NCBI GenBank assembly: GCA_008632985.1 | Contig: QPGO01000084.1 | Coordinates: 248,001-312,000, forward strand | Direction of reading: 5' to 3' | Origin: Psammoneis japonica | Lineage: Eukaryota | DNA: 64,000 bases | In this document: piece after piece, positions 1-64,000 of the stretch | How positions within the stretch are numbered: position 1 is the first letter of the stretch | Layout: each line of letters starts with the position of its first letter | Notes under the pieces: model-generated | Databases searched by the model: none | What the model saw: the letters and a program-made list of their open reading frames with translations, nothing else | Told to the model about the DNA's origin: nothing | Position numbers and translations under genes: made by a program

Positions 1-1236
1 ATGATCTCTGTGGTGGACTCTCCACGCCGATTGGATTTTTGTAGCAGCGTCGATCTGCTCACTGCCAGAAGCGACGCCAAAAGTTTCCATCGTTTTAATT
101 GATTTCAGCCTGTTGGCCTCCTTCGACGCAAGGTAAGAACGACATTGGGTTTGGGCAATTATGATGTCTGACAAGTCCCTCTTCATTGCTTAGAAGCCAG
201 AAAACTCCGTACCCTAGCTTGAATACGAAAATAGCGTAGTCAAGAATCTTGAGGAAGTTCGAAAAGTGCCAGAACTGTCACCAGGTCTTCTGGATGAGAA
301 CTGCGCTTCGCTTTTTCATCTTCAGCGTTCCTTTGAGCTGACCAGCGTCGAACAACGCTTTGAACAATCAAACATCTGCCAGATAGTGCAAGTAATTCAT
401 ACAATCGTCGTAAGATCTCCATTGGGACTGAATAACGACAGCGGCTCGAACCCTACGGGCATAATCTTCCGATTCTTTGACAGCTTTTCTCGAAAAATAT
501 TCCTTGCGTGCAGCCCATCGACGAACCACGCTTTGCACGATGATGACGTCAAGCCGATCGAAGTTGTAATTCATCGCCGCGCTTCGGCCCCTCCACATTC
601 GCTGGATCGCTAGAGCACTGCGTTGTACCTTTTCGAGGTGTTGACGAACCAAATATCCTCGAATGATTGATTGCACCTGGATGATGAAAGCTAGACGGTA
701 CGTGGCATCCTCAATGGCGAGCTTCATACGAATGAAACTCTGGACCAAGGTCACCTAGTAGATATCATCGTAAACAGAAATTGTCGCAAGGTACCCCTAA
801 CGATACGTTGGATCTGCGTAGCGCAGAAATGTCTATCGTCGATAATATTCCGAATAAGCCAACCTCTGAGAGCAGCCTGGGCCGTGACTGCGGCGTCGAG
901 TGTGGTAAGGTAATCGATCTCAGCATGTTTTTGTCGTGCAAAGGTTTGTATCTTGAGAGCGCTAATGTAGAAACGATAGTTCCTGTATGCTATCCAACGA
1001 CGGACGCAGGCCTGCAGTTTCATTGCACTTCGATTTGTTCCAAGCCGGGATTTAACAATCCAACGACGCGCGTACGCCTGTATCACAATCAATCCAAACA
1101 TTCGATTCAGGGCCTCTCGTTCTGCTACGCACCGACGGATCATTGCTTGGATGGGTGTAACCGCTGTTGCGAGCAACCTCATACCCGCGAGCTGAAGAGG
1201 ATCCATATCCGCTGGATCGGTCTGCGCGTCATGCAA
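1..1236 (-). pseudogene. IQ calmodulin-binding repeat protein (abnormal spindle/ASPM-like), frameshifted fragment
   Basis: ORFs 751-1236, 368-754 and 240-422 carry many IQ motifs (IQAMIRR, IQAYARRW, LQACVRRW, IQRIVRG, VQSIIRGYLVR, IQRMWRG, IQSQWRS) but lie in different frames, with no convincing introns joining them. Confidence 0.65.
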
Positions 1237-4200
1237 TTCATTAGGATAACAGCAAACTCATGAGACAAAGTCAGAAAGAACAATGATGGGGTTCTTACGG
1301 ACGACCTTACCATCACTGGCGTTGAAACACCGGCAGCAATGTAACAAGCAAAAACGTATAATTCGTGCAACTTGCGTCCACCCGATGTGCAGTAGCTATC
1401 CCCCTTGACCCCACGGCCACGACACATCCAGGTACTTTTTGAAATCCTGCGCGCTCAAAGCACACCAGTCTTTCTTGACAATGCGAATTCGATGCTCAAT
1501 GCCCAATACATTGCCCGTCTATGACGCACCTCCTGACAACTGATTGCTAGAGGGCCCTACTGACTCCAGTCTTGGAACATGTTCGCAGTCTCGTTTGCGG
1601 TCACAATCACCTTGACAACGACCGAGCCGAGCATCGGTTTCAAAGATATTGATTGCAATAAGTGCTATCTCCTTTATCTCCGTGTTGGTTTGTGTAGCAG
1701 GGGAATATCTGACGGTGATAGAGAGGGCTCTAGAGTTGAAGAATGCGAGGTTGAAACAGTTGCGCTTGTTGGGTTAGTTCCATTGGCGGCGCCAGAGCCA
1801 GTGTCGATAGATAAAAGCAATAGTCCTTGTTCTTCTTCCCAGAGCCAAGCAACCTGGAACTGTACAAAGAAACGACATGAGACGAATGTTATAATACAAA
1901 GCATTCGTTGAGCAAAGAAACTGTACACGTTCCACGAATCCGCCTCGTTTGAAACAGCGTAACCCGGGCTCACAGTGTCGGTTGCTATCGCAATCGCCTG
2001 GGAAGTAGAAAAGTTATACGAGCTGAGAGTGTGGACAAAAGCATAATTTAATTTCTCTCCGACTTCTTGATAGCGCACTTACCTTGACATGTGCCCAGTC
2101 GAGGTCTGCACCAAACTTCAGAACTTGAAGATCGGTAGGGTTTAAAGTGGGAGGCTGTATTGCGGGCAGGGGGTCTGTGCTCGCCTGTGGGCAAGGCGAA
2201 GAGGAAGTTTAATGGATAGAGGTGGTGCACTGCCACCGTCGTCCAACTCGACATCGGTCATGGCAGTGTGATCGAAGTCTTCGATCGATGTAGTTTAAAC
2301 AGAAATCGTGGCCAATATATTTGCGTGCAGGCGTATTACCGGAATTTGCTTGTATGATGACCCCATTGATTGCATAGCATTCTTGCCAAAAAACCTGTAT
2401 CATTTGCCGCCTAGATGAGCGTGTCCAAAAAGCACTGCGACCTTCATATCGAAGACCCTTAAGAGTAAGAAGCAAGTTTGTCTTTTATCGCTAATCCATC
2501 CGAAGGAATTCAAATAACCGCACGCGCAATTGAGGTGTTGGCGCATCGAAGGTACGAAACGACCTGCAGGTGACTGCAGTAAGGTTATCTTTGTCGTCAT
2601 AAAGAGAGTCGAGCAAGTCGTAGTTCTGCAGATAGTCATCAACGGATCTCTCTACTGCGAACAGCGAAGCGATCATCGTTCTTCGTGCTCAAACTTGTCT
2701 CGACAGATCACCTTTTGCCGGACCGTAACCATGTCTGATCCACGCAGCAGCAATGAGTGGAGGATGGAAAAGGAAGAGGATCGACAGTATGATACGGTAA
2801 GAAGCCAAGCACCATGGTGACTGCTACGGTATGATAGCTTATTTCCTTCGGCACGGAACTACAAACATTAAAATTATACGAACATATATAATAAATATTC
2901 TTTATTTCGAAAATTTCAACGTCAGCAAGACTTTTACGGTAATTTGGGAACCCACCTCGCCCCACCATGATGGATGCGGAATGCGGACACCGTATGATAG
3001 ATTATGGCGGCAGATGCGACGCCGGCAGAAGAGTGGCAAGCTTCTCTGAATGCGACATATAATCGTCTTTTATCGAAGTGTCAATGTCTCCTGACGGCGG
3101 CATCATCCGTTGCAAGTTGTTGTGAGCTCGACGTTGTTTTTGCGGCATCAGTGTGTCGACTTTGTGCACTCATCTTGCTTTGTTTTTTCAATGATAGATT
3201 GACCAAAAATGGCTGAAGGTGGTGAAATGACTTCGCCTCAAGATCCACCACCGCCACTTTTGTTGTGGGTGCCTCAATGAGCTCCCTCCAAGCTCAACTC
3301 TCGGCGTCCGCACAAACTTGCCGGGTCTCGTCGACTTTAAGATTGTCTGAATCACTCATGAAAGAAGACATTGTGGAATCAGAGGTAGAGCTGCAATGTT
3401 TGGAGGCATATTCTGTGACAATAGAAGCAAAATATCAGGCTGGCGAGTTGGAAGCTGAATTGTTGAAGTGAAGAATTGCATCTCATGACGATTCGATTGA
3501 TTCGCATCTTGATTCGCATGACGGTCGACGTTTTCGATTACTCGTATGTGGTAGTACATGGGAATATTTTGAAATGTGGCTATAATGTCAAAAAGAGAGG
3601 AGCCGTGCTATGATGATTCACGTTCAGCATGCTGAAGTTACGGAAAGGATGTCCGACCTTTTGTCGTGTCGGACGCAAGACAACTTTGTTCTCGGGAGGG
3701 CTTCACTACGAGTATGGAACGGTAGTAGCCACTCTCGCCGAGTCTCATTGAAAACAAGAAAAGCCGCTTTGGCTGTTTCGTTGTCGAATTTCGAGTAGCC
3801 TACGTTGGCTTATGAAAGCAAATTCAGTCCAGGAAGCGTTGCCGCCGAAGAAAACGCTCTTCTCGCTACTGCTTTTGACGTCTAGACTGTGGAACTGTCG
3901 TTTCCATACACAGACATACTCTTGGAACTACCTGAAAAGCTGCCAGTAGGCCATCTCGTTTACATGAAAAGCGGCTTGGTATGGAACTTGGACAAGCTAC
4001 ACCACGATTAATAAAGGGAAGCAAAAACAGAAACGCCTTATCGCTAAGTAACGAATATCTTTTTCGAAACAGCGGGTAGGAGCCGGATACACTTGCTATC
4101 TCGGAAGAGGGAAGTGAAACATTGGACTTTACCAATCTTGGATTGCAACAAGAAAAAGCAGCCACGGTAAGAGCGAGAATTTGATTGTTGTGAATTGTGT

Positions 4201-6930
4201 GGTTGCTTTATGGTTGTTCTTGCTACAACATCTCTTCTGTTTCGCTCTTCTTAGGCTACTCTGCCCACGTCGACACAAATTGTATGGACGTATATTATTG
4301 AGCTTGCCTTTTTGCACGAAACTCTCAATGGATGGAGTGTGGCTGGCACTATCTCATCATATGGGATACATGCTCTTGGCGGAATTCATCAGAATGCTTC
4401 CCACGCGAGCCAAGGAAGAAACGGAACCATTGCTCATGGAGCAGCAGGATCCAAACAAGGAGCATGTTCGATTACTGCATTATTTCAAAGATGTAGATAA
4501 ACTCAATGTTGTACTTCTGCAATCTCAAATAAAAGTTATTCCATTACCAGCATGCGTACAATACTTCTCTACGATTAGGGTTACAGTATTCTTTGAACCG
4601 ACTTCTCTTTTATTGCAGTAGCCTATGTTGAATATTTCGAATACACTTGTCGCTCTAGAGCATGGAGCATACAGTGTAGTGTTTACAGTGTGACCGTATG
4701 ATAGAGGGTACGGTAGAGCGCATTTTTCTACCTGGTGTGGGTAGAGGGTTTCGCTCGAGTCCCGGATTTTATTCACAAGCACCATCACCAAACGCAGCTG
4801 CAGCACTCAAGGAAAGGGGAAAATTTGTGAAGCAAAGTGTGATGCACAGGCACAAGAATTTGGTGTAGAAGCAGTGCATCCAGCCACACAGTGCTGATGG
4901 ATGCAAGAGGCACCAACAAAAAAGAAGCCAGAGGGTGCTGGCGCCCCAGCTCTTGCAGAGAGCTGTGCCTGTGTGCTGCAGCTTGAACAAGCAGGTGGAA
5001 GGGGTTGACAAGGTGCCAAAAGGGAGAGTGGCAAGACTTTTTGTCACTGAACACAAGCAGTTGAGATGCTCTGCAGCACAACCCAGAGCAAGAGCTCATT
5101 GTTGACCCCAGCTGGCCAGTGTGAAAAATCCCTGCATGTTGTCAATGACCAAAGCAGCACCCCACAAAAAGTGTTTTCAGCACCACTTTGACACGTCACC
5201 CAGTTTGTTTTGAGAGCTGCCTCACAACAACAAGAGCTGCACCAGTGCTCATTGCAAAATCTCCAAGCTTGCCCAAAAAGCATCGTTGGACAAGCTTGAG
5301 CTGAAAATGTCTCTCTCTCTCTCTCTCTCTGCTGCCGTGTGCTGCTTGTGTCAAATGAGAACAGAAAAGCATGTCCTCCAGCATGACCTCTCTTTAGAGC
5401 CAGAAAATTGTCTTTGCAGATTTGGCTTGCAGCTTTGGTGCAGAACTCCCAACACGATGCTTCACAGAGAGGCAACCCAGCAGCAGAAAGCAGCTCTGAA
5501 TGTTGGAGCAGCAAGCTGCCAGAGCAACAACAGCAACAAAAAGATGAAAAGGTTGAAGTCACAGCATCTGAGGTGGATAGAAATGACCTCCAGCATGCAC
5601 TGGGGCAAGGTCGGCAGCAGCAGAAGCAGTGCAGGGCAAGCAACAAAAGGCTTGCTTTTGTGAGGAGGGCGTGAGCAAAGTCAAAAAGCCATGCAGAGAA
5701 AAGCAAACCAGCTTCGTGCAGCCTTGGTCAGGTGGCGGCTCATGCGCACATTGTCACGCACAGCCACAGCTGCTTGTGAGAGATGCCATGCATGCAGCAC
5801 AAAAGAAGGTGTGCTGTTGGTCAGCTCCCAGCTGCAAGAGCTCGGCCTCTTGCATCACCAGCTCAGGACACTTTGTGGAAAAGTTAAAAAGCAAAATGCT
5901 TTGACCAGTGTGCACAGCACGGCGACAGGAAGTGGGTGAGACAAGCCTGTTCTGAGAGAGGAAGGGGGGGGCAGCTGCCAAGCACTCCTGCTGCAAAGAC
6001 GAGAAGAAAAGACCAAAGAGATTGGAAACATGCAACAGCTGACAATGGCATTTCTTTCTGCTTGGAATGCCTTTTCATTTTCTGAGTTCACTCTCCTTGT
6101 TGCTTGTGTTGGGCTGGCAAAATTTGTTCCAAGATCTGTCCTCTTTCTGTGCACACTGCATCACAGAGGTTCAAAGCTGTGTTTGATGATCAGCTGGGTT
6201 CAAACGACAAAGGGGCAATGTGTGATGACTCTAAAAGTTGCCCTGTTGAGCATGTCATGCAACAAATTCGTCTTCATGTGCGGCATGACCTTGTGACGTC
6301 CTTTCCCTCATGTGCGGCACAAAATTTGCACCGCGCATGAGGTGCATTCACTTGAGGTGGTGCGGGTGCAAAAGTGGGCCAGATTCTGTGTGCGCAGAGC
6401 TCAGCACATTTTCTGCACAAATTGCCAAAGTCGGCTTGCCAACTTGGCTTGAACCCTCTCCTGGGTGATGGAAACTTGGACATTTCACATGACAAAATGT
6501 TTGGACCACCCAATTGCACTCCCCTCAACTTTTTCATCAAGAGAAGTTGCAAGTTTCCAAAGGTTTCTTGTTTGCGGGGCTCTTCAAAACTTGAATGTTG
6601 TGATTTTGGCACCTTTTTGATTAGATTTGTCATGTGTTCTGGGCACCATCTCATGTCCAGAGGTCAATCACAAACTGATGCCAGCACAGATGGCCTTTGC
6701 AGGTGCTTCAAACAACTCCTCCTTGCACAAATCCTTGGCACCCAAACACAAGCTGCTGGGGACAAGCCATGTTGGCCATTTGGTTTCTTTTGTGCTGTGG
6801 GGTCAGACCAAGAAATGCAGCACTGCTGACAAAAAAAGAAGATGAGTTTTGTGTGGATTGCTTGCTCCCCCATCACCTTGCATTGCTGCTGTCCCAATGG
6901 TCAAGATGCTGACAAGGGGAGGTTTCTGAA

Positions 6931-7192
6931 GGCCTGCTCCAGCTCCAGGTGCTCCGGGCGGGTTTGATTCCCCCATCATTTGGCAATTTGTGCATTTGGC
7001 GCAATTGACTTTTTCCAAATCCGTTTTTTGCCAAATCAAAGGGCAAGTGTGCACTTTGCATGCATTTTTGGGTGTGCACTTGCCTTGCAATTTTCGAAAC
7101 GATCAAAATTGAAGGAGTTCAATGCACTGAACTGTGCAGAAAATCGGTCTCTCGTGTGATGAAAAGCGGATCACCTGGAGCTGGAACAGGCC
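6931..7192. mobile_element. MITE, ~26-bp TIRs (GGCCTG(C/T)TCCAGCTCCAGGTG), 4-bp TSD TGAA
   Basis: 6931 ggcctgctccagctccaggtgctccg is the reverse complement of cggatcacctggagctggaacaggcc ending at 7192 (2 mismatches). TGAA flanks both ends. Confidence 0.8.
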
Positions 7193-7253
7193 TGAAACAT
7201 GTTTGCTCCTTTTGCTTTCTTCCAAATGGAGAGCAGCACGCAAGTCTCTGGAC

Positions 7254-7643
7254 GACGCGTTCCAGCTCTAGGTGGGACCTCGTACTACTGAACTGTGACA
7301 TCGATAGTTTTTTGGATCGCACCGTATGTCGCGCACGTAGAATTGTACGAGACTTTTGTGAAATTTTGTATCATTTTGTGGTACACTTATTGAGCGATCC
7401 GTCCAACAACTTTTGACATTTTTTGTTACAGCGCGATTCTATAATGTCTTAAGAATCGCGCAGGGCAGGCGTATTTGCAAAAATGTCGAGTGGCAAGAGG
7501 CATAATTGTACCACAAACTTGGCCGTTTATTTGATGTTGAAGATAAATATATCCGTTAATTAGATTCTCGTACTACGGAGCTCGCACGTAGAATTCTACG
7601 GGCCCAATGTCACACGGAGTCCCACCTAGGACTGGAACCCGTC
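7254..7643. mobile_element. MITE (390 bp), TIR GACGCGTTCCAGnnnTAGGTGGGAC, 4-bp TSD GGAC; least-mutated copy
   Basis: Terminal inverted repeats, GGAC at 7250-7253 and 7644-7647, and full-length similarity to copies at 54280-54669 and 55024-55413. Confidence 0.9.
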
Positions 7644-8849
7644 GGACAACAAGTCACCAGTGCCGCAGATTGTGATGTTGACATTGGGCAAGGGGGACAT
7701 TGATTGTGTGCTGCCACTCTTGCAACATGGGAATGTTGCCCTCCTTGGCAGTCAGGTGACAAGAATCACCCAATGAAATGACCAAGCCAAGACACCGTGC
7801 ATTGGCCAAATTGTCTGGCGGGGTCTTTCACAGCACTCTTGCACTCATGGTTGTCAAACACTCCCTTGGAATGGTGGGTTGTGGCGTGCACAACATCATG
7901 GAGAACCACTTGTTCCTGCTTTTTGAGAAGCACTGGCAAGCTTTGTTGCAGCCAACAACCCCTTTCAGCCCAGAGCTTGTCAAACACCCCTTTTGAAGCA
8001 GCCGCCAATGACTCTCACTTGGCTGCCAAGGGCAGCTCTTGTTGTTGTTTGCTTTGAAAACAAGCTTGACATTTCCAGGGACTTGCAAAGGGCTGCTGTG
8101 GTTGACAACAAGCTCCCAGGAGCAGCTGCAGTGCTGGCCATTTTTTGGGATCTGTTCAGCAGGTTGCTGGTGCTGTGGGTCACTTTGATCATGTGTTCTT
8201 GCTTGGGGTGCCTTGGGTGCATCAGATGTGTCTTGTGATGCAGCAACAGACCAGACTGCTGCTGCCACATGAGGTGCTGATGAAATCAAGAAGGTGCCAT
8301 GTGCCGGGGGTTGGCTGTTGAGAGGTGCTCAGCAAACAACCTGCAAAGATGAGGAAACATTTGCCATGAGCCCACAGCGGTGCTGGGGGTGCCCTTGCTT
8401 CCTTTTTTGTGGCGGCACTGGAGTGTGCTGGGGGAGCACCCATGGCCACTGGCAAGCCTGATCGCCTGATTGGCTCACTTGTTGGAGCGCAATGCAAAAT
8501 GTGCGAAGCCTTCTCGTGGTGGAATGCGAAGAAGGCAAAGTCACAACAACTCACCACAGACGTCACAGTGCACTGTAGACAGACCGATGACGTGCAATGT
8601 TTTTGGCGGGACAGGAATTTGAAAGACGCGTGCATGCGCGCACGCACCAAATTCGAAAAAGATCCATTGTGCATGTAGAAACACTGCCTGATTCTACGGA
8701 GAATCCACTTTGTGGTGCACAAAGTCATGCAGGTTCTACGGAATGCATCAAAAACTCGAGTCATGCAGTGAGTCACAAGCATCACATCGCCACCGTCACA
8801 ACTCAACAGCATTGAGAACATTTGACATTGCATTGACATCATTGGCAGG

Positions 8850-10754
8850 ATGAACTTCACCAAAGGCGCTCTCCCCGCAGTGGCTGGCGGAGCCAACGAC
8901 AAGAACAATGACGGGAGCGACTCGGAGGGATTGCAATCGCCACATTCTTCTGTCGACAAGTTGTTCTCACCGCGTTCAAACAACACCACCGATGAGCTTG
9001 CATCTCTGCGTTCGAATGGTGCCGAGGATGAGTTCGCTTCCCCTCATTCCGCTGGCGCAGAGCAGCCGCTCAACAACGAAAGGCCGCGTTCTGTTGGCGC
9101 TGTGGTTGAAACCGAATCACCGAGTGCTGCCGTGGAAGGAAAGGTGAGATGGTTGAACTCAGCATCTTTTCCGTGCGTGCCAGCACGTCCATCTTTTGCT
9201 CATCATTGCTTGTGTCGCATTGTTTGTTTTCATGGACAGCGTTCTTTCGCCGCCATCTTTCCTGACGCGAACGTGCCAACCCAGGATCGGGCAAAGTGGC
9301 TTTACGAAAACTTCAACATCTTCACTCAAGACGACATGGACAGGGCAGTCAAGGAGCTGACAATCGGAAAAAATGCAAGCTTCGACATGTGCGGAACGCA
9401 GTTGCATTTCAAAGAAAAAGGAAACTCCATGCTGCCAAGGACACTCCTCCGGTCTTCATGTGCCATGGCCAACGTGGCAGCTCAAAAGATACAAAGTGTC
9501 TTCTTGTGCTTCAAGATCCAAACGATTTAGGGCCTGTGGTGGACAAGCACAGGCAAGAACATGTCCGTCATGACCCAAGTGCAAAAAACGAAAAGCGGGC
9601 GGCGTTTTCATCTGAGGTCTCGCATCGAGTCGCTACTTCCAACATCAAGCTTGTGAAAGCACTGTGGAAATTCATTCGCCCACAAGAAGAGGAGCGTGAA
9701 GAGTTTCTCAAGAAGTACAGCAAGAACCAGTCCTCTCCTCTCAAGGCCATCAACCCCGGCGAGGATAGTTTCGAGGATGAAACTGCTGTTGTGAGCACTC
9801 CGCCTGGGCTGCTTCCGGAAACCGTCGCGGAGGTAAGTATCGCGCGTTCATTTAAATTGTCGAGGAGCGATCCCATTTGTCTCACGTGTTGCATTTCGTT
9901 CTCCTTTTTATGCTGTACTGTAGGGCTACTCTGACGATGCCCATTCGTTGCCAGAGTTTGAAGGAATGTCCCGTCGGCAGGTGGAGCATGCCCTCCGGAC
10001 AGCTCTGGAAAAACTCAAGCAATCCGAGAAGGAAAACATCGAACTCAGAAAGGAAGAACACGAACTTCAAAAGAAAGATCACGAGCTTCGAAAGGAAGAA
10101 GCAAAGCAACGTGCTGAAGAACACGAGCTTCGAAAGAGAGATTATCAGCTTCAAGAGGAAGAACGGAGGGCAAACATGGAAGCCTTGAAAGGAACACCCA
10201 TGGCGAAGGCTTCATCGGCTGTGCCAGGAACGCCCATGGCGGTCGCGTCGTCAGCTCCTTTCACTCCGGTTGCGACGTTGGTTCCTGTCACTCCGGCTCG
10301 TTCAAGCACCAACCGCGCTGTCTCTTTTGCAGACCGTCTTAGCGATGCAGCCACGCCTCATTCTGGTACAGGCGTCACTCTGTTGACTACGAATGGCGCT
10401 GAGTACAGCGCCACCACTGCTGCCGCAGCCAACACTGCCCCTGCACCAGCTGACCATGGCTCCAGCGACCGTGACAATGCTACCACTACCACCATACCCA
10501 ATGCTGTCCGTGGCGTCCGCGACCATGACAATACCACCACTACTACCGCACCCAAAGCTGTTCGTGGCTCCCGCGGCTTCAACGTCGGTGACAAATGTCG
10601 TGTCATAAAGGGACAAGCGATGGATGAGGTGGTGGAGATTGTTTGTCAGAAAAAGAACAACTGTTACACTGTGAAGAAACGCGATGGCACAGAGCTCTCG
10701 AAGAAAAAACACCAATTGGAGTTCCTCGATCACTCTCTCAACGATGCCGAGTGA
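8850..10754 (+). CDS. Hypothetical protein with coiled-coil and C-terminal KOW/SH3-like motif; multi-exon, one apparent frameshift (~9490-9520), possibly a pseudogene
   Basis: Probable introns at 9144-9239 (gtgaga..ggacag) and ~9833-9922 (gtaagt..tgtag). Repeated EHELRK heptads. The C-terminus FNVGDKCRVIKG...YTVKKRDG resembles KOW. Confidence 0.5.
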
Positions 10755-11149
10755 TCTGATCCTTGGTGCTCCGGGGGAGAGACGAGACCGTAGAAAGTCT
10801 TATCTCACGGTGAGCGAAAAATATCGTAGATGGCGAGGGGATCAAATCATAGCGTCACGTGCAATAATAGCTCTTCATTTTACGAAAATCATTTGTTATC
10901 TAGCTAGCGTTGATAAAGACGAATGAGCTTAAGAAAAAGTAGACTCCCAACAACTACTAGCTTATGTCATTTGAGTGGATGATCAAAACCGTCTTGAAAC
11001 GACATCATACTCCCATTGTCAATGGTTGCCTTCAAGTTTTCTCCTGAAAAGTACGCATTCTGTCCAAACCATTTCAAGTCGATGCTTGGAGGGGTGGGAG
11101 GGAGCGGTACGGGAGATGGTGTAGGACGAGGTGGGATGATGCTGTCGTG

Positions 11150-13305
11150 AAAAGCCGTGAATCAAATCAAACGCCAACACAAGCACGCATTATCTCGTCG
11201 GTGCACAAAGTGTGATAACTTGTCGTGTAACACTTTCGATTGTTTTTCTTGGTTATGTTTGGCGATCACAGTAGCGTCAGATGCCATTCCTTTCTTGATG
11301 GGCTTGGCAAACTAATTTTCAAAGGCTGATGATTCCTTGCTCAAACAAACAGGGTGCACCCAAGAGGCCATGTGATAGTACGCAAGTAAGTTGTTCTGAA
11401 ATGGCGTCCCGGCGAGAACGATGCGGTGCTACGTCTTGATCGCTCTCAGTCCCTTGTGAATTTGTATTGTGTAGAGCTACTCCTTATTTGTATTATTTGA
11501 TGAGCTTCGTGCAGCACCTCGATGTCAGGTCCAGGGGATTGAAGAGCTGGAGGCGCCAATGCATTCAGAACCTTTACCATAAGTGTCATTGCCGCTGTAC
11601 GCTTTATAATACAACGCTGCACAAAAGCTTGCCATCCTTGACATCTTCTTCCGATGATTGAGCCATTCCCAAATAGAGCGTATTCGTCACCTGGCGTAGA
11701 ATAATCACATTCGTGAGAAGAACATAGGCAAGAAAGGTTTCAATGCATAGACAGAGTTTTATCACAAGAAGCACGCCACCTCTGTCGCTACAAGCTTTGA
11801 TCGTTTTACCCCGAGAAGACCTGTGCACGTCATTCAGATTGGAAGTGTTGGTGTCGGGCCAGCGAGACGCTACCCACTTTCGGAATTCGCTCTCCCGCAG
11901 TTTACCAACTAGTAGCGCCAAGATCGAGAATAAGACAATGTGTCAGAACGGAGATCGTACGCAGCAAAGCAAGAACCCGACCCGATTAAGTGATACGTAC
12001 GATATTGGTTGGGACAACGAGAAGCGCGATACGAATCATAGGGGTACCCGACACCTTCAAAGAAGGGTGATAAAGTAAGGTATGAAGCAAGGCAATCGCT
12101 TGGAGCGACTTGCCAAGTCCCACACTGTTTGCAAGGATACATCCGCCAACGTTCCCGTCTGCCTTTCCATCATTTGCTTCATCGTCGGACGTTGTAGAAA
12201 AGTCACAGCAAACGTTGTCCCACATGAATTTGATCCCATCTACTTGATGCTGAAACGAGGGAGATAAATTTAAAACACTTTTCGAGTGAGACAAAATAGA
12301 ACGTCAAGGTGTGGCAGTGCAGCCTACGATGCGAAGTTGTTACCTCCTTCATTTGATTGGCTAAGTTCGGGTGAACAGAAAGGATTCGCTTCCCATTGGG
12401 TGGAGTCAGGACCAAATCAGACTCGCCGTCGAAAAATCCTTGTTCCGCTTTTAAGCCAGCCTCGCAGATGCAGTCATTGCCGTGTCCTTTCTACCACAAG
12501 ACGCACTTTGTCGAGCTGGGCGTTTAGAAATTGCAACTGGCACATGCTTTCCCCAACTGCCAGCCCTAGGATGCGCAAGCGTTGTGATTGACTCTCCGAC
12601 CTTACGACCTTGTCGATGTAGCAACATTTGGCCACGTCAGACTCCTCCAGAGACGCTATGTCGTTGCGCTCTTTGCTCCCCGGCGGCATCAGCAGTGTTT
12701 TTCGTTTCGGACTCCAGTTTTAAATTCTTTTAGCATTTGGTCTTCGCAACGCAACGCGTGCCGAATGCTCTTGACGCGACTGTCATATGATTCGGGTGCT
12801 ATCGCTTGGCTCCGCCATTGTTTGGAGCCCCTCCCTCTTTGACCAAACCGAGAGATTCCCATCACACAAATGTCTTCAATGCACTTGATCGTGTACATCC
12901 TGTTCACAGATGTTCGACTTCGGCTGTGTCATGCCACCCGGAACCTTGCCATTTTCTCGACCGAGTTCCTTGTCTCGTTTGTCGAGCTTTTGATGTCTTT
13001 GATTTCTATTCGGGCTTGTCTTCTCGAGATTCTGTACGAGCTTTGTAGAATTCCAACAAGGTCTTGTCGCATTCCTCATGTAGTCGCGCATCGGCCTCCT
13101 CTTGAAGTTCCAAGGCATGTTTGGCAACACGAGCATGATGGTCTGACTGCCCCTTGTACAGTCGTTCCATTTTTTCATCCACGACAGTCCTCGATTGGAT
13201 GGTCGGGCGCGATTTATTTTCTGATTTCTTCGAGCTTGAACCCGGGCGTGTCCCCCACAATTCAAAACGTTGAAGCTCCTCTTCTGCCATCTGAAGCTCA
13301 TCCAA
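11150..13305 (-). pseudogene. ATRX/RAD54-like SNF2 chromatin remodeller, degraded N-terminal ATPase half
   Basis: VHPNLANQMKE|HQVDGIKFMW across an intact intron (12250-12343); motif I GGCILANSVGLGKSLQAI; ALLVVP; PGPDIEVLHEAH (degenerate DEAH); RIVLAGTPFQNNL; LHDKLSHFVHRRD. Multiple stops and frameshifts. The upstream limit is uncertain. Confidence 0.8.
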
Positions 13306-13329
13306 AAATAGTCACCAACACCTTTGACT

Positions 13330-14300
13330 CGTCCGTGTCATTTTCATTTGCATCGGCTGTTACAAAGCATTCGTTGCGCAAAGAAAAATGCGCAAGTTTC
13401 ACGAAACCGTCTCGTTTGAAACAGCGCAACCCGGGCTCAGCTGCTTGTCTCTTGCACCGCAGATGGATCCTTTCCTTTTGCAATCATTTTTCCATGCAGA
13501 GCTGGCAGAAATGCTGTTTGACTGCAGTGGCACAGCTGCATGATGTGGCCCAATGCCAACATCATGAGAGGAGGCCAGCAGCGCCCGCTGCGGCGGTGGC
13601 TGGCTGGGCTGTGCCTCGCAGCTGGTCTTGCCAGCACAGCACCACAAACAAGCACATTTCCTTTGACACCAAACCACAGGAAAATGTGCTCTTGATTGCT
13701 TGTCTCTTGTTTTGCAGCAGGCAGATCCTTTCCTTTTGCAACCATTTTTCACAGAGAGCTGGCTGCTGGGCTGCCAAGCAGCGTTGGCACTGCTGCTCAC
13801 AGGCACAGTGTGACAGCAGAACCTGACACCTGATTGCTGAGAGTCAGCCTTCAATCTGTCAAGTGCAAACTTAAATTGAAGTGCACAGCTGTGAGAGCTG
13901 AGAGCCTGAGTCTTGTGGCAAAACCGTGCAAAAAAGGGCCTTTGCGTTTGCCCTGCTTGCTTGGGTTTTTTCCTGCTGTGCCTCTCTTTTCACTGGCGCA
14001 CTTGCCAAAAAGAGAAACAGCACAGTGTGCTGATCATCAGCAATTTTGGCAGGAAAGGTTTGGCAGCAAAAACAGAACATTGGCTGTTGCTGTGCAAGTT
14101 GTGAAAATGCACAGTCTGGGCAGCGGCGCAGCTGCAGGAAGGAGCTTTTGTTGTTCATTTTTGGGTTTTCTCTCACGTCTCTTGCAATTGAATCACTTGT
14201 CACAGCAAAATGTGGATGTCATGCATTGACATTTTTGGCAGGAAAAGGTTTGGTGGCAAGATCAAACATCGGTTGTTGCCGCATCATGGTTGGTTTGTTT
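13330..14300. other. TpA-depleted domain D2 with internal direct repeats (probable DNA-transposon remnant)
   Basis: TA is nearly absent. Repeated blocks gcttgtctcttg..gatcctttccttttgcaa at ~13443 and ~13698, and ttttggcaggaaa(a)ggtttgg at ~14044 and ~14233. Confidence 0.65.
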
Positions 14301-15499
14301 TTGTCGCAGCAGCATGAATGTCGTAAAAAGTCTGTCCATCGTACGTGCGAATTGAACGTATGGCGTTTTCTCCTCCCCTCCTTCTTTTCCTCCTCTTTTT
14401 ATTTTGCGGACCGTGTCGGAGGGAGTTTCGATCGGGCGACACACGGACTGCGTTGGAGAGAATATTTTATTTGCATGATCGTACTGTACCAAAAAAAAAC
14501 ACGCCACACCATGGCGTAATCTTCAAGGAAGAAACTGCTTGATTTACTGTAAGTGCCAAGAAAATACGTTTTTAGATCACTCGCTCCCATCACGGGTTGC
14601 AATAATCCAGAAAAAGATGGCATGGAGGTGGACGATAAGAGCAATAAGGCGTCGTCTGCGTCTTGTGAAGGCAAGCAAAACAAAACAAAGGCTTCCACCA
14701 AGAGCAAACAATCAACAATCAACGTCTTAGTCCACCGCAGTCTTGCACTCCGATGCTGTTGGTGGTGTTGATGCACATCCGTTTGCTCGTGGATCTCTGG
14801 GAAAATGAGGATGACGATGTTACTACAGTCGACGGACGAGCCGGTAGTGGGCCCAGCATCAGAGCACATCATCCTTGCGGCTGTTGTCGGTGACAAGTAG
14901 CGTCATTGTGTGCACTGCCGCCACTTCAATCGATGTGCGGACGAATGGGTTGGCATGGGTCGCATTGTGTCACCTCCTTCATTTGGGAATGCCAAAGCTC
15001 GAGTGATGAAAAAGGAGGAAGAACGTCGAAAACGAAAGCAAGCGCGATTGGAGGAACGGAATGCGGAAAACACTTAAGATTCACTGCGGGCACACCGGGA
15101 CAGACGGAAGCCGCTGTGGGCGGTGCTACTGCTACTACTACTACTTCAGCTGAAGAATCGTCTACGGACGCTGTTGCGGCTATGGTCTCAGATCCAGCGT
15201 CAGCAACTACAACTCCTCGCATGACACGCCCAACGTGCTGACGGTGACGTGTTTTTCGGCGTGCAAACGGTGTTTTTGATTGACGCGTCTCACTGTATGA
15301 CGCCACGTATATTTCTCTCTTTTGTTTAGTTGCCATTCGTATACAACCATTGAGCTCCAAGGAATCACGTCGAATACAGCTAGCCGTGTACAGAAAGTTC
15401 TTCGGCAGTACAAGTCGATAGTCGATTGATCAAACGAATTATTGGCCGAACCTTTTGCAGCTTTAACAGAACCTTTGGAGAAGAATATACTACACCGCA

Positions 15500-16250
15500 A
15501 GTTGATGACGGTGCAGTACAGCCAGGAACATCGTTCAGGGAGTCTTCGTTTCGGGAATCAATGCAACGTCTTTGTATACGGACAACCCTCTAGTGGTAAG
15601 ACCTACAAGATGCAGGGTTTCGGGTCGATTGAAAAGAAGGCTACAAATCTACCGGTGGAGGCGTTGTACATATGACTACCAATGATGCATTTAATCACAT
15701 TGCCGACACGAGACACCAGACCGAATGTTCTTGGTTCGAACGTCATTCTTTGAAGTCTTCAACGAGTTGGTGCAGGAGTTGCTCGGCGAGAACAATGTGC
15801 ACAAATACGAGAAGACACTCGACATGGACGGTTTGTGAACAGCCACGAGGAGGATGTTACCGATTTTGATCGCATCATGGAGGTACTATTTGCTGGAGAG
15901 AAGAACCGGGCTGTAGCATCTACCTGCATAAATGAACGGTCTTCCCGATCTCATACCATTTCCATATGTATCACCATCGAAAGTCGGTGGAAGACTGATC
16001 AAGATTTATGACGATGCATCAGTGATAAGCATAACCACGAAAACAAAGATAACGGTGCTATTCATATTATCTACACTCTGAACTTGGTGAACTCAGCCAG
16101 TTCCAAGATGGTTCCTCACTGTAATAGTCAGAAAGAAGGAGGAAAGATCAATCAGTGGTAAGTTGCTTTGAGAGCTTGCAAACTCTCATGTATTGTACTC
16201 TCAACTGTTACACATTACCTGTCCTTATATCTGCAGTCAATCTCGCTTTA
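15500..16250 (+). pseudogene. Kinesin motor domain fragment (kinesin-7/CENP-E-like)
   Basis: P-loop NVFVYGQPSSGKTYKMQG; FLVRTSFFEVFNE; GEKNRAVASTCINERSSRSHTI (switch I); STLNLVN(S)A; KEGGKINQ followed by a gtaagt..ctgcag intron. Frameshifts and stops throughout. Confidence 0.8.
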
Positions 16251-17399
16251 GCGAACTGTTAAAGGAAACACTCCTAGGAGCCCTCTAACTCGGAAAGAGA
16301 CTGCTACATGTTGTAGGAATGAGTAATGTGATCTCTCCATCGGTTGAAATGGGCATGGAATAAATATTTAAACTAAACTAAAACAAGATGTGTTGACTAC
16401 TAGTCCCCATCAGATTTGCGGTCTCATGACTCATGCTCCCTCACCACAGCACGGTCGTCAACAAGAAGGAGTGCTGCTGCCTGTGGTACCCTTGGGGGGC
16501 CCCGTGCAGGTTGTTAATAGCCCATCAGCTCTTACAACAGCCATGTTCAATGTTTTTTTACGATTAACATGAAAAACTCGGGGCTTTCTTAACTTGGTGC
16601 TTTCCTAACCAAGGGGGCCTCTTGTTTGCTTGGCGCCCCACCAAGGTTCTGGGCTTGTCTTTTTCATCGAGGTGCTTTCCTAACCTCGCCGTTTTAGTTG
16701 TTAACATCGAGTTTCCTCTCGAGTGGGGTTTCCTGAGGGTGCAGAGAATGGGACACTCTCGGTGCATAACCCAACAGGCGGTCGTCCTACCGTACCGTAC
16801 CGTACCGAGACACTCGTCAGTGCCAGCAATTTTAAGAATGTTTAAACCTGCATGAGAAGAAAGAAGGTATAACTCAGCCAGTTTGGCATCGTTGGAAAGG
16901 GGTTAGCACTTCTTCATGTCTTGCAGAGCGCCGCAACCATACTGCAGTGCAGAGAGGGCGGTCGATGCAGAAGGAGTGAGACGAAAACACGTCGTGCAGC
17001 GAAGATCACGAGACGGCGAACAAGACAATGTGGCCAAATCTTTGCGCTGGCCTGCCTTTTTTCAATTCAAACACTCACATCACGCCTTCTCGGCTTCGAA
17101 TGAGCTTAAACATATATACATTGATTATAACAACAATTCATTCGTGGCGCCAATTTAAACGGAAAAGATGCCTCCCACCGCACCGTGTGCATCGCTTGCA
17201 TCGCTTTTCGCGCCTTCCGCGGCGATTTCAAAAAGAATGGCTGGCGGCATTCTTTTTTATCAACGTGCGCCAAAAAACACATAAGAAGTTTTTAGCGGAG
17301 ACGTTAAACTTTTGCCGTTGAAGCAATTCAAAACCGATGGCGCCTTTCCGACGATTCAAATCAATTGTTTTTGAAATTTTCAAATCAACCCACGACGAA

Positions 17400-20300
17400 G
17401 CGTGTTTGTTTGGGATCTTTGTGCGCCTCGCCAACGCCCTTGAGTCCTCTCTGTTGTGTGGGCACAAACCAAGGGATGGTCAATGACATCAGGAAGTTCT
17501 GGGCCATGCACCAATTGATTGGCAGTGGTGTGGCAGGTTGCAGGAAAGTCTGTCGATGCACGCGCAGGGCTGCAAGGGCTCTGGGGCGACAACAAGACTT
17601 CAGATGTTGGAGTGGCAGGAGGCAAAGACACTGCAACATCAGAGGGGGGGGCAGAGAAGAACCAGCTCCAACAAGGGCAGGGAAAGAAGCAGGATTGGCA
17701 GGGGCAGAGCTGGTGCATTGAAAATGCCGCCAACATCCAGGCCGCCATTGTCCATGAAAAAATGGGGCATCTTTCAAAAGCTGCACCCCGCCAAAGGTGG
17801 GGGTCATGGGAAGAACCCTGGCAGCATGCTCTCCAGCTCGCAAGCCCAAAAAGCAGGATCTGGTGGCTGCACTCTCAAAATGAGGAGGGAGCTGCACTCT
17901 GATGCTGCTGCTTTGACAGGCGAGAGTGGTGGAGACCCCTTCTTGCCTTTGAATCTGAAGTGTGGACAATGTGTTGTTTGCATTGCGAAATGAAACTGGG
18001 CAGTGCAAAAGTGAAAAATTGTGAACAAAATTTTGTTGCATTGATCCAGCTGAACAAACAAAAATGTCAGAGCAAGCAGACTTGCGTGTCAGGTGGGACA
18101 CTGTCACAGTTGAAGCTGTGGGTTGAAATTCAGGAGAAAGTGGGGTGAACTGGGGCAGAGCCAGTGCACAGGGAAAATGATGCTGACATCAAGGCCATCA
18201 CACACCGGGAGCAGGTGATCAAGAAGTCAGCCTGCCAAAGCACAGCGGCAACAGCCTCAGCCAATGGGTGCCCGCCATTGGCAGCTTCTGAGTGGAAGAA
18301 GTGGTGGCAGATGTTGTTGATGTGACAAGTTCTGGGCCTCATCTTGGGCACCTTAGAAGCTCAGCTGTCAAGTTGCCCTCAAACAATTTGCAGAAAATGG
18401 GTGGAGACATCATCGCTGGGTGGGCAGTTTTGTTGATTTCCTCCAAGAATCATGTGGGTGCTTTCACATGCTGAGTGGAAAGGCAAGTGTTGACTCTCAC
18501 TGCTGCTGAGAGCAAGCTTTCTCTGCAGCTTGGATGGCCAGCAGGTGGGAGCTCTCCCCTCTCCCATGCTTGGTGGCACAGCCGCTGCAAGACTTTGCTG
18601 CTTCAGGGTCTTCAGCCATGATTGTCTTGCCCCAGCTGTGCCCCAGAAAACAGCATCATCAACAATGCACTCAAAAACCATTTTCTTTGTCAGGTGGGAT
18701 CTGCGCTGGGCTTTGGCAGTGGTGAGCTGACCAGTTGGTGAGTTGTGTGTGTGGCAGCATCAGGCCAACTGGATTTTTTGGAAAGCTTGCTTTGCTTGTC
18801 ACCAACAGGCAAACAGCAAAATCAAATCAGCGCTTTGAATGGTGTCACATCTTGACACTGATGGCCTCAGCAGAAAAAAATGCCAAAAAAACAACACACA
18901 CATGTCTTGGCAAGTGATGCAAAAGAAAAAGCGCACTTCTTGTTGTCCAGTGGAGTCAGTGTGAACAGTTGGGCAGTGATGATGTGGAAATCAACATGGA
19001 GAGAGTGGGAAAAAATTGCTCTTGATGTGATGGAGAAACAAAGCAATGGGCAAAGCAACAGCAGATGACAACAACAGCCACAATCAAGCTTTGGTGGTGT
19101 TGAGGCATCTTGCACAGAAATTTGGCACAGAGAACATGCTGCTGATTAGAAAGGGAGTGTAAAAAGGCATGACCCCATGACAAAGCCATGCCTCCCAAGC
19201 ACCAACAAAGTGGAGTGTCCCCTTTGACACCAACAGCCAGCAGCTCCACAGCACCAATTAAAACCAGCACAGAGCTGCCTGCCACCCCACAACAGACAAC
19301 TCTGCAGGTGCTTGTGTGGAAAAATTGCCGCCGGCTGGCAGTCAAAATCACAGCAAAGTTGTTTGCCATCAAAGTCAGGCTTGGCAAGTCTTGTGAGAGC
19401 ATTGCTGGGCATCCCTGGTGTTCTCTCATTCTTTTTTGGAGAGCCATCTTTGTTGACAAGGTTGAGATCTTTCAAGGCACCCCTGGCCCTGGCAATGAGA
19501 TTGAGCCAAGCTGGATGGTGCTGATCACTCTCCCTCTGAATTGCAGCTCCAAGATGTTTCTCATTGGCACCTTCTTCATCTTCCACTTCAAAGACAGTTG
19601 TGCAAACTTGACATCATTGTCAACATTGTTGGCAGACTCTCCTTGTGTGTCAAAAACAATGGACAATCTCATCAGTGTGTGGGCTGCAAGGACAGTTGTT
19701 CCCTCAGAGAAGATGCAGAACTCATCACCCTCCTCAGAAGGAACAAATCCTCTCAGTTGCAACCATGTGGATCAGAAATGTTTGTGTCAAGTTCAGCCTC
19801 ACTGTCATGTCCACTGTCAACACTCTTTTTTTGCATGGAGAGAGTGCTTGTTGCAACCAATGCCAGGAAATGTTGCTCACTCAGGCAACTTCATGAAAGG
19901 TGGTCAAAGGATGCTTGCTTGTGTGTGTGCAAGGACAAAATCAACTTGTTGAGAATGCCTGTTGTGCGTGACACACAGGTGCAAAAACAGCGGCCAAATC
20001 ATTGTCCAAAACAAGGCCAGAGAGCACAAGTCTGGTCACACAGCATTTCCCACAATTTTTTTGTAAGCTCCAAGACAGAGGCAGCTTTTCCACTTGTGCA
20101 CCTCACATGTGTGACATGGTTTCATCCTCATTGAGCACTTCTGCTTTTTCACAAAGCTCTGATTCTGCGTCTCCTTGATCGCGGTGGCTTCTTTGAGCTG
20201 GGCGGCAGCTGGCTGCTTCACAGCTTTGCACACAGGTGTGCAGCACAAGGGTTGGCCAATGCTCTCATGAGGTGCACATGAGGATGATGGAGTCATTGAG

Positions 20301-23300
20301 CTCTGGCTCAAAATCCTGTTCCTTTGAGCACATGTCATGGTCCAGTGCATTGAGCTTGACCCCATGAGAGATGAGGCTTGCTTGTTGTTGCAACTCTGAC
20401 TCTGTCATGTGTTTTGCAAGTGCTGAGCCATGCATCCAGACCTGGCTGTCATCCACACAGGTGGCAGTGGCTCTGACTCAAGAGCACCCAACTCAAGATG
20501 CATTTCAGGGGTTTCAGGCACTCCTTTCCAGCTCATTGAAGCTGTTGCAACTCCCTCATTTGGGGCTGTTCCTTCTGGAATGAGTGCTTTCTGAGGGACA
20601 CGAGCTGGTTTGGCCTCTTGGTGAGGAGCGACACTCATTTGTGATGTCTTGATCTGCATCTTCTGCTCAATCTTTTTGTTGGGTCATGGCTGCACTTTTG
20701 AGTCTTGGAGGTGACATGATGTCTCTTGCCAGCAGGGCTCAACCTGCTGCCCACGAGACCCCATGCCCACCACAAAGTTCAACACAAGAGCGGCAGAATG
20801 AGAATGTTTTGGTGATGGTCCAAGGGCAGACCAACTCAAGAGAGCATGAGCCCCACTTTGAAACAGGCTTGTTTGACTGCAGCTCTTGTTGTTGGGAACA
20901 CAGACTGAGCATGTGAATGGATGAAAAAAGTGTCAAATTTTGGGTTTCGTGGGTGATTTCATGAAAAGCTAAAATGGAAACAAATCTTGCCCAGTTGCAG
21001 GAACGCAGTTGTGCACAGCACTTGCACCATGTTGGATGTTGGATGATGCAAGGCTGTGCTGGGTGCTGGGTGACCTCTGCCACTGCCTTTGGTCATCAGT
21101 GCTTGTTGGCATGAATGAGTTGAGGTTGAGCCAAACATTGCAAACTGCAAACTCTCTTTTTGGCGGCCCAACTCTGGAAACAAGAGTTGACTCCACAACA
21201 GGAAATCAACTGACTCACATCTTTGACCAAAGATGGATGTGCGCTGCAAGCAATGTGGCCATTGTTGGAATGACAGCAGCAATTGCTTGCTCCCCCCCCC
21301 CAAAAAAAAACAAAAAATGAGACTCAAAAGCATGTTTTGGCTGCAACAGACTCAACTCCAGCAAGGGTGGTGGTTTGCAGGCAGTCAGAAGAGAAACTGC
21401 TGTGATGACTGGCAAATGTGGTTGCACAGCAACATCCTTTTTGTTGCTGCACAATCTTTCAATTGACCAGCAAGGCATGGGGTTGTTGTGCCCAGCTGAT
21501 TGAATGATGCACAAAGCCCAGGCTTTTCACCCACTGACATTTTTGCACTGTTTTGTGTTGCTTTTGGCTTTCCAAGGTGCTTTTGTCACTTTTGCAAATC
21601 AACAGGCAGCACTTTGAGCAACATGACACTCAGCAAGTTGTCAAGGCAGACTCCGTTTCAAGCCATGGCCTGGATTGGAGAGATTGGAACATGACTGCTG
21701 AGTTGAGGACACAGCACCCAAAAGTGGAGTTTCACATTTCACGCAACAAGCTCATTGGAGCAATTGGCTCATCATCTTCAAAGGCCAGAGCTCAACCTGA
21801 GTCATCCATTGAGAGGTCAAAACAAACAGCAGCGCTGTTGCCAGGCAAAGGAGCCAACTCATTGGTGGCAACAGTTGTGCACCATGACTCTCAGGAGCGG
21901 CACAGCTGGGGACTTTGTCAGCAGGAACAGCGGACTGATGTGAACAATCCATGCTTGGCATGTCCTGCCTGACACGGCCCTGATGGGTGGAGAAGCATGT
22001 GCAGAAGCAACAACAACATCAGGGCATCATTGTTGGGTGAAGAGAGGTTGCTTGGAAAGCACACTTTTTTGTCTTGACAAGAACAGTTGGAGGTTTGGCA
22101 CAGTGCCTGAACAGAGGCTTAAAAGAAGGAACAGAGTGGAAAAAACACTGATGTTGCTGGCCAACCATGTGGGTTTCTAGCCCACCTGCTCAAGTGTGAT
22201 GTTCTTGTTCACAGCACAAGCCTCTTTGCAGGCAGCACACTCTTGCAGCTTGAGAGCTTGAGCCAGGTGTTGAAGGGGCAGGTGGAAGCCACATTGGCAG
22301 CAGGCAGCAGGTTGAGGATGCAGCAGTGGAGGATGCTGGAAATGCAATGTGGGGGTTCTCTCTCCTCAATGATCTTCTTGTGTGTTTTGATGAACAGCTC
22401 CTTTGCACAAGGTTCAAGTGATGCCCAACATGCACTTCATGCTCACATTGACCTTGGTTCTTGGTGGCAAAAGGTGTTCAGACTTTGAGCTTGTTAAATC
22501 AGTGCCAGCTGGAAACATGAGTCAGTGTTGATGCTGTTGTTGTCATTGAAGGTGTGGCATGATGGCATTCATCGGTGGCAGGGAAGCATCCAACAACAGG
22601 CTCACAAGCAATGTGGGCACAGATTGCCGTGTGCATGATGCACACACCATGTTTGCAATGGACACAGGGGCTGTGACACAGGCACATTGAGTGTTGCATC
22701 AACTTTGATGTCTCTTGACATGGGGCTTGGGGCCAGCATCAAAACAGAGTGGGGGTCAGGCCAAGTCAGCAGACAAGAAGGACAATGGATCACATGCACT
22801 GCCGACCATGTTGGCTGCAATGTGAGTTGCTTTTGTCAACAGCAGCTTCAGAATCTCACCAGAGCAAGCCAGAGTTGCAAGCGGTGCAACAAGCAGTGTG
22901 GCACAGACACCAACTCCAAACCCACCCACTGCTTTGGTGTTTGTGGCTGGGCTCAGCAGACACATCCTTGACACCTGGGTTGGCCACGGAAGCAACGGCG
23001 GTGCACCGGAGATTGCCCAAGAGAAAGTGTCATGGGAGCATCTCTGTTTGGCTTTCCACTTGGCATGGCAGCCCTTGTTGAAGTGTTGTTTGCCCCAACA
23101 ACAGCCATCTAGCTTGAAAATTTTCCACCTCTTCTTGTTCCTTTTGAGCCCTGACATGGCAGCAAAGAAGGGCAAACCATGTCCAGCACAGTGCACAGCC
23201 TGCTTGCACACATGTGGCTTGCCATTGGCAAAGCCCACCACAAGTGTGGTGCACGCCAGTGGCCTTGTGCTGGCCACCCAACTGCACATTGACTTGAGCC

Positions 23301-26300
23301 AAGTCTGCCATTGCTGCCAAAGGCCAAGTTGGCCACTTTGTGATGTGCTCATTGGATCCATGCTTGTCTGTCAGCAGAGTTGCTTCGCAGCGCTTGTGCA
23401 CCTGCTCAGTGCATGCAAGTGTTGCCAAAGACAGTGCTTGAAGATGATTGGGCACCTTTTTCTGCATCATCACAACCATCGCTGAATCCTTGCCTTGCAG
23501 CACTGCCACATCCACCATGAAGCTGCAGCTGGCAGCAATCAAGGCACACTCCATTTGATGGAGACAGCCTCAAAGAGAAAAAAAATGGAAAGAATGTGGT
23601 GACTGCAGCTGTTGTGTTGAACAGGGAGGTTGTGTGCAAGGGTGGCAAGGCACGCTGTGTTGTCAGCAAGTGACCATCACACTCAGCAAACAGAGACACT
23701 TGTGAGTCCCAAGTCATCATGCCTCATGATTGAGGAGGACATGACGTTGAAACAACAAGGATGAGGTGGGCCAGAGAGCAGCAGTCATTGCAGCAGTGAG
23801 CTTGCTTGGAGATGACAGCTGAAAACAAAAATGACAGCAGCCGCAGCAGCTTTTGTGTGGCCAGATTCAATGAGCTGTGAACACAGAAAAGAAGAAATTG
23901 CAGCATTTAAATGCAGCCATGCAATGTTCAACCAACTTGCATCACAAACTTGTTTGTTTTTTGTTGCAGCAGATCCCACTCTTCTGCAAGAGCCTGGGTG
24001 ACACTTGTCTTTCTCTGCCACACCATCTGGCTGGCTTTCAGCTGGGAAATCCACAGAGCCCAAAAATGAAACAAGTGGAAACTAGAAACAGTGTGATGCA
24101 CTCATTTGCTGTGGCAGAAATGTCACCCTGTCACAACTCACAACACCACAAAAGAGACCTCATTGGGGCACACAACCAAGGATGGATCATCAAGCAGAGA
24201 GGTGTTGGGTTGGTGCTCTTGGCAGCAGATTTGCAGGATTGGGGTTGGGACATGATCTGAATGGTGGAAGGGGTCTGGGGATGAGCAGCTGTCACAATGA
24301 CCGCAGGTCATCCCAACACCACTGTGACAACACAGAGCTTTTGTTTCCATGGAATGAACTTTGCCCACAAAGTTTCATCTGGCAACTGACAAGATAATTC
24401 CCAATCATTTTGTCACATGGATTTTGACTTTGTGAAAATTTTTATGCTCAATGACTGGCTCAAAATGCAGAAGTGAAAACAGCACAAATTCCGCACATTT
24501 TTCCGGGTTTGTTTGGGCAAAAAAGGTGGTTGCCATTGGCTGCCGTTGACCAAGAAAGGCTTGCACACATTGTGACCAACAATGACTCTTGTTAACACAG
24601 CATCCTCGGATTCACCAGGCAACACTTGGGCACAGCAAAAAGTGTGCATTTGGTCAATGTCGAGCATTGAGTGCAAATTGTGGTGTCTTTGGGGTCCCTT
24701 CGGTGATCTGAACACTCACATTTCTCATCTGACCATCATGGGCCCATCTCATGGTGGGTGTCAGAAATGTTGTGATGGGATGCATCTTGAGCAATGACCA
24801 CGGTTGTGCAACACATTTGGCCATGAAGGTTGCACAAACTTGAAAAACTGAGTTGATTTTTTTTCTGCCAAACATCCATTTTTTTTTTTTGCTGGCGGCC
24901 CAGCCACCAAGAATGGCGGGCAAATCCCATGGGGCAAAGGCAGCACAACCCCACCAACAGGTCCAAGTGCAAAAATTCCTGAGGGAAGAAGCGGGAAGTG
25001 CAAGCTCACATCAAAATTCTGGTTGATGAGCTTTCAGAAAAACTGGCACATGCAGTTTGTGAGCTGTGCTTTGCGCACAATGAAAGACAGGACAAAACTC
25101 ATTCTGTCCATTCAAAACAGCAGACCAACTCAGGGACCACATCAAAAAGGAAGTGGATGATCAGTTTCAAGATCTCTGCAAGAGAAACTGCACAGTGCAC
25201 CGCGTGCCATGAAATTGTGTGACATTCCTGTGACAGAGTTTGTTTTGTTGGAGACTTCTGCCTTTTAAGAGGACTGTGATTTTTTGGACCCATCCAACTC
25301 TGTTGCCAGGGCCATTTTTTCCATTCACAATTGATTGAAAACATGCAAAAGAAATGTCAAGGTGCAGCAGGAGTGAGCATGGAACAGATGAGTGCCAATG
25401 CAAGCGACATGTTTCATGCAACATTGGAGCGTGGCCGCCAGGGCAAAGAGTGCAACACGGATGACAAGCCAGCTCAACAATTCTGTCCTGCCTTCCAATC
25501 AATTCAGCCTGTTGGTTTTTTGCTGCAGTTGCTGTTGAGCAAAAGTGGAGAGTCCACAAAACTGTTGAGAGATGGAGGCTTGCATTGCCACAAGTGCAGC
25601 TTGTTTGTCGCTCACTCAGAAAGTTTGCAGGGTGCACACTGTGGCAGCAAAGGAATCCTGGGGCCATGGACAGCACATTTCCCATTGCAGAAAGGAGGGA
25701 TGAAGCTCAGTCACTGGCACAATTGTGACAAGGACAGTGCAAGTTTAGCAACAAATGAGAGCCACCACCAGAAAACAAGGCTGTCGTGTTGGAAATCTTG
25801 CTGAAGTTGGTTGGGTTCTGGAGCTCAGCACAGGTTCATGGTGGTGGTCACAACAGCAGGCTTGGTGATGGCGCTCCTTGGATCCAGCTCTGTTTGCCCT
25901 TGACAATGAGTCAGTGTGGCTCAATCTTTGGGGACACAACAGGGGCCATCTTTGGTGAACCATGAGTTCACTGGTGCAATTTTGACAGCAGCTGACGCCA
26001 CAGCCTCAAATGCCAAAATTTGTTTTGCAGAGAACCCACAGCTGACCTGGCAATGGCTGGGTCATTTCCACACAGAGAGTGGATCACCATCAGGTTGTGA
26101 GCAGCAACGGTTTTCCACAAATGCCAGCAGGGTCCCTCTGTTGTCAAACAAAGCAATGCATCTCTCTCTTCCCATCACTGCAAACACAAACAGAGAGCGC
26201 TTCACATGCAAACTCAGCTGCTCCATCAACAACAGTGGCGGCATTGCTTTAGATGCCAACTTCCACTTTCCCAAGCATGTTGATGATGTGGCAGCAGGAA

Positions 26301-27700
26301 CAAGAATTGCAGCGGTGTTGTGGGTTGAGAAAGGAGTCAAATGCGAGTGCCCATTGTGCAATCTACACCCCAGCACAGGAGACGCCAAAAACACATTGAA
26401 AAAAATGCCAGAAACTTCTGAGTTGGCAATGGTTGATTGGGATCTTGCCCTCCAGCTGCATCATGACCGCCTCATTGCCAAGAACAGTGTGTTTCGCCAC
26501 TGCAAAACATGTCTGGACTGCAAATCAAAGGCCTGCTGCAGCATCTGCACATCAGCAGATGCTGGCTGCACTGGCCTTTGCCCCATGGAGCAATGGCTGC
26601 ATTGGCCTTTGCCCCATGGAGCAGTGCTTTGACTTGTGGTGCCATTGCCTGCCAGCTGTGATGTGGCCAAGGAACAATCCAGCGGGCAAGTGCCTTGACA
26701 GGCATTTGACAAAGTGGCAGCAGGAGTCTTGCATTGGCCCCACACCGCCCCCCCCCCCCCGCCTGACATTGCACTGCCACCACCTGACATCCTGCATCAC
26801 ACCCCATGCAACCTGGCATGTCTGCCTCTCCTGCACAACAGGAGGTGGTGCCAACAATCCAGGGCGCCCCAGCGAGCACTGCCCTGTGCTTCATGTGGAC
26901 TTGGCCAAGGCAGAGCGGGCACCCTGCCCGGCTGATCAGGGCCCCACATTGTGCCCCAACCATTGCCACCAAGTTGGAGCTTTCCAAAGCATCAGCAAAC
27001 TCAGCCAATGTTCTGCTCATCCATCTCAACCTCCTCTGCACCCAGCTGGGGTGCGTGCCATTTTGCCCTGCTTTTGCCCCTCTTGCTTGTGAGCGCAGAG
27101 AGAGCTGTCTGCCTGACAGCGGTCATCACAGACTCTCTGAGACAGCACCCTTTCCCTTGGGGATGCCATGGCTTTGTTTGGTTCCCCTTTTTTGTTGGCT
27201 GCCTGCCTCATCTTGCACAGCCACAACTGCGAAATGCTGCCCCCAATGATGCGCCACGTGCTTTTGGCGCTTTCTCTGTCATTTGATGATTGTGGTGCCC
27301 TCCTCCTGCAGGCCACACCTCACTCCATGGCCCCACAATCTAGAAAACCTGCAGAACCTCCAACTGTTGATTTTTGTCTTGTGTGTGTTTCTCGTTGTGC
27401 AAAAAGTGTCCATCAAATGCACAGAAGTTGTGCTGTTTTCCACTGCACACGTAGATTCGTGCGAACTTGCTCAGTGCAGTGCAGGTGCCAATTGCCAATG
27501 CAATGCGGTTCCTTGCATGCTCGCGGCGTGCGTGCGTGCTTGATCAGCAAGGCCCATCGTCCGTCCTTCTCCTGTTTCATGACGTCATTGGACGAACTGA
27601 CCAATCAAATTGAAAATGCCACCGCACCGTTCGAGAGTTGAATGACTGCCGCCAAAATCTTGTTGCGACACAATAATCACTGCACACACATCACATCGCA
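17400..27700. other. TpA- and CpG-depleted domain D3 (~10 kb of heavily mutated, unidentifiable repeat/TE debris)
   Basis: Both TA and CG are rare across ~10 kb. Dozens of overlapping Tyr-free, Cys/His/Trp-rich ORFs occur on both strands. Confidence 0.8.
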
Positions 27701-27784
27701 CATTGCTCCATCATCGCACTTGCTGTTGCTGTTGTGATTGCTTGATTTGTGGTGTCTATCGCATACACCTACAGCACACATACT

Positions 27785-29176
27785 ATGAGAAATGTATTGA
27801 CTGCGTTAATATGTCTCTGGACGACAAGCTCTACTAGCGGCTTTGCACCGTTGTATCAAAAGCAATCGCCACCTACGTATGCAGCGCCATCAAAGAAGCA
27901 ACCCGTGCTTCAAATGACACAAGTCGATGACAGTAGTCCCTCCTTTTCCAATCAAGTGCTCTCATTCATTACAGCGGGATTTATTACCTTTAGCAGCTTC
28001 CTTCCAGCACATCAAGCTATTGCAGCAACAGCACCGCCACCCGATGCAACAGTAACTCTCGCACCCGAAGTAGCTCAAGCTCGAACGGTGGATGCTGAAA
28101 AGGAGGCAGTCGCGGTTGCCAAGCAACAAGTCTCGGCGGAAAAGAAGACTTTGGATGCAGCCAAGGCAGAGGATAGCAAGGCCCTTGCTGCGGTAGAGAG
28201 TGCGGGAAAAACTGTCACGTCCAAGAAACAAAAACTGATTGAAATCAACGACAAGCTCGCCAAGGCGAAAACGAACAAGAATGAAAGGTCTATTGAACTA
28301 CTATCGGCACAACTTGGTGAGTCCACACAATCGGATTATGATATAGTGGTCCACAAAAATCTTACATGATACTTACTCCTTACGCTATACTCAGCTCAAT
28401 CCAAGGTCGCACTTGAGGAATCCCGAGCATCCTTGAAACAAGCCAAGGAAGCACAATCTAGGACGCACTCTGCCGTCGGTAGCGCCGAATCGAACTATAA
28501 GGCGGCAACGAAAAATGCAGAAAACGCCGCCAAGGCTGTCAAATCGTCGGAAAAGAAACTCGCCGAACTCAAGAAAAAGGCAGCCGATAACGCCAGAAGG
28601 GCCGCCAAGGCACAACAAGAGGCTGCAAAACGGGCCGCCAAGGCACAAAAGGAGGCGGCCAAAAAGGCAGCCAAGGCTCAGAAAAAGGCAGCGAAAGCGG
28701 CTGCCAAGGCGAAAAAGAAGGCCGCGCAGCAAGCCAAGAAACAAAAGGCAAAGCTAGCAAAACAAGCAAAGGAGCAAAAGGAAAAGGAAGCGAAAAGGCT
28801 CAAAGCGGAAAAGGAACAGGCTGCGAAAAAGCTCAAGGCCGAAAAGGAACAAGCCGCCAAAAAAGCAAAGGCCGAGAAGGAACAAGCGGCTAATAAGGCG
28901 AAAAAGGCTGCCGAACAAGCCAAACAACAGAAACAGCAACAACTTGCGATGCAGCAGCAAGAAAAGAAAAAGCGAGACGAAATTGCCAAGGCAGCCAAGC
29001 TTGCGCAAGAAAAGAAGGCACAGGCGATTCAAGCCGAACAAGCCAAAGTGAAGGAGCTGGAAAAGGCACGAGCGACCTATCTAAGTCAACAAAGCACCAA
29101 TCTCAAGGAGGCACAACGGGCAAAGTCACAACTAGAAGCCGAACTGGCCAAGCTCCAAAAACTCAAACAAGACTAA
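27785..29176 (+). CDS. Plastid-targeted (probably thylakoid-lumenal) Ala/Lys-rich coiled-coil protein; exons 27785-28316 and 28395-29176
   Basis: Signal peptide MRNVLTALICLWTTSSTSG-FAP (ASAFAP-type cleavage motif), then a second hydrophobic segment ending AHQAIAA. The intron gtgagt..actcag joins ORF 27749 and ORF 28433 in frame. Long KKAAKAQ/AEKEQAAKK repeats. Confidence 0.8.
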
Positions 29177-29242
29177 TAATAACAACAACAAAACGCGCTC
29201 GCTCCTCTCTATTATGGTATATATCCAATCTATATATCGTCT

Positions 29243-29383
29243 CGAGTGGTATCGCCTAGTAGCTAGTCTCGAGTGATGTCGTCCAGCTAGTCCCGACTGG
29301 TATCGCCTAGCTAGTATCGTGTGGCATCCTAGAATCGAGTGGTGTCGTCTAGCTAGTACCGAGTGGTATCGCCTAGCTAGTTC
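29243..29383. repeat. Degenerate ~24-bp tandem repeat (CGAGTGGTATCGCCTAGCTAGT), ~6 units
   Basis: Repeated units are directly visible between two convergent ORFs. Confidence 0.75.
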
Positions 29384-29960
29384 TAACGACGACGGCAGGA
29401 GTGGCCTCTTGCCAACTTCGAGCCTTGTGAATCACCTTGTCACCCACCGAAAACTTCGGAGGAATCTCCAAGAACACAGGCTCTCCTCCAGGTCCTTCCA
29501 CTGGATCGGCATAATTCACTGAGCAAGGGGGAAAGCAGAAAGAATAGTTCCGAACTGCGTTGCCGTCATAGATAATTTCGTCGATTTCGGCTGGATAGGT
29601 TTTGTCTGAGAACCGATACTTGAACGTCACCTTGTCCCCCACTGAATGTAATTTTGGCCAGGGCATCTCGGAACAAGGCTCCATGACAGGGTCTTCCTTA
29701 TACTTTGGATTCAAAAGCTCCGTGTCTCCTTCAGATGCTACCGAATACAACTTCACCTCGAAACGAGCTTCCTTGACAGTGTCTTCTTCTTCCTTCGGAT
29801 TGCACGGCTCCGTGTCTCCTTCAGATACTGCCGAATGTAACTTTGGCTTGGGCACCTCAAAAGGCTCTGCACCTCCTTCAGATACTGCCGACTGTAAGTT
29901 TGGCTGGGGCACCTTGTCTTTTTCTGCTTCCGATGCGACCGACGGTGGGGAGTTATTCAT
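29373..29960 (-). CDS. Hypothetical protein with L(H/Q/Y)SAVSEGDTEP repeats and two (F)SVGDKV Tudor/KOW-like starts
   Basis: 195-aa ORF with internal repeats. It terminates within the 24-bp tandem array and may be truncated. Confidence 0.45.
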   Translation of the reverse strand: MNNSPPSVASEAEKDKVPQPNLQSAVSEGGAEPFEVPKPKLHSAVSEGDTEPCNPKEEEDTVKEARFEVKLYSVASEGDTELLNPKYKEDPVMEPCSEMPWPKLHSVGDKVTFKYRFSDKTYPAEIDEIIYDGNAVRNYSFCFPPCSVNYADPVEGPGGEPVFLEIPPKFSVGDKVIHKARSWQEATPAVVVRTS

Positions 29961-30149
29961 TGGAAAGGGCTCGTGAAAGGCGCTTCCTGTTACTTGCTTG
30001 CTTCCTGTTACTTGCTTGCTTCTACTTTAATACGTGGAGGTTACTTTCCGTTTCTACCAAAAAGACTTTTAAAAAACTCGACATTCTCAAGTCCCCGAAG
30101 CTCCTCTAGCTCGTTACTACAGACCTTTTTCACAATTGTGTTTGTGCAT

Positions 30150-30815
30150 AACAAACACGCGGTCATATATAAGATGCACTCAAAGCCAAGTCGGCATATT
30201 TCGCCAAACCTTATTCAAACCCGTCCACGAGTGGATCATGAAAGTCAACTGTAACGCCGTTCTTGACCAGGGTGGTACAGAGGTCCGACTGGGGCGCGTC
30301 ACGTTGTATCCTACACGTTGCGCTTGTTGCTGACACCGCATACCAATACCTTGTGCATGGTAGCATGCTTCTTGATTCGGTCCATGGCTAGCTTGGAGGG
30401 ACGAGCGTGCATAGAAGCCATGGAACTTGAGAGAATAGGCCACGACAAATGTGGATCGGAGCCAATCAAGTAATGCGGATCGACGCGAATGCAGTGGCCA
30501 CCGAAGCAAATCCAGCTTCGAAACGCGCTAAAGCCATAGGGCTTGGTCTGGACAATCGTAAAGACCGTACTATAGAAGTGGAGAGCGGCCAAGGTGGACT
30601 CGGGATAAACACCGCCAACAACCTTGGGAATATCTTGAAGGGTCGGGACCTTGCGAGCGGGATCGATGCGTTAGGTCGGTGGAATAAGGAAAAAAGTGTT
30701 TAGTTCAGGTTTTCTTTCATCAAACGAAATACTATTAACAACAACCGAAACCAGCTTCACTTGCTAGAAGTGAAAGCACGACGTTTGGACCGCCACTCCT
30801 CGTACGTCGGATGGT
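30150..30815 (-). pseudogene. UDP-glucose/GDP-mannose (nucleotide-sugar) dehydrogenase family fragment, WbpA/WecC-like
   Basis: Translation gives RIDPARKVPTLQDIPKVVGGVYPESTLAALHFYSTVF, TKPYGFSAF...FGGHCIRVDPHYL (catalytic GGHC) and KVLVCGVSNKRNV*DT. The central helical segment is missing and there are stops. Confidence 0.75.
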
Positions 30816-30818
30816 AGC

Positions 30819-30838
30819 GGGTTAGGGTTAGGGTTAGG
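30819..30838 (+). repeat. Interstitial telomere-like repeat (TTAGGG)3
   Basis: gggttagggttagggttagg. Confidence 0.7.
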
Positions 30839-31891
30839 AGAATCTAGTCTTTCAGACATATTTCTTATCCTCGGACAGAGCTCGAGTGGTCTCTTGTTTC
30901 ATTGTTTCCGTCGTCGATGCGGAAGCATTGTCGATAGAGTCAGTTTCCACAGTGTCAATGGCTGCGAGATATTCCCCCCCACCTGAACTCAACGAAGAAT
31001 CTACGTCAGATCGGATTAAAGTCTCAAACGAAATGTCTTCTCACGTCGCTCATGATTCAAACCACATTCCCGTGCTTGGAAGAGCTTGATTGGCCGTTTT
31101 TGATTGCAGAAAAGTTTTGGTGGTGCAATGAATCCATAGTTCACAACCGAGTCTAAGCTCGACCGATTTCTGAGAAGCAGGAACACAAAGAAGACAAAGG
31201 AGCAGCACAAGAGAACCAATCGCGTCCAGAACAAGCACCACGAGGTCGCGAGGGAGCCGGGCACAACATGAAACGAAAGTGCTTCACAAGGAAGCGCCAC
31301 GTTTTGTTTACAACAAGCTTTCCCCTCCCAGCATCATCACTCATTTCCTATTCACCTTCTCATCATGCTCGAGCCAAAAGAAAGTTGATGGTACTTTCTG
31401 TTGATGGGACGAGGTTGATTGAACGTCTCAGCAGAAACGTTTGGCTTGACCGTAGGGCCCTACCCAGAATGATTATTTGTACAGGTGCCTGTAGGAACTT
31501 TTGTGTGATAATATAGCTCCTCATAATATAGCTCCTCGTCACGGCCTGTACAAGAGGTCGCGCTATTCCACACACTACCCAGCTTACCTACGCTACATCC
31601 TCGTTATTATTTCGACACAAATTCAATGTCGGGTCTCTGATAATGCACTCTTGAGGCAAGGGTACTCCTGCCAACGACATCACCGACAAAAGACACTTGG
31701 CAGAGGTGGGAGGTGGTCTGAGGGGGCGCCGTTTACATTTATACTTCGGTATTTATACTAAAGAAAGAGCTACCACAGTCCATGAGAATGGATCCCACCC
31801 GGCTTTGTCTGAATCAATAGACAGTGCTTCGTTGTTTGCACCTGACTTCGTCCCACGGCATCTCGCACCTATTGTCGCCATTTTCATTCAT

Positions 31892-33759
31892 TCAGTCTAT
31901 GCTTTGCCCCGTTATTCTCTTCAAATGTGGGTGGAACAGCAGACGTCGAAAACGAACCAGATGAAGTACTGTAATTTGAAACAAGATAATGCAAAATACA
32001 ACTTTCGTATAATTGGCACATCCCGGAAAGAGGGTCCGCTCAACTTGATGAAGCCAATCTTTTGATTCCACAAGAGCTGAATACCAAACAATGAAGGGTA
32101 ATACAAAGAAGCGCGTGTATCTGGCAAGAAAGGAATGAAAGAAAGCGATTGCAGGTAAGACTTTAATCTTCAGAAAGCACACAAAGGGTACTTAGCCAAC
32201 AAACAAGCTTACAAGTATGACGGAACCACCAAAACTCTATGGATATTGGTGATGACAGTCTTGTTTGAGAGAAAAGAACGGTTCGATGGCGCGTTGATGC
32301 ATAATTGTAACAAATGCAGGAATACACTGGATACGTCCAAAGCAAACATGCCCACCGCCCCTAATCGACGGAGCGAGGAGAAAAAGTAGCACCCCACTAA
32401 ACATGAGATGGCAATCGAATGCTGAGCCAAGCTCGTCACATAAGATGACTTCGAAAACCCTCTCTTGGCCGATGGCAACAATCTTGGTATCTCATCTTGT
32501 CGCTTCTTGGATTGGTTCCTTTGGAACAACACCAATAGCACAAGTGACAATAGGTGAAAGCACAAACTGTGCAAATGATACGACGCTTGCAAAATAAAGT
32601 ACCTTTTGAGAGTGGAATTCAATTCGTCAAAATCCACCGCAACATCACCGCCAAAGCCCCCTCTTAAATCCCAACAATTACGAGTCGATTGTCCCATGTT
32701 TCCCCCTACGTACGGAGGCCAAAAGCTGGCGTTTCGAAACCAAAGCAAAGCACATACGCATGCAGTAGTGCTGTACCCCAATCGAAAGACGGCTGTGGCA
32801 TATCGTGGTGCAGCAAACAAACGAGTTTTTGGTTTATCTTGATGTCGTTTGTGAGAGTCGCTCTGTGTTTTACCATCATCCTCGTTCGCTTCGTCATCAA
32901 GGTCATGCCCCAAGGCTAACAGTGAGGATCGACTGGCACTGCGGCTAAGAGTGACAATCCAGTCTTGATCGTCCAACTCCGAAGCTGGTTCTGGATTCGG
33001 TTCGTTTCTCTTTTCTTCTTGTTTCGCATCAAATGGGAGAGGCGGCAGAGATTCGCGAGGCAATTCACGAATCATTCGATCATCCTTAGCGCTCTTGGGT
33101 GTTAGCAAATAAGAACTCGAAAGCAAGTGCGTCGACTTGCTTCGCACCAAGGCTTCAAGTCTTGATGAACTCTCCAAGTATTGTGGAACGAGAGCGTGTA
33201 CAAGTAAAATCCGAATGACCGCCATGGACAAGCTCAGAATGGTAACCAGCATGGCATCCGATACGGCAGAAGTCGTGTCGAGTACAACCAAGTCTTCTTG
33301 TTCCTCTAAAGCAGAATCTGGCAAGCACCAACTTGTGTATCCCCAGCTTGTACACAGATAGGCACTCGCCACAGTGTAATAGTCACTAGCCATGTTGTAA
33401 TAGTGCGTGTAGTAGCTTTCGACTTCTAGTGCTTCTTGTGGCTCTTCCAGGACCAGACCGGCATGTCGTTGTTGAAGCAATTTGGGAAATCTTACTATAA
33501 ACCCCAACAAGGTAGGGAGAGTCAAGCATAGACCATACACTATAGCTCCCTGCAGAAAATCACTAAAGGCTTGATTGGAGACTTTTTGTTTTTCCTTTTC
33601 AGCTTTTCGCTCATGCATAGTCGGCGTTTTGTCAAGGAGTTGTTTCCTCTTCTTCTTTTTTTTTAGGCCCCTCTTTTTGGCCACCACAGCCATGGTGATA
33701 TCCACATTGAATAAGGTTTCATCTTCATCGTCGTCTCCTGCTGCTGTTTCGTTGGTCAT
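31892..33759 (-). CDS. TLC (TRAM/LAG1/CLN8) domain membrane protein, ceramide-synthase-like; exons 33759-32213 and 32120-31892
   Basis: Long ORF with several TM segments; RYATAVFRLGY, FWPPYVGG, LKRYFILQASYHLHS, QHSIAISCLVGCY, RLGAVGMFALDVSSVFL. The intron 32121-32212 (gtaagc..gccag) joins it in frame to YTRFFVLP. Confidence 0.8.
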
Positions 33760-33888
33760 TTGGCTCGTAGAAGTATTAACAGGGCCCTCTAGAGTGTAGA
33801 GGATATGAAAATGTTTGCGGTGTGGGCCGACCACTAACTGTGCACTATTAAATTAAATATCCCTGCTTATTTTTCACGAGCTCTAATT

Positions 33889-34205
33889 TGCACACGAACC
33901 ACATGCTGGTTCCTGTGCATTTACGTACATTTTATACCAGTCGCATCGTAGAGGGGTGTTGTTCGCCGGCCCTGACGAACTCTTTCTCAGACATAAAATA
34001 CTTTTCACGACGTTCCGGCACATGACTGCCGGCTCGGTGGACACTGTTTCGAGTGCGTTTTCACGTAGAGCCTACTGCAGATGTAGGCATTCAGATTTAA
34101 TTCGGTACAAATCTACGCAGCATTTTGCGTAGGGTGCACACGAACCACCAGGTGGTTCGTGTGCACCCAAAAATGCACACGGACCACCAGGTGGTTCGTG
34201 TGCAT
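33889..34205. repeat. Three copies of a palindromic hairpin TGCACACGAACCAC-N-GTGGTTCGTGTGCA
   Basis: Copies at 33889-33919, 34132-34168 (perfect 18-bp arms) and 34173-34205. Confidence 0.8.
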
Positions 34206-34256
34206 AAGCAGGGATATCCCGGCGGCTTGGGAGGTGCTCTTCATCAGTCTACTACT

Positions 34257-36655
34257 CACCCCTGCGTCAGTGGAGAGTATGGTTGGTGATGTCATGGTGA
34301 TGTATGCTCACGTCATGGCATTTTTATATTTGTATAAATGTAAAGACAATTACATTTGTACACAAATGCTTATAGTTGCAGGAAAAATCCTGAACCATAC
34401 TCTCCCCTAAATCTCGAGCCGCCTCGAAGGGACCCCACCAATTGACCAGTTTTCAGCCATCTCTTTACCGCGAAAAAAGCACGCGGCACAACAACCTCAC
34501 CATGATGCTTTCAGAATGTTCGTCCCCTCTCACTTATGACGAAGAAGCGACCGACGGTACTGATGATATTTAACCCACTGCAACAGGCAACGTTGTTGAA
34601 ATTACCGTCGTAGCCCTATTGCTTCCGAAATAATACCTTATTTACTGACACTCTGTTTTTTCAGCTCCACCGCCTGCCGAAGCTTCTGGCATGAATGACA
34701 ACGCCGCTTCTGCCTTTCCCGTAGCTACCACGCCCGGAACCTTTCCTTACCCGACTGGTACAACAGGTAATTATGTTGCTTTGTCTCTCATTAGCCTAAT
34801 ACTGACGAAATTATTTGGTACCAACTAACACCTTTTTTCTGTGGCTGCGCAGCGCCTACCACTGATTTTATCACCAATGCCAACGCTATGACCAATATTA
34901 CGGCGGATGGCACCCCCGGTGCCTTTCCTACTACGCCCGGTCCATCAGGTAATAACACATGTATCATGTATTGCTGTTGTGTACCAAAAATACCAAGAGT
35001 ACTGTTACACTATCTCACGCCATTTTCACTCATGCTCCACAGTGCATGCCACTGCTTCCGTAATTAACTAGCTACACTAGTCGTACTAACTTCAAACTGT
35101 ATTGATGAACGCGTATGTAGCCTGTTCTGATTGAGCATCTCCCTCTTGGCTCTCACAAAAGGATACCGGTATTGGAAACGATGGTGAAACCACAATTCAC
35201 AATGCATAATACTGGCTTTGGATAAGATAGAGAGCTTGACACATTAATGGAGTTCGCTACCCGAAAAAATGCACGCCATGGTGGAGTGGATGCTGCCTCT
35301 TGTTTCGGATATCTCATTCTGCTACTACAGATAGACGAAAGACGAAAGGTCCCTAGGTTCAAGTGAGTTTGACTTACGAAGCTACTGAAGTCTCTCAAGA
35401 ATGTCCCAACCTGTTCTTGAACTATACTTTCCAGAATCCAGAAAGCGGCGGAGGCGGCTCTCGCCTCGCGGAGAGGCTTGTTGCTAAAATTAAAAAAAAA
35501 ATACTGTCCTGGAGTCTCTCTCTAGAACTAGGAAAAAGAAAGGTTTATAATGCTGTACTGCATTCTCTCTAACTAGAGCTAGAAAAAAGAAAGGTTGGAG
35601 AGATAGAGATGTCACTTCAATCACCATGATGACCGACTCTGACTACTCTAGAACCAGGTCTAGCTAGTAGAGTAGAGAGCTACTAGTAGCTAGAGAGAGA
35701 CTACTGTAGCTACTACTCTCTCTAGAGAGTAGAGAGCTCCTCTACTACTAGTAGAGAGAGTAGCTAGCTACTAGAAGTAGCTAGAGTACTACAGTAGCTA
35801 GGCCTAGCTCTAGAGAGTAGAGAGTAGAGTACAGTAGGAGTAGTCTAGACCAATCTACACCCGGAAACAACTTGGCGTGTTTGTCCTTACGACGACGGCG
35901 CGTAGGGACGGAGGCGGCGTTTGATTTCGTGACTCTGGGATACATGTGTTATTACCTGATGGACCGGGCGTAGTAGGAAAGGCACCGGGGGTGTCATCCG
36001 CCGGAACATTGGTCATAGCGTTGGTATTGGTGATAGAATGGGATCTGTCCCCATAGCGGTAGGCGCTGCGCAGCAACATAAAAATGGTGTTAGTTGGTAC
36101 TAAATAATTTCGTCAGTTTGGGGCTAATGAGAGACAAAGCGACATCATTACCTCTTGTACCAGTCGGGTTAGGAAACGTTTCGGGCGTGGCAGATACAGG
36201 AAAGGCAGAAGCGGCGTTGTCATTCATGCCAGAAGCTTCGGCAGGCGGTGGAGCTGAAAAAACAGAGTGTCAGTATATAAGGTATAATTTCGGAAGCAAT
36301 AGGCTTACGACGGCAATTTCAACAACATTGCCTGTTGCAGTGGGGTTAACAACATCAGTACCGTCGGTCGTTTCTTCGTCGGAAGTGGGAGGGGACGAAT
36401 ATTCTGAAAGCATCATGGTAAGGTTGCTGGGACGCGTGCTTTTTTCGCGGCGCTGCAGAGCACCAAAAGTGCTCAATTGGTGGGGTCCCTTCGAGGCGGC
36501 TCGAGATTTAGGGGTGCTATGGGATGCAGGAGATTACTTATGCATATATGTGTATTCGCCTTAAGACGAATATTCTCTTAAAAACGCATGTGATGACATC
36601 ATCACACATCACACACAACCACATCCCATACTGTAGTGCCACTGACGCAGGGGTG
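34257..36655. mobile_element. Foldback/MULE-like element with long inverted arms and a probable 9-bp TSD (CAGTCTACT)
   Basis: Terminal CACCCCTGCGTCAGTGG is inverted at both ends. ~560-bp inverted arms at 34404-34965 and 35939-36514. CAGTCTACT occurs at 34245-34253 (3 nt from the end) and at 36656-36664. Confidence 0.75.
35515..35850. repeat. Low-complexity CTAG/TAGAG/TACT-rich tract in the spacer of the foldback element
   Basis: e.g. tagctagtagagtagagagctactagtagctagagagaga. Confidence 0.75.
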
Positions 36656-36799
36656 CAGTCTACTGTGAGTGCGTTCATTCAGTGTGGCGTGGACGACCTC
36701 CCTCGCACTCGTCTCATCGTGATGCGTCGCGAGCCGCGCGAGCACGCACCGACCCGAAGGTCTCCTCACAACATTGGGATGCAATGACAAATTTGACCA

Positions 36800-38150
36800 G
36801 ATTTATCTCACAGATGGCATGCTGTACACAAGCATTCCAACCTGACCAGTGCAGCAACTCTTGCCGCTAAAGTTGGGTCCGGCAGTGACATTGACACGAC
36901 TCTGACCCCCACTCATGTTTGTGTCGTTCCCAATGAAGAATTCGCCATCCACAATGAGCTCTCCAGCACGGTGCTGATGCCTGCCATTCTTGATTTGAAC
37001 ACACACGTTTGGCCAGCCGGGAGCAACTGGGGGCTGGGACAACACAAAGTGTCTTTTGTTTCAGCTTCAGGTGTGGTGGTGCAGGAGGTGTCAAGTGGTG
37101 TCTTTCGAGTTCACGAGAAATCCTGCTTGTGGAATGAAAACTGCACCGAAGTTTCGAAAGCATGTTGTTTCAGCGCGCTTGTCGCCAAGTTGGTCTGCTG
37201 TGGATGTGAGCAAGTCTGTGTGTTTGTGTTGCAAATCACAGTGCAGCACAATGACATGATCACTCACCACCAAAGTTTTTGCATTGCTCCCTGCTCGTGT
37301 CTGTTCTTTGGACTCAAGCGCCAGCTGTTCTTGATCGACGATGGAGGTGATTCGGCCTTGCCAATCCCGCATGATTGGAGCGGCACATTTGTCCAAGAGA
37401 CGTCCAACAAAGGAAAAAAATTGCTTGGCAGCCTCCTTGACATCAGGTTTGGGTGGGATGGTTCCATTGAGCAAGTCTTTGAGCAGACTCTCAAAGCTCA
37501 CAGTGAGAATGTCACAAGTCCTTGAGGCCGCGTCCAGTGTCTTGGTGTGCACAACAAAATCCATGGGTTTGGTGAGACGCTTTTTTTCCTTGTGACATGA
37601 TCTCATTGACAGCACCAATGCTTTCCAGATTGGACATTGGCTCAGCTGCGCTGTCATCAAAGTCTGACTGCAAACACATTTTCACTCCTTCTTGAAGTTT
37701 GGCAACTTGGCCACAACCCAACAGCGGCTTGAGCATCCATTCTCACAAACAATGCAGCACCCCACTTTGGACTTGGTCCAATCCAACAGACTGAAGAGAC
37801 TCAACCCCACTTTGGACTTGGTCCAATCCAACAGGCTAAAGAGACTCAACCACTCAATCCTTGACACATGTCACTGTCCCTTGGCCATGAGTGGATGATG
37901 CTTGGCAGCAAAAATGAGCAAGGCCTGAGAAGCGTGGCGGAGTCTGGTTGAAAAATGACATCTTGCAAAAAAGACAAGAGAGCACCAAGTGTTTTCAGTT
38001 GAACAGGGGAATCAAAATCCACAAGACTTGCAATTGGGCCAAGGGTTGACACCTGAGTCAGGGGGGGGCTGCCTCTGGAGCGCATGCGTGTGAGAAGGCA
38101 ATGTGCGACATCACCCAGCGGTGCAGTGTGAAGCACAGATGGCGTGCCAA
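36800..38150 (-). pseudogene. MSH5: MutS homolog MSH5 (meiotic) degraded fragment
   Basis: LSLFSLLDWTKSKVG (duplicated, 45 bp) ... EWMLKPL; VFIPQAGFLV; VQIKNGRH..ELIVDGEFFIGNDT..RVNVTAGPNFSGKSCCTGQVGMLVY (MutS P-loop; consensus SCY is read as SCC). Frameshifts. Confidence 0.75.
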
Positions 38151-38599
38151 TGGGATGAAATGGCGTCATGCAGGCAGGGAACAGGATGGTTCTTGGGGTT
38201 GGATTGGCAAGCTGTGATTCAAGTTTGGTGGAGCAGCAAAGAAGTTGGTCAGCAAGGGATTGATGGTTCTTGGGGTTGGACTGGCAAGTTGTGATTCAAG
38301 TTTGGTGGAGCAATTTCCATTTTGTGCTTGCAGGGTGTGCCCCGGTCATGAGGTCTTGAGTGGGAGGCAGGCAAGCCAGGAGCCAGCAGGAGAGAGAGTG
38401 CAATGAGAGAGTTGTTGAGGGTGAAAGGATGGATGAGAGTGTGGCGGTGATGTGTGGCGGGCCATGGCAGCAGAGGTGATCAAGTTGGTCGGCAAATTGC
38501 AGGTGATGTGTGGTGTGAGGGAGCAGGTTGGGGGGGTGTGGCTGGGGCTGCCCAGTTCATTGTGTTGGTTGAGGGGGGCAACCACCCAGGAGCACGCAC

Positions 38600-39450
38600 A
38601 CATGAGGAGTTCATGTGGAACATCACCTGGCGGCACTGAGGGAGGGGCAGACACGTGAAGCAAGGGTGGAATTGAGTCACACAGGCAGGAAAAGGGATGG
38701 ACTTTGAGTTGGGGTTGGAGAGTTGGGGTTGCAGTTTGGCAGAGCAGTGGGTCAATTGTTCAGCAAGATTTGGCAATTGCAAGGATCAGGCTTTGAAGGC
38801 CCCACTGTGATGGAGTGGAGAAGCGTGGCGGGTCAGGCCAAAGCATTCGGCTGTTGTGCCTTTTGCCAAGCAGTGCTGGCAGTGTGGAGAATGGCCAATG
38901 GTGATGATTGGGTGCAGGCACATGCAGCATGGGCAGCTGGGTGTTGGGAAGAGGATTCAGTGGGCCAGGGAGGGGCTGTTGTGGCAGGGATGGGGTGTTC
39001 TTGGTTGGCGCCAAAAAGAAGGTGGTGGGCACAGCAGCCAGGGGCTCCTGGATGGTCAACAGTGAATGGGATGAGGCAAATGCTGGCATCATTGAGGGCG
39101 GATGTAAGGGTGGCTTGGTGTTGGGTTTCATGGGTTCTGTTGAACTTCCGTTTGGTGCTCACATGGTGTGCCTTGGTGCGAGGGTCAAGGGTGAGGGCAG
39201 ACAAGCCAGGAGCAGGCAATGAAGGAGGTTTGGGGATGGCAACATTGATTGAAAGGTGGCGGTGTCTGAGAGGAGAGGCAGTGGAGGCAGGAGGCAGCTG
39301 GGGTGAGCCAGATGCCCACATCAGCAGGGCGCTTGAGGGAGTGAATGGGGCATCAAGTCAGCGGGTTCATGGTGGATGGCAGATGAGTCAGCGCAGATGC
39401 CGGATGGAGGGGCGAGTGTTTGGAGAGTCACATGTGGGCTGTCTTGGGCG
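38600..39450 (-). mobile_element. Probable non-LTR retrotransposon (CRE/R2-type) restriction-like endonuclease fragment
   Basis: Minus-strand translation gives KRPADVGIWL ... LSINVAIP ... KRKFN ... LIPFTVDHPGAPG, which resembles the RPAD-DV-K..KY-P..VE..G RLE motif order. Confidence 0.5.
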
Positions 39451-39469
39451 GCATTGGACATGGTTGTTT

Positions 39470-40550
39470 TGTCTGCAGGCCTTCTTGAACTTGGAGTTCA
39501 TCCAAAGTGAGCACAACCAATGCCTTCTGCTCCGCGAAGATTGCACGGTCTGCCTGCATGTTGACGATTGTGGCATCATTGCAATGCAGAAGTCCACCAT
39601 TGATCAAGTGATGTCTCAGCCACACAAGAAAGGATTTGAGTTGACAAAAAAGGGCAGTTTCACCGAGTTCTTGGGTGTCAAGTTTGAAAGACAAGATGAT
39701 GGTGCTGTCAAGTTGTTGCAAAAAGGGTTGACAGACAAGATTTTGCTTGCCATTGGCATGATGGACTGCAAACCAAACTTGCTTCTCGCGGCATGTCAAG
39801 CACTTGGCTTTGATGTGGATGGAGATCCTGCGCAGGAGGACCGGAGCTGTCCCTCCATCATTGGAGTGCTCCTGCATCTGTCTGCCAACACCCGTCCTGA
39901 CATCTCCCTTGCCGTCAGTCAGGTTGCACATTTCAATTCCAACCCAAAGCAGTCACACACCACCGTCATCAAGACTCTGGTCTGCTGCTTGAAAAGGGTG
40001 CATGATCAGGGGATGCCGTTGTCTTCAACTGGTTGTTTGGATCTTGACTTGTGGGTTGATGCTGATTTTGCTGGCCTGTGTCACTGTGAAGTGGACTCTC
40101 ATCTGATTTCAGTCAAGTCTTGCACCAGACATCTCATCACTCTCAGCGGATGACCTTTGGTGTGGAAATTTCAGCTCCAGTTGGCCATTTCATGCTCCAC
40201 CCTTGAAGCCAAGCACCAAGCTGCCCTTCATGCTCTTTGGACTCTCCCACCTGTGAAGAACATGTGCGCCTTGAGGTCGTCTCCACCCTGGACATCTCCC
40301 AAGATCTCAGGACCTCTGTTCATGTGCGTGTGTTCAAAGACAATCAAGGTGCTTGCCACCCATGGCTGCCAACCACCACATCATGAACCACACCAAGCAT
40401 TGTCTTGTCAAGTGGCGTTGGCTCAGGTCTCATTGTGACAAGTTCAATGCAATCAAGGTGGAACCAGCTGATCAACTTGCCAATTTTCTTGCCAAGCCTT
40501 TGACTCAAGAGTTTTTCTAGAACAACCCACTGAAGGTCCAAGGGTGGCAG
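39470..40550 (+). mobile_element. Ty1/copia retrotransposon RT and RNase H remnant
   Basis: QSEHNQCL..VCLHVDD (from YVDD), EFLGVKF, CPSIIGVLLHLSANTRPDISLAVSQVAHF, LDLWVDADFAGL, STLEAKH, DNQG, ADQLANFLAKPL. Confidence 0.9.
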
Positions 40551-40663
40551 TGTGTTGTGGCTTGGTCAAGATGTGGGAGCTTTGCTCTGAACTTGTGCCA
40601 ATTGTGTGAGCTTCTCATTTGCAATTTCCTTGTTGGTTGCTGGAATCTGCAAATGAGAGGGAG

Positions 40664-41139
40664 AGTCATGGGTCATCTGTCCACTGACCCAAATTCTCTG
40701 TTGTGTTTGCACTTCTGTTGGTCAGAATTCTGCGGCCGGTGGCTTTGGGGATCACAGGCATTGCGTGGATGTTGGGCCAACCGCAGATTGGTTCAGCAGC
40801 ACTTGGAGGATGATTGCTGTGAAAGTGGTTGACCCTGAAGCTTGTGCTGGTCTCCAGCACAAGTGTGCAGATGAACCTCTGTTTGGCACATTCTCAGCAG
40901 ATTTGTTCTGTGCAGCTTGTGATTTGGTCACTGGTGGTTTTGTGAAAGACTTCTGACCAATTGTTTGTTTTGCTGCTCATCAGCAGATGCTCTCTGCTTG
41001 CATTCTGCCAGAGGCATTGGTCTGGAGCAGACATCCAGTTGATGTGTTGGGAAGGCACTTGGAGCTTCATGGACACACAAGCTTTGACTCCACACCAAAC
41101 TGCACGCCACCATTTGTTTCATCCTTTCTCACCATGACA
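40664..41139 (+). mobile_element. Putative copia 3' LTR preceded by polypurine tract
   Basis: Purine run aaatgagagggag at 40651-40663. Terminal inverted ends agtcatgg...ccatgaca. No matching 5' LTR seen in the window. Confidence 0.5.
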
Positions 41140-42549
41140 TGCTGCCCAATGCATTTTGCCCTCACTGAACCAAAGCTGCATCAAGTCCGAGTGCAAGTCT
41201 GTGTGGATGACAAATTTCCCTCAAAGGGGGTTCCTGCTGCCATGGCGGCAACAGCCACATTGGGAAATGCTGTCTGATCTGCAGATTGGAGCCAGCAGTC
41301 AGAGCCTGAACCTGGAGTGCTGTGGTCAAGCACCACAAGTCAGGGCCAACCCGAGTGGATCATGCAGAGGAAAGTGAAACCAACATGGCAGACAAGAAGC
41401 AAAAACTGACTTTTGATCCCAAGCAACCTTTGCACATTGCACTTTTTCTGCATGCATTTGGCGCTGCTTTAAACCCAACATGAGCAGCCTGTCTGCCAGC
41501 GATGCTTTAAGTTGTCACCCAGAACCAAACAACATTTCGAACAACCCCATGGCGCACACTGCTTGCAACAAAAGGGGGCTCCAATGCCACACGCCAATTC
41601 GATTGCCAGCACAAACAACACATTTGTCAGGATGTGTGGCTTGGTGTCGCCCAACTTGTCATGCCGCTCTTTCACATTTGTGGCCTCATTTTGGCCTTGC
41701 TGTTGACACTGGCCACGGGTGGATTGGCTGTTCTTCTGCCGCAAAGCCAAGTTTAGCGCGGCAAAGTTTTGGCGCCATGCATCCATGTGGGAAAGGCTGC
41801 TTGGACCACACACATGTCCACCATTTGAAGGGGGCCACTCTTGAGGCACAGCCAAGATTTTGTCCATCAGAAGGAGACCCCAACTTTTGTTTTGTTCTGA
41901 GCTGCAGTTCTGGCTTGGTGCCATTGATTCTCAAGGAAATCAAAAACAAAGTCCAAGCTCCCTGTGTTGAGGTGCATGACGTGATGGGAAGCAAGCCATC
42001 AAATGTGTTCCTGCCCAACTGATGGAGAGCACAATTCAGGCACAGTCGGCAAAGGCACGGGTGTGGAGGTTGCCGTTTCAACATGTGTGGACCAAAAATG
42101 AGCTGACACATTTTTGGTCTCGCAGTGGTGTCCGACCATCCTGCAGCATGACTTTCAGAGCCTCGCAGCTGATTTTTGCTGTTGAAGCATGCCATTTCCA
42201 ACGAGCATTCTTTGGATGCTGCATTGACAGGCCTGCCCCTCATGCAACTCCAAATGATGTCAGGCTGAAAAGGCAGTCTTTTGTGTTTGGCTTTCTGGCT
42301 GTCAAGACCGGAGTTGCAATCTCACCTCAAGTGACTCTTGTGCTGTTCCAAAGACACAATTCTTCAAGAGCTGGGTTTAAAACATGCTCCAATTGATCCT
42401 CCAAACAAAAGTGGTTTGCTCACATGGCGTGTGCTCACTTTCCTCCTGCTGACAAGAGTGTGGCTCACAATCAACCCCACCTTTGATCACACCACGGTTT
42501 GGGCATGGCTGTGGAAGAACAGGGTCAAGAAGCACAAGCTGCCGTAGAA

Positions 42550-43433
42550 CAATTTCATCATCTTCTCAAAGTTTGCCCCAGCAACAACCTTGTGTGCTCC
42601 TCTTTGAGGTGTTGCTGACTGCTGGAGAACACAAAGAGGCTGAAAAGATTGCCGAAAAGCATTCTGAGGGACGTCAAACACAAGAATGCCATTTTGCTTG
42701 CAGCTGCGTGATTGTCGATTTTCTCAAATTCAAGCTCAGCATGGGCAAAGGGAAGCAACTGAAGGAAACCCTCTGCAAGGCTCTCATGCTTGACAACATG
42801 GTGCTGCTCCTGCTGCTTGCAGATGTTGATCTTGGACCTCCACCCAAGACGGTGGCACAAGGAAGCACAGGTGAAGCCACTTTGCAAGTGCGGTCTGCCA
42901 TGAAGCATTGGGAAAGAACGGCAGAGGTTTTGGACTTGTTTTGCGCAGCTTGCAGTGTTGAGATGGATCCAAGCCCAATGATGGTGTGTCCATTCTATTT
43001 CAGCCAATGCAAAAGGGATGCACAGTCATCAGACTCCAAGAAGGAGAACACAAGGAAGTTGCAACCAACGTTGTCAACATGCCAGGAACAGGGCTTGCAG
43101 ACTTCAAGCTCCCTCCCGGCATGAAGGACCACAATTCATCCAGGATGGTTTGCTGCATGAGCAGCAATGCCATCGCCAACTCATCCTACGGCGAAGCTGC
43201 GTCTGCCGAGTTTCCATGGGGCCTACTTCTGTCCAGTGGGTGAGTTTGCTGCAGCGCTGTTCCGCTTTTGGTGACGACGAAGAGCCCCACGCATGAGCGC
43301 TACAGCATGCTTCAAGCCTGCCAACATGCGATGCTCCAAATGTAAGATTAGATGGCACTGCAGCACGGATTGTCAACGAAAGGGCTGGAAGAAGCAGCAC
43401 AGGATAATGTGCCCCGAATACCTCAAAAAGTAA
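42550..43433 (+). pseudogene. MYND zinc-finger protein remnant
   Basis: C-terminal CFKPANMRCSKCKIRWHCSTDCQRKGWKKQHRIMC (consensus YCS is read as HCS). The upstream helical region is frameshifted. Confidence 0.7.
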
Positions 43434-45700
43434 GAAGAAGGACGTGTTTTGAATTGCGCCTCTGTTGGGTCTTTCTGCCTATGCTCGTTTAAGACACAGG
43501 GGTTCTTTTAGAAAACACCCACTGTAGGAATATAAGTGATGGTACTACGGTCAACTAGCGGAACCCCTTCCTTCAGCGTGCAGGTGGGCAACCATCAGCT
43601 ACTTCCAGGAGAACTCACAGCGCCGTCACCCAAGTCTTCCAGTCCCAATTGGTGAATGGAATCTTCGCTTCACCAGTCGCCACGACTCCAGCCAGCGTGC
43701 ACCATCTGCGTATGTTATTGTTGGATTCAAAAGTGGTCCCAATGGCGCCCCCCTTTGAATTCGGCATTTTTTATCCGCATCAGAGAAGCTTCCAGAGCAG
43801 TCAGTGTAAAGCACGCCGGACAAAGGTTGTTACAATCAAAGAATATGCATGGCATATTCAATGTCGTTGGGTTCTTTCATACCTTGTTGAATCACCGGGA
43901 TGCCTGAAAAAGGTGATCCGTGAGAACTAAAACGAGCTCGACTCCAGCATTTTTCCACAATCGACTCCTTCATCTGGCTGATTCAACTCCACGTTATCTT
44001 CGTACAAGCTCTACAATACGAGCAGGTCGGGGATTTCTTCGGACATTTGGTTGTACGTCGCTTTAATGTCCCGCATAGAGGAGCAACCCATGCATCGCCA
44101 CCATCCGATAATCGCACTTGAAATTTGCTATTGTCAAGCTTGAACCGTCCAGGTAGAACGGTTCCAATTGATGCACGTCGCTCCTTCCCACCAAATCGCT
44201 TATGGTGAATGCTGACGAAGCCTTCGTCTACCCACCCACCTACCAAACGAGTTACCATGATCATTCAGCCAATGCAATGAGGTCGGTCCGCTGGGAGCAA
44301 TGGTCGAGGTATTGGAAGCGAGCGTATTCAACAGTAACGTGAGTTTGTGAATTTTCGTTATACTTGGTCCAATTGAAAGACACATTGCGTCGCATATATT
44401 CATATGGCGAGTCACATTGAAAGCCTCGATGCATGATTCTATCCACGATCTGAATGTCGGGGGCCACGACTGCTGGGAATACATAGAATCTATGTTGTGC
44501 AGCTTGATATATCTCAACAGTCGCTATTTTCGTCCCAGCTTTTTCCACTGTATTGTAATCTTCATAGTTCATCTGCTCATCATAACGGAGACAAAGGATT
44601 CAATGTAGCATAAGCTGATCCATCCCAACAAGCGAGTTGGGTCAGGGTTGTTCGTTGACCAAGCCAATCTCGTCATCCACGAGCAAAAATGCAATAATGG
44701 AGAAAAGATAAAAGTAGAATGGCCCAAGACATACAAGAGTTTGTGTCGCGCAAGCGAGGCAGCCCTATTGGTATCAGAGTTCCCACCACCGCCACTCTAT
44801 TATCGTAATGCTTCGTGTACTCCTATCATGTACATACCTATAGCCAAACCTTGGCACGATAATACCAAACACCTAGCTTCAATGAATACATTGATATCTA
44901 TTTTATGAACCGTTGTTGGTCACCGGGCTCTACCCATAGGCACATGGAACCAATTGACACGGTAGCGTTTCCTCAAGCACCTACTGTCGTGTCTACGCGC
45001 GAACAAGCAAGAGACGAAGAGTTAGCGTTCATGGTCAACAATCGAAATCATTGCAATTTTAAAACACAACCAGCGAAAGAAACAATACTTCAAAGATTCT
45101 TACCATACAGAAGCATCTTCTTCCGAAACATCCGAGCTTGATCGAGCCCGCGCCTCCTACAGAGCATCGTCCAATCGAGGTGGCACCATTGTCGCGCCCG
45201 GTCCCAAGTCACAGTTCTTTCTCGACCTGCTTTTGCAAGTGCATCCTGAAAAGTGGGAGAACGCAAGAGAGCCCCGTCGGACGCTCATGACGGCAGGGCC
45301 AGGACTTTTAACAAAATTCGCCAAGAAACGAGAAGATGTGGTTTCAGCTTCAAGACTGGACGACAGCCACTCACATGTCCACACCTCGTTTGGAACGTGG
45401 AAGCCACAACAGACTCTGCTTCACGAGAAGTGCGGAATCTCATGTTTGATTGTTTTCCTTGGATGCCGCACTGTTCAGCTACCGTATGCTAGAGTATGAT
45501 GGTACATTCTACGCAGCTTTGGGTCCCAACCCTTAAGTAAATCCAATTGGGCGTGGCAGGCGCGCTCCTGATGAGCGTACAGACCATCACCGCGGTGCCA
45601 TCGATCGCGAGGAATTTGATCAAATCTCGCAGCGACGATGGTGAATGTTGCGACGATACGAAAGTTATCTAAACCTTCGTTTCTGCGAGAACGTATTTGG

Positions 45701-46284
45701 TACCAGTAAAAAACCGAATTGAGTCCTTATGACTGAACTGAGTCCTTATCCGACCCATATGTTGAATCGATCGATAAAATGATGAAAAAACCAAGTAATC
45801 AAACTGTTTTAGTTGCTGTGATAATCTTCAATTGCTGCTGCTTCTGACCATGTGTTTGGATTTGGGTGTTTCAGTTTTCTCCGGCTGCCCGTTGCCGTCG
45901 AACATGGTCGTTTGTATTTTTTGAAGCGGAAACGAGATTCAACAATTCTCATGTAATTTTTTTATCAAGACACGTACATCATATATCCTCACTGCTCCGT
46001 GCTGCTTGCTGATTTGGAGATATGTTGAATTTCTCTGGTACTTGACACGTAGAAATGTACAGGGGGGCCGAATTGAGTCATTGCGCGAAAAAGGTGCAAC
46101 TTTTGCCGCTAGATTAAGCTAATCCCAAGCCCATTTCACAACCGACTGTCATCAAAGAACTCGTTAAGAGATGATGAAAAGCTAGGAAATGCGAAGAAAT
46201 GGTCAGTTTTAGGCCAATGATGGGCAAAAAATGGCCATTCAACACATGGCAAAAATGAGGACTCAACTCGGTTTTTCACCAGTG
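45701..46284. mobile_element. CACTA-like non-autonomous element (~30-bp TIRs)
   Basis: Left end taccagtaaaaaaccgaattgagtccttat versus right-end reverse complement cactggtgaaaaaccgagttgagtcctcat. Internal subterminal copies of gaattgagtc/gagtccttat. TSD is imperfect (tgg/tgt). Confidence 0.6.
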
Positions 46285-46499
46285 TGTTGTCAACCAGCCT
46301 CTGTTTGATGGGAATCCAAATGCATTCTCCACGATTTTGATTGTGTGGCGAGTCATTGCCGATTCAGTCGTCCGTGGCGCCATGTCACGAGCCGATTCTA
46401 CATCCACCACCCATGCGCCGGATTTTCGGCACCAGCTGAGTCAAAGCCGGCGGCCACAAAAAGGCTGAAAAACACAAATCGAAAATGGTGGTTGCACCG

Positions 46500-49400
46500 T
46501 GGTCAGTGCAACAACATGGGTCAAAAGAAAACTTCGTGAACGCAGATGGAGAAAGACCATCAAAGCCAGACCCAGGCATCTCCAATTTGGGGAGAGCCCA
46601 CTTCTGATGAGGACTCAGCACTCGACATGTGAGCATGTTCGTGGTCGCAGTCGGTGGATCAACGACCCCGCCACAAAAGCTTGACAAGAGGCTGGTTGGC
46701 TTGCTTGGGCACAAGGGGAGTCCACCATGGAAGCCACTCAATTTCAGGAAAAAGATCTGCCGACAACAGCAGAAGGTTTCTCAGATTTTTTTGACCATCC
46801 TGAAGACATGGAGCGTGTTGCAGACAAGCTTCAGACAATTTTGAGGAACAGCAACTTGCTGTTTGAGCCAGACTCAAGTGCCGCGGATCTTGACTCTGAC
46901 AGCGATGATGCAGGTGCCAGCGAAGGCAACAATTTTGTCTCTCCACCACCATCCAAGCGCCCCAGAACTGACGAGGACTCCATTGTGGGTCAAGACGACG
47001 ATGACGAATGCGACAAAGATGGCGGCATCAACCGTGTTGAAGATCCTTGGCTCATGGCACAATTGCGGCAATTGGCAAAGGTTGATTTGAGAGCTTTCTC
47101 TGAACTGGAATTTGTTTTGCTTTCAGCGGACCAGAGCAACAGTGTTGGAGACACTGCGGCGATCGTGGAGGCATGCAAGACTCGGGGATTTGAACCATCG
47201 TCCGACACCATCCAGTCTCTCGAGACGATGTCTGTTTTCAAGCTTCGGGCCTCCAGACGGATCATTGAGACTGTTCGTGGTGAATTTGTGGCAACCCAGC
47301 AACACTTCGAACCTTCTGACAATGAACCACTGATTGACTGGCTTGACCAAGTCAAGCAATTTGCAGAAGGCAAGCGATGCGGAGACTGCCACCAACGCAG
47401 CGACTGCGAGCGATGCAGAGAGTCGAGTGAGAGTTTCCTCGAAAGAAACTTCAATCGACTTCAGAATGGCGTGTGCAGCATTGAGGACAGAGCAGCACAA
47501 GTCGTCCGACACGTTCGCCATTGCCGCAACATTTGCTTGTCAAGAATGGGTGGGTTGCTGAATGCACTCGCCCCATTGTTCCTTGGGAGAGCTCTCAAGG
47601 AAGAAGAGTTTGCGCTGGAGTTGACAACTCAAAATCGTGTGCAGCATCTCGACCTGATTGACACTTTCCACCTGAGGTGCAATTTCCAAAAGCACTCTGT
47701 GGTTCAAGATGAATGCGGCAACAACATCATGATTTGCAGTTGCGACGATGACTCCACATTTCATGGTGGCAAGCGTCATGTGCTGCTCGTGACGGCGAAC
47801 TCAGAGGACAAGACACCAAAATTCCATCTTGCAACGACATCGGCTTCCGTGTCAGCGGATGGTGACGGCAACTCTGATCTCAATGTCAAAGCATTGACAG
47901 ATCTTTTTGGAAAAGAGAATGCCCCTCAGTTCTTCCAACACTTTGGCGGAGGATGCTCTGATGATGCTCCTGATGCCTTGGAAACAATGCGAAAAAGTTT
48001 TGAAAAGGCCACGCACCTCATCCCGGAAGAGGCGCGCCTGTTGAATGATGTTGCCAGATGGGCCATTGTTTGGGGCGACCCCTTTCACATTGCAAACTTG
48101 GTGGTCATGTGGGCGTCTCTCGCTGATTTGGAGAAACCGACCGCACCAGCCATCAAGAAGTCCATCACCGACAACTGATGCAGTCATTTTTTGATGCTTT
48201 GAAGGGGAACAGAGGCCTTGCATGTTCTGTTGCAATGGAAATCTGCAAGGAGCATGACTTGCCGACAGTCGTTCCCAAAGCGGCAAGAGAGCGCCAACAA
48301 CGATGGTGTGTCAACCAACGTCAATGCAAACACTTGTTGGAATTGCATGACATGCAGTGTGGCGACACAAGTTTCTTTCTCCTTTTTTGCCAAGAAGTGG
48401 CAAAACATTTGGGAGGATGCCAAAGCAACGCAATGGAACACTGCGGCACGTTGATGAGCATGCCCAAAATTCGACTTGCTCTTCAATTTGAAGCAGAGCT
48501 TGGGTGTTTCTTTGAGCCTGTCATGGCGTGGCACTCCCACACCGGTTTGATCGCGAACATTCCTGGCTTTCGTGTGCTAGAAGTCCGCGCCTTCTTTGTC
48601 AACTTCGAGCTGCCATTTTGGAAAAAGCACGAGTCAAGCCAGCCAAAGCATTCCCCAAGACGTTTGCTGGGCTGTCAGAAATTGAAGATGAGGCGGTGAG
48701 AGATGTGAAACGAGATCAGATCGTCTCTGGTGGAATTGAAGCTGGGTTCAAAGAACTGCTCAAGATGACGAGGCACTGTTTCAGCCCATCCAACATGTCT
48801 TTGGTCCTTGTTGCTGAGCACACACAATGTTTTGCTCGCGCGTTGCTCCGGTTCCTCCATGAAGATTCCGACAACTTGCGATTTGCTGTGGAGGATGCGG
48901 GCATGTCACAATTCAATGAGCCAGCAGGGCTTGAAGATGAGCTCACCAAGTTGCCAGAGGTCGACATTGACAGCGTTGTTCATTGTCTTCAGCAACTCGG
49001 ATTGTCAAAGCATCGTGCTTTTTCCAAAATCAAGAAGCTCTCATTGGATGAAGAAAATGCCAGCCACCTTTTTGATTTTAAGGAGGCACACCCAGCTGTG
49101 TTCACGACATTGCATTCTGCACTTCATTGTTCATTGTCTTCAGCAACTCGGATTGTCAAAGCATCGCGCTTTTTCCGAAAGCAAGAAGCTCTCATTGGAT
49201 GAAGAAAATGCCGGCCACCTTTTTGATTTTGAGGAGGCATGTCCAGCTGCACTCATGACATTGCATTCCGCATTTGGGCTCTTGCCATCAGCAATTCGCC
49301 TGGCGGAGCAAACGATGGCGATGCTCCGAGGGCATCTTGGACTCAAGACTGCAACTTCATCGCACACGAGTGCAGACCAACGCAAGCGGCATTCAATGAA

Positions 49401-50166
49401 TGTTGAGCATGACAACCAAGTGGCAAGGCAGAAGAATGTTGAGAACCGACATGACAAACGCCCGACTGGTGGTTTCAAGCATGAGAAAAGCAAGTCGGAG
49501 CAGCGAATGGTTGGGGAGCAAATGATGGAGTCAATGGGCAGATGCAAGGACGAAGTGTTGGCTGAAGAGCTGACCAAAGCTGAATTTGACAGCATCAAAA
49601 CAAGACACTTGAATGACAAGGGTGTCATGGGGAAAGACAAAACACGGATTGAAGCCCAAAATGCAAGGGCTCTAGAGAAGGTGGCCCAAAAAAAAAAGCC
49701 TGGCAAGATGGCGATCGATTTTGAGATTGAAGGCTCGGAAGAAACTGTGGACAACGACGACAATTGGGCTGCATTCGAGCAAGCCGAGCTCAACAAACGT
49801 CGCAAGGAGCTTGCCACCCAAGCCTTTTGGGCAAGCCAGTCACTGCAAGACATTCTCATGGTGTGCCAAGAAGTCTTTCCAGGGATGCAAAAGCTCCAGC
49901 CAGGTGGCAGGGGGAAGCTCGCCAAGACGGGCATGAAAGCTCTGACAAAAGATTGGCTGTCTGCTGAAGGAGCTGCTGCAAAAACAAACACAGCTGCTGC
50001 AGCTGGACTTGAGTGTGAAAAGTCTGAGTCCAGCGCAGCGAAGCGGAAAGAGGCAATGCAGGGTTTGTTTGATGTGGCTGGGTCGGAAATTGGCCAGCAC
50101 TGCTTTGAAGCTTGCAGCAATGCACGACACACTGTGCTGTGTTTGCTTGGCAGGAATCATGTGTGA
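46500..50166 (+). mobile_element. Degraded DDE transposase, hAT-like, inside TpA-depleted domain D5 (46200-50380)
   Basis: Motif order DDST ... GGCSDDA ... WGDPFHIANLVV (C/DxxH..NL) ... RQQRW ... FGLLPSAIRLAEQ (P.S...E) fits hAT. Frameshifts, including a 151-bp tandem duplication at 48976-49272. No Tyr in the 483-aa ORF 46727-48178. Confidence 0.6.
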
Positions 50167-53100
50167 TCCCAATGGTGTGTGTTGCTTCTCCCCAATCACC
50201 AGTCGCATGCTCAGTGAACACTCGCACGAGATTCGAAGTTGGGTGCTGTGGGGCAGGTCGTCTCGGAGTGAAAAATGTCTGTTTTGTTTTCACAAAGCAT
50301 GGCCTGTCGAGCTGCAATGAGCGTGCCATGATCTTGGGATTGCAAACCACCACAAATGTTGCCACCCTTGCTAATCACCTCTGCTCTAGAGTAGCCCTCT
50401 AGTGGGCCCTCTAGATAGAGGATGCCGCAACGTGCAACGTCCCTGTCATCGCAACGCCTGTAGAAATGGCACGAGCGCTCGTGCAAGTTTTACTCGTGAC
50501 TTCGAATCACCAGTCGAGAATGTATGTTGACTCATTCGATTGAATGAGTCACGACTCGGGAATGAAAATGGATCCATTCGACTAGAATTTATGAAAATAA
50601 AAATAGTTAGACTTTGACCCCCCACTCGAGACAGAAATACACAAGATATGAACCTTATCGGTCTCCTACCCTTTAAAACAATGTCTTGCGAGAATAGAAT
50701 AGGTGTGTATTGTTCATGGTGTGAGGTATTTGAAAATGGAACTAACTTTTCGCGGAGCACCTTTTTACTGTACACGTGAAAGTACGAGGGACGATTTTTA
50801 GTGATAGCTCTATCTAACGCAACCTTCTACTTGCGACCCCAAAAGTTATCGGGAACTTCGTATCGGCTGGAAATGTATTTTGGAAAACCAGGCCTGCGGG
50901 GAGCATTGACCACTTGTCTTTCTTTGTGGGTGTGGGTGTGTGCCGTTGCATGCTGTATTGCCTGTACGTACGTAGGGCCCTACCGCCGGGGCCGGTATTG
51001 TGCGTGGCGGCTGAGTGGCGTGGCCACCGCACCGGTGACGCGGATGACCGTTATATTTGATGTCTCATGCCATTTTTGGGGCTGTAGCGAGGTGCACGGA
51101 CACTCTTTTTTTTCCAATTTATCGCCATAAATAGCGCATCGCACAAACTCACTTATTGTTCGATATGTTTTCCCAAATATGACTGTTTCGTGTAGAATTC
51201 ACGACAAATTATCTTTGTTTATAACTGAATACAGGCATCGCTGATCTAATCGAAATCGCGCAGCGCGCACATCTAGTGTGCAATAGGAATCATTCGGGTC
51301 CTGAGAGTCTATGGCTCCAACTTCCCGTAGAAAGACCTCAAACATAAATTTTATTTAAGACTGGATAATAAATAAATTTGGGTGTTCGCAAAGATTTGAC
51401 TACTTGGACTGCTCAGTTTTTGGTTGTCTCGGCGCGTGCTTCTTCGTGTTATTTGCGCATCGCGACAATGGCGAAACACCGTTCCGCTGCAACCTGCTCA
51501 ACAACGACGTCTCAGTAGCTCGACAAATCATCAAAAACGAACCAATCACACTAAGACGCGTCAAATGGCAGTAATTTGTCGAGCCACTGAACCGAGTTGA
51601 CGAAGAAATGACGATTTGCAGTGACGCCTTCACGTCTTCGTCGACACGACAAATGATGATGCCATGCAAGATCGATGGAAGGCAGATGGAACATTGGATC
51701 CGACGTATTCGACTTCACGTTTGACTTGACAACTCTCCATCATCGTGTAAGGTGGGAACTTTTTGCAGTGCGCTGTCTCAAAACATGAACTTTGCTGCGT
51801 GCCCTCGTTCGATGTGCGCACGTTGAGTGAAAAGCAAATTAAAAATTGGCGTTTCGGCCAATGGCATGACCCTGTGGACAAGATTCTCCTGAACGTGCCG
51901 CCAAGAAGTGCACCTCTTCCGGGGTGGCTGGAGCAGGTGATGATGAGAAGTGAGCACTGAAGTTCACACTAGACCAGAAGCAACTGCCAGTTACGACCAC
52001 AATGAGTTTTGTCAATGGAGTGTCAGTGTTGTTTGCATTTCAGCAGTTTGGTTTATCTGGTCATAGAACCGTCCAAGGGTGAGCAAACACAAGGAGTTTG
52101 TGGTTGCATCTTGCTTGATGCCGCACTCTGAGGTTCCAAACACTGGAAGCATCAGAACAAACTAGATCATCAAAAGCACTGTGCAGCACAGGCCGCTCGT
52201 CACTTGGCACAGTCACACTTCAAGAATGCCATTCACCACCACATGTTGCGTTTGGCAAGTTGCAAGTCATGCTGGATGGATTTGATCTGGGCCACGCACT
52301 CGTTTCTCAACAAACTCAACGAGCATCGACGACAAGGCCAACTGCTCAAGCTTGACGAGAAGAAGTGTTTCGAGTTCAGAGATGAACTTGAGGTCCATGC
52401 CCAAGGGATCCAACCAGGAGAAACACTGCTCTGTTAAAAACCATTCTCCTGAAACAATGCGAGGAGTTAAAAGGAAGGAGTGTCAGCAGCAGGATTGGCA
52501 TCAATGCAAACAAGTTCTTCTAAAAAATTTCGTCCTCTGTGTCCACTGACATTTAATGTGCAGCACTGAACAATGCACAGTCCTCTTCTGCCTGCACTTG
52601 CCTTGTTGCTGCCGTGTCAATGACGATGGCGTTTTAGTCTCTCGGCAATTGTGCCCGTTGCTCATCATCTTCTCCTTGTGTCGTTGCATTGTTTTGGGTT
52701 GATTGATTGATGAGTGCTGATGACAGCGCGAGAACTGAAGCCGATTTTTTAGTCGGCAGAAAATTTGTCTTAAATGTGCATTTTGAATGTGTTTTGATGA
52801 TGGGGTCTTTCAGTGCGAAGTTGGAGCCATGGAGTCATCACGTGGAAATTGTGCAGGAGAGCACTAAAAGACAATTGTCATCAGTCTGTCCATCCGTCCG
52901 TGTGCGAATGTCAACTTCTCGGGAAATCAATTGAAATGCTGTCTGATTGACGGCATTTTGATCCACACAGTGAAGGCCAGTGCCATCAACCAGACAGCAT
53001 TTCAACTGAGTTCCCGAAAAGTCATTGGCTCCAATCACTCTCTCGCATGACATTGTGTGCATTTCCACACGATTTTGTGTTTTTCCTTGTGCAAAATGTC

Positions 53101-53435
53101 AATTGTGACCCACCCAACATTTTCGAATGACTCCTGTTGCATTGTTTTTCATGTTGTTTCCACAAGCATTGCATTGCTGATGAACCCAAACAATTTTGTT
53201 TCCACATTTGACCGCAAATGCAGCGTTTGTCATTTTCATGAATGAGGTCCGTGAGACATGAAGACACGTCGGACATTTTTCTGCATGCGCTGCTGACATC
53301 ATCTGTTGCTGTTTTAACCAAGCCTTCGACTCCAAACGAGGCCGGTGTCAGGCAGTTCTGACGCATGCCAAGAAGTGCCAGTTCCTCACCACGGAGATGC
53401 TCACCAAATGCTCGCCGCATCTGTTTGCATCAGTT

Positions 53436-53773
53436 GATGCATTCCAGACGCAGGTGGGAATCCGTGTGACATTGGGCCCATGGACTTCTGCGTGCGAGCT
53501 CCGCAGTAAAATCACACGGCAATTAAAACGTCAATGATCGCCAACAGAAAATGAGGCAATTTTGCGAACGCACAAACTTGCACATGATTGAAGTGCATCA
53601 TTTTTTACTTGGCCAGTTGCACTCTTCAGACATTGAAGAATGTGGCTGGCGCATTGTTGTTTCTACAAATTTGTCATGCAAAACGTCTGGGGTGCGAAAC
53701 ATGCGACGGATGACAAAAATTGTTGTTGTCACACGTCAGCACTGCGAGCTCCCACCCAGGGCTGGAACGCGTC
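53436..53773. mobile_element. Diverged member of the GAC-TIR MITE family, TSD AGTT/AGTC
   Basis: Ends gatgcattccagacgcaggtggga...tcccacccagggctggaacgcgtc; shares tccgtgtgacattgggccc with the other copies. Confidence 0.7.
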
Positions 53774-54279
53774 AGTCGCGCGAATGCTTCCCGCCCCACC
53801 CGACCCCCTTCACACCCTTCCTCATCGACGCCCAAATTTCGCCAAGTCGAAAATTCCACTGTGCTGTGGCGCACTGCAGAGCAATGGCGATCGACTTGAG
53901 ACATCACACACTGAGCCGCACGTGGAAATCCACTGAGATGACTTGATGTGTTTTTCGTGTGAGTCGCCTTGGCATCTGCGGCCGTTTCTCACAACTTCTT
54001 CCAGATTTAAAACAATGGAAGCAGCACCATGCGACAACATTGAGTCCATGTGATCATGTCAGGTGAAGCAAATGGCAAAATGGTGTGGACTTGTGGCCAA
54101 AATGGACTTGTTGCATTCACAGGATTGTTCGTGCACCATGCAAACTCAGTGCATGAGGCAGCCAAACTGGATCCACACGACACACCAATGAGCTCAAAGA
54201 CCAACTTAAACATGGAGGATTTAATCGGCTCATTGTCACGCAGTTTGATCTTAGACTGAGGGGTCAAAATGGCCCAAGA

Positions 54280-54669
54280 GACGTGTTCCAGGTCCAGGTG
54301 GGACCTCGCACTGCTGAGCTGTGACATCGACAGTTTTTTGAATCACGTCGCATGTCCCGCACGCAGATTTCTACGTGATTTTTTCGACATTTTGTGTCAT
54401 TTTATAGTGCACTCATTGAGCGATCCATCCAACAACTTTTGACATTTTTTGTCACAGCGCGATTCTGCAATGTCTTAAGAATCGCGCAGGGCAGGCGCGT
54501 TTGTAAAAACGTCGAGTGGCAAGAGGCACAATTGCACCACAAACTTGGCTGTTCATTTGATGTTGAAGACAAATGCATCCATTGATTAAATTCTCTTGTT
54601 GCGGAGCTCGCACACAGAATTCTGAGGCTCCAATGTCACACGGAGTCCCGCCCAGGGCTGGAACACGTC
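54280..54669 (+). mobile_element. GAC-TIR MITE copy 2 (TA-mutated), TSD AAGA/GAGA
   Basis: Colinear with 7254-7643 over its full length. Confidence 0.9.
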
Positions 54670-55023
54670 GAGAAAAGGATCTAAAACTTGACAATTGACA
54701 GCTTCTGAAAAAACTCCACAAGTCTGCGATTGCAGCACTGGACAAAAGAGAAATGAACTTCACAGACTGACCAACACATGACAGCTCGATTGCTCTTCTT
54801 TTTGTTGTCATGCGGTTGAAATTTGATGCCGTTGCGGCCATCATTTTCATGCTCTGTGTGCCACCATGTTGTCGATGCGTGTTGTTTTCTGTTTTCTGGG
54901 CATTGCCGTCAGTTTTGGTCAGTTTTGATGGGGGGGGGGATTGTGTTTGGTTTGAAAGAGTGATGTGGCAGTTCGCACATGACGGAGAGACTGATGCAAC
55001 GCATTCAACGAAAAAGTCGTGGT

Positions 55024-55413
55024 GACGCGTTCCAGCCCCAGGTGGGACTCCGTGTGACATTGGGCCCGCAGAATTCTGCGTGCGAGCTCCGCAGCACGAG
55101 AATTTGGCCAATGGACACATTTGTCTTCAACATCAAATGAACGGCCAAGTTTGTGGTGCAATTGTGCCTCTTGCACCTCGACATTTTTGCAAATGCGCCT
55201 GCCCTGCGCGATTCTCAAGACATCACAGAATCGCGCTGTGACAAAAAATGTCAAAAGTTGTTGGACAGATCGCTCAATGAGTGCACCGTAAAATGGCACA
55301 AAATGTCAAAAAAATCACGCAGAAATCCATGTGCGCGACATGCAACATGATTCAAAAAACCATCGATGTCACAGTTCAGCAGTGCGAGGTCCCACCTGGA
55401 CCTGGAGCGCGTC
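55024..55413 (-). mobile_element. GAC-TIR MITE copy 3 (inverted, TA-mutated), TSD TGGT/TGGC
   Basis: Reverse complement is colinear with 7254-7643. Confidence 0.9.
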
Positions 55414-56973
55414 TGGCGAGCATTTGGTGAGCATCTCCGTGGTGAGGAATTGGTGCTTCTCCGCAAACCCACCCAGAAAGACCCTCATGATGTCATTGAT
55501 GACGCAATTTCAACTCGCACCAAATGTTTGAACAAAAGTCACCCAAACGCAGAGTTGTCGCGTTTCTTTGCCGACAAAGTCCAACAAACAAGTGATCGTC
55601 CGGAACAACAAATGATGACCCCTGCACATTTTTCAACATGCCATGCCGGCAACCCCAATTTTTGAGAACTTTCGAGCTCTCCTGAAAAACCGTGCCACGT
55701 GCAGGGCTCGCCGCTCTGGCGTTTGTGTTTTGTTGTCCTGCACGATTGCTCACACACCAGACTTTGTTGGTGAAGAAACAAGACAACTGCATTTTTGCAA
55801 CTTTTGTTCGAACATTCAGCCCAAGTTGAAGTCACGTCATGAATGACATCATGTTCTGTGCGCATCACAGTTGACTGACTGCATCCTCGCAGTGAGCCCT
55901 GCTGCATTGCTGCAAGTGTTTCTTCGCACCCATGCAGCAAAAAAAAATCTGCAATGTTTCATTGTCTCCACTCGTGAACACAATGCTCGCGAAAATGACA
56001 CGAAAAACAACAAACACTGGATGTGCGCGCCGCGTGATTTCAATTGGATCAGCAAGCCCTGCACCCGTCGCGGGGAATTTGTCGATTTTTTGGGATGTGT
56101 CCCCACGACCTCTCATGTCCTCAATGATCATTCTGCAAATCTGAAAAGTTCATCTGCACTCAGACGGACAACCCGACTGCCCGACTGCCCGACGACTGCC
56201 CAACCTCCCGACTGCCCAACTGCCGGACCCACACGAAAAAGTCTGCAATCACCAACCACTGAGTGGTCAATGAAAATGGGGGGTGTGTGATTACACGTGG
56301 AAGCATGACGTTGGGCTCCATAGCAGCTTGGAAACTGGCCAACACCGACGACGACGACTCGAGCTCCGATGACTTGTTTCAGATTTTGCGTCCGACTCGC
56401 GCGGGTTTTTCGTTTTTCGACGTTTATTCAAATGTTATATCTCAAATTTTTATATACAGCATTCCTTTTTGTAAATGTGCATAATATTGTACCGTTTTAT
56501 TCATTATATATATGTTAAAACCATGCCACTACAGGTTTGTACGTACCATACAGTAGCACACGTAGAGCAGATCGCGTAATTTTGAATGCAACAGTAATTT
56601 TATGACGATCTGTATACACATATGCTTTTAGCTGATTTTCACGTTGTGCAGCCACAATGGCATGCGAACGAATCATCGTTCCCGCTGTGCTGCTTCGTCG
56701 TTGCCAGTTCCATTAGAACACATAGCGCCGCATAGATAAAGCTTGAACGGAAGCGTGGTCGTATCAGTCCGCAGCTCTATTGAGAGTTCTGAATGCCAGG
56801 CGAAGAGGCGAACCCAAACCTTTTTGATTTGTTCGTTGGGTGTCGGCAGGTTGATTGATCGATTGATTGGTACGTTTGCGAAGTGCTTGTCCCCGTATTG
56901 TAGTGTCTTGTATGCTTGCTTTATCTTCTTGTTCTTTCTAACCATGCTCTTATTCTCTAGTCGTAGACACAGA

Positions 56974-59900
56974 ATGAAGGATCCTACTTCACACGCATCG
57001 TCAGGGAGGACAGGAGCACTTTCTGTAGGCGTCTCTATGATCGATGATGATATGGCTAGCGAGAACATCGCGGCAATCGCAGCACGTACTAACAAGCTAG
57101 AAGCAATAACCACAAGACGAATCGCTGAACCGCTCCAGTCACAAGAAAATCGGGAAGTGCAAACCACACCCAGCGCTTTTCGCCGCGCAACGAGACCAGC
57201 TCCAAGGCATCGACCGAATTTGTTTGGTAGGCGGGTCGATTACCGGACACTCGAGGCGGCAAGGGCTGGATTGTCAAAGGCAATGTCTAGAGTATCGAAA
57301 ATATCAAACATCTACTATCTGACACAAGACAGAGTAGTACAAGAAGGAGGAACTGCTGGTCTTGATGACACTGCTCGTGAAGCAGCGCAAGGGCTTGTAC
57401 GACTCGCCGCAATCAATACCGAGACCGGTCAGCCACCAAGAGACGAGTCCCGTACCCCAGATGTTCAACAAGCGGCTACAGACACTTCTATCCTCCAAGC
57501 TACAGGCTCTAAGCGAACTCACGAAGCCAGTATCCATCAGGGAGTGAAGCTAGCGGATACGAGCAATGCAATCGTCCAAACCACAGGCTCGGAGCGACGA
57601 AATGCAGCCCGCTTCTATCAAGGAGCTCAGCAAGCGACTACGAACAGTGCCACCGTCCGAGCCACCGGCTCCGAGCGAAATGAATCACGCCCTGCTTTGG
57701 AGGCGAATGGCAAATCCACTGCCGATACCGTCGATGAAACAGCACTAGTTGATAATCCCAGCGAGCACGTGCTGGGCATGACTCCTGCTCGTCATCGCTG
57801 CTCCTCTAGAACACGCACGTCAGAGCAAGGTGACTATTCATCCCGTGTGGCTTCTGGCTCTTTGCAAGATCCCAACCAAGGAGCAACGTCAGTTGAAGAC
57901 GATGGAACAGCGCAAAGGCTTGTACGACTCGCCGCAATCAATACCGAGACCGGTCAGCCACCAAGAGACAAGTCCCGTACCCCAGATGTTCAACGAGCGG
58001 CTACAGACACTTCTATCCTCCAAGCTACAGGCTCTAAGCGAACTCACGAAGCCAGTATCCATCAGGGAGTGAAGCTAGCGAATACGAGCAATGCAATCGT
58101 CCAAACCACAGGCTCGGAGCGACGAAATGCAGCCCGCTTCTATCAAGGAGCTCAGCAAGCGACTACGAACAGTGCCACCGTCCGAGCCACCGGCTCCGAG
58201 CGAAATGAATCACGCCCTGCTTTGGAGGCGAATGGCAAATCCACTGCCGATACCGTCGACGAAACAGCACTAGTTGATAATCCCAGCGAGCACGTGCTGG
58301 GCATGACTCCTGCTCGTCATCGCTGCTCCTCTAGAACACGCACGTCAGAGCAAGGTGACTATTCATCCCGTGTGGCTTCTGGCTCTTTGCAAGATCCCAA
58401 CCAAGGAGCAACGTCAGTTGAAGACGATGGAACAGCGCAAAGGCTTGTACGACTCGCCGCAATCAATACCGAGACCGGTCAGCCACCAAGAGACAAGTCC
58501 CGTACCCCAGATGTTCAACGAGCGGTACAGACACTACTATCCTCCAAGCTACAGGCTCTAAGCGAACTCACGAAGCCAGTATCCATCAGGGAGTGAAGCT
58601 AGCGAATACGAGCAATGCAATCGTCCAAAGCACAGGCTCGGAGCGACGAAATGCAGCCCGCTTCTATCAAGGAGCTCAGCAAGCGACTACGAACAGTGCC
58701 ACCGTCCGAGCCACCGGCTCCGAGCGAAATGAATCACGCCCTGCTTTGGAGGCGAATGGCAAATCCACTGCCGATACCGTCGATGAAACAGCACTAGTTG
58801 ATAATCCCAGCGAACACGTGCTGGGCATGACTCCTGCTCGTCATCGCCGCTCCTCTAGAAAACGCACGTCAGAGCAAGGTGACTATTCATCCCGTGTGGC
58901 TTCTGGCTCTTTGCAAGATCCCAACCAAGGAGCAACGTCAGTTGAAGACGATGGAACAACGAAAGTGCCGAATGGAATCACTCTGCAATACAACGGCAAA
59001 TGTCAAGTGAGATTTCCTCACGACAGCAGGACCTGCTATATTGGTACATTTGACTCACTCTCACTCGCCGTTGTTGCTCAGAACACGGGCCGTACGAAGA
59101 TGAAAGAGTTTCATGATTCCAAGGGGAATGAAAAGCCGCTAACTTCAGCCGATCACAAGCATGGCGTGAAATTTGTCAAGGAAGCTTGCCGTACAGCAGT
59201 CCAACAGTACCTACAAGATCACCCAGAAGAACTCGATAAGGTATCGAAACGGTCACGGACAAGAGCGCAAGAAGGCAAAGACAGGTACGCTTCGGATTCG
59301 AACGAAGATCATATTGGGAAGAAGCGCACTTGGAAAATGGAATCAAAAACAGATACAAAGAATCTCAGACGCAGCTCGCGCGCCAAAAAAGCACGAACAG
59401 TTTCGGACTTCCCAACCAAGCAGCGCGATACTTCATCACGCACCTTATCAATAGGGAAACGTGCGTCCTCGGCTAGTTCGGAGGGTCTTCCTTCAGACGT
59501 ATCACATTTGCGTGCTGGAGCAGAGCAATTGAGCACTCACTATCTAGGTGGCTTCACCATTGGCCTTCCTGCGCCTTCAAAAGGGGAGCCGTACGCTGAA
59601 GAAAGCGCATGGCGTTTGCATAATCCAACGGTGCCTCCTGACCAGAGCAAATTCGGCAAGTTGCCGCTGCAATCGCTCCCACCACCTCCAAGCCTACCAC
59701 AGTTTCCACACACTGGCCTTTGTGAATGGACGTGGGATGAAGAATCTCGAGTTCTCCTTGGCAATTTCAGAAAGAATAAAAGCAGTAAGGTGGAAGTCAG
59801 TAAGGAGGATGAAGAGTTCCTGTTGCGCATGATGGAACGCAACGATATTTCAGTTATTAGCGAAGGACTGGCCGATGATCTCGATGGTGCGATCTGGACC

Positions 59901-61908
59901 CCGCAGTATATCGCAGACGTAGCGGGGGACAAGTATTACCACAAGTTTCGCAGATTTGAGCGAATGAAGGGCTGCATTTCCTTGCAGTACGATGAAGTGG
60001 ACGAGTGTGTTTCTATGAAAATTTCAGATTTCGTTCGTTATTTGGATGCACGTCAGACAGCCCTGAGCAACCAACATGTCGATATGATTTCTTCCGGCAC
60101 GCGCTTTTCGTTTGTTGACGACGAAGGCAAGGAGATTGTTATTGACGTGATTGACACCGTTTTGTACATGATTGATCTCGATATTATCAAGCTGCTGCCA
60201 TCTATTCACGAAAACTTTGTTGACAGCTTCAAGCTGCCTGGCATTTTGCCCGGTGGAAAGCATTGCTTGCTGAACGCGGTAAGTCCATCAGTTTCAGAAG
60301 TTGTTTGCTAGTGTCCCAATGACTTCTTACGTGTCGTGCATATGGATTGTGCCCAGGTCAACCAAAATGGACGCCCCTTCATGGGACCGAACCTATACGT
60401 CACCCCTCCAGCTTCCTTTACCCATTTCCATCAAGATGGCCATGGTACTGTTGATAGTGGGCACCAATGCCTCGCGGGCTACAACGAAGTCGTAATGTTG
60501 CGACGACTACCAGAAAGTCACAAAAAGTACGCTCTGTACCTTCTGAACGGCTCGGGAAAGAACGGCACAAGCCAGTATGACGCTTTATATGGTTTTCCTC
60601 ACGGGGATGGAGTGGTACGTGCACATGTCGATTGGCTTCACCGTATGTGTCTTGACGTTTCAACTGTATCGCTAAATCTAATTTCAAATGGGCTGTAATG
60701 GAAGGGAGCCAAACCAGTTTGGCCAGAACGCGACTCTATAGATAAGTGCAAAGAAATGGGGTAAGCAGCTACCGGTATTCATAGTACGTCATTCTCCTGC
60801 TCGTCGCATCTCTCACATTCTGTTATCATTGCTATGGCAAAGGTATTGTCCTTCGGTTTTCATTCTGAAACCAGGTCAGCTTGTCCATATCAACAAGGGC
60901 AGGCTACATGCTTTTAGGAAGATGGCGCCGGTCCAGCTCCCTGAGAACGACTGTCACGCGACACTCCGTGGTGAGATTCTTCGTGAACTAGATGGTGCAA
61001 ACACGGAAGACATTTGCGTCTCTGTTGCCTGGGATTGGATGTATCGAGGTTTTTCAAGTGAAGGCATCAATCGGGAAGTCGTGTCAATGCTCGAATGTGC
61101 AGCTCTTAATCGCAAGAATCTGTCCAAAGAAACGCTTGCTATTCCAGAGCATTCCATCATACAGACGGCACGGAATGCCGCCGCCGAGCCAGACAGGTCA
61201 GGGCCAGTGCCGAAGAGCTCTTGGATACAGCCCCGCGGAAACCCAAATGGTTCAGAAACGCGTGTGTTCCCTTCCAGTGAGACTGTGATGAAGGGTATCC
61301 TTCCTTCTCTTCGATACGTGGTGGAGAAGCATGCCGAGGCCAAGAGCAATGCGGAGAAGAATCAAGCGAATCACACCTCTACGAAGGCCAGTGTTACAAT
61401 TGTAAACAAGCCAAACTCATGGGAGAACCCAAACTCCTTTCCGATTGATCCATATGGGAACACTGACTTCTTTTGCCGTTTGTGCCAGAAGGAGTTGTCG
61501 AATGTTTACATGCATTGCGATGGGTGCGAGATCCTCGTAAACAAGGATTACAATATTTGCGTTGACTGTCACAAGGAGAAAAAGTATGAGAAATTCGAGC
61601 AGATGCATCCGCTGGATAACGTGAGGAACAGCAGCATCAATCACACAGGTGATTTTTCAGAAGACAGGAAAAAGCGACGCTGCCCCTGCAAGAACGCCCC
61701 CCTTTGCGTCAGATGCAGGCACTGTTCAGGGTGCTCTTGCAGGTGTCACAAGTGTTTTACGTTGCACTACAGACACGCAACTATCGAGGAAGAAACGGAG
61801 TTGCTCCAGAGGGTGGAAGCTAGAGTAGGCGAGAATCCTGCTCAGCAGGAAACCATGGATAGACTCAGATGGATTGGGTCATTGAATGGCGGTAGGTCAG
61901 CCCTCTAG
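56974..61908 (+). CDS. JmjC-domain protein (putative histone demethylase) with AP2-like DNA-binding domain, Cys-rich Zn fingers and N-terminal 175-aa repeats; one apparent 1-nt frameshift at ~58526
   Basis: AP2-like PNGITLQYNGKCQVRF..TCYIGTFDS..A; JmjC LYVTPPASFTHFHQD...LKPGQLVHINKGRLHAFRK (HxD..H); CRLCQKELSNVYMHCDGC..ICVDCH. In-frame introns at 60279-60356, 60615-60704 and 60761-60842. Start codon uncertain. Confidence 0.8.
57383..58958 (+). repeat. Three near-identical 525-bp coding tandem repeats
   Basis: Units start at 57383, 57908 and 58433 (cagcgcaa(g/a)ggcttgtacgactcgcc). Confidence 0.95.
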
Positions 61909-62239
61909 ACTCTCCGGGTCCGATGGACGAGCCCGAAGACAGTGCTGACCCCTCCAGTGTCCTCGAAATGGAGGGCATGTACGCTGGTACCGGACTGGAA
62001 AAGACACAAAGCTGAGGCGCACTCCAAGAGACACGGCGCATGTCAGTGACGAGAGAAAACTACCCATACGATGTTGCAGGTATCCCGCCTTTCTATGGTG
62101 CAGCAATCTTCTCCCGAATAAGTAGGAGTAGTCTCTATTTTATGCAATGTTTTGTTCTATTTTGCCGCATGGAGTTGACGAGTCTTTCCTCCAACCTTGT
62201 GATTGCTATATTGCTAAAATAACGCTGCTCCAAAAAGCA

Positions 62240-62830
62240 ATGTCCTACAGCTGTCTTTTGCGAGACGCCTAACAGCAGTGCGGTAGCCCAACCCGTGGGA
62301 GTCTTGTGCAGGAGCAATGAGGTTTCGACACACTAAAGAGTGTTCTCCATAAGGCGGTCCACTGCTCGAGTCTGTAATAGAGTGCAAAAGTGCAGCAGTT
62401 AGAATGGCAACATTGTGCACAAATCACAACACGCACAAAAACAATATTTCAAACACGTCTACACCCCACCAATCGTTAATTGTTCGTCTTGAGAAATTCC
62501 ATGTCGGTCCACTTGACACCCGAATAGGATTTTTGCAATAACACCATGCGCTGCTCCGTTTCACGCAATTGCTTCTTGGCAAAGGCTTGCGCTTCGGCAT
62601 TCGAATGATAGCGCTTGTAGTATAATGCCGATACCCATCCAACTCTCGATTGATCGTGGGCATTGCCTCCGGCACCAAACTTGTCGCACTTGTAGTATGA
62701 TACCCGCAAGCAAGAGTTGGCACCGTGGTCCAATCACCAGAACAGATCCAACTAGGTCTAACTTCGTGTCGACATATCTAATCGAAGTCAGTACGAGGTG
62801 GTGAGTTGAAATGGCGCTCCTCACGTTCCG
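62240..62830 (-). pseudogene. Ariadne-type RBR E3 ubiquitin ligase C-terminal fragment
   Basis: FSWICSGDW, YYKCDKF, LYYKRYHSNAEAQAFAKKQLRETEQRMVLLQ..KWTDMEFLKT..LVGCRRV match the RING2/Ariadne region. Frameshifted. Confidence 0.75.
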
Positions 62831-64000
62831 TACAGAAGCTCCAAGCTTACCTACCTTCTCCAGGACTGTCTGAGTGGTGACGGAAACGCGTTAATGTTTG
62901 TAAATTTGAGTCCAACAACAGCGAGTGGCAATGAAAGTCTCTGTTTCTTGCGATTCATTGAGCTTGGAAAGGCGATCAAGCACATTGAATACTCCAAGTT
63001 GAGAAAGAATTAGTTCCGTTTGGAGAGAGGTAGGGGGGTTATAAGGGAAACCGTTATTCTAAAAGCACGTACCGGTAATATGCAACACAGTTTTTTGTAT
63101 CGTTTTCTTTGAAGTTCCGGCCTATCTCGTTTTTGATTTGTTTCTCTACAGAGAATGCGCCAGAACTTACGATCGAAGGTGATGATTCATAATGGAAATT
63201 GGATACCGTGGAATGCTATAGTACACTCGAGCCCAATCAGTGACGCGACCGATGACGACCGAGCTACCACGCCACAGGACGCTAATGAGCCACAACTCGA
63301 CAACCAACGCATGTGGAGAGGGGAGGTGCTTTGATGCAGTGGCAATGAAGGCATCTACGCACCCAGCGCCACCGTATGTGCTTGACTTGTGAAGAACGCC
63401 ACTCTGTAGATTCGAGCCGACGTCCACTCTGATGGTTCTTCTTCCGCATCTCTTCTCGTCGTTGCTTTCGCTACTGTAGACAAAAAATACTGACGTCTTG
63501 ATTCAGTACATGCTCACAAGGTTGCTGAGTAAAGTGCCTTTCGGGGGGAAAGGCTGGGACTTGTGTCAGCTGAAAACAACGCGTCGTTGAATGCCCGCAA
63601 ATGCTTGACAAGTTGAAGCTCCCTGTCGTCAATTGCATAGCTAGTGCGGCAGTACTGTCTGATGGTGCAGCACTCTCAGATGATGAATGGATACTCTCAC
63701 CTGCATTGGTTCCCCAGATTCGAGCCCCCCCCCCAATAAGCATACGAATACAAATGACACCATTCGAGTCGCATTGTCCAGAAGCGTCAAATTTCCCATC
63801 CACGGTTCCAATAAGCCAATATCAACACGTACATCCGTTCCCAAATACTCATGACTTTGTATTCCGGTTCGTGATATCGTTTTGCATTAATAATAATGAC
63901 ATGGATTCTGAGCGCATAAAGGAATCGAGTACAAGAGACGGAAACTCAGCATCATTCAAAGGTCTTCCCAGCTTGCCACCCTTCTCAATCACAAACAAGA

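Follow-up and report, generated by a model that had tools for sequence, protein, structure and literature searches.

TpA is replaced by TpG and CpA in blocks of mobile DNA in a diatom-like genome

The window, the whole 64-kb stretch of DNA to which all sequence results refer, showed a TA observed/expected ratio (o/e) of 0.38. In 1-kb bins the ratio fell to 0.00–0.08 at 5–7, 8–9, 18–27, 37–43 and 47–50 kb and in parts of 52–56 kb, compared to 0.44–1.18 in bins outside the blocks. Six blocks (about 27.8 kb; 27,831 bp) held 50 to 57 TA where about 1,172 were expected from the outside frequency (0.0020 in the blocks versus 0.0421 outside). Thirty-six TA-free runs longer than 300 bp summed to 26,131 bp, the longest one (46399–48578) measuring 2,179 bp; when the 1,585 TAs were re-placed at random 2,000 times, no gap was longer than 566 bp and at most five exceeded 300 bp. 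The TA depletion of the six blocks is confirmed as real, and their limits agree with the six TA-poor domains of an earlier note on this DNA, except that the stretch at 51.7–52.9 kb is only partially depleted.

Table 1. Positions and main sequence features of the TA-poor blocks, the elements within them and a neighboring unmutated element
Feature	Position	Strand	Observations
Block 1a	4866..7253		4866–7269: 6 TA in 2,404 bp, o/e 0.04; CG o/e 0.27, TG 1.71, CA 1.70
MITE copy c7k, TA-rich, inserted in block 1	7254..7643	+	about 390 bp, TIRs about 30 bp; 28 TA, 28 CG in 391 aligned bp
Block 1b	7644..9303		7627–9303: 5 TA in 1,677 bp, o/e 0.05; CG o/e 0.58
Block 2, from multi-copy repeat	13361..14324		2 TA in 964 bp
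Block 3, 10 kb	17305..27341		20 TA in 10,037 bp, o/e 0.03; CG o/e 0.18, TG 1.80, CA 1.87; X1 0–2 differences
Degraded Copia polyprotein remnant (integrase, RT, RNase H), in block 3	18184..21700	-	tblastn with 90 Copia proteins: colinear matches, 23–42% identity, E down to 3e-14
TA-rich unmutated control element, ~570-bp inverted arms	34404..36514		350 bp from block 4
Block 4	36868..42996		9 TA in 6,129 bp, o/e 0.02; CG o/e 0.29
Copia RT C-terminus and RNase H remnant, in block 4	39392..40547	+	top matches diatom-type Copia, 44–50% identity, E down to 4.6e-59
Block 5, little CpG decay	46399..50372		4 TA in 3,974 bp, o/e 0.02; CG o/e 0.67
DDE-type transposase remnant (Hermes/hAT-like fold; 1,200–1,300 aa, few frameshifts), in block 5	46559..49950	+	tblastn extent
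Block 6, with two partly mutated MITE copies	52865..56292		52865–54278 10 TA, 54670–55023 1 TA, 55415–56292 0 TA; CG o/e 0.74–0.85
MITE copy c54k, largely mutated	54279..54669	+	6 TA, 23 CG, 32 TG, 40 CA
MITE copy c55k, nearly fully mutated	55024..55414	-	1 TA, 24 CG, 42 TG, 37 CA

Several block edges are sharp. To the left of block 1a dense TA ends 96 bp outside, to the right of block 5 TAs follow at +15, +20 and +28, and block 6 has a sharp right edge; the right edge of block 1b is graded over ~400 bp. Block 1 (4866–9303) is interrupted by a MITE, and the first 79 bp of block 2 align to 1895–1972, with TA of the outside copy appearing as CA or CG in the block. A public DNA run, X1, gave contigs with a word depth of about 60–67 that matched block 3 at 17355–20675 with 0 differences, at 21983–23142 and 23339–24283 with 1 difference each and at 25154–27604 with 2 differences and 1 gap. 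X1 may be the sample behind the assembly, so that this match counts against a consensus or polishing error and yet is not independent. At 13667–14333, in block 2, the summed X1 word depth reached 1,581, compared to about 60–67 for single contigs.

The blocks are mobile-element remnants: two Copia fragments, an hAT-like DNA transposon, MITE copies and other repeats (Table 1). The note had also placed dead gene copies in these domains; in the six blocks transposon remnants were found and no evidence of dead gene copies. Its claim that the signature is confined to kb-scale mobile-element blocks is borne out. TA o/e was 0.02–0.05 in the blocks, against the range given above for outside bins, and DNA transposons are hit as well as retroelements. 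For the transposase of block 5, 92 relatives were found at E ≤ 0.001, the best with 40% identity and E 3.8e-86. Its structure model (mean pLDDT 80.1) had Hermes transposase as top match (Foldseek E 0.03, prob 1.0; VIA Z 7.0–7.4 over 192–229 residues). All seven metagenome relatives showed TA o/e between 0.44 and 0.95, which argues that TA poverty is not intrinsic to this element family.

The lost TA reappears as TG and CA. Relative to outside values, CA rose 1.39-fold and TG 1.55-fold in the blocks, a gain that matches the TA shortfall in amount, and TG and CA counts were even in each block (255/256 and 1127/1167, for example). The G+C content was about 0.50 in the blocks versus 0.48 outside, and AA/TT was not depleted (0.1595 versus 0.1550). 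CpG was also low (CG frequency 0.0233 versus 0.0556), a point on which the note laid no weight, and unevenly so, with o/e of 0.18–0.29 at 4.9–7.3, 17.3–27.3 and 36.9–43.0 kb, 0.42–0.58 at 7.6–9.3 and 13.4–14.3 kb and 0.67–0.85 in the 46–56 kb blocks. A simulation in which 95.5% of TA and 60% of CG in the outside sequence of the window were changed to TG/CA reproduced the dinucleotide table of the blocks (CA+TG 0.2200 versus 0.2161 observed; RMSD 0.0079 versus 0.0291 unsimulated). Observed AT and GA/TC were lower than simulated and GC and CC/GG higher, with G+C at 0.501 versus 0.486; these residuals may reflect element composition or a weaker activity beyond TpA.

The direction of change is reflected by the element proteins. 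Pooled over both, none of 13 conserved Tyr codons was kept and 11 had become His (CAY) or Cys (TGY), the two outcomes of a single transition in a Tyr codon, whereas other conserved residues, Arg excluded, were kept in 213 of 293 columns (Fisher p 1e-7). In the block 4 Copia 0/7 Tyr were kept (4 His, 2 Cys, 1 Phe) and in the block 5 transposase 0/6 (3 Cys, 2 His, 1 Phe), with both His and Cys outcomes carried on the sense strand. Conserved Arg was kept in 17 of 31 columns (1/5 in the block 4 Copia, the others His, Cys, Cys and Trp) and replaced in most other cases by Gln, His, Cys or Trp or by a stop, a pattern that shows separate CpG decay.

The three MITE copies resolve the same change site by site. 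c7k, with 26 TG and 22 CA, is 85–86% identical to the other two copies, and 96.6–97.7% identical if only purine/pyrimidine class is scored. In the alignment of all three, 64 of 78 variable columns were transition-only, and 52 of these 64 lay in a pyrimidine-purine (Y-R) step. Five sites read TA in c7k, CA in c54k and TG in c55k, and the identical 8-mer TCGTACTA had changed to CA,CA in one location and to TG,TG in a second. A few TA to CG double changes, unexpected under strict TpA specificity, were seen in the MITE copies and in block 2 versus 1895–1972. The dominant change is TA to TG/CA, that is A:T to G:C at TpA, on both strands; the note had proposed just this, and the Tyr loss, the TG/CA balance and the TA/CA/TG states of the MITE copies uphold it. 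The arms of the control element, by comparison, are 88% identical, 27 transitions and 29 transversions apart, and retain 35 and 32 TA, with 86 in the 973-bp interior. With this element so close to a saturated block and c7k still carrying its 28 TAs inside one, the targeting rule is not simply repetition or position in a block.

The MITE copies also give the relative rate of the two processes. The ratio of TA loss to CpG decay is ln(28/6)/ln(28/23) = 7.8 for c7k versus c54k and ln(28/1)/ln(28/24) = 21.6 for c7k versus c55k, so that within one sequence the TpA process outpaces CpG decay about 8–22 times; blocks with CG o/e 0.67–0.85 are already TA-free. Decay of CpG to TG/CA is a second, slower, superimposed process, probably deamination of 5-methylcytosine. 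Of 50 surviving TAs in the blocks, 46 had the TA[AG]A motif on one or both strands, versus 392 of 1,535 TAs outside (p 2e-22), survival being 0.5% with the motif on neither side, 13% with it on one and 36% with it on both. A model of independent A hits per strand did not fit, as one-sided survival exceeded what it allows; TA followed by [A/G]A would be a poor substrate.

The note knew of no described pathway with this spectrum, but the same signature has since been reported, so far only once, in the unrelated chlorarachniophyte alga Bigelowiella natans, where TpA to TpG/CpA hypermutation was measured in silent viral insertions of mutation-accumulation lines (Mettrop et al., April 2026, bioRxiv 10.64898/2026.01.13.699255). 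In two viral regions 230 of 231 mutations were A>G or T>C, the GC-biased ones all at TpA, and a set of 324 CDS had a TpA frequency of 0.0018 (Mettrop et al.). The signature found here, read from the sequence of one window, matches the process measured directly in those lines. Both consist almost only of A to G or T to C changes at TpA that yield TpG/CpA, are limited to foreign or mobile DNA in blocks of kb scale, spare some candidate insertions and leave a sub-population of sequences with TpA of about 0.002 (0.0020 here); the depleted sequences of B. natans are, likewise, enriched in DDE endonuclease and reverse-transcriptase domains. By the cluster thresholds of the preprint, 26 of the 64 windows of this stretch qualify. 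Unlike the rhizarian B. natans, the host here is a diatom-like stramenopile, the targets seen are transposons rather than giant-virus or virophage insertions, and the blocks are saturated (the NCLDV region of B. natans has TA o/e 0.45). Two features found here are the superimposed CpG decay and the refractory TA[AG]A context; the word "CpG" is absent from the preprint text, and "flanking", "context" and "trinucleotide" from its main text.

We consider it quite probable that nuclear mobile-DNA insertions of a stramenopile undergo, as in B. natans, TpA to TpG/CpA change by a DNA-level mutator, accompanied here by slower CpG decay. Mobile DNA would insert into the nuclear genome, most likely of a diatom, and the mutator would turn nearly every inserted TpA into TpG or CpA, acting on both strands equally, one site at a time and over many rounds. 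Its action would end tens to a few hundred bases from the block edges and spare some adjoining repeats, and the CpG to TpG/CpA decay, probably from 5-methylcytosine, would be laid over it. The chemistry could be enzymatic: a deaminase drawn to silenced chromatin, of ADAT2/TadA type or another, would convert the adenine after T to hypoxanthine, which is then read as G. Adenine deamination was among the candidates of the note and is a reasonable one. The B. natans authors propose an ADAT2-like deaminase for the same signature (bioRxiv 10.64898/2026.01.13.699255).

Since TA is self-complementary, A to G and T to C chemistry cannot be told apart from the sequence alone, and the Tyr, dinucleotide and MITE results suit both equally. 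The same targeting could involve a TET/JBP-type dioxygenase that oxidizes the T of TpA in silenced DNA to 5-hydroxymethyl- or 5-formyl-uracil, whose mispairing with G gives T to C. Dinoflagellates, which like stramenopiles belong to SAR, carry 5hmU in place of T with a preference for TpA and TpC, and 5-formyluracil induces T to C mutations. We regard this chemistry as rather unlikely, as the window gave no sign of thymine modification or of such an enzyme, TC to CC conversion is not obvious, and the sole published treatment of the signature proposes adenine deamination (Mettrop et al.). Error-prone patch synthesis by a Y-family polymerase of Pol eta type in methylated or heterochromatic DNA, another candidate of the note, is disfavored and very unlikely. 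The CpG decay does suggest methylation, and the WA to WG preference of Pol eta includes TA. It includes AA as well, however, and AA/TT is undepleted while TA is down by more than 95%; the transition columns of the MITEs, moreover, lie mainly in Y-R steps.

Hyperediting of element transcripts by an ADAR/ADAT-like enzyme, followed by reverse transcription and reinsertion, would fit the Copia retroelements in two blocks and the preference of ADAR and ADAT for U/T before the edited A (Mettrop et al., Discussion). Its probability is very small nonetheless, given that cut-and-paste elements (the MITEs and the DDE-transposase element) are hit too, that both strands are affected equally (the sense strand shows His as well as Cys outcomes, and TG and CA are about equally frequent), and that non-coding flanking parts of the blocks are depleted as strongly. 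An artefact of base-calling, polishing or DNA modification that makes TA read as TG/CA might be suspected from the extremity of the pattern and from a sole supporting run that may be the assembly's own data. Such an artefact is unlikely, to a similarly high degree: k-mer contigs match 3.3 kb of block without a difference, changes are limited to mobile-element blocks with sharp edges, MITE copies differ in product at one and the same site, and the G+C and dinucleotide mass balance suits real substitutions. Arrival of foreign DNA that was TA-poor by nature, or selection for TA loss, for example to escape a TA-cutting nuclease, recalls the TA avoidance of some viruses. This has next to no probability in view of the seven TA-containing transposase relatives, the replacement of conserved Tyr codons, which harms the proteins, and the differing TA of the MITE copies (28, 6 and 1).

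Among other known systems, RIP of filamentous fungi resembles the deaminating mutator proposed here in being a dinucleotide-specific transition hypermutation of mobile DNA, at DNA level and on both strands. RIP changes C to T (CpA to TpA), by which it generates TA, reduces G+C and introduces stop codons, whereas the TpA process destroys TA, raises G+C slightly and creates no stop codons. Classical RIP was rejected on this ground. The second component here is CpG decay as known from 5-methylcytosine-marked transposons (CG o/e 0.18–0.85, Arg CGN to CAN/TGN); it cannot remove TA and ran 8–22 times slower in the same MITE copies. The note was right that neither 5mC deamination nor RIP explains the TA loss. 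Animal APOBEC3/AID and ADAR share context-specific hypermutation against mobile or viral nucleic acid with the putative deaminase; APOBEC changes C to T and ADAR acts on double-stranded RNA, unlike the present process, which affects both strands of chromosomal DNA, cut-and-paste transposons among it. In an excerpt of PMC9998398, diatom DNMT4 is described as related to the RIP enzyme RID and as of unknown function.

The mutator would serve in genome defence, inactivating mobile DNA without making stop codons. To what is known from B. natans, the window adds a host among the stramenopiles, transposons mutated to saturation, a TpA mutation rate that exceeds that of CpG decay about 8–22 times and the survival of TA almost only in TA[A/G]A.

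Over the whole window TA occurred at an observed/expected (o/e) ratio of 0.38. In 1-kb bins the ratio was 0.00 to 0.08 in six regions, compared to 0.44 to 1.18 in bins outside the blocks, whose limits were drawn from TA positions and which sum to 27,831 bp. There were 36 TA-free runs of more than 300 bp (26,131 bp summed), the longest being 2,179 bp, whereas upon random placement of the 1,585 TAs in 2,000 trials no gap ever exceeded 566 bp and at most five exceeded 300 bp. The kb-scale TA-poor and TG/CA-rich domains described in the earlier note were thus borne out by the binned ratios and by random placement. Inside the blocks the frequency of TA was 0.0020 against 0.0421 outside (ratio 0.05) and that of CG 0.0233 against 0.0556 (0.42), with higher values for CA (0.1067 against 0.0770, 1.39) and TG (0.1092 against 0.0702, 1.55) and a nearly constant G+C content (0.501 and 0.478). 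Contigs assembled from a public DNA sequencing run (X1, word depth of about 60 to 67), which is possibly the assembly's own sample and is not independent proof, showed no difference over positions 17355-20675 and one or two differences in each of three more stretches of the 10-kb block 3. We therefore exclude a consensus or polishing error.

Positions of the TA-depleted blocks, their identified contents and neighbouring features in the window
Feature	Position	Strand	Remarks
Block 1	4866-9303		Split into 1a and 1b by a MITE
Block 2	13361-14324
Block 3	17305-27341
Block 4	36868-42996
Block 5	46399-50372
Block 6	52865-56292
MITE copy c7k	7254-7643	+	390 bp, terminal inverted repeats of ~30 bp; block 1
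MITE copy c54k	54279-54669	+	As c7k; block 6
MITE copy c55k	55024-55414	-	As c7k; block 6
Inverted pair of c54k and c55k	54279-55414		Copies 354 bp apart
Copia polyprotein, more decayed	18184-21700	-	Block 3
Copia reverse transcriptase C-terminus and RNase H	39392-40547	+	Block 4
Transposase remnant, 1,200-1,300 aa	46559-49950	+	Block 5; 92 relatives (exhaustive search)
Tandem duplication, 149 bp	48976-49275		In transposase remnant
G-over-C skewed stretch	37868-39368		Block 4, upstream of Copia fragment
Tandem duplication, 77 bp	38185-38314		In G-skewed part of block 4
TA-rich element	34404-36514		350 bp from block 4
TLC-domain gene	32212-33852
GT..AG interval, 92 bp	32120-32213	-	Omitted in X2 contig
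Exons with IQ motifs	371-1257	-
Tandem 525-bp repeat	57378-58964		Three units, within long ORFs 56740-58593 and 58422-60308

The direction of the change could be read from the three MITE copies. In their alignment (A1), 64 of the 78 variable columns were transition-only and 52 of these 64 lay in a pyrimidine-purine step; coded as purine/pyrimidine the copies were 96.6 to 98.5% identical, compared to a nucleotide identity of 85 to 89%. Copies c7k, c54k and c55k contained 28, 6 and 1 TA and 28, 23 and 24 CG, respectively, c7k keeping its 28 TAs although it lies inside block 1. At 27 sites TA in c7k corresponded to TG or CA in at least one other copy, and one further site had undergone a double change (TA in c7k, CG in c54k, CA in c55k). 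Five sites showed TA, CA and TG, one in each of the three copies, and TA is therefore ancestral. The excess of TA→TG/CA transitions in element copies, on which the earlier note had made its proposal depend, was found in this comparison.

Copies c54k and c55k, which form an inverted pair, carried the identical conversion product at 19 TA sites and a different one at five. Since the same 8-mer, TCGTACTA, gave CA in both mutated copies at one site and TG in both at another, the shared products reflect descent from a partly mutated ancestor and not context determinism; with 19 of 24 products in common, a partly mutated copy must still have been duplicated or mobilised. At a few sites TA in one copy stood opposite CG in another (A1 columns 143-144 and 236-237), as was also seen at a few sites of 13361-13439 when compared with 1895-1972. 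Such TA→CG changes are not predicted by strict TpA specificity, because the first change already destroys the TpA. The 149-bp duplication in the transposase remnant showed 90.6% nucleotide and 97.6% purine/pyrimidine-class identity and is therefore older than part of the transition load.

Tyrosine is encoded by TAY, so that T→C at its TA yields histidine (CAY) and A→G yields cysteine (TGY). Counting only columns in which 60% or more of the relatives agree, the Copia fragment of block 4 kept none of seven conserved tyrosines (4 His, 2 Cys, 1 Phe) and the block-5 transposase none of six (3 Cys, 2 His, 1 Phe), which makes 11 of 13 replaced by His or Cys. The other conserved columns, with Arg left out, retained their residue in 56 of 82 cases for the Copia fragment and in 157 of 211 for the transposase (p 1e-7 versus Tyr). 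As a stand-in for the signature in other genomes, a tyrosine content below 0.6% was looked for and found in none of the 90 Copia, 48 TLC-domain and 92 transposase relatives, sets which are biased towards intact proteins. Conserved arginine was kept in 17 of 31 columns, and where it was lost a stop or Gln, His, Cys or Trp had mostly taken its place; these losses correspond to CpG→CpA/TpG and thus reveal a second process beside the loss of TA. Taken with the near equality of TG and CA and with the MITE copies, the tyrosine replacements agree with the initial reading of A:T→G:C at TpA on both strands as the dominant change.

The two processes were combined in a forward simulation, in which 95.5% of TA and 60% of CG were converted to TG/CA in the non-block sequence of the window. 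The resulting dinucleotide table deviated from that of the blocks by an RMSD of 0.0079, against 0.0291 without simulation, and CA+TG reached 0.2200 compared to 0.2161 observed. This supports TA loss and CG loss as the explanation of most of the difference between inside and outside. In the residuals, AT and GA/TC were lower and GC and CC/GG higher in the blocks, with G+C 1.5 points above the prediction, which may reflect the composition of the elements or a weaker A→G activity beyond TpA. The CG o/e ratio varied between 0.18 and 0.85 by block, and blocks with ratios of 0.67 to 0.85 were already TA-free; from the MITE copies TA was lost 7.8 to 21.6 times faster than CpG. The CpG→TpG/CpA decay would fit the type driven by 5-methylcytosine, for the CpG part only.

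TG and CA counts were balanced block by block (for example 255/256, 1127/1167 and 379/384), and no strand-coherent patches of TG or CA were found, runs-test z values ranging from −2.2 to +1.9 within blocks and being similar outside. Equal strands and the lack of coherent runs point to many independent single-site events, not one processive sweep. Flanking bases had no determining effect on whether TG or CA was produced. They did bear on survival: 46 of the 50 surviving TAs stood in the context TA[A/G]A when read on one strand or both, compared to 392 of 1,535 outside the blocks (p 2e-22), and estimated survival was 0.5% without this context, 13% with it on one side and 36% on two. These survival values depart from a model in which the two strands are hit independently, and the TA[A/G]A flank therefore seems to protect the whole site. 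Block edges were sharp, within tens of bases, on the left of block 1 and on the right of blocks 2, 5 and 6, others being graded across 200 to 400 bp. The TA-rich element next to the saturated block 4, with inverted arms of about 570 bp (88% identity, differing by 27 transitions and 29 transversions) and no long ORF, was untouched, its interior having a TA o/e ratio of about 1.2. No stop codon can arise from TA→TG/CA, and existing TAA and TAG stops are lost, so that mutated elements retain long open frames, in block 5 for example two of 497 and 465 codons.

Copia, hAT-like transposase and MITE sequences were identified inside the blocks, in line with the coincidence with transposable-element remnants first proposed; for the 'dead gene copies' of the same proposal no evidence was found, the identified contents being transposon remnants. 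The best named relatives of the block-4 Copia fragment came from Cylindrotheca closterium and Epithemia, and block 2 is a member of a multi-copy repeat. For the 497-aa ORF of block 5, a search for near-length homologues returned none at E ≤ 0.001, and the exhaustive search then gave 92. Pfam on ten of these relatives assigned no family, NCBIfam on four gave nothing meaningful, and a PDB sequence profile yielded a chance match only (E 0.32). A model of the closest relative (mean pLDDT 80.1) had the Hermes transposase as its top fold match with middling scores (Foldseek E 0.03, probability 1.0; VIA Z 7.0-7.4 over 192-229 residues), with the cores of retroviral integrases ranking next, and D, D and H residues were near-invariant. 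From fold match and residues together, the protein is read as a probable DDE transposase with a hAT-like fold, hence a putative DNA transposon. The identified elements cover only part of the blocks, large parts of blocks 3 and 4 lying outside them, and Pfam over 142 ORFs of the window found no family naming the contents of blocks 1, 2 or 6. A search for terminal inverted repeats at the block ends, with transitions tolerated, gave chance-level matches of about 20 bp only, and a purine/pyrimidine-coded self-comparison of the window showed no LTR pairs for the Copia remnants.

The skewed stretch of block 4 had a G-over-C skew of 0.34 to 0.47 and no A/T skew, for which the TA process does not account. 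Among the neighbouring genes, the TLC-domain gene was 29 to 50% identical to its matches, of which all those named to organism were from diatoms (Cylindrotheca, Seminavis, Fragilariopsis, Pseudo-nitzschia, Grammatophora, Attheya). From these and the Copia matches the host is a stramenopile, most likely a diatom; none of the matches was near-identical, which speaks against Bigelowiella natans and against a model diatom. Several IQ motifs (calmodulin-binding; E 3e-17 and 2e-10) mark the exons at 371-1257, which have a normal TA content and probably belong to a myosin-type gene. The 525-bp units are 97 to 98.5% identical and look like part of a gene whose internal repeat has recently expanded, one of the two ORFs showing a weak match to an AGAO-like N2 domain. 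A contig of a second public run (X2, labelled 'DNA?') lacks the 92-bp GT..AG interval, and the run may therefore be transcript-derived; it gave no cover in any bin of 17002-27673, which was not taken as a sign of silence.

Several known routes could be weighed against these observations. RNA editing of the ADAR/ADAT type followed by retrotransposition works through RNA and would mark only the transcribed sense strand with A→G; here MITEs and an element with a DDE transposase were affected, and both strands were changed, TG being about as frequent as CA and tyrosine having given histidine as well as cysteine. Patch synthesis of the Pol eta type, a candidate of the earlier note, would convert A to G at both TA and AA (WA→WG) and fails because AA/TT was not depleted (0.1595 inside the blocks versus 0.1550 outside) where TA fell about 20-fold. 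An intrinsic avoidance of TA by the elements is contradicted by TA contents differing from copy to copy and by metagenome relatives of the transposase, whose o/e ratios of 0.44 to 0.95 in seven of seven loci show that the family is not intrinsically TA-free. Deamination of 5-methylcytosine as the whole cause explains the CpG part only, and fungal RIP is opposite in direction, so that the insufficiency of both, already argued from the sequence, was upheld.

With each alternative failing a specific test, what would remain is a TpA-specific activity at the DNA level, recruited to the chromatin of particular mobile elements. Its chemistry is most likely an enzymatic deamination of adenine. The main rival is a thymine-directed route, in which thymine is oxidized to a mispairing base; TA being self-complementary, sequence alone cannot part A→G from T→C chemistry, and both would leave the same products.

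The claim that no pathway with this spectrum had been described did not hold. A preprint on Bigelowiella natans (Mettrop et al., bioRxiv 10.64898/2026.01.13.699255, April 2026) reports that in mutation-accumulation lines two viral insertions received 231 of the 302 mutations, that A→G or T→C made up 230 of these 231, with all GC-biased ones at TpA, and that mutation there proceeded at about 6e-7 per site per generation, with only some lines affected. It further lists 324 coding sequences with a TpA frequency of 0.0018, among which domains of DDE endonucleases and reverse transcriptases are over-represented, and 124 clusters of TpA-poor, CpA+TpG-rich windows, and proposes, as a candidate only, an ADAT2-like deaminase with HxE-PCxxC and a DNA-editing Asn. 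Every sequence-level feature of that process was matched here: almost only transitions, TpA→TpG/CpA, in kb-scale clusters of foreign or mobile DNA, and 26 of the 64 1-kb windows satisfy the preprint's thresholds, forming six clusters. The per-generation rate of the lines has its counterpart here in a relative figure only, that to CpG decay. On these likenesses the present window is assigned to the same kind of process. New with respect to the preprint, whose accessible text makes no mention of diatoms or stramenopiles, are the lineage, a diatom-like stramenopile, the saturation reached on transposons, the presence of CpG decay alongside, with the ratio of the two rates, and the TA[A/G]A exception. 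Searches of the diatom and general literature for this signature gave nothing relevant beyond this preprint.

Fungal RIP, in contrast, converts C to T, mainly CpA→TpA, which raises TA and lowers G+C, whereas here TA was removed and G+C was 0.501 inside versus 0.478 outside. RIP is triggered by duplication and hits both repeat copies; here most of block 3 had about single-copy depth and block 2 was multi-copy in X1, a depth that may differ from the copy number when the mutations arose, and the element with 570-bp inverted arms was untouched. DNMT4, a diatom methyltransferase of no known function, is described as a relative of RID, the enzyme of RIP (PMC9998398). We regard it as a lead and not as proof, because an enzyme of the RID type would be expected to produce C→T.

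A mutator that rewrites invading DNA at TpA has so far been described only in one preprint and one rhizarian alga. Transformable, CRISPR-ready diatoms make a knockout of candidate deaminases or dioxygenases possible, and thereby a direct test of mechanism. For annotation, TA-free blocks yield long false open reading frames, as no TAA or TAG stops are left, and skew composition-based gene and horizontal-transfer calls; TA loss relative to CpG loss also provides a built-in clock to date insertions. A natural, dinucleotide-specific A:T→G:C editor of double-stranded chromosomal DNA would be of interest to base-editing research. That transposons of a diatom-like stramenopile carry this signature at saturation suggests a wide distribution of the process across marine protists. 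Finally, we consider it quite possible, if somewhat short of probable, that at least two branches of SAR, stramenopiles and rhizarians, share an old defence in which mobile and viral DNA is edited at TpA by a dedicated enzyme, of which the TA[A/G]A exception would be the footprint. In diatoms it would saturate on transposons as an opposite-chemistry functional counterpart of fungal RIP, with replacements such as Tyr→His/Cys destroying what the elements encode while the frames stay open.

Follow-up and report, generated by a model that had tools for sequence, protein, structure and literature searches.

Near-total TA loss from MITE copies and block-like surroundings in probable diatom DNA suggests region-limited TpA hypermutation

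The DNA analysed here, a stretch of 64 kb referred to as the window, contains copies of one short element, some of which have kept their TA dinucleotides and some of which have lost nearly all of them, and long blocks almost free of TA. The locus raises the question in which direction these differences arose, and whether they were produced at the DNA level by a process directed at TpA. Named protein relatives within the window are diatoms throughout, and the ORFs with such relatives fall in blocks of normal composition.

TA loss between copies of one MITE

Four insertions were compared.

7254..7644, plus strand: MITE copy 1, 391 nt; 28 TA kept, TA o/e 0.92; target-site duplication GAC at 7251-7253 and 7645-7647
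54280..54670, plus strand: MITE copy 2; 6 TA remaining, 25 of the 28 TA of copy 1 altered; duplication AGA
55023..55413, minus strand: MITE copy 3, in the opposite orientation to copies 1 and 2; 1 TA remaining, 28/28 altered; duplication CCA
53435..53773, minus strand: MITE copy 4, a related element, TA-depleted; duplication ACT

The element has the features of a MITE: it is short, non-coding and present in many copies, it ends in imperfect terminal inverted repeats of about 25 nt, and four separate insertions are bordered by 3-bp target-site duplications. Inverted repeats, target-site duplication and lack of coding sequence indicate that it moves as DNA. Summed read depth of the family was 1e4-6e5, compared with about 105 in the flank. 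The first-pass annotation had described 390-nt copies, which is corrected here to a 391-nt element with a 3-bp duplication, and had given no inversion for copy 3, which aligns only as the reverse complement. Copy 4, at 53435-53773, was not listed there; it has only the termini (~83 nt and ~75 nt) in common with the other copies, and differs from them in its interior.

Copies 1 and 2 could be aligned without gaps over 390 nt with 85.1% identity. The reverse complement of copy 3 was 85.9% identical to copy 1 and 89.2% identical to copy 2. It had been estimated from the first reading that about 25 of some 28 TA sites differ between copies 1 and 2, nearly all by change to TG or CA, and that copy 3 had lost TAs as well. 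Counting bore this out, and the five sequence examples quoted in support were all found as written. At the 28 sites copy 2 retains three TAs and has 15 CA, 9 TG and one CG, so that 24 of its 25 changes gave CA or TG; with copy 3 included, the figure is 52 of 53. Apart from the one CG, every altered site had been hit once. All changes at TA positions were transitions, and they affected 26/56 positions in copy 2 and 28/56 in copy 3, compared with 6/161 and 7/161 transitions at other A/T positions (Fisher's test, p 8e-13 and 1e-13, respectively). This is the TA-specific excess that the annotation had proposed to look for. Its statement that most CpGs are kept also agreed with the counts, 18 of the 27 CpGs of copy 1 being present in copy 2 and 22 of 27 in copy 3; TA was thus lost at a rate far above that of CpG decay. 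With 89-100% of TAs lost, about 4% transitions at other A/T positions and a gapless alignment, the process can rightly be described, as it had been, as near-saturating but leaving the rest alignable.

Of 24 sites, 19 show the same outcome in copies 2 and 3 (p 0.007), and the two copies must therefore be regarded as one partly shared experiment, not as independent replicates. Only 14 events postdate their split; in 12 of them the A-to-G change lies on the minus strand of the genome (p 0.013).

TA-free blocks and their contents

TA depletion extends far beyond the MITE copies.

4801..7250: TA-free block on the left side of copy 1; 6 TA; TA o/e 0.04, CG o/e 0.25, CA 1.71, TG 1.72
7651..9700: TA-free block on the right side of copy 1; 8 TA; TA o/e 0.07
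13101..14300: TA-free block; 5 TA; TA o/e 0.07
17351..27750: TA-free block, the largest, with a length of 10.4 kb; 22 TA; TA o/e 0.03, CG o/e 0.20
36901..43300: TA-free block with a Copia fragment; 11 TA; TA o/e 0.03, CG o/e 0.30
39455..40150, plus strand: Copia reverse transcriptase (RVT_2) remnant, within the preceding block
46251..50350: TA-free block with CpG largely retained; 4 TA; TA o/e 0.02, CG o/e 0.69; two long Tyr-less ORFs
51601..56400: TA-poor block with MITE copies 2, 3 and 4

The TA-free blocks total 31.4 kb, approximately half of the window, and their edges are sharp. TA density is 2.9 per kb in the blocks and 46.7 per kb elsewhere. In the blocks the TA deficit (43.8 per kb) and the CG deficit (29.7 per kb) add up to 73.5 per kb, which is close to the CA+TG surplus of 70.4 per kb, and the total of pyrimidine-purine dinucleotides is almost the same as in the rest (242 and 246 per kb); the missing TA and CG are recovered as CA+TG. 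Copy 2, copy 3, the DNA between them and the DNA around them are all depleted together, although the patch at copy 2 (54201-54600) is only partly so (TA o/e 0.30).

The recognisable contents of the depleted blocks are the Copia reverse transcriptase, the MITE cluster and a high-depth repeat flank (7104-7195, left of copy 1), where summed read depth was 3,791-37,080 compared with about 105 in the single-copy flank. When 83 ORFs of the depleted blocks were searched against Pfam, none matched, and this includes the ORFs of the largest block. Since a recognisable transposon protein was found in only one depleted block, the term transposon islands, used below, is partly an extrapolation.

The Copia remnant contains no Tyr in 232 amino acids, and its catalytic YxDD motif reads HVDD. 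In an alignment with 27 relatives, the six conserved Tyr columns were occupied by His (3), Cys (2) and Trp (1), and none by Tyr. Both CA (Tyr to His) and TG (Tyr to Cys) have thus arisen in the Copia sense strand. The ORF at 46685-48175 likewise lacks Tyr, but it offers a weak test: its four aligned Tyr-majority columns read F, C, F and N.

That one of the affected elements is a Copia retrotransposon could suggest ADAR-type editing of transposon RNA, fixed through reverse transcription, and the preference of such editing for U 5' of the edited A (preprint 10.64898/2026.01.13.699255) would agree with the TpA target. This explanation is hard to believe in view of the occurrence of both products in the Copia sense strand, of the joint depletion of copies 2 and 3 with the DNA between and around them, and of the structure of the MITE, a non-coding DNA transposon with inverted repeats and target-site duplication. 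The MITE and the two products in one Copia strand place the changes at the level of DNA.

Three blocks also show strong CpG loss (CG o/e 0.20-0.30), suggestive of old, methylated DNA, and TA is mildly under-represented in the normal DNA of the window (o/e 0.68). Both facts would suit an explanation without a dedicated enzyme, in which a slow context-dependent bias or selection against TA acted over a long time in silenced, methylated chromatin. We consider this improbable. The regions 46251-50350 and 54601-56400 are TA-free although their CpG content is nearly normal (CG o/e 0.69-0.89), the blocks end abruptly, and one of them encloses an intact MITE. A slow bias would also have to explain why TA loss so outran both other A/T transitions and CpG loss in copies 2 and 3, and why their post-split events are strand-coordinated. 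Moreover, in the chlorarachniophyte Bigelowiella natans the same spectrum was reported to arise within an experiment, at ~6e-7 per site per generation and in some lines only (10.64898/2026.01.13.699255).

The TAs left in the depleted DNA are not a random sample. YTAR contexts account for 47/87 of them, compared with 261/1,498 in normal DNA, and RTAY contexts for 3/87, compared with 453/1,498 (p 8e-18). RTAY is thus sensitive and YTAR resistant, and the preference is symmetric. Both strands were hit; the bias of the post-split events suggests that a single strand is worked per event.

Direction of the change

In the classical RIP direction the ancestor would have carried CA or TG, and copy 1 or its subfamily would have acquired its TAs through C-to-T change of CpA. 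Copy 1 itself has a TpA/ApT ratio of 28/29 and a (CA+TG)/(AC+GT) ratio of 48/56, values that would pass published RIP thresholds. Copies 2 and 3 agree against it at 19 sites, which the three full copies alone cannot polarise.

The direction can be read from sites with two outcomes. Both CA and TG are present among the copies at 10 of the 28 sites; five of these were seen between copies 2 and 3, two through copy 4 and three (7389, 7428, 7548) through contigs assembled from sequencing runs. At a site that has both products, only a TA ancestor gives one change per lineage. The change went from TA to TG or CA.

Read evidence was taken from one deep run (X1) and three shallow runs (X2-X4), all of one sample that was probably the source of the window assembly, so the runs are not independent of the window. 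In the shallow runs probably only the commonest variants assemble. Their abundant contigs differ from copy 1 by 4 letters over 7475-7642 and by 15 over 7254-7406, the single identified difference at a copy-1 TA site being at 7370. Among the 3,000 matches listed, at least 1,174 family read pieces were at least 95% like copy 1. The annotation had named TG/CA in the family consensus as evidence against its reading, and this check did not refute it: the X2-X4 contigs have TA at no fewer than 20 of the 23 copy-1 sites covered. In X1, however, 12 TA positions were listed, and at 7 of these a C or G letter makes up the majority of the summed depth. The latter result, which taken alone would fit the RIP direction, indicates that most family members are mutated and that a plain majority consensus would be misleading.

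The surroundings of copy 1 also argue against a gain of TA. Its 28 TAs are the only ones in the 1,954-nt stretch from 6622 to 8576, and no TA occurs in the adjoining 646 nt and 948 nt, although RIP should increase TA. The depleted stretches have TpA/ApT ratios of 0.04-0.2 and (CA+TG)/(AC+GT) ratios of 1.7-2.1, opposite to the indices of fungal RIP, and the conserved Tyr codons of Copia have changed to His and Cys. The private changes of copy 1 are of mixed type and not CpA-to-TpA. With the dual-outcome sites, the contigs, the flanks and the Copia tyrosines all pointing the same way, the RIP direction appears extremely unlikely. The view that copy 1 is closest to the ancestral state stands as far as the direction and its intact TA sites are concerned, but not for the whole sequence, as copy 1 has lost one consensus TA and carries the private changes.

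Proposed process and comparison with known systems

These observations are very probably the result of directional, DNA-level, region-limited TpA hypermutation. Chosen genomic regions of 1-10 kb, the transposon islands, would be hypermutated so that nearly every TpA becomes TpG or CpA by one A-to-G change on either strand. A site once hit is no longer a target, which keeps the remaining sequence alignable. Copy 1 would have inserted into an already mutated block with the family TA sites still present. Copies 2 and 3 may derive from a progenitor that had been mutated before, or may have been homogenised with each other; the TAs they still had would then have been lost in situ, for the most part through changes on one strand of the genome. 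The intact copy 1 inside a TA-free stretch and the many family pieces like it suggest episodic activity, and targeting appears to be by region, not of repeats as such. Likely consequences are loss of Tyr codons, of TAA and TAG stops and of TATA-like signals; unlike in RIP, elements would be disabled without new stop codons.

The agent may be an ADAT/TadA-type adenine deaminase, which has also been proposed for B. natans. Because TA is self-complementary, A-to-G on one strand equals T-to-C on the other, and the same process with the same direction could act on the T of TpA, for instance through TET/JBP-type oxidation to a product that mispairs with G, as 5-formyluracil does. The symmetric flank preference fits both readings, the data as a whole fit them equally, and nothing found speaks against thymine chemistry, which we nevertheless think rather unlikely. 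Support for the deaminase is indirect: natural substrates of TadA/ADAT have U 5' of the target A. An ADAT2 candidate has been named in B. natans (10.64898/2026.01.13.699255). For adenine-deaminase chemistry the balance is about even. As a tentative wider proposal, for which we would claim somewhat less than an even balance, diatoms would possess a genome defence that clears transposon islands of TpA in strand-coordinated bursts, by means of a natural DNA adenine deaminase specific for TpA. Such a defence would mirror fungal RIP with adenine as its target; having its chemistry in common with the process in a rhizarian alga, it would be ancient and widely distributed within the SAR supergroup.

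If the footprint seen here is indeed that of a diatom, the defence is not confined to one alga and could influence gene annotation, GC content and the repeat landscape throughout a major group of ocean primary producers; TA-free DNA, having no TAA or TAG stops, produces long false ORFs. A natural TpA-specific DNA adenine deaminase would be relevant to base editing. The high-copy MITE, with intact and mutated copies, provides a built-in ancestral reference against which the specificity and timing of the process, its flank preference and its strand coordination could be measured genome-wide.

RIP of ascomycete fungi is likewise transition-only, dinucleotide-specific, near-saturating and DNA-level, and leaves transposon copies alignable. 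Its action precedes meiosis and requires a RID-type cytosine methyltransferase. RIP changes C to T at CpA, making TpA and stop codons, whereas here TpA is destroyed, TAA and TAG are removed and GC is raised. In RIP all sizeable duplicates are mutated; here the many pieces like unmutated copy 1, despite high copy number, suggest that duplication alone is not the trigger. The APOBEC/AID enzymes of animals also deaminate selfish DNA in a context-specific manner and in strand-coordinated clusters, but their target is cytosine, changed from C to T within TC or WRC contexts, and they are not known to be specific for adenine or TpA. Polymerase eta, in somatic hypermutation, causes A-to-G at WA motifs, with T or A 5' of the mutated A. 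This would deplete AA, but AA o/e is 1.27 in depleted and 1.10 in normal DNA, and AG o/e 1.01 and 1.00; the pattern is not WA-to-WG.

The single earlier report of TpA-specific hypermutation, which the process seen here matches, is a 2026 preprint on integrated viral DNA in B. natans (Mettrop et al., bioRxiv 10.64898/2026.01.13.699255). It describes de novo changes in mutation-accumulation lines at TpA only, A-to-G or T-to-C, to TpG or CpA, with a real-time rate increase of ~1000-fold in some lines only; activity is not constitutive there, in keeping with the episodic activity suggested here. That process was followed in real time, whereas ours is read from its footprint. Literature searches found no report of such hypermutation in diatoms, and in the main text of the preprint nothing was found on preferred flanks, on coordination by strand or on other species. 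The DNA studied here shows a flank preference, strand-coordinated events and a loss of CpG alongside that of TA. TpA-confined transitions and clustered TpA-poor, CpA+TpG-rich windows are found in both. By the B. natans cut-offs (at least three consecutive 1-kb windows with TpA rho <=0.43 and CpA+TpG rho >=1.52), 26 of 64 1-kb windows qualify here, with clusters at 18001-28000, 37001-43000 and 52001-56000. Depleted genes of B. natans are enriched in reverse transcriptase and DDE domains, and here a Copia reverse transcriptase is depleted; selfish DNA is a target in both, the other depleted blocks here having no recognisable protein. The hosts are a chlorarachniophyte (Rhizaria) and, by protein relatives, a diatom (Stramenopiles), and the targets a giant-virus or virophage insert there and ordinary transposons, a Copia element and MITEs, here. 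The long-term footprint is modest in B. natans, with TA o/e 0.45 in the NCLDV region, whereas here it is near total, with TA o/e 0.02-0.07.

Sequence and abundance of the MITE copies

Four related elements were compared:

7254-7644, forward strand: MITE copy 1, flanked by the 3-bp duplication GAC
54280-54670, forward strand: MITE copy 2, flanked by AGA
55023-55413, reverse strand: MITE copy 3, flanked by CCA
53435-53773, reverse strand: copy 4, a related MITE sharing only its termini with copies 1-3, flanked by ACT

Copies 1 and 2 (7254-7643 and 54280-54669) could be aligned without gaps at 85.1% identity. Copy 3 (55024-55413) gave no forward alignment and was gapless as the reverse complement, indicating that it is inverted; it was 85.9% identical to copy 1 and 89.2% identical to copy 2. 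Thus the first-pass annotation was right to recognize three copies of one element, and has to be corrected for the orientation of copy 3 and for the length, which is 391 nt once one more 3' base is counted. The ends form imperfect inverted repeats of approximately 25 nt. Since each copy has its own 3-bp duplication, each of the four goes back to an insertion of its own; the element is a non-coding DNA transposon (MITE).

The numbers of TA dinucleotides in copies 1, 2 and 3 were 28, 6 and 1, respectively. Relative to the 28 TAs of copy 1, copy 2 had 3 kept and 25 changed (15 to CA, 9 to TG and 1 to CG), and in copy 3 all 28 were changed. With the exception of the single CG, every site had received one hit. 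All changes of letters within TA were A>G or T>C and affected 26 (copy 2) and 28 (copy 3) of the 56 letters, as compared to 6 and 7 of the 161 other A/T letters when only the same transitions were counted (Fisher test, p = 8 × 10⁻¹³ and 1 × 10⁻¹³, respectively). The TA-specific excess of change, for which a comparison of rates had been proposed, is therefore real and far beyond chance. The counts also bear out the earlier manual estimate (about 25 of some 28 TAs changed, nearly all to TG or CA, and TA loss in copy 3 as well), 24 of the 25 changes in copy 2 being to CA or TG; its five example changes were all found in the alignment, and most CpGs were indeed retained (18/27 in copy 2 and 22/27 in copy 3).

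The abundance of the family was estimated from contigs of public sequencing runs of one sample (one deep run, X1, and three shallow runs, X2-X4), from which at least 3,000 pieces could be placed on the MITE. Summed depth, which is not equivalent to copy number, was 1 × 10⁴ to 6 × 10⁵ on the MITE and approximately 105 in the right flank, and the family is clearly very abundant. One X1 contig joined 7239 to 7648 without the MITE, with 12 other letters in between, 4 of which differed from the expected empty site. This contig, which extends only 23 nt to one side, may be allelic or come from a paralogue of the repeat that flanks the MITE. Sixteen metagenome-contig loci containing a 19-nt invariant MITE motif were discarded as chance hits: they were bare matches of 19-27 nt with no further MITE similarity, the longest (one locus) being 27 nt at 93% identity.

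Direction of change and history of the copies

At 19 sites copies 2 and 3 have the same outcome and differ from copy 1. Three sequences do not suffice to polarise these changes, and other evidence was sought. Five sites are CA in copy 2 and TG in copy 3. Outcomes opposite to those of copies 2 and 3 were found at 2 further sites in copy 4, and at 3 further sites in the run contigs (7389 A>G, 7428 A>G and 7548 T>C). The occurrence of CA and TG at one site points to a TA ancestor with one change in each lineage. If the ancestor had been CG at these sites, copy 1 must have undergone double changes at just these positions while 27 other CpGs survived. Moreover, the flanks of copy 1 contain no TA at all, which is unexplained by a gain of TA resembling repeat-induced point mutation (RIP) of fungi.

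The first-pass annotation had left room for a family consensus carrying TG/CA at these positions. In the shallow runs, where only the commonest variants should be able to assemble, contigs had TA at no fewer than 20 of the 23 covered copy 1 sites. Over 7475-7642 they differed from copy 1 in 4 letters (3 identified, none at a TA), and over 7254-7406 one contig differed in 15 letters (14 identified, only 7370 at a copy 1 TA). In X1, on the other hand, the C or G letter accounted for over 50% of summed depth at 7 of 12 TA positions among those listed (range 33-95%), indicating that most family members are mutated and that a plain majority consensus would mislead.

Coding sequence provided a further test. 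An ORF at 38708-40153, in the TA-poor block 36901-43300, matches the Copia reverse transcriptase RVT_2, with relatives in Cylindrotheca closterium and Epithemia. Tyrosine is encoded by TAY, histidine by CAY and cysteine by TGY. At six columns where Tyr is conserved among 27 relatives, the ORF has His (3), Cys (2) or Trp (1) and never Tyr; its catalytic YxDD motif reads HVDD, and a 232-aa piece lacks Tyr, which makes up 3.4% in the relatives. On balance, the direction of change was from TA to TG/CA, as originally inferred. The segment 38001-40000 shows a strong GC skew (+0.33), with observed/expected (o/e) ratios of 2.57 for CA and 1.48 for TG in the bin 38001-39000, just upstream of the reverse transcriptase. 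This may reflect strand-asymmetric conversion or a G-rich insert.

The view that copy 1 is nearest to the ancestral state holds for its TAs, at least 20 of 23 of which are present in the common variants, but not for the whole copy: at 7378-7379 most of the family has TACG where copy 1 has TGTG, and comparison with the run contigs revealed private letters at 7484, 7555 and 7563. Copies 2 and 3 agree in outcome at 19 of 24 sites (binomial p = 0.007), including three sites where the opposite outcome makes up 33-44% of the X1 depth. Since the opposite outcome is so common there, sequence context does not dictate the outcome. Their different duplications identify the two copies as separate insertions. 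The shared outcomes are most likely due to a common progenitor that had been mutated before but could still move, or to homogenisation of the two copies, which are inverted to each other and only 354 nt apart; copies 2 and 3 constitute one partly shared experiment, not two. At 54403-54406 (element positions 124-127) copy 2 has TATA where most of the family has TACG; apparently, transitions on both strands converted CpG to TpA, creating a new TA within the mutated copy.

TA-poor blocks in the window

In the whole window TA occurs at 0.38 of expectation, CA and TG at 1.4. The deficit is unevenly spread: 22 of the 64 1-kb bins contain four TAs or fewer, the probability of such a bin being 3 × 10⁻⁷ at the mean TA density of the window.

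Table. Dinucleotide frequencies in the TA-poor blocks and in the rest of the window. Depleted DNA includes the partly mutated copy 2 patch; copy 1 was excluded from the rest, and the HMM segments 9951-10300 and 28501-29050 were excluded altogether.
Length counted: TA-poor blocks 31.4 kb; rest 31.3 kb
TA per kb: TA-poor blocks 2.9; rest 46.7
CG per kb: TA-poor blocks 26.2; rest 55.9
CA per kb: TA-poor blocks 105.7; rest 74.4
TG per kb: TA-poor blocks 107.7; rest 68.6
All pyrimidine-purine pairs per kb: TA-poor blocks 242; rest 246

The combined deficit of TA (43.8 per kb) and CG (29.7 per kb), 73.5 per kb, is balanced by the CA plus TG surplus of 70.4 per kb. AA and AG were unchanged, which sets the pattern apart from the WA-to-WG changes of polymerase eta. 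The two excluded segments are TA-poor without CA/TG excess and were rejected as compositional; 28370-29176 and 9951-10300 are Lys/Ala/Glu-rich and similar low-complexity coding sequence, and a scan for TA alone flags both falsely.

Copy 1 forms a TA-bearing island of exactly its own limits, its 28 TAs being the only ones in 6622-8576. Copies 2, 3 and 4 lie within the TA-poor block 51601-56400, which also contains a 109-nt near-palindrome (52914-53022, 77% self-complementary). CG o/e is 0.69-0.89 in the TA-free blocks 46251-50350 and 54601-56400. Three other TA-poor blocks have CG o/e of 0.20-0.30, which we read as a separate, slower methyl-cytosine decay.

A Pfam search with 117 ORFs (83 from depleted blocks) named no family in the depleted blocks. 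The segment 46685-50163, in a TA-free block that has retained most of its CpG, contains two long ORFs of 497 and 465 aa. The ORF at 46685-48175 contains no Tyr and has 92 relatives of up to approximately 1,300 aa; no Pfam family was found in the 10 of these that were scanned. At its four aligned columns with a Tyr majority it reads F, C, F and N, a weak test of the direction. It may encode an unclassified mobile-element protein. Elsewhere in the window, a relative of a JmjC-like ORF occurs in Cyclotella cryptica (44% identity), and every named relative of a TLC-domain ORF comes from a diatom (Cylindrotheca, Seminavis, Fragilariopsis, Pseudo-nitzschia, Grammatophora and Attheya; best matches with 39-41% identity, covering 87-89% of the query). 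Together with the relatives of the Copia reverse transcriptase, these make a diatom the most likely host.

Sensitive self-comparison of the window detected no other paralogous or LTR pairs for before/after tests. The inverted arms of 34404-36514 and the tandem repeats 29664-29843 and 57383-58964 showed ordinary mixed substitutions. The former is a repeat-like element of approximately 2.1 kb (arms 577 nt, 88.6% identity; TA o/e 0.9-1.2) untouched by the TA process. The repeat at 57383-58964, three tandem units of 525 nt (98-99% identical) within long ORFs (56740-60311) in DNA of normal TA content, is a recently expanded coding repeat.

Mode of action and known systems

The process seems to act at the DNA level. 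Strand-specific RNA editing can be excluded, as the DNA transposon and its surroundings were depleted together and the Copia sense strand contains both CA and TG. It seems to outpace other decay: 89-100% of the TAs were lost, other A/T transitions amount to approximately 4%, and most CpGs remain. The copies still align without gaps at 85.1-89.2% identity, in agreement with the earlier description of a near-saturating process that leaves the sequence alignable. It is also self-limiting, because a TA site once hit is no longer TA.

Among the 3,000 pieces listed, 1,174 were at least 95% like intact copy 1, and copy 1 itself is untouched within a mutated block, thus copy number alone is not the trigger. 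Our inference is that its activity is episodic and directed at regions. After the split of copies 2 and 3, and allowing for the inversion of copy 3, 12 of 14 changes were A-to-G on the genomic minus strand (p = 0.013); these few changes hint that a single event is confined to one strand over 1.1 kb or more. The TAs surviving in the blocks were enriched in YTAR (47/87 versus 261/1,498 in normal DNA) and poor in RTAY (3/87 versus 453/1,498, p = 8 × 10⁻¹⁸), which argues for a flank preference of the agent. A hand-made rule preferring TA followed by a pyrimidine was abandoned, since among 13 informative sites in each copy it predicted the strand of change at only 10 in copy 2 and 7 in copy 3. Deamination of adenine to inosine is the favoured chemistry for the putative agent. 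One directed at thymine would fit no less well, since TA is identical to its reverse complement.

The observation is confirmed and its interpretation supported, with the reservations that the changes in copies 2 and 3 are partly shared, copy 1 is not fully ancestral and mutated letters hold the majority at 7 of the 12 TA positions listed for X1. The MITE pair can be relied on to read out the TA process.

Compared with fungal RIP, the process is opposite in base and direction, and two defining features of RIP, C-to-T change at CpA with a rise in TpA and mutation of every sizeable duplicate, were not found. A full-text literature search yielded one relevant work and, in the library searched, no diatom report of such hypermutation. 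According to this preprint (bioRxiv 10.64898/2026.01.13.699255), integrated giant-virus and virophage regions of Bigelowiella natans mutate at approximately 6 × 10⁻⁷ per site per generation in mutation-accumulation lines, all changes being TpA to TpG/CpA and confined to some lines. In the B. natans genome, windows poor in TpA and rich in CpA+TpG form 124 clusters, the depleted genes are enriched in reverse transcriptase and DDE domains, and an ADAT2-like deaminase was proposed as the agent; the terms 'diatom', 'stramenopile' and 'other species' are absent from the main text (10.64898/2026.01.13.699255). By the cut-offs given there, 26 of the 64 1-kb windows qualify here, in three clusters. We therefore file the TA-loss signature as a further case of the kind known so far from this single recent preprint: the signature is of the same kind, but the host would belong to another supergroup, the targets are ordinary transposons, and depletion is near total (o/e 0.02-0.07 versus 0.45 for the B. 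natans virus region; 10.64898/2026.01.13.699255).

Follow-up and report, generated by a model that had tools for sequence, protein, structure and literature searches.

A process that removes TpA dinucleotides has so far been described in one organism, the chlorarachniophyte Bigelowiella natans, in a 2026 preprint (Mettrop et al., bioRxiv, 10.64898/2026.01.13.699255). Two viral insertions there carried 231 mutations, of which 230 were A to G or T to C and, according to the text, fell at TpA. The hypermutation rate in mutation-accumulation lines is given as ~6e-7 per site per generation, a ~1,000-fold increase that was seen in some lines only. The main target is reported as single copy, and the process was measured with Illumina reads; an ADAT2-like adenine deaminase is favored, from homology only. 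Reverse transcriptase and DDE endonuclease domains are overrepresented in the TpA-poor, CpA- and TpG-rich clusters and low-TpA predicted coding sequences that the preprint reports, and the words CpG, tyrosine, stop codon, trinucleotide, context, flanking, and diatom do not occur in its main text. A full-text literature search turned up no account of such hypermutation for a diatom.

Here, we describe a comparable footprint in a 64,000-nt stretch of Psammoneis japonica DNA (the window), which is very probably diatom nuclear DNA with repeat-derived blocks that have been TpA hypermutated by a process of the B. natans type and have undergone CpG decay. All organism-named relatives of one host gene in the window are from diatoms, as are 16 of 17 relatives of a second (two genes, at ≤53% identity). 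As the preprint portrays B. natans, the two systems share TpA as the only step hit, TpG or CpA as products depending on the strand, and confinement to discrete regions, which in B. natans are of foreign origin. They differ in host, a diatom (Stramenopiles) here and a chlorarachniophyte (Rhizaria) there, and in targets: those recognized here comprise gene fragments, a MITE family, and a copia remnant, as against viral insertions in the B. natans account. Loss is saturating here, with TA odds of 0.01 to 0.04 and ~45% of the window affected, whereas odds of 0.45 in an NCLDV insert and 124 clusters genome-wide are reported for B. natans. CpG loss accompanies TpA loss here, unlike in that account.

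Other genome defense systems are more distant. Fungal RIP also produces dense local transitions on both strands and disables transposons, and dinucleotide indices detect both footprints, but its polarity is opposite: as summarized in the RIPCAL abstract, RIP converts CpA to TpA and raises AT, whereas here TpA is destroyed and CpA and TpG are gained. The APOBEC3 and ADAR enzymes of animals likewise cripple mobile elements by deaminase-type, context-dependent transitions, but their substrates are single-stranded cDNA or RNA, and one strand bears the marks; the present changes affect integrated DNA on both strands and extend to sequences other than retroelements.

The initial annotation had placed a systematic erasure of conserved tyrosines through TA loss at positions 39470 to 43433, and the TA depletion is real: these 3,964 nt contain 15 TAs, with ~176 expected at the frequency of 0.0444 in the window's normal blocks (CG 76, TG 442, CA 417). 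Most of this interval lies in a TA-free, CG-poor block of 6.1 kb (36869 to 42996; core TA odds 0.01 to 0.03, CG odds 0.23 to 0.29) with uninterrupted TA-less runs of 969, 1,268, 1,413, and 952 nt; at the normal-block frequency, zero TA across 1,413 nt has a probability of ~1e-28. The window holds at least six such blocks, together ~28 of 64 kb. The others are a block at 4867 to 9303, which is split by a TA-bearing MITE-like insertion (7254 to 7643); a short one at 13362 to 14324; a 10-kb block at 17306 to 27341 (TA odds 0.02 to 0.04, CG odds 0.11 to 0.20); one at 46400 to 50372, which has kept most of its CG (odds 0.52 to 0.73) and carries two tyrosine-free open frames (497 and 465 codons); and one at 52866 to 56292 with CG close to normal. 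The loss is restricted to these loci: TA odds are <0.15 in 23 of 64 1-kb bins and ≥0.45 in 30, and the borders are sharp, with one TA every 10 to 30 nt past 50372 and past 56292.

The loss is also specific to the step. Pooled TA-free and normal blocks contain, per kb, 2.0 versus 44.4 TA, 23.8 versus 56.1 CG, and 215.8 versus 142.9 CA plus TG, a balance of −42 TA, −32 CG, and +73 CA plus TG. The remaining strand-symmetric dinucleotide classes have TA-free/normal ratios of 0.83 to 1.27 (AA/TT, 1.03), the sum of the four YpR steps is 235 to 257/kb in all nine tabulated blocks, TG and CA are about even in 500-nt bins, and the GC content of the TA-poor DNA stays near 0.5.

The blocks contain few recognizable sequences. 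The window has 142 stop-to-stop frames that span ≥110 codons; scanned against Pfam, they gave RVT_2 as the sole match inside TA-free blocks; most blocks lack a recognizable homologue, and no viral gene was found in the window. The 497-codon tyrosine-free frame (46685 to 48175) had no relative among proteins of 273 to 870 residues and no meaningful Pfam match at E values up to 10; weak protein-atlas leads (0.76 to 0.82) to hAT-type proteins (ZBED1 RNase-like, Hermes) were not accepted.

The RVT_2 match identifies a 5′-truncated Ty1/copia remnant on the plus strand (39401 to 40547) that comprises the C-terminal half of the reverse transcriptase and RNase H and is broken by one in-frame TGA and by frameshifts. 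No gag, protease, or integrase was found in the window, and self-comparison of the window found no direct repeat (long terminal repeats) flanking the remnant. In a tblastn comparison with relatives of >1,500 residues, 49 of 50 hits fell on it; the best, at 50% identity, corresponded to residues 1633 to 2009 of the polyprotein P0157, so that only the C-terminal 377 residues were matched. The RVT_2 score of 28.5 bits lies below the cutoff of 31.6, as expected of a decayed copy; phmmer retrieved 10,966 relatives, 89 of them at an E value of 1e-30 or better.

Conserved tyrosines are missing from this remnant in the way that the initial annotation had asserted. The catalytic Y-x-D-D motif reads HVDD, with CAT (His) at 39557 to 39559, a position at which 82% of 87 relatives have Tyr. 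The segment Y.S..G.LLYL reads C....G.LLHL, with TGT (Cys) at 39848 and CAT (His) at 39875 to 39877 (Tyr in 91% and 90% of relatives), and RNase H EAEY reads EAKH, with CAC (His) at 40214 to 40216 (89%). The most conserved tyrosine, present in 99% of relatives, is TGC (Cys) at 39986 to 39988, where LRYL has become VCCL, and another column (66%) reads CAT (His) at 40130. Thus, six of the eight Tyr columns read Cys or His, each through a codon exactly one transition away from TAY; the other two are CTT and TGG. As a control, we compared Tyr columns with all other columns in a 240-aa alignment that included 126 normal relatives: the remnant has Cys or His at 5 of 7 Tyr columns (3 His, 2 Cys) and at 2 of 110 others (Fisher P = 2.6e-6). 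The relatives keep Tyr in 79% of cells at these columns and have Cys or His in 4%, which bears out that the tyrosines are ancestral. Arg columns of the same alignment also read Cys or His in three of four cases, and part of the Cys/His excess arises because CpG decay of Arg codons yields these residues too. Both TGY and CAY arose in this one remnant, and therefore both strands were hit.

The initial annotation listed two further motifs in gene fragments. At the edge of the TA-free block, a minus-strand fragment with a Walker A motif (36806 to 37060) reads GKSCC, with TGC TGC at 36851 to 36856 aligned to the Ser-Tyr of GKSSY in MSH3. The motif is as described, and the piece, labeled MSH5 in that annotation, is best called MutS-like: 58 residues align to MSH3 at an E value of 7e-4, the similarity to Escherichia coli MutS is weak (E = 0.6), and Pfam MutS_V gave no match. 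The second is a plus-strand zf-MYND finger (PF01753; 43275 to 43430; 34.6 bits against a gathering threshold of 22.7) in DNA of intermediate TA density, in which the residue that is Tyr in solved MYND fingers is encoded by CAC (His) at 43356; the reported change of YCS to HCS is thus present, although this single site is anecdotal by itself because it lies just outside the TA-free run. Upstream of the finger, a 223-codon open frame (42453 to 43121, plus strand) is a decayed copy of a gene that has a diverged relative among the contigs of sequencing run X2; one of these (record 11) aligns to 42469 to 43397 with 110 other letters and 21 gaps.

A family of MITE-like elements backs the direction of change as loss of TA, as the initial annotation had held, independently of proteins. 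The copy at 7254 to 7643 (plus strand), which has terminal inverted repeats, keeps 28 TAs in 390 nt, whereas the hypermutated copies at 54279 to 54669 (plus strand) and 55024 to 55414 (minus strand) retain 6 and 1. In the three-copy alignment, 10 sites read TA/CA/CA, 9 read TA/TG/TG, and 5 read TA/CA/TG. At the 19 sites where TA is opposed to a shared CA or TG, plain parsimony would put the change in the TA-bearing copy, and for this reason we let the direction be decided by the five three-state sites and the TA counts only.

These repeats also bear on a homology-dependent, RIP-like process with TpA as its target, in which any duplicated stretch would be mutated. Copies of the copia element, the MITE, and the gene fragments are all repeats, 1,232 contigs of run X1 lie on 30001 to 50000 at ≥80% likeness, and summed contig depth exceeds the 54 to 65 of the exactly matching contigs over several parts of the blocks. 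However, an inverted repeat pair in the window (34404 to 34965 and 35939 to 36514; 88% alike, summed contig depth up to 1,795) has normal TA, with 35 and 32 in 562 nt, and its arms differ by 27 transitions versus 29 transversions; repetition is therefore not sufficient for TA loss. Together with the MITE copy that retains 28 TAs and the reportedly single-copy main target in B. natans, this makes the RIP-like explanation quite unlikely.

Public protein sets provide a second view of direction. Among the best 150 relatives of the copia remnant, four have at most one Tyr, and one of these is a 2,061-aa open frame, so tyrosine-free, Cys/His-rich predicted proteins of the kind foreseen by the initial annotation do exist. 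At its 17 Tyr columns, the metagenomic copia frame P0026 has 10 Cys, 5 His, 1 Phe, and 1 Trp, and it keeps 21 of 21 His, 20 of 24 Trp, and 33 of 38 Asp columns. P0026 and a second tyrosine-less frame, P0151, are 99% identical; 27 of 2,061 residues differ, as C/H (13), E/K (4), I/V (4), L/P (2), A/V, L/S, A/T, and P/S (1 each). Read through the codon table, 26 of the 27 would be pairs of the sort that one TA yields when it is resolved in either of its two ways; that the twins differ almost exclusively at TA-derived sites is an indirect hint of a raised mutation rate. The metagenome DNA of two further copia relatives, L001 (44% identity) and L002 (33%), has ordinary TA odds of 0.5 to 0.7 and therefore gives no DNA-level comparison of mutated and unmutated copies.

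Two explanations without a mutational process in the genome can be weighed against these data. One is native composition or selection: the source never had TA, or TA was selected against. The scarcity of homologues, with copia as the sole Pfam match in the blocks, would suit a foreign composition; yet the Tyr columns, the three-state MITE sites, and the Cys/His swaps between the twin frames all require ancestral TA, and coding and noncoding parts of the blocks are equally bare of it, so we give this explanation hardly any weight. The other is a sequencing or assembly artifact, in which modified bases are systematically miscalled. The two affected steps, TA and CG, bear modifications in some protists, and the sequencing platform is documented neither for the assembly nor for run X1. 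Against miscalls, 31-mer contigs of run X1 with a word depth of 54 to 65 match 36601 to 37635 (1,035 nt) and 40584 to 42683 (2,100 nt) with 0 differences; this agreement is not independent proof because the run comes from the same sample and may be the assembly's own data. Furthermore, the TA-rich MITE sits inside a TA-free block whose borders fall within ~15 nt of the MITE ends, the tyrosine-less copia frames come from separate ENA and Logan metagenome assemblies, and the B. natans process was, by its report, measured with Illumina reads. An artifact is accordingly very hard to sustain.

The few surviving TAs reveal a sequence context. In the blocks, 57 survivors divide into 37 YTAR, 12 RTAR, 8 YTAY, and 0 RTAY (19 of the 57 are TTAA), whereas 1,461 TAs in normal blocks divide into 251, 380, 388, and 442, respectively, an excess of YTAR among survivors with an odds ratio of 8.9 (P = 9e-15). 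Survivors are mostly YTAR, and thus a preference for TAY is indicated. The MITE copies give a small before/after count in the same vein, with TA kept in 2 of 10 YTAR cells versus 1 of 46 others, and too few product strands to interpret (YTAY to TG 4, to CA 3; RTAR to CA 9 cells, to TG 3). Gains of YTGY plus RCAR exceed those of YCAY plus RTGR in five of five blocks in a rough test for which the block baseline is not established.

The survivor context fits equally well with RTA hit and YTA spared, and the pyrimidine could be the target. TpA is self-complementary, and A-to-G and T-to-C changes on opposite strands give the same products. Dinoflagellates carry hydroxymethyluracil preferentially at TpA, and 5-formyluracil mispairs with G. 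A thymine in TpA oxidized or otherwise modified to 5-hydroxymethyl- or 5-formyluracil by a TET/JBP-type enzyme could mispair with G and yield T to C without any deamination of adenine, an alternative that concerns the chemical step only. The preprint on B. natans prefers an ADAT2-like adenine deaminase, by homology, and we regard modified thymine as improbable, though not negligible.

A much weaker alternative is that an ADAR-like activity edited A to I in retroelement RNA and that reverse transcription and integration then fixed the changes. That the flagged element is a retrotransposon speaks for it, as does the 5′ U preference of ADARs given in the preprint's Discussion. Against it, TGY and CAY at Tyr codons of one remnant imply both strands, AA/TT is unchanged, the changes extend beyond the retroelement to gene fragments and to a MITE that resembles DNA transposons, and the same TA has been resolved differently in two integrated copies, both in the MITE and in the twin frames. 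ADARs prefer a 3′ G, whereas the survivors indicate a 3′ pyrimidine preference. We consider RNA editing extremely improbable and retain mutation of integrated DNA.

TpA loss is linked to CpG loss. Across the 64 1-kb bins, TA and CG are correlated (Spearman, 0.70), CG odds of <0.5 never coincide with TA odds of ≥0.45, and block CG odds fall to 0.07 to 0.3. Methylation in the diatom Cyclotella cryptica is described as chiefly CpG, over repeats in blocks of up to 30 kb (PMC5124317). The conversion of CpG to TpG or CpA, which varies in degree among the blocks, is best explained by a second process, in which CpG methylation of repeats, known in diatoms, is followed by deamination; with CpG decay and TpA loss together, both self-complementary pyrimidine-purine steps drain into TG and CA. 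Such decay, which is known from diatoms, plants, and vertebrates, turns CG into TG or CA in the same blocks but cannot remove TA, and TA loss is complete where CG is nearly intact (46400 to 50372 and 52866 to 56292).

Stop codons disappear along with tyrosines. In six frames, TAA plus TAG account for 94 of 57,120 codons in TA-free blocks and 1,272 of 66,144 in normal ones, and stop-to-stop frames are correspondingly longer (mean, 36.7 versus 25.5 codons; 99th percentile, 211 versus 131), consistent with the long open frames that had been predicted. Judging from the lost catalytic-motif tyrosine, the frameshifts, and the truncation, the copia remnant is presumably dead. Because hypermutated elements lose TAA and TAG stops and all Tyr codons, gene callers would emit long, tyrosine-free, Cys/His-rich "proteins" from them, and homology searches fail on tyrosine-erased elements; zero Tyr combined with TA odds of ~0 would serve as a flagging screen.

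Taken together, the data show that the blocks have undergone near-saturating transitions of TpA to TpG or CpA, in place and on both strands of the DNA, with sharp stops at block borders; the direction, the specificity for TpA, and the restriction to loci are likewise shown. The coding footprint is the disappearance of Tyr codons (TAY to TGY or CAY) and of TAA and TAG. A putative enzyme would edit A, or modify T, in 5′-TA-3′, best with a following pyrimidine (TAY); it may be directed at silenced foreign or repeat chromatin, the blocks being presumably silenced, and may act in bursts. Going further, we tentatively suggest, with less than even confidence, that diatoms possess a natural activity that edits double-stranded genomic DNA at TpA, of the kind glimpsed in the chlorarachniophyte. 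It may be a TAY-preferring adenine deaminase that targets transposon or foreign chromatin in a methylated, silenced state, with bursts fast enough to erase every Tyr codon of a 2,061-codon element before any other disabling change; it would be old, common to stramenopiles and rhizarians, or would have passed between marine protists, and, with CpG methylation, would drive the YpR steps of invaders to TG and CA. Saturating footprints occur in a diatom and in metagenome contigs, which suggests a wider genome defense habit of marine protists rather than a peculiarity of a single alga.

For base-editing research, an enzyme from nature able to change A:T to G:C in double-stranded DNA would be of interest. 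The handles for finding it are its context, with TAY hit, YTAR spared, and TTAA most resistant, and the link to CpG-depleted, presumably methylated domains.

Run X2 is cDNA-like. Its depth is 0 over 38672 to 40672 and 46676 to 50000, which was not used as evidence. At another position in the window, one of its contigs joins 32120 to 32213; the 92 nt between them have the form GT..AG on the minus strand.

The window is eukaryotic, with a GC content near 0.49. Its overall dinucleotide odds (TA, 0.38; CG, 0.70; TG, 1.41; CA, 1.42) average over a patchy TA deficit, in which blocks at odds of 0.01 to 0.09 alternate with blocks at 0.56 to 1.05. Six depleted blocks, with approximate borders at 4867-9303, 13362-14324, 17306-27341, 36869-42996, 46400-50372, and 52866-56292, sum to ∼28 of the 64 kb. 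The borders are abrupt: past 50372 or 56292, there is one TA per 10 to 30 nt. The longest TA-free run is 2179 nt; with the normal blocks as the baseline (TA frequency, 0.044), even a 1413-nt run has a probability of ∼1e-28.

TA-free and normal blocks differ in TA (2.0 versus 44.4 per kb), CG (23.8 versus 56.1 per kb), and CA plus TG (215.8 versus 142.9 per kb), so that a drop of 74.7 per kb in TA plus CG is matched by a rise of 72.8 per kb in CA plus TG. Ratios for the remaining strand-symmetric dinucleotide classes lie between 0.83 and 1.27 (AA/TT, 1.03), and the sum of the four pyrimidine-purine (YpR) steps is 235 to 257 per kb in all nine tabulated blocks. This mass balance and the constant YpR sum are predicted by transitions inside the YpR class; together with the AA/TT ratio, they exclude a drift from A to G in general. 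Loss of TA is separable from loss of CG: in blocks 46400-50372 and 52866-56292, TA is gone and CG is mostly kept (42.5 and 49.6 per kb). None of the 64 1-kb windows pairs CG odds of <0.5 with TA odds of ≥0.45. We conclude that the repeat-derived blocks underwent saturating TpA-erasing hypermutation, with CpG decay superimposed. Methylation in Cyclotella cryptica is described as mostly CpG, lying over repeats, and arranged in blocks of ≤30 kb next to gene-rich stretches free of methylation (PMC5124317), a layout that fits the block pattern of the window.

The initial annotation had proposed that conserved Tyr residues in and around block 36869-42996 were replaced by Cys or His through TA loss. 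The sole recognizable mobile-element coding sequence of this block is a 5′-truncated copia remnant (39401-40547), alignable at 50% identity with residues 1633-2009 of a metagenome polyprotein that is 2009 residues long; its Pfam RVT_2 match (28.5 bits) is under the 31.6 cutoff. Among 1.84 billion representatives searched with phmmer, 10966 relatives reached an E value of ≤1e-3. We aligned the 240-residue copia frame with 130 of the best 150 relatives (matches of ≥170 residues) and removed four Tyr-poor sequences, leaving 126 references. At the seven columns with Tyr in at least half of the references, the window has no Tyr, reading H, H, H, C, C, W, and L; of 110 further conserved columns, chosen to exclude Y, C, H, and R, it keeps the residue at 79 and has Cys or His at two. 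Consensus-Tyr columns are thus specifically enriched for Cys/His (5/7 versus 2/110; Fisher P = 2.6e-6). In the references, the same columns hold Tyr in 79% of cells and Cys/His in 4%, and 102 of the 126 lack any Tyr-to-Cys/His change. Extending the frame past an in-frame stop (read as X) into RNase H gave eight Tyr columns, with codons CTT, CAT, TGT, CAT, TGC, TGG, CAT, and CAC; six of the eight are one transition from TAY, as expected for TA-to-TG/CA change, and all copia motifs singled out by the initial annotation fall among these six. The Arg columns read R, H, C, and C, so decay of CGN codons at CpG, and not Tyr loss, accounts for part of the Cys/His excess. Immediately upstream of the remnant, within the TA-free block, positions 38001-39500 are G-rich (GC skew, 0.41 to 0.44), with a summed contig depth of up to 1383.

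Gene fragments show the same change. A valid Pfam MYND match at 43275-43430 (34.6 bits versus a cutoff of 22.7) has CAC where solved MYND fingers carry Tyr, the Tyr-to-His change reported there, but the match falls just beyond the TA-free run. On the minus strand, 36806-37060 aligns to MSH3 at the Walker A motif (E value of 7e-4), has TGC at the position of an MSH3 Tyr, and is probably MutS-like; MSH5, its name in the initial annotation, is a tentative label. The initial observation is confirmed, and its interpretation, that TA loss lies behind the Tyr-to-Cys/His replacements, is supported.

The four Tyr-poor relatives, from ENA and Logan metagenome contigs, contain 0 or 1 Tyr; of their Tyr columns, 6/7, 6/7, 3/7, and 3/4 hold Cys/His. 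P0026, the longest of the four, is a polyprotein with an open frame of 2061 residues and one Tyr. Across its 17 Tyr columns, Cys occurs 10 times, His 5 times, and Phe and Trp once each, and control residues are retained (21/21 His, 20/24 Trp, and 33/38 Asp columns). P0026 and a second copia relative, P0151, are 99% identical and differ at 27 residues: C/H (13), E/K (4), I/V (4), L/P (2), A/V, L/S, A/T, and P/S (1 each). A Cys/His swap takes two adjacent nucleotide changes unless both copies came from TAY, by one transition each. Read through the codon table, 26 of the 27 differences would be two outcomes of one TA, P/S being the exception; for pairs other than C/H, the TA lies within the codon (CTA, GTA, or TTA) or spans a codon border. 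Such near-exclusive TA-type differences suggest that the two copies mutated independently after separation, with almost no other divergence, which argues for a fast, burst-like process. The initial annotation expected Tyr-free "proteins" in predicted sets, and these two, each 2061 residues long with a single Tyr, are such a case. They are stop-free twins from ENA metagenomes, called as genes on contigs of 8.4 to 8.5 kb; they offer a ready example of an annotation artifact and supply a hypermutated element in nearly undamaged form. Hypermutated elements called as genes call for practical caution in annotation.

Three copies of a 390-nt MITE-like family with terminal inverted repeats bear on direction within the window: 7254-7643 (390 nt, 28 TA), 54279-54669 (6 TA), and 55024-55414 (reversed, 1 TA). 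Sites with YpR in all three copies read, in this order, TA/CA/CA (10), TA/TG/TG (9), and TA/CA/TG (5); the last pattern is possible with one transition per copy only if the ancestor was TA. The TA-rich copy lies inside TA-free block 4867-9303, and its TAs begin and end within ∼15 nt of its ends, indicating that the block was mutated before the insertion and not since. With the reversed copy turned, private TA losses of the two TA-poor copies on the plus strand are TA to CA in 12 cases and TA to TG in 2, so the newest changes near 54279-55414 may sit mostly on one strand.

Both DNA strands were mutated: the single copia remnant has TGY as well as CAY in place of Tyr codons, and TG and CA are roughly even per 500-nt bin. 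Not only a retroelement but also gene fragments and an element resembling a DNA transposon are affected. On both counts, RNA or cDNA editing of retroelements is rejected as the explanation. Repetition is insufficient to trigger TA loss: 27 transitions and 29 transversions separate the arms of an inverted repeat (34404-34965 and 35939-36514), which have normal TA (35 and 32 in 562 nt), and this family reaches a summed contig depth of 1795.

The 57 TAs left in the 28 kb of depleted blocks are distributed as YTAR (37), RTAR (12), YTAY (8), and RTAY (0), compared with 251, 380, 388, and 442, respectively, among 1461 normal-block TAs. YTAR is enriched among survivors (odds ratio, 8.9; P = 9e-15), and TTAA accounts for 19 of the 57. 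Counted on both strands, the base 3′ of TA is A (60), G (34), C (15), or T (5) in survivors and A (583), G (687), C (844), or T (808) in normal blocks. Protection is strongest at sites reading TAR on both strands, so TAY would be the preferred target. Two weaker lines of evidence point the same way: MITE copies retain TA in 2/10 YTAR cells versus 1/46 others, and the gain in YTGY plus RCAR exceeds that in YCAY plus RTGR in five of five blocks. Because TpA is self-complementary, attacks on A and on T leave indistinguishable sequences.

Base calling could in principle create a TA deficit. Public run X1 comes from one sample and may itself have supplied the assembly. Its contigs agree with 36601-37635 and 40584-42683 at every position, at a word depth of 54 to 65. 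A base-calling artifact is unlikely given these exact 31-mer contigs, the insertion that bears TA within a TA-free block, and the occurrence of Tyr-less relatives in other assemblies. At 30071-30830, a weak UDP-glucose dehydrogenase-like match, every contig of X1 and of a second run, X2, differs at many sites and by one 10-nt and two longer gaps; here, the contigs are probably dominated by a second allele or close paralogue, not the window's version.

Hypermutation of the blocks appears to be the same kind of process as that recently described in the chlorarachniophyte Bigelowiella natans, here in a diatom and at a far higher density within the window. According to the main text of the 2026 bioRxiv preprint on that species, 231 of 302 nuclear point mutations in mutation-accumulation lines fell in two integrated viral regions; 230 of the 231 were A to G or T to C, stated to fall on TpA, at a rate of ∼6e-7 per site per generation and in some lines only (10.64898/2026.01.13.699255). 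The B. natans genome has 324 low-TpA predicted coding sequences and 124 TpA-poor, CpA+TpG-rich clusters; as the agent, the authors suggest an ADAT2-like adenine deaminase (10.64898/2026.01.13.699255). Measurements in B. natans thus show the TA-to-TG/CA direction that the initial annotation read from proteins. None of the words CpG, tyrosine, stop codon, trinucleotide, context, flanking, or diatom occurs in the preprint's main text, and the window adds a context rule, the TAY preference, not yet reported. Full-text literature searches found no report of TpA hypermutation in diatoms. Fungal RIP has a polarity opposite to this TA loss. These findings are relevant to genome defense and diatom genome research.

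Host genes are also present. For a TLC-domain frame (32212-33852, minus strand), all organism-bearing names among 48 relatives are diatoms (29 to 50% identity). An X2 contig omits 92 nt (32121-32212) reading GT..AG on the minus strand, an intron of this gene; X2, listed as "DNA?", therefore behaves like cDNA. A JmjC-type frame (60742-61905) has 65 relatives, with diatoms making up 16 of 17 organism-bearing names (best identity, 53%) and a weak Ectocarpus match the remaining one. On the strength of these two genes, we took the host to be a diatom, one not itself represented among the proteins searched. Two Tyr-free open frames on the plus strand, 46685-48175 (497 codons) and 48769-50163 (465 codons), lie in a block without TA in which CG is kept. 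The former resembles a real protein, and its features hint weakly at hAT-type transposases (ZBED1 RNase-like and Hermes; scores of 0.76 to 0.82); it has no sequence homologue among proteins of 273 to 870 residues and no meaningful Pfam match at an E value of ≤10. Finally, a tandem repeat at 57383-58964 (unit of ∼525 nt; copies 98% identical) lies within long open frames 56740-58593 and 58422-60308, in a gene region with normal TA upstream of the JmjC-type frame.

Follow-up and report, generated by a model that had tools for sequence, protein, structure and literature searches.

Two tandem copies of a 151-bp unit lie within a broken transposase-like gene of the diatom Psammoneis japonica, and at two sites one copy reads CA where the other reads TG. 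Was the ancestral dinucleotide at these sites TA or CG, and what process rewrote it differently in the two copies? The locus lies in a 64,000-nt stretch of DNA, hereafter the window (C81:248001-312000 of a 91.4-Mb assembly in 597 contigs), to which all positions refer unless another contig is named. An initial annotation of the window had proposed a TA ancestor and a mutational process that acts on either strand. Here, this proposal is weighed against homologous proteins, other copies of the element in the genome, and a pair of likely alleles.

The Element and Its Transposase-Like Gene

The duplication sits inside a DNA element on the forward strand (45513..50880) that is bounded by its dispersed copies; its right end is approximate, as another repeat follows. 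Dinucleotide counts delimit a core at 46400..50371 from which TA has been erased. In 3851 nt of this core (46500-50350), TA occurs 3 times against 237 expected and CG 162 times against 242 expected. The three surviving TA steps stand in CTAG, TTAA, and CTAG contexts, that is, in TAR on both strands. By TA counts and copy comparison, the right subterminal region (50372..50880) keeps its TA, as does a MITE-like insertion in the left end of the element (45704..46296; inverted arms 45706-45730 and 46255-46279). The arms of this MITE are 25 bp long, and it has ~20 dispersed matches that are up to 97% identical. A second short repeat of ~350 bp adjoins the element at 50886-51233; its dispersed matches number over 40, most of them at 87-97%. 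Five non-autonomous derivatives of 1.4 kb (L049, L050, L053, L054, and L031) carry ~17-bp inverted ends and share the left end of the window element, the right TIR of which was not located. While hAT elements create an 8-bp target-site duplication, none was seen at the five derivatives, the flanks of which are often eroded. For the insertion in the window, the genome yielded neither an allele nor an empty site. A neighboring TLC-domain gene has named homologs from Cylindrotheca, Fragilariopsis, Grammatophora, Attheya, and others, all of which we take to be diatoms.

The transposase-like gene (46727..50166, forward strand) is broken into several frames and shares D, D, DxxH, RW, and E positions with its homologs. 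Its four translated pieces total 1140 residues, the repeat region being counted twice, and contain no Tyr, compared to 2.7% Tyr in 36 homologs; the transposase is thus Tyr-free, as had been claimed. A word-indexed homolog search with the frame of a sister copy on contig C331 found nothing, whereas a HMMER search with the same frame yielded 151 homologs of up to 1474 aa. Among the 150 homologs listed, the 38 whose best stretch covers or nears the 151-bp unit were aligned over it, and 36 mostly long homologs were used for a second alignment (A1). The homologs share, in order, an invariant D (21/21), a second D (21/21), a DxxH-like DPFH, RW, and E (25/25), all assigned by eye. In hAT transposases, a DDE triad is described together with a CxxH motif and a conserved Trp (PMC4763223). 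The D, D, DPFH, RW, and E of the element follow this hAT-type order, as judged by eye, and TIRs are present in its derivatives. No match to the transposase families in Pfam was obtained among the 36 alignment members or 12 long homologs, a PDB sequence search with the transposase-like protein gave no match, and the sole Atlas result was a 0.76 lead to FAM200-ZBED5 RNase-like. The gene product is likely a transposase, and its assignment to hAT is only a lead. The homolog set (P0002-P0151) is a large eukaryotic family of 1000-1500 aa proteins without a Pfam transposase match and with unnamed Atlas clusters, and it possibly represents an undescribed hAT-related lineage.

The Tandem Duplication

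The tandem that had been placed at 48976..49272 is borne out by TRF, which reports a period of 151, 2.0 copies, 91% matches, and a score of 503 at 48976-49272, far beyond chance. With the C331 sister copy as a guide, the bounds are refined to 48974-49275, comprising copy A (48974..49124) and copy B (49125..49275), both of 151 bp on the forward strand. The two units differ at 15/151 positions, which rules out misassembly as the origin of the tandem. The letters on which the original observation rested are present in both units: CAC at 49089-91 and TGT at 49099-101 in A, and TGT at 49240-42 and CAC at 49250-52 in B. The C331 sister copy has one 151-bp unit only, and its frame is open. Because the extra 151 bp of the window copy shift the reading frame, this copy of the gene has been dead since the duplication. 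The repeat itself is an ordinary duplication, and its value is that of a witness of TA erosion.

TA Loss in Copies and Alleles

The direction of change can be read from a partial copy on contig C47, which corresponds to window 46498-47931 and keeps 32 TA steps in 1433 nt; the window keeps 0 of them and C331 keeps 5. In the window, these 32 steps have become 18 CA, 12 TG, and 2 CG, and in C331 they are found as 17 TG, 9 CA, and 1 AA besides the 5 kept. A frameshift common to C47 and C331 is absent from the window, and thus the window copy and C331 lost their TA steps separately. At the 18 sites where the window and C331 differ as CA versus TG, C47 reads TA at 11, CG at 2, CA at 3, and TG at 2.

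Collinearity between C47 and C331 extends over 18.6 kb (C331:2-18626 vs C47:234293-252484), including a 4.7-kb flank that is 98.8% identical, and for these reasons the two are likely alleles rather than a segmental duplicate. Seven collinear blocks were kept for comparison and nine shorter internal-repeat matches were left out, giving 12,098 aligned nt (12.1 kb). The 326 TA steps of C47 appear in C331 as TG (151), CA (130), unchanged (36), or other (9), while in the reverse direction only 4/41 TA steps of C331 are changed in C47. CG was lost in C331 at 152/632 steps, such that C331 lost 86% of its TA and 24% of its CG, and TA loss on the C47 allele amounts to ~10%. In the neighboring 4.7-kb flank, the genes of which are unannotated, 3/101 TA steps are changed. 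Transitions from C47 to C331 comprise 186 A>G and 179 T>C, against 93 C>T and 92 G>A. The C47/C331 blocks are the best polarized data set found for TA erasure. Other near-identical pairs occur on different contigs (L007 1633-9867/L008 1764-10000, 99%; L067/L068, identical scores), which suggests that the assembly holds both haplotypes in places.

The two outcomes are balanced between the alleles (TG 151 vs CA 130, p=0.23) and are not arranged in strand runs (runs test p=0.22), with same-strand neighbors making up 126/237 TA-TA pairs and ~50% at all distances. Strand-coordinated tracts had been hinted at by the presence of CA in the window at 9/11 discordant sites and were rejected (runs p=0.51, 0.62, and 0.22); no distance class deviates. 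Off-target changes at 1-3 nt from another event fall on the same strand in 11/15 cases, which is not significant (p=0.12). The loss of TA produced TG and CA equally often, took place in separate copies, and was confined to blocks of mobile DNA. The process is therefore strand-symmetric, as first suggested, and its recurrence is supported by the separate loss of TA in separate copies after insertion. The proposed lack of a link to retrotranscription is likewise supported by the TIR-bearing nature of the DNA element and by the occurrence of both directions of change within copy B. The further claim that the process is not linked to transcription goes too far: the symmetry of TG and CA changes excludes a one-way transcription bias, whereas sense-plus-antisense transcription or RNA guidance is compatible with the data.

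Changes in the allele pair also follow a neighbor rule. Counted per strand, A>G occurs at 111/171 TAC, 87/181 TAT, 49/147 TAG, and 37/153 TAA, and TAY and TAR differ with p=1e-12. By the 5′ neighbor, A>G affects 284/652 TA, 51/1941 CA, 20/1860 AA, and 9/1664 GA, so that 284 of the 364 A>G events are at TA and 80 are at CA, AA, or GA. The off-target events favor a 3′ pyrimidine as well (CAY 44/908 vs CAR 7/1033; RAY 28/1573 vs RAR 1/1951). The preference is for 5′-T-A-Y, with a weak spill-over to CAY, AAY, and GAC.

Ancestral State of the Discordant Sites

The most direct site in the repeat had been overlooked. At 49079..49080 (forward strand), copy A retains the sole TA left in the repeat, in a TTAA context; C331 has TA there too, and B has TG at 49230-31.

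Site 1 reads CAC (His) in A (49089..49091, forward strand), TGT (Cys) in B (49240..49242, forward strand), and CAT in C331. It falls in a conserved F-x-x-x-Y-P-x-I-F motif of the homologs, where the residues over 38 aligned homologs are Y 30, H 4, F 3, C 1, and R 0. These counts favor TAT as the ancestral codon and support the Tyr ancestor proposed for this site. At site 2, A reads TGTGT (49097..49101, forward strand), B reads TGCAC (49248..49252, forward strand), and C331 reads CATGT, and the 38 homologs have I 20, L 13, V 4, and A 1. A GTA ancestor had been proposed here, and in this respect the homologs disagree: ATA (Ile) is likelier, and GTA would have a place only as an intermediate. Site 2 is most simply read as two adjacent TA steps in GCT ATA TTC (Ala-Ile-Phe), which would have had three outcomes in three copies: TGTG in A, TGCA in B, and CATG in C331. 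In B, the first TA would have gone to TG and the second to CA, with an additional off-target T>C. This pattern of B (GGAATATA to GGAGTGCA) is seen once in the C47/C331 allele pair, while CATG, the state of C331, is seen at 0/14 fully resolved TATA in that pair.

A CG ancestor would require Arg at site 1 (0/38) and Ala at site 2 (1/38), and on this account the ancestors of both discordant sites were most likely TA and not CG, as had been claimed. The pattern of the three copies has a probability of ~0.08 from a TA ancestor versus 0.002 from a CG ancestor. For site 1, a His ancestor followed by a two-step flip in B is a possible alternative. C331 and the distant in-genome copies, C30 and the near-identical C421/C84, all have CA at this site, the codon in C30, C421, and C84 being CAC, and at both discordant sites A equals C331 and B alone differs. 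Flips between CA and TG account for at most 18/1947 CA/TG sites in the allele pair. At other columns where the homologs have a Tyr majority, the residues in the window are C, H, and C at three and F, F, F, and T at four. Among the additional T>C changes, those at 49252 and 49122 fit the AAT class. The change at 49091 corresponds to GAT when read from the lower strand, for which 0/393 events were counted, so that it either falls outside the rule or points to TAC as the ancestral codon. Searches of the genome turned up no wholly intact copy that spans the repeat: C47 ends at window 47931, and C30, C421, and C84 are TA-erased.

Timing of Erosion Relative to the Duplication

Private changes number 5 in A, 10 in B, and 9 nt in C331, and the pairwise distances (A-B 15 nt, A-C331 14 nt, and B-C331 19 nt) leave little shared branch. 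By our own arithmetic, the 256 differences in 3549 nt between the window and C331 correspond to ~5.4 nt expected per lineage per unit, and the 55 CA/TG sites in the same 3549 nt to 2.3 expected per unit, compared to 2 between A and B. Both A and B read TG at all three CA/TG sites where C331 reads CA, and they share two other letters. On the basis of these branch lengths, the split between A and B likely, though not provably, dates to about the same time as that between C331 and the copy in the window, and most of the erosion came later. The claim that mutation followed duplication is thus likely, and the part that stands short of proof is the order itself, since the fusion of two copies or alleles that had diverged beforehand would leave the same picture. 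Whether the duplication or such a join came first, the changes arose independently from TA.

Further detail comes from run X1, which may be the assembly's own sample and for which the figures were read from depth columns, among the positions listed. All contig depth carries A at 49231 and C at 49256 (131/131), whereas at 49224, 49240, 49241, and 49252 the C331-type letters make up only 84.6 of the depth. A contig ~46 deep is B-like at 49240, 49241, and 49252 but still has A at 49231 and C at 49256. This B-like sequence would have had site 1 already resolved while the slow TTAA site and a CG were still intact, which suggests at least two time points of change in the B lineage.

Targeting of TA Erosion

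TA-poor blocks alternate with spared DNA within the window. Besides the element, blocks at 5001-9500, 13501-14000, 17501-27500, 37001-43000, and 52001-56000 are TA-erased, and several of them are strongly CG-poor. One such block contains a weak RVT_2 match (38708-40150). At 56740-60311, where TA is not erased, there are two long ORFs with overlapping ends (618 and 629 aa) that are A-rich and T-poor, the first of which has an AGAO-like N2 match. The distant C30 copy (L038 ~1000-3100) adjoins frames with adenine-glycosylase-like motifs, probably by coincidence; we take these frames to resemble a MutY-type adenine glycosylase.

The right ~500 bp of the element (window 50372-50880; L006 6800-7600; L038 3000-3800) retains its TA steps in the window and in C30 and a part of them in C331, where it forms a TA island inside an erased block and shares 20/31 of the window's TA. 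This right subterminal part also has the highest contig depth in run X1. In the high-copy MITE, all 8 TA are kept in 6/11 copies compared, and the eroded copies lie mostly in TA-poor flanks, with MITE age as a confounder. The low-copy body of the element is erased, yet its high-copy right end and the high-copy MITEs largely escape; copy number by itself would thus not determine what is hit, and erosion seems to depend instead on location within a silenced block. The loss of 86% versus ~10% of TA on likely alleles points to an episodic activity set by chromatin.

Origin of the Changes

Taken together, the comparisons make it probable that the discordant sites were TA at the time of duplication and that each was converted separately afterwards by a process acting on both strands, likely an adenine deaminase that acts on chromosomal transposon DNA. 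In such a process, the A of 5′-TA(Y) would be deaminated to inosine by a TadA/ADAT-like enzyme, and the inosine would be read as G at replication, fixing A to G. The enzyme would be recruited episodically to silenced, presumably CG-methylated transposon bodies, where CG would decay alongside TA at a lower rate. Deaminases of the PF00383 type are universal, and the 9 PF00383 matches in the genome are candidates only. TadA is described as editing a UAC loop, and engineered forms as preferring A next to pyrimidines (PMC12027372); in RNA data for TadA8.20 from the same source, editing of UAG (17.5%) exceeds that of UAC (11.6%).

A symmetric TA step cannot distinguish A-to-G from T-to-C chemistry. 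Since a TA step reads the same on both strands, T>C at R-T-A describes the data just as well, and thymine oxidation (of the 5hmU/5fU type) or error-prone repair synthesis that places G opposite T at 5′-RTA in silenced DNA would produce the same outcome. The allele with the heavy TA loss also shows increased CG decay (152 vs at most 33), and neighboring TA and CG events lean weakly to one strand (60/104), as repair patches could give. A polymerase-eta-like WA motif, however, predicts AA above CA and many transversions, and AA (20/1860) is not above CA (51/1941); the TA events are also without strand clustering. We regard a process directed at T as unlikely, though worthy of attention. It is rather unlikely that the tandem arose by unequal exchange or template switching between two copies or alleles after each had undergone the same erosion on its own. 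The distance between A and B is comparable to their distances to C331, run X1 holds a B-like variant that is not identical to the B of the window, and likely alleles in this genome differ strongly in erosion. Nevertheless, the letters that A and B share against C331 speak against such a join, a DNA search of the own genome (5 matches) gave no other close copy of the region, and the star shape would follow just as readily from a duplication that took place upon insertion or shortly afterwards.

The remaining explanations are far less credible. CpG decay is real in the unit, where the comparison of A and B places changes at 49016, 49062, and 49118 in A and at 49126 and 49256 in B (five in all), and the CA/TG sites at 48977-78 and 49058-59 may be of CG origin; it is also real in C331, as described above. 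As the source of both discordant sites, with one copy decaying to TG and the other to CA, it is very improbable: besides the residues it would require, it would have to remove the step from all three close copies, which is likely for TA and unlikely for CG at the loss rates of C331, and it is unable to remove TA. Editing of the ADAR type at the RNA or cDNA stage, fixed through reverse transcription, is less plausible still and can practically be set aside. A change of A to G with a 5′ U/T preference is ADAR-like according to the Bigelowiella natans preprint (bioRxiv 10.64898/2026.01.13.699255), but the element has TIRs in its derivatives and a transposase-like protein, both directions of change occur within one 151-bp copy, and 281 TA sites distinguish likely alleles of a single fixed insertion, which implies that the changes arose in place. 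Separate conversion of ancestral TA, with an adenine deaminase as the likely agent, is therefore the reading that we prefer.

Relation to Known Systems

The closest parallel comes from the alga B. natans, where integrated DNA of NCLDVs and virophages is reported to be hypermutated at TpA in mutation-accumulation lines (Mettrop et al., bioRxiv 10.64898/2026.01.13.699255). As described in that preprint, all changes are at TpA, the de novo mutation rate is raised ~1000-fold, 11/15 lines are affected, and an ADAT2-like A-deaminase is proposed and unproven; TpA-poor CDS are enriched in DDE and reverse-transcriptase domains (bioRxiv 10.64898/2026.01.13.699255). In both algae, as far as the preprint describes it, TpA goes to TpG or CpA by strand, and on both strands (here 281/326 in the allele pair, and 30/32 plus 2 CG in the window), and foreign or mobile DNA is hit while the flank is spared. 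Unevenness between lineages, seen there in 11/15 lines, may have a counterpart here in the likely alleles (281/326 vs 4/41). The diatom differs in its host lineage, in its target (a DNA transposon and not a virus), in the near-completeness of the erasure, and in the 3′ rule TAC>TAT>TAG>TAA, the CAY/AAY/GAC spill-over, and the CG decay alongside. The restriction of all B. natans changes to TpA contrasts with 284/364 at TA here, a looser pattern that is compatible with the former given near-saturation. The rate in B. natans was measured in lines, whereas the diatom evidence is comparative only. No report of TpA erasure in diatoms was found in the literature searched, which leaves most subscription journals outside, and supplements to the B. 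natans preprint may hold flanking-base data. In the literature searched, TA rewriting has so far been described only in this one unrelated alga.

The defense of fungi offers an instructive counterpart. RIP of Neurospora destroys transposons in place by C>T transitions in same-strand runs, creating TA, and it depends on the RID/DIM-2 methyltransferases and is timed to the sexual stage. The diatom process resembles RIP in its dense, dinucleotide-specific transitions that ruin transposons in place. Unlike RIP, it removes TA rather than creating it, and A>G and T>C outnumber C>T and G>A; it also has no same-strand runs, and it appears to spare high-copy MITEs and the high-copy right end while erasing a low-copy body. 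The decay of 5-methylcytosine (CpG) is similar in that a symmetric dinucleotide goes to TG or CA, and it occurs in the same blocks; it is slower here than the erasure of TA and does not account for Tyr-to-His/Cys changes. TadA/ADAT2 and adenine base editors share with the diatom process the change of A to G and a preference for a 5′ T and flanking pyrimidines, UAC being given as the natural TadA context (PMC12027372). The natural substrate of TadA/ADAT2 is tRNA, and the context ranking in that source differs from the TAC>TAT>TAG>TAA of the diatom (PMC12027372).

Significance

Mutation in silenced repeats is expected to run toward A+T, as in CpG decay and RIP; here, it runs in the opposite direction and is nearly complete. 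This is a second, distant algal lineage with TA erasure, now on DNA transposons. Through the tandem pair, the residues of the homologs, and the allele pair, what looked like an oddity of composition resolves into polarized events with a neighbor rule, and this rule can be used for screening candidate enzymes. TA-erased elements lose Tyr and stop codons, and consequently they mimic long open frames, escape Pfam, and are over-dated by divergence.

As a tentative proposal, for which we claim less than for the conversion itself, diatoms may possess a genome defense that is the chemical mirror of RIP. A DNA adenine deaminase would act on 5′-TAY in double-stranded transposon DNA, one base at a time on either strand; it would become active in silenced chromatin, separately for each allele, and not through the pairing of repeats. 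Such a system may go back to a common ancestry with the Bigelowiella process across SAR, and its enzyme would be a natural adenine base editor capable of acting on double strands. If a natural enzyme does convert A to G in genomic DNA, it would matter both for genome defense and for base editing.
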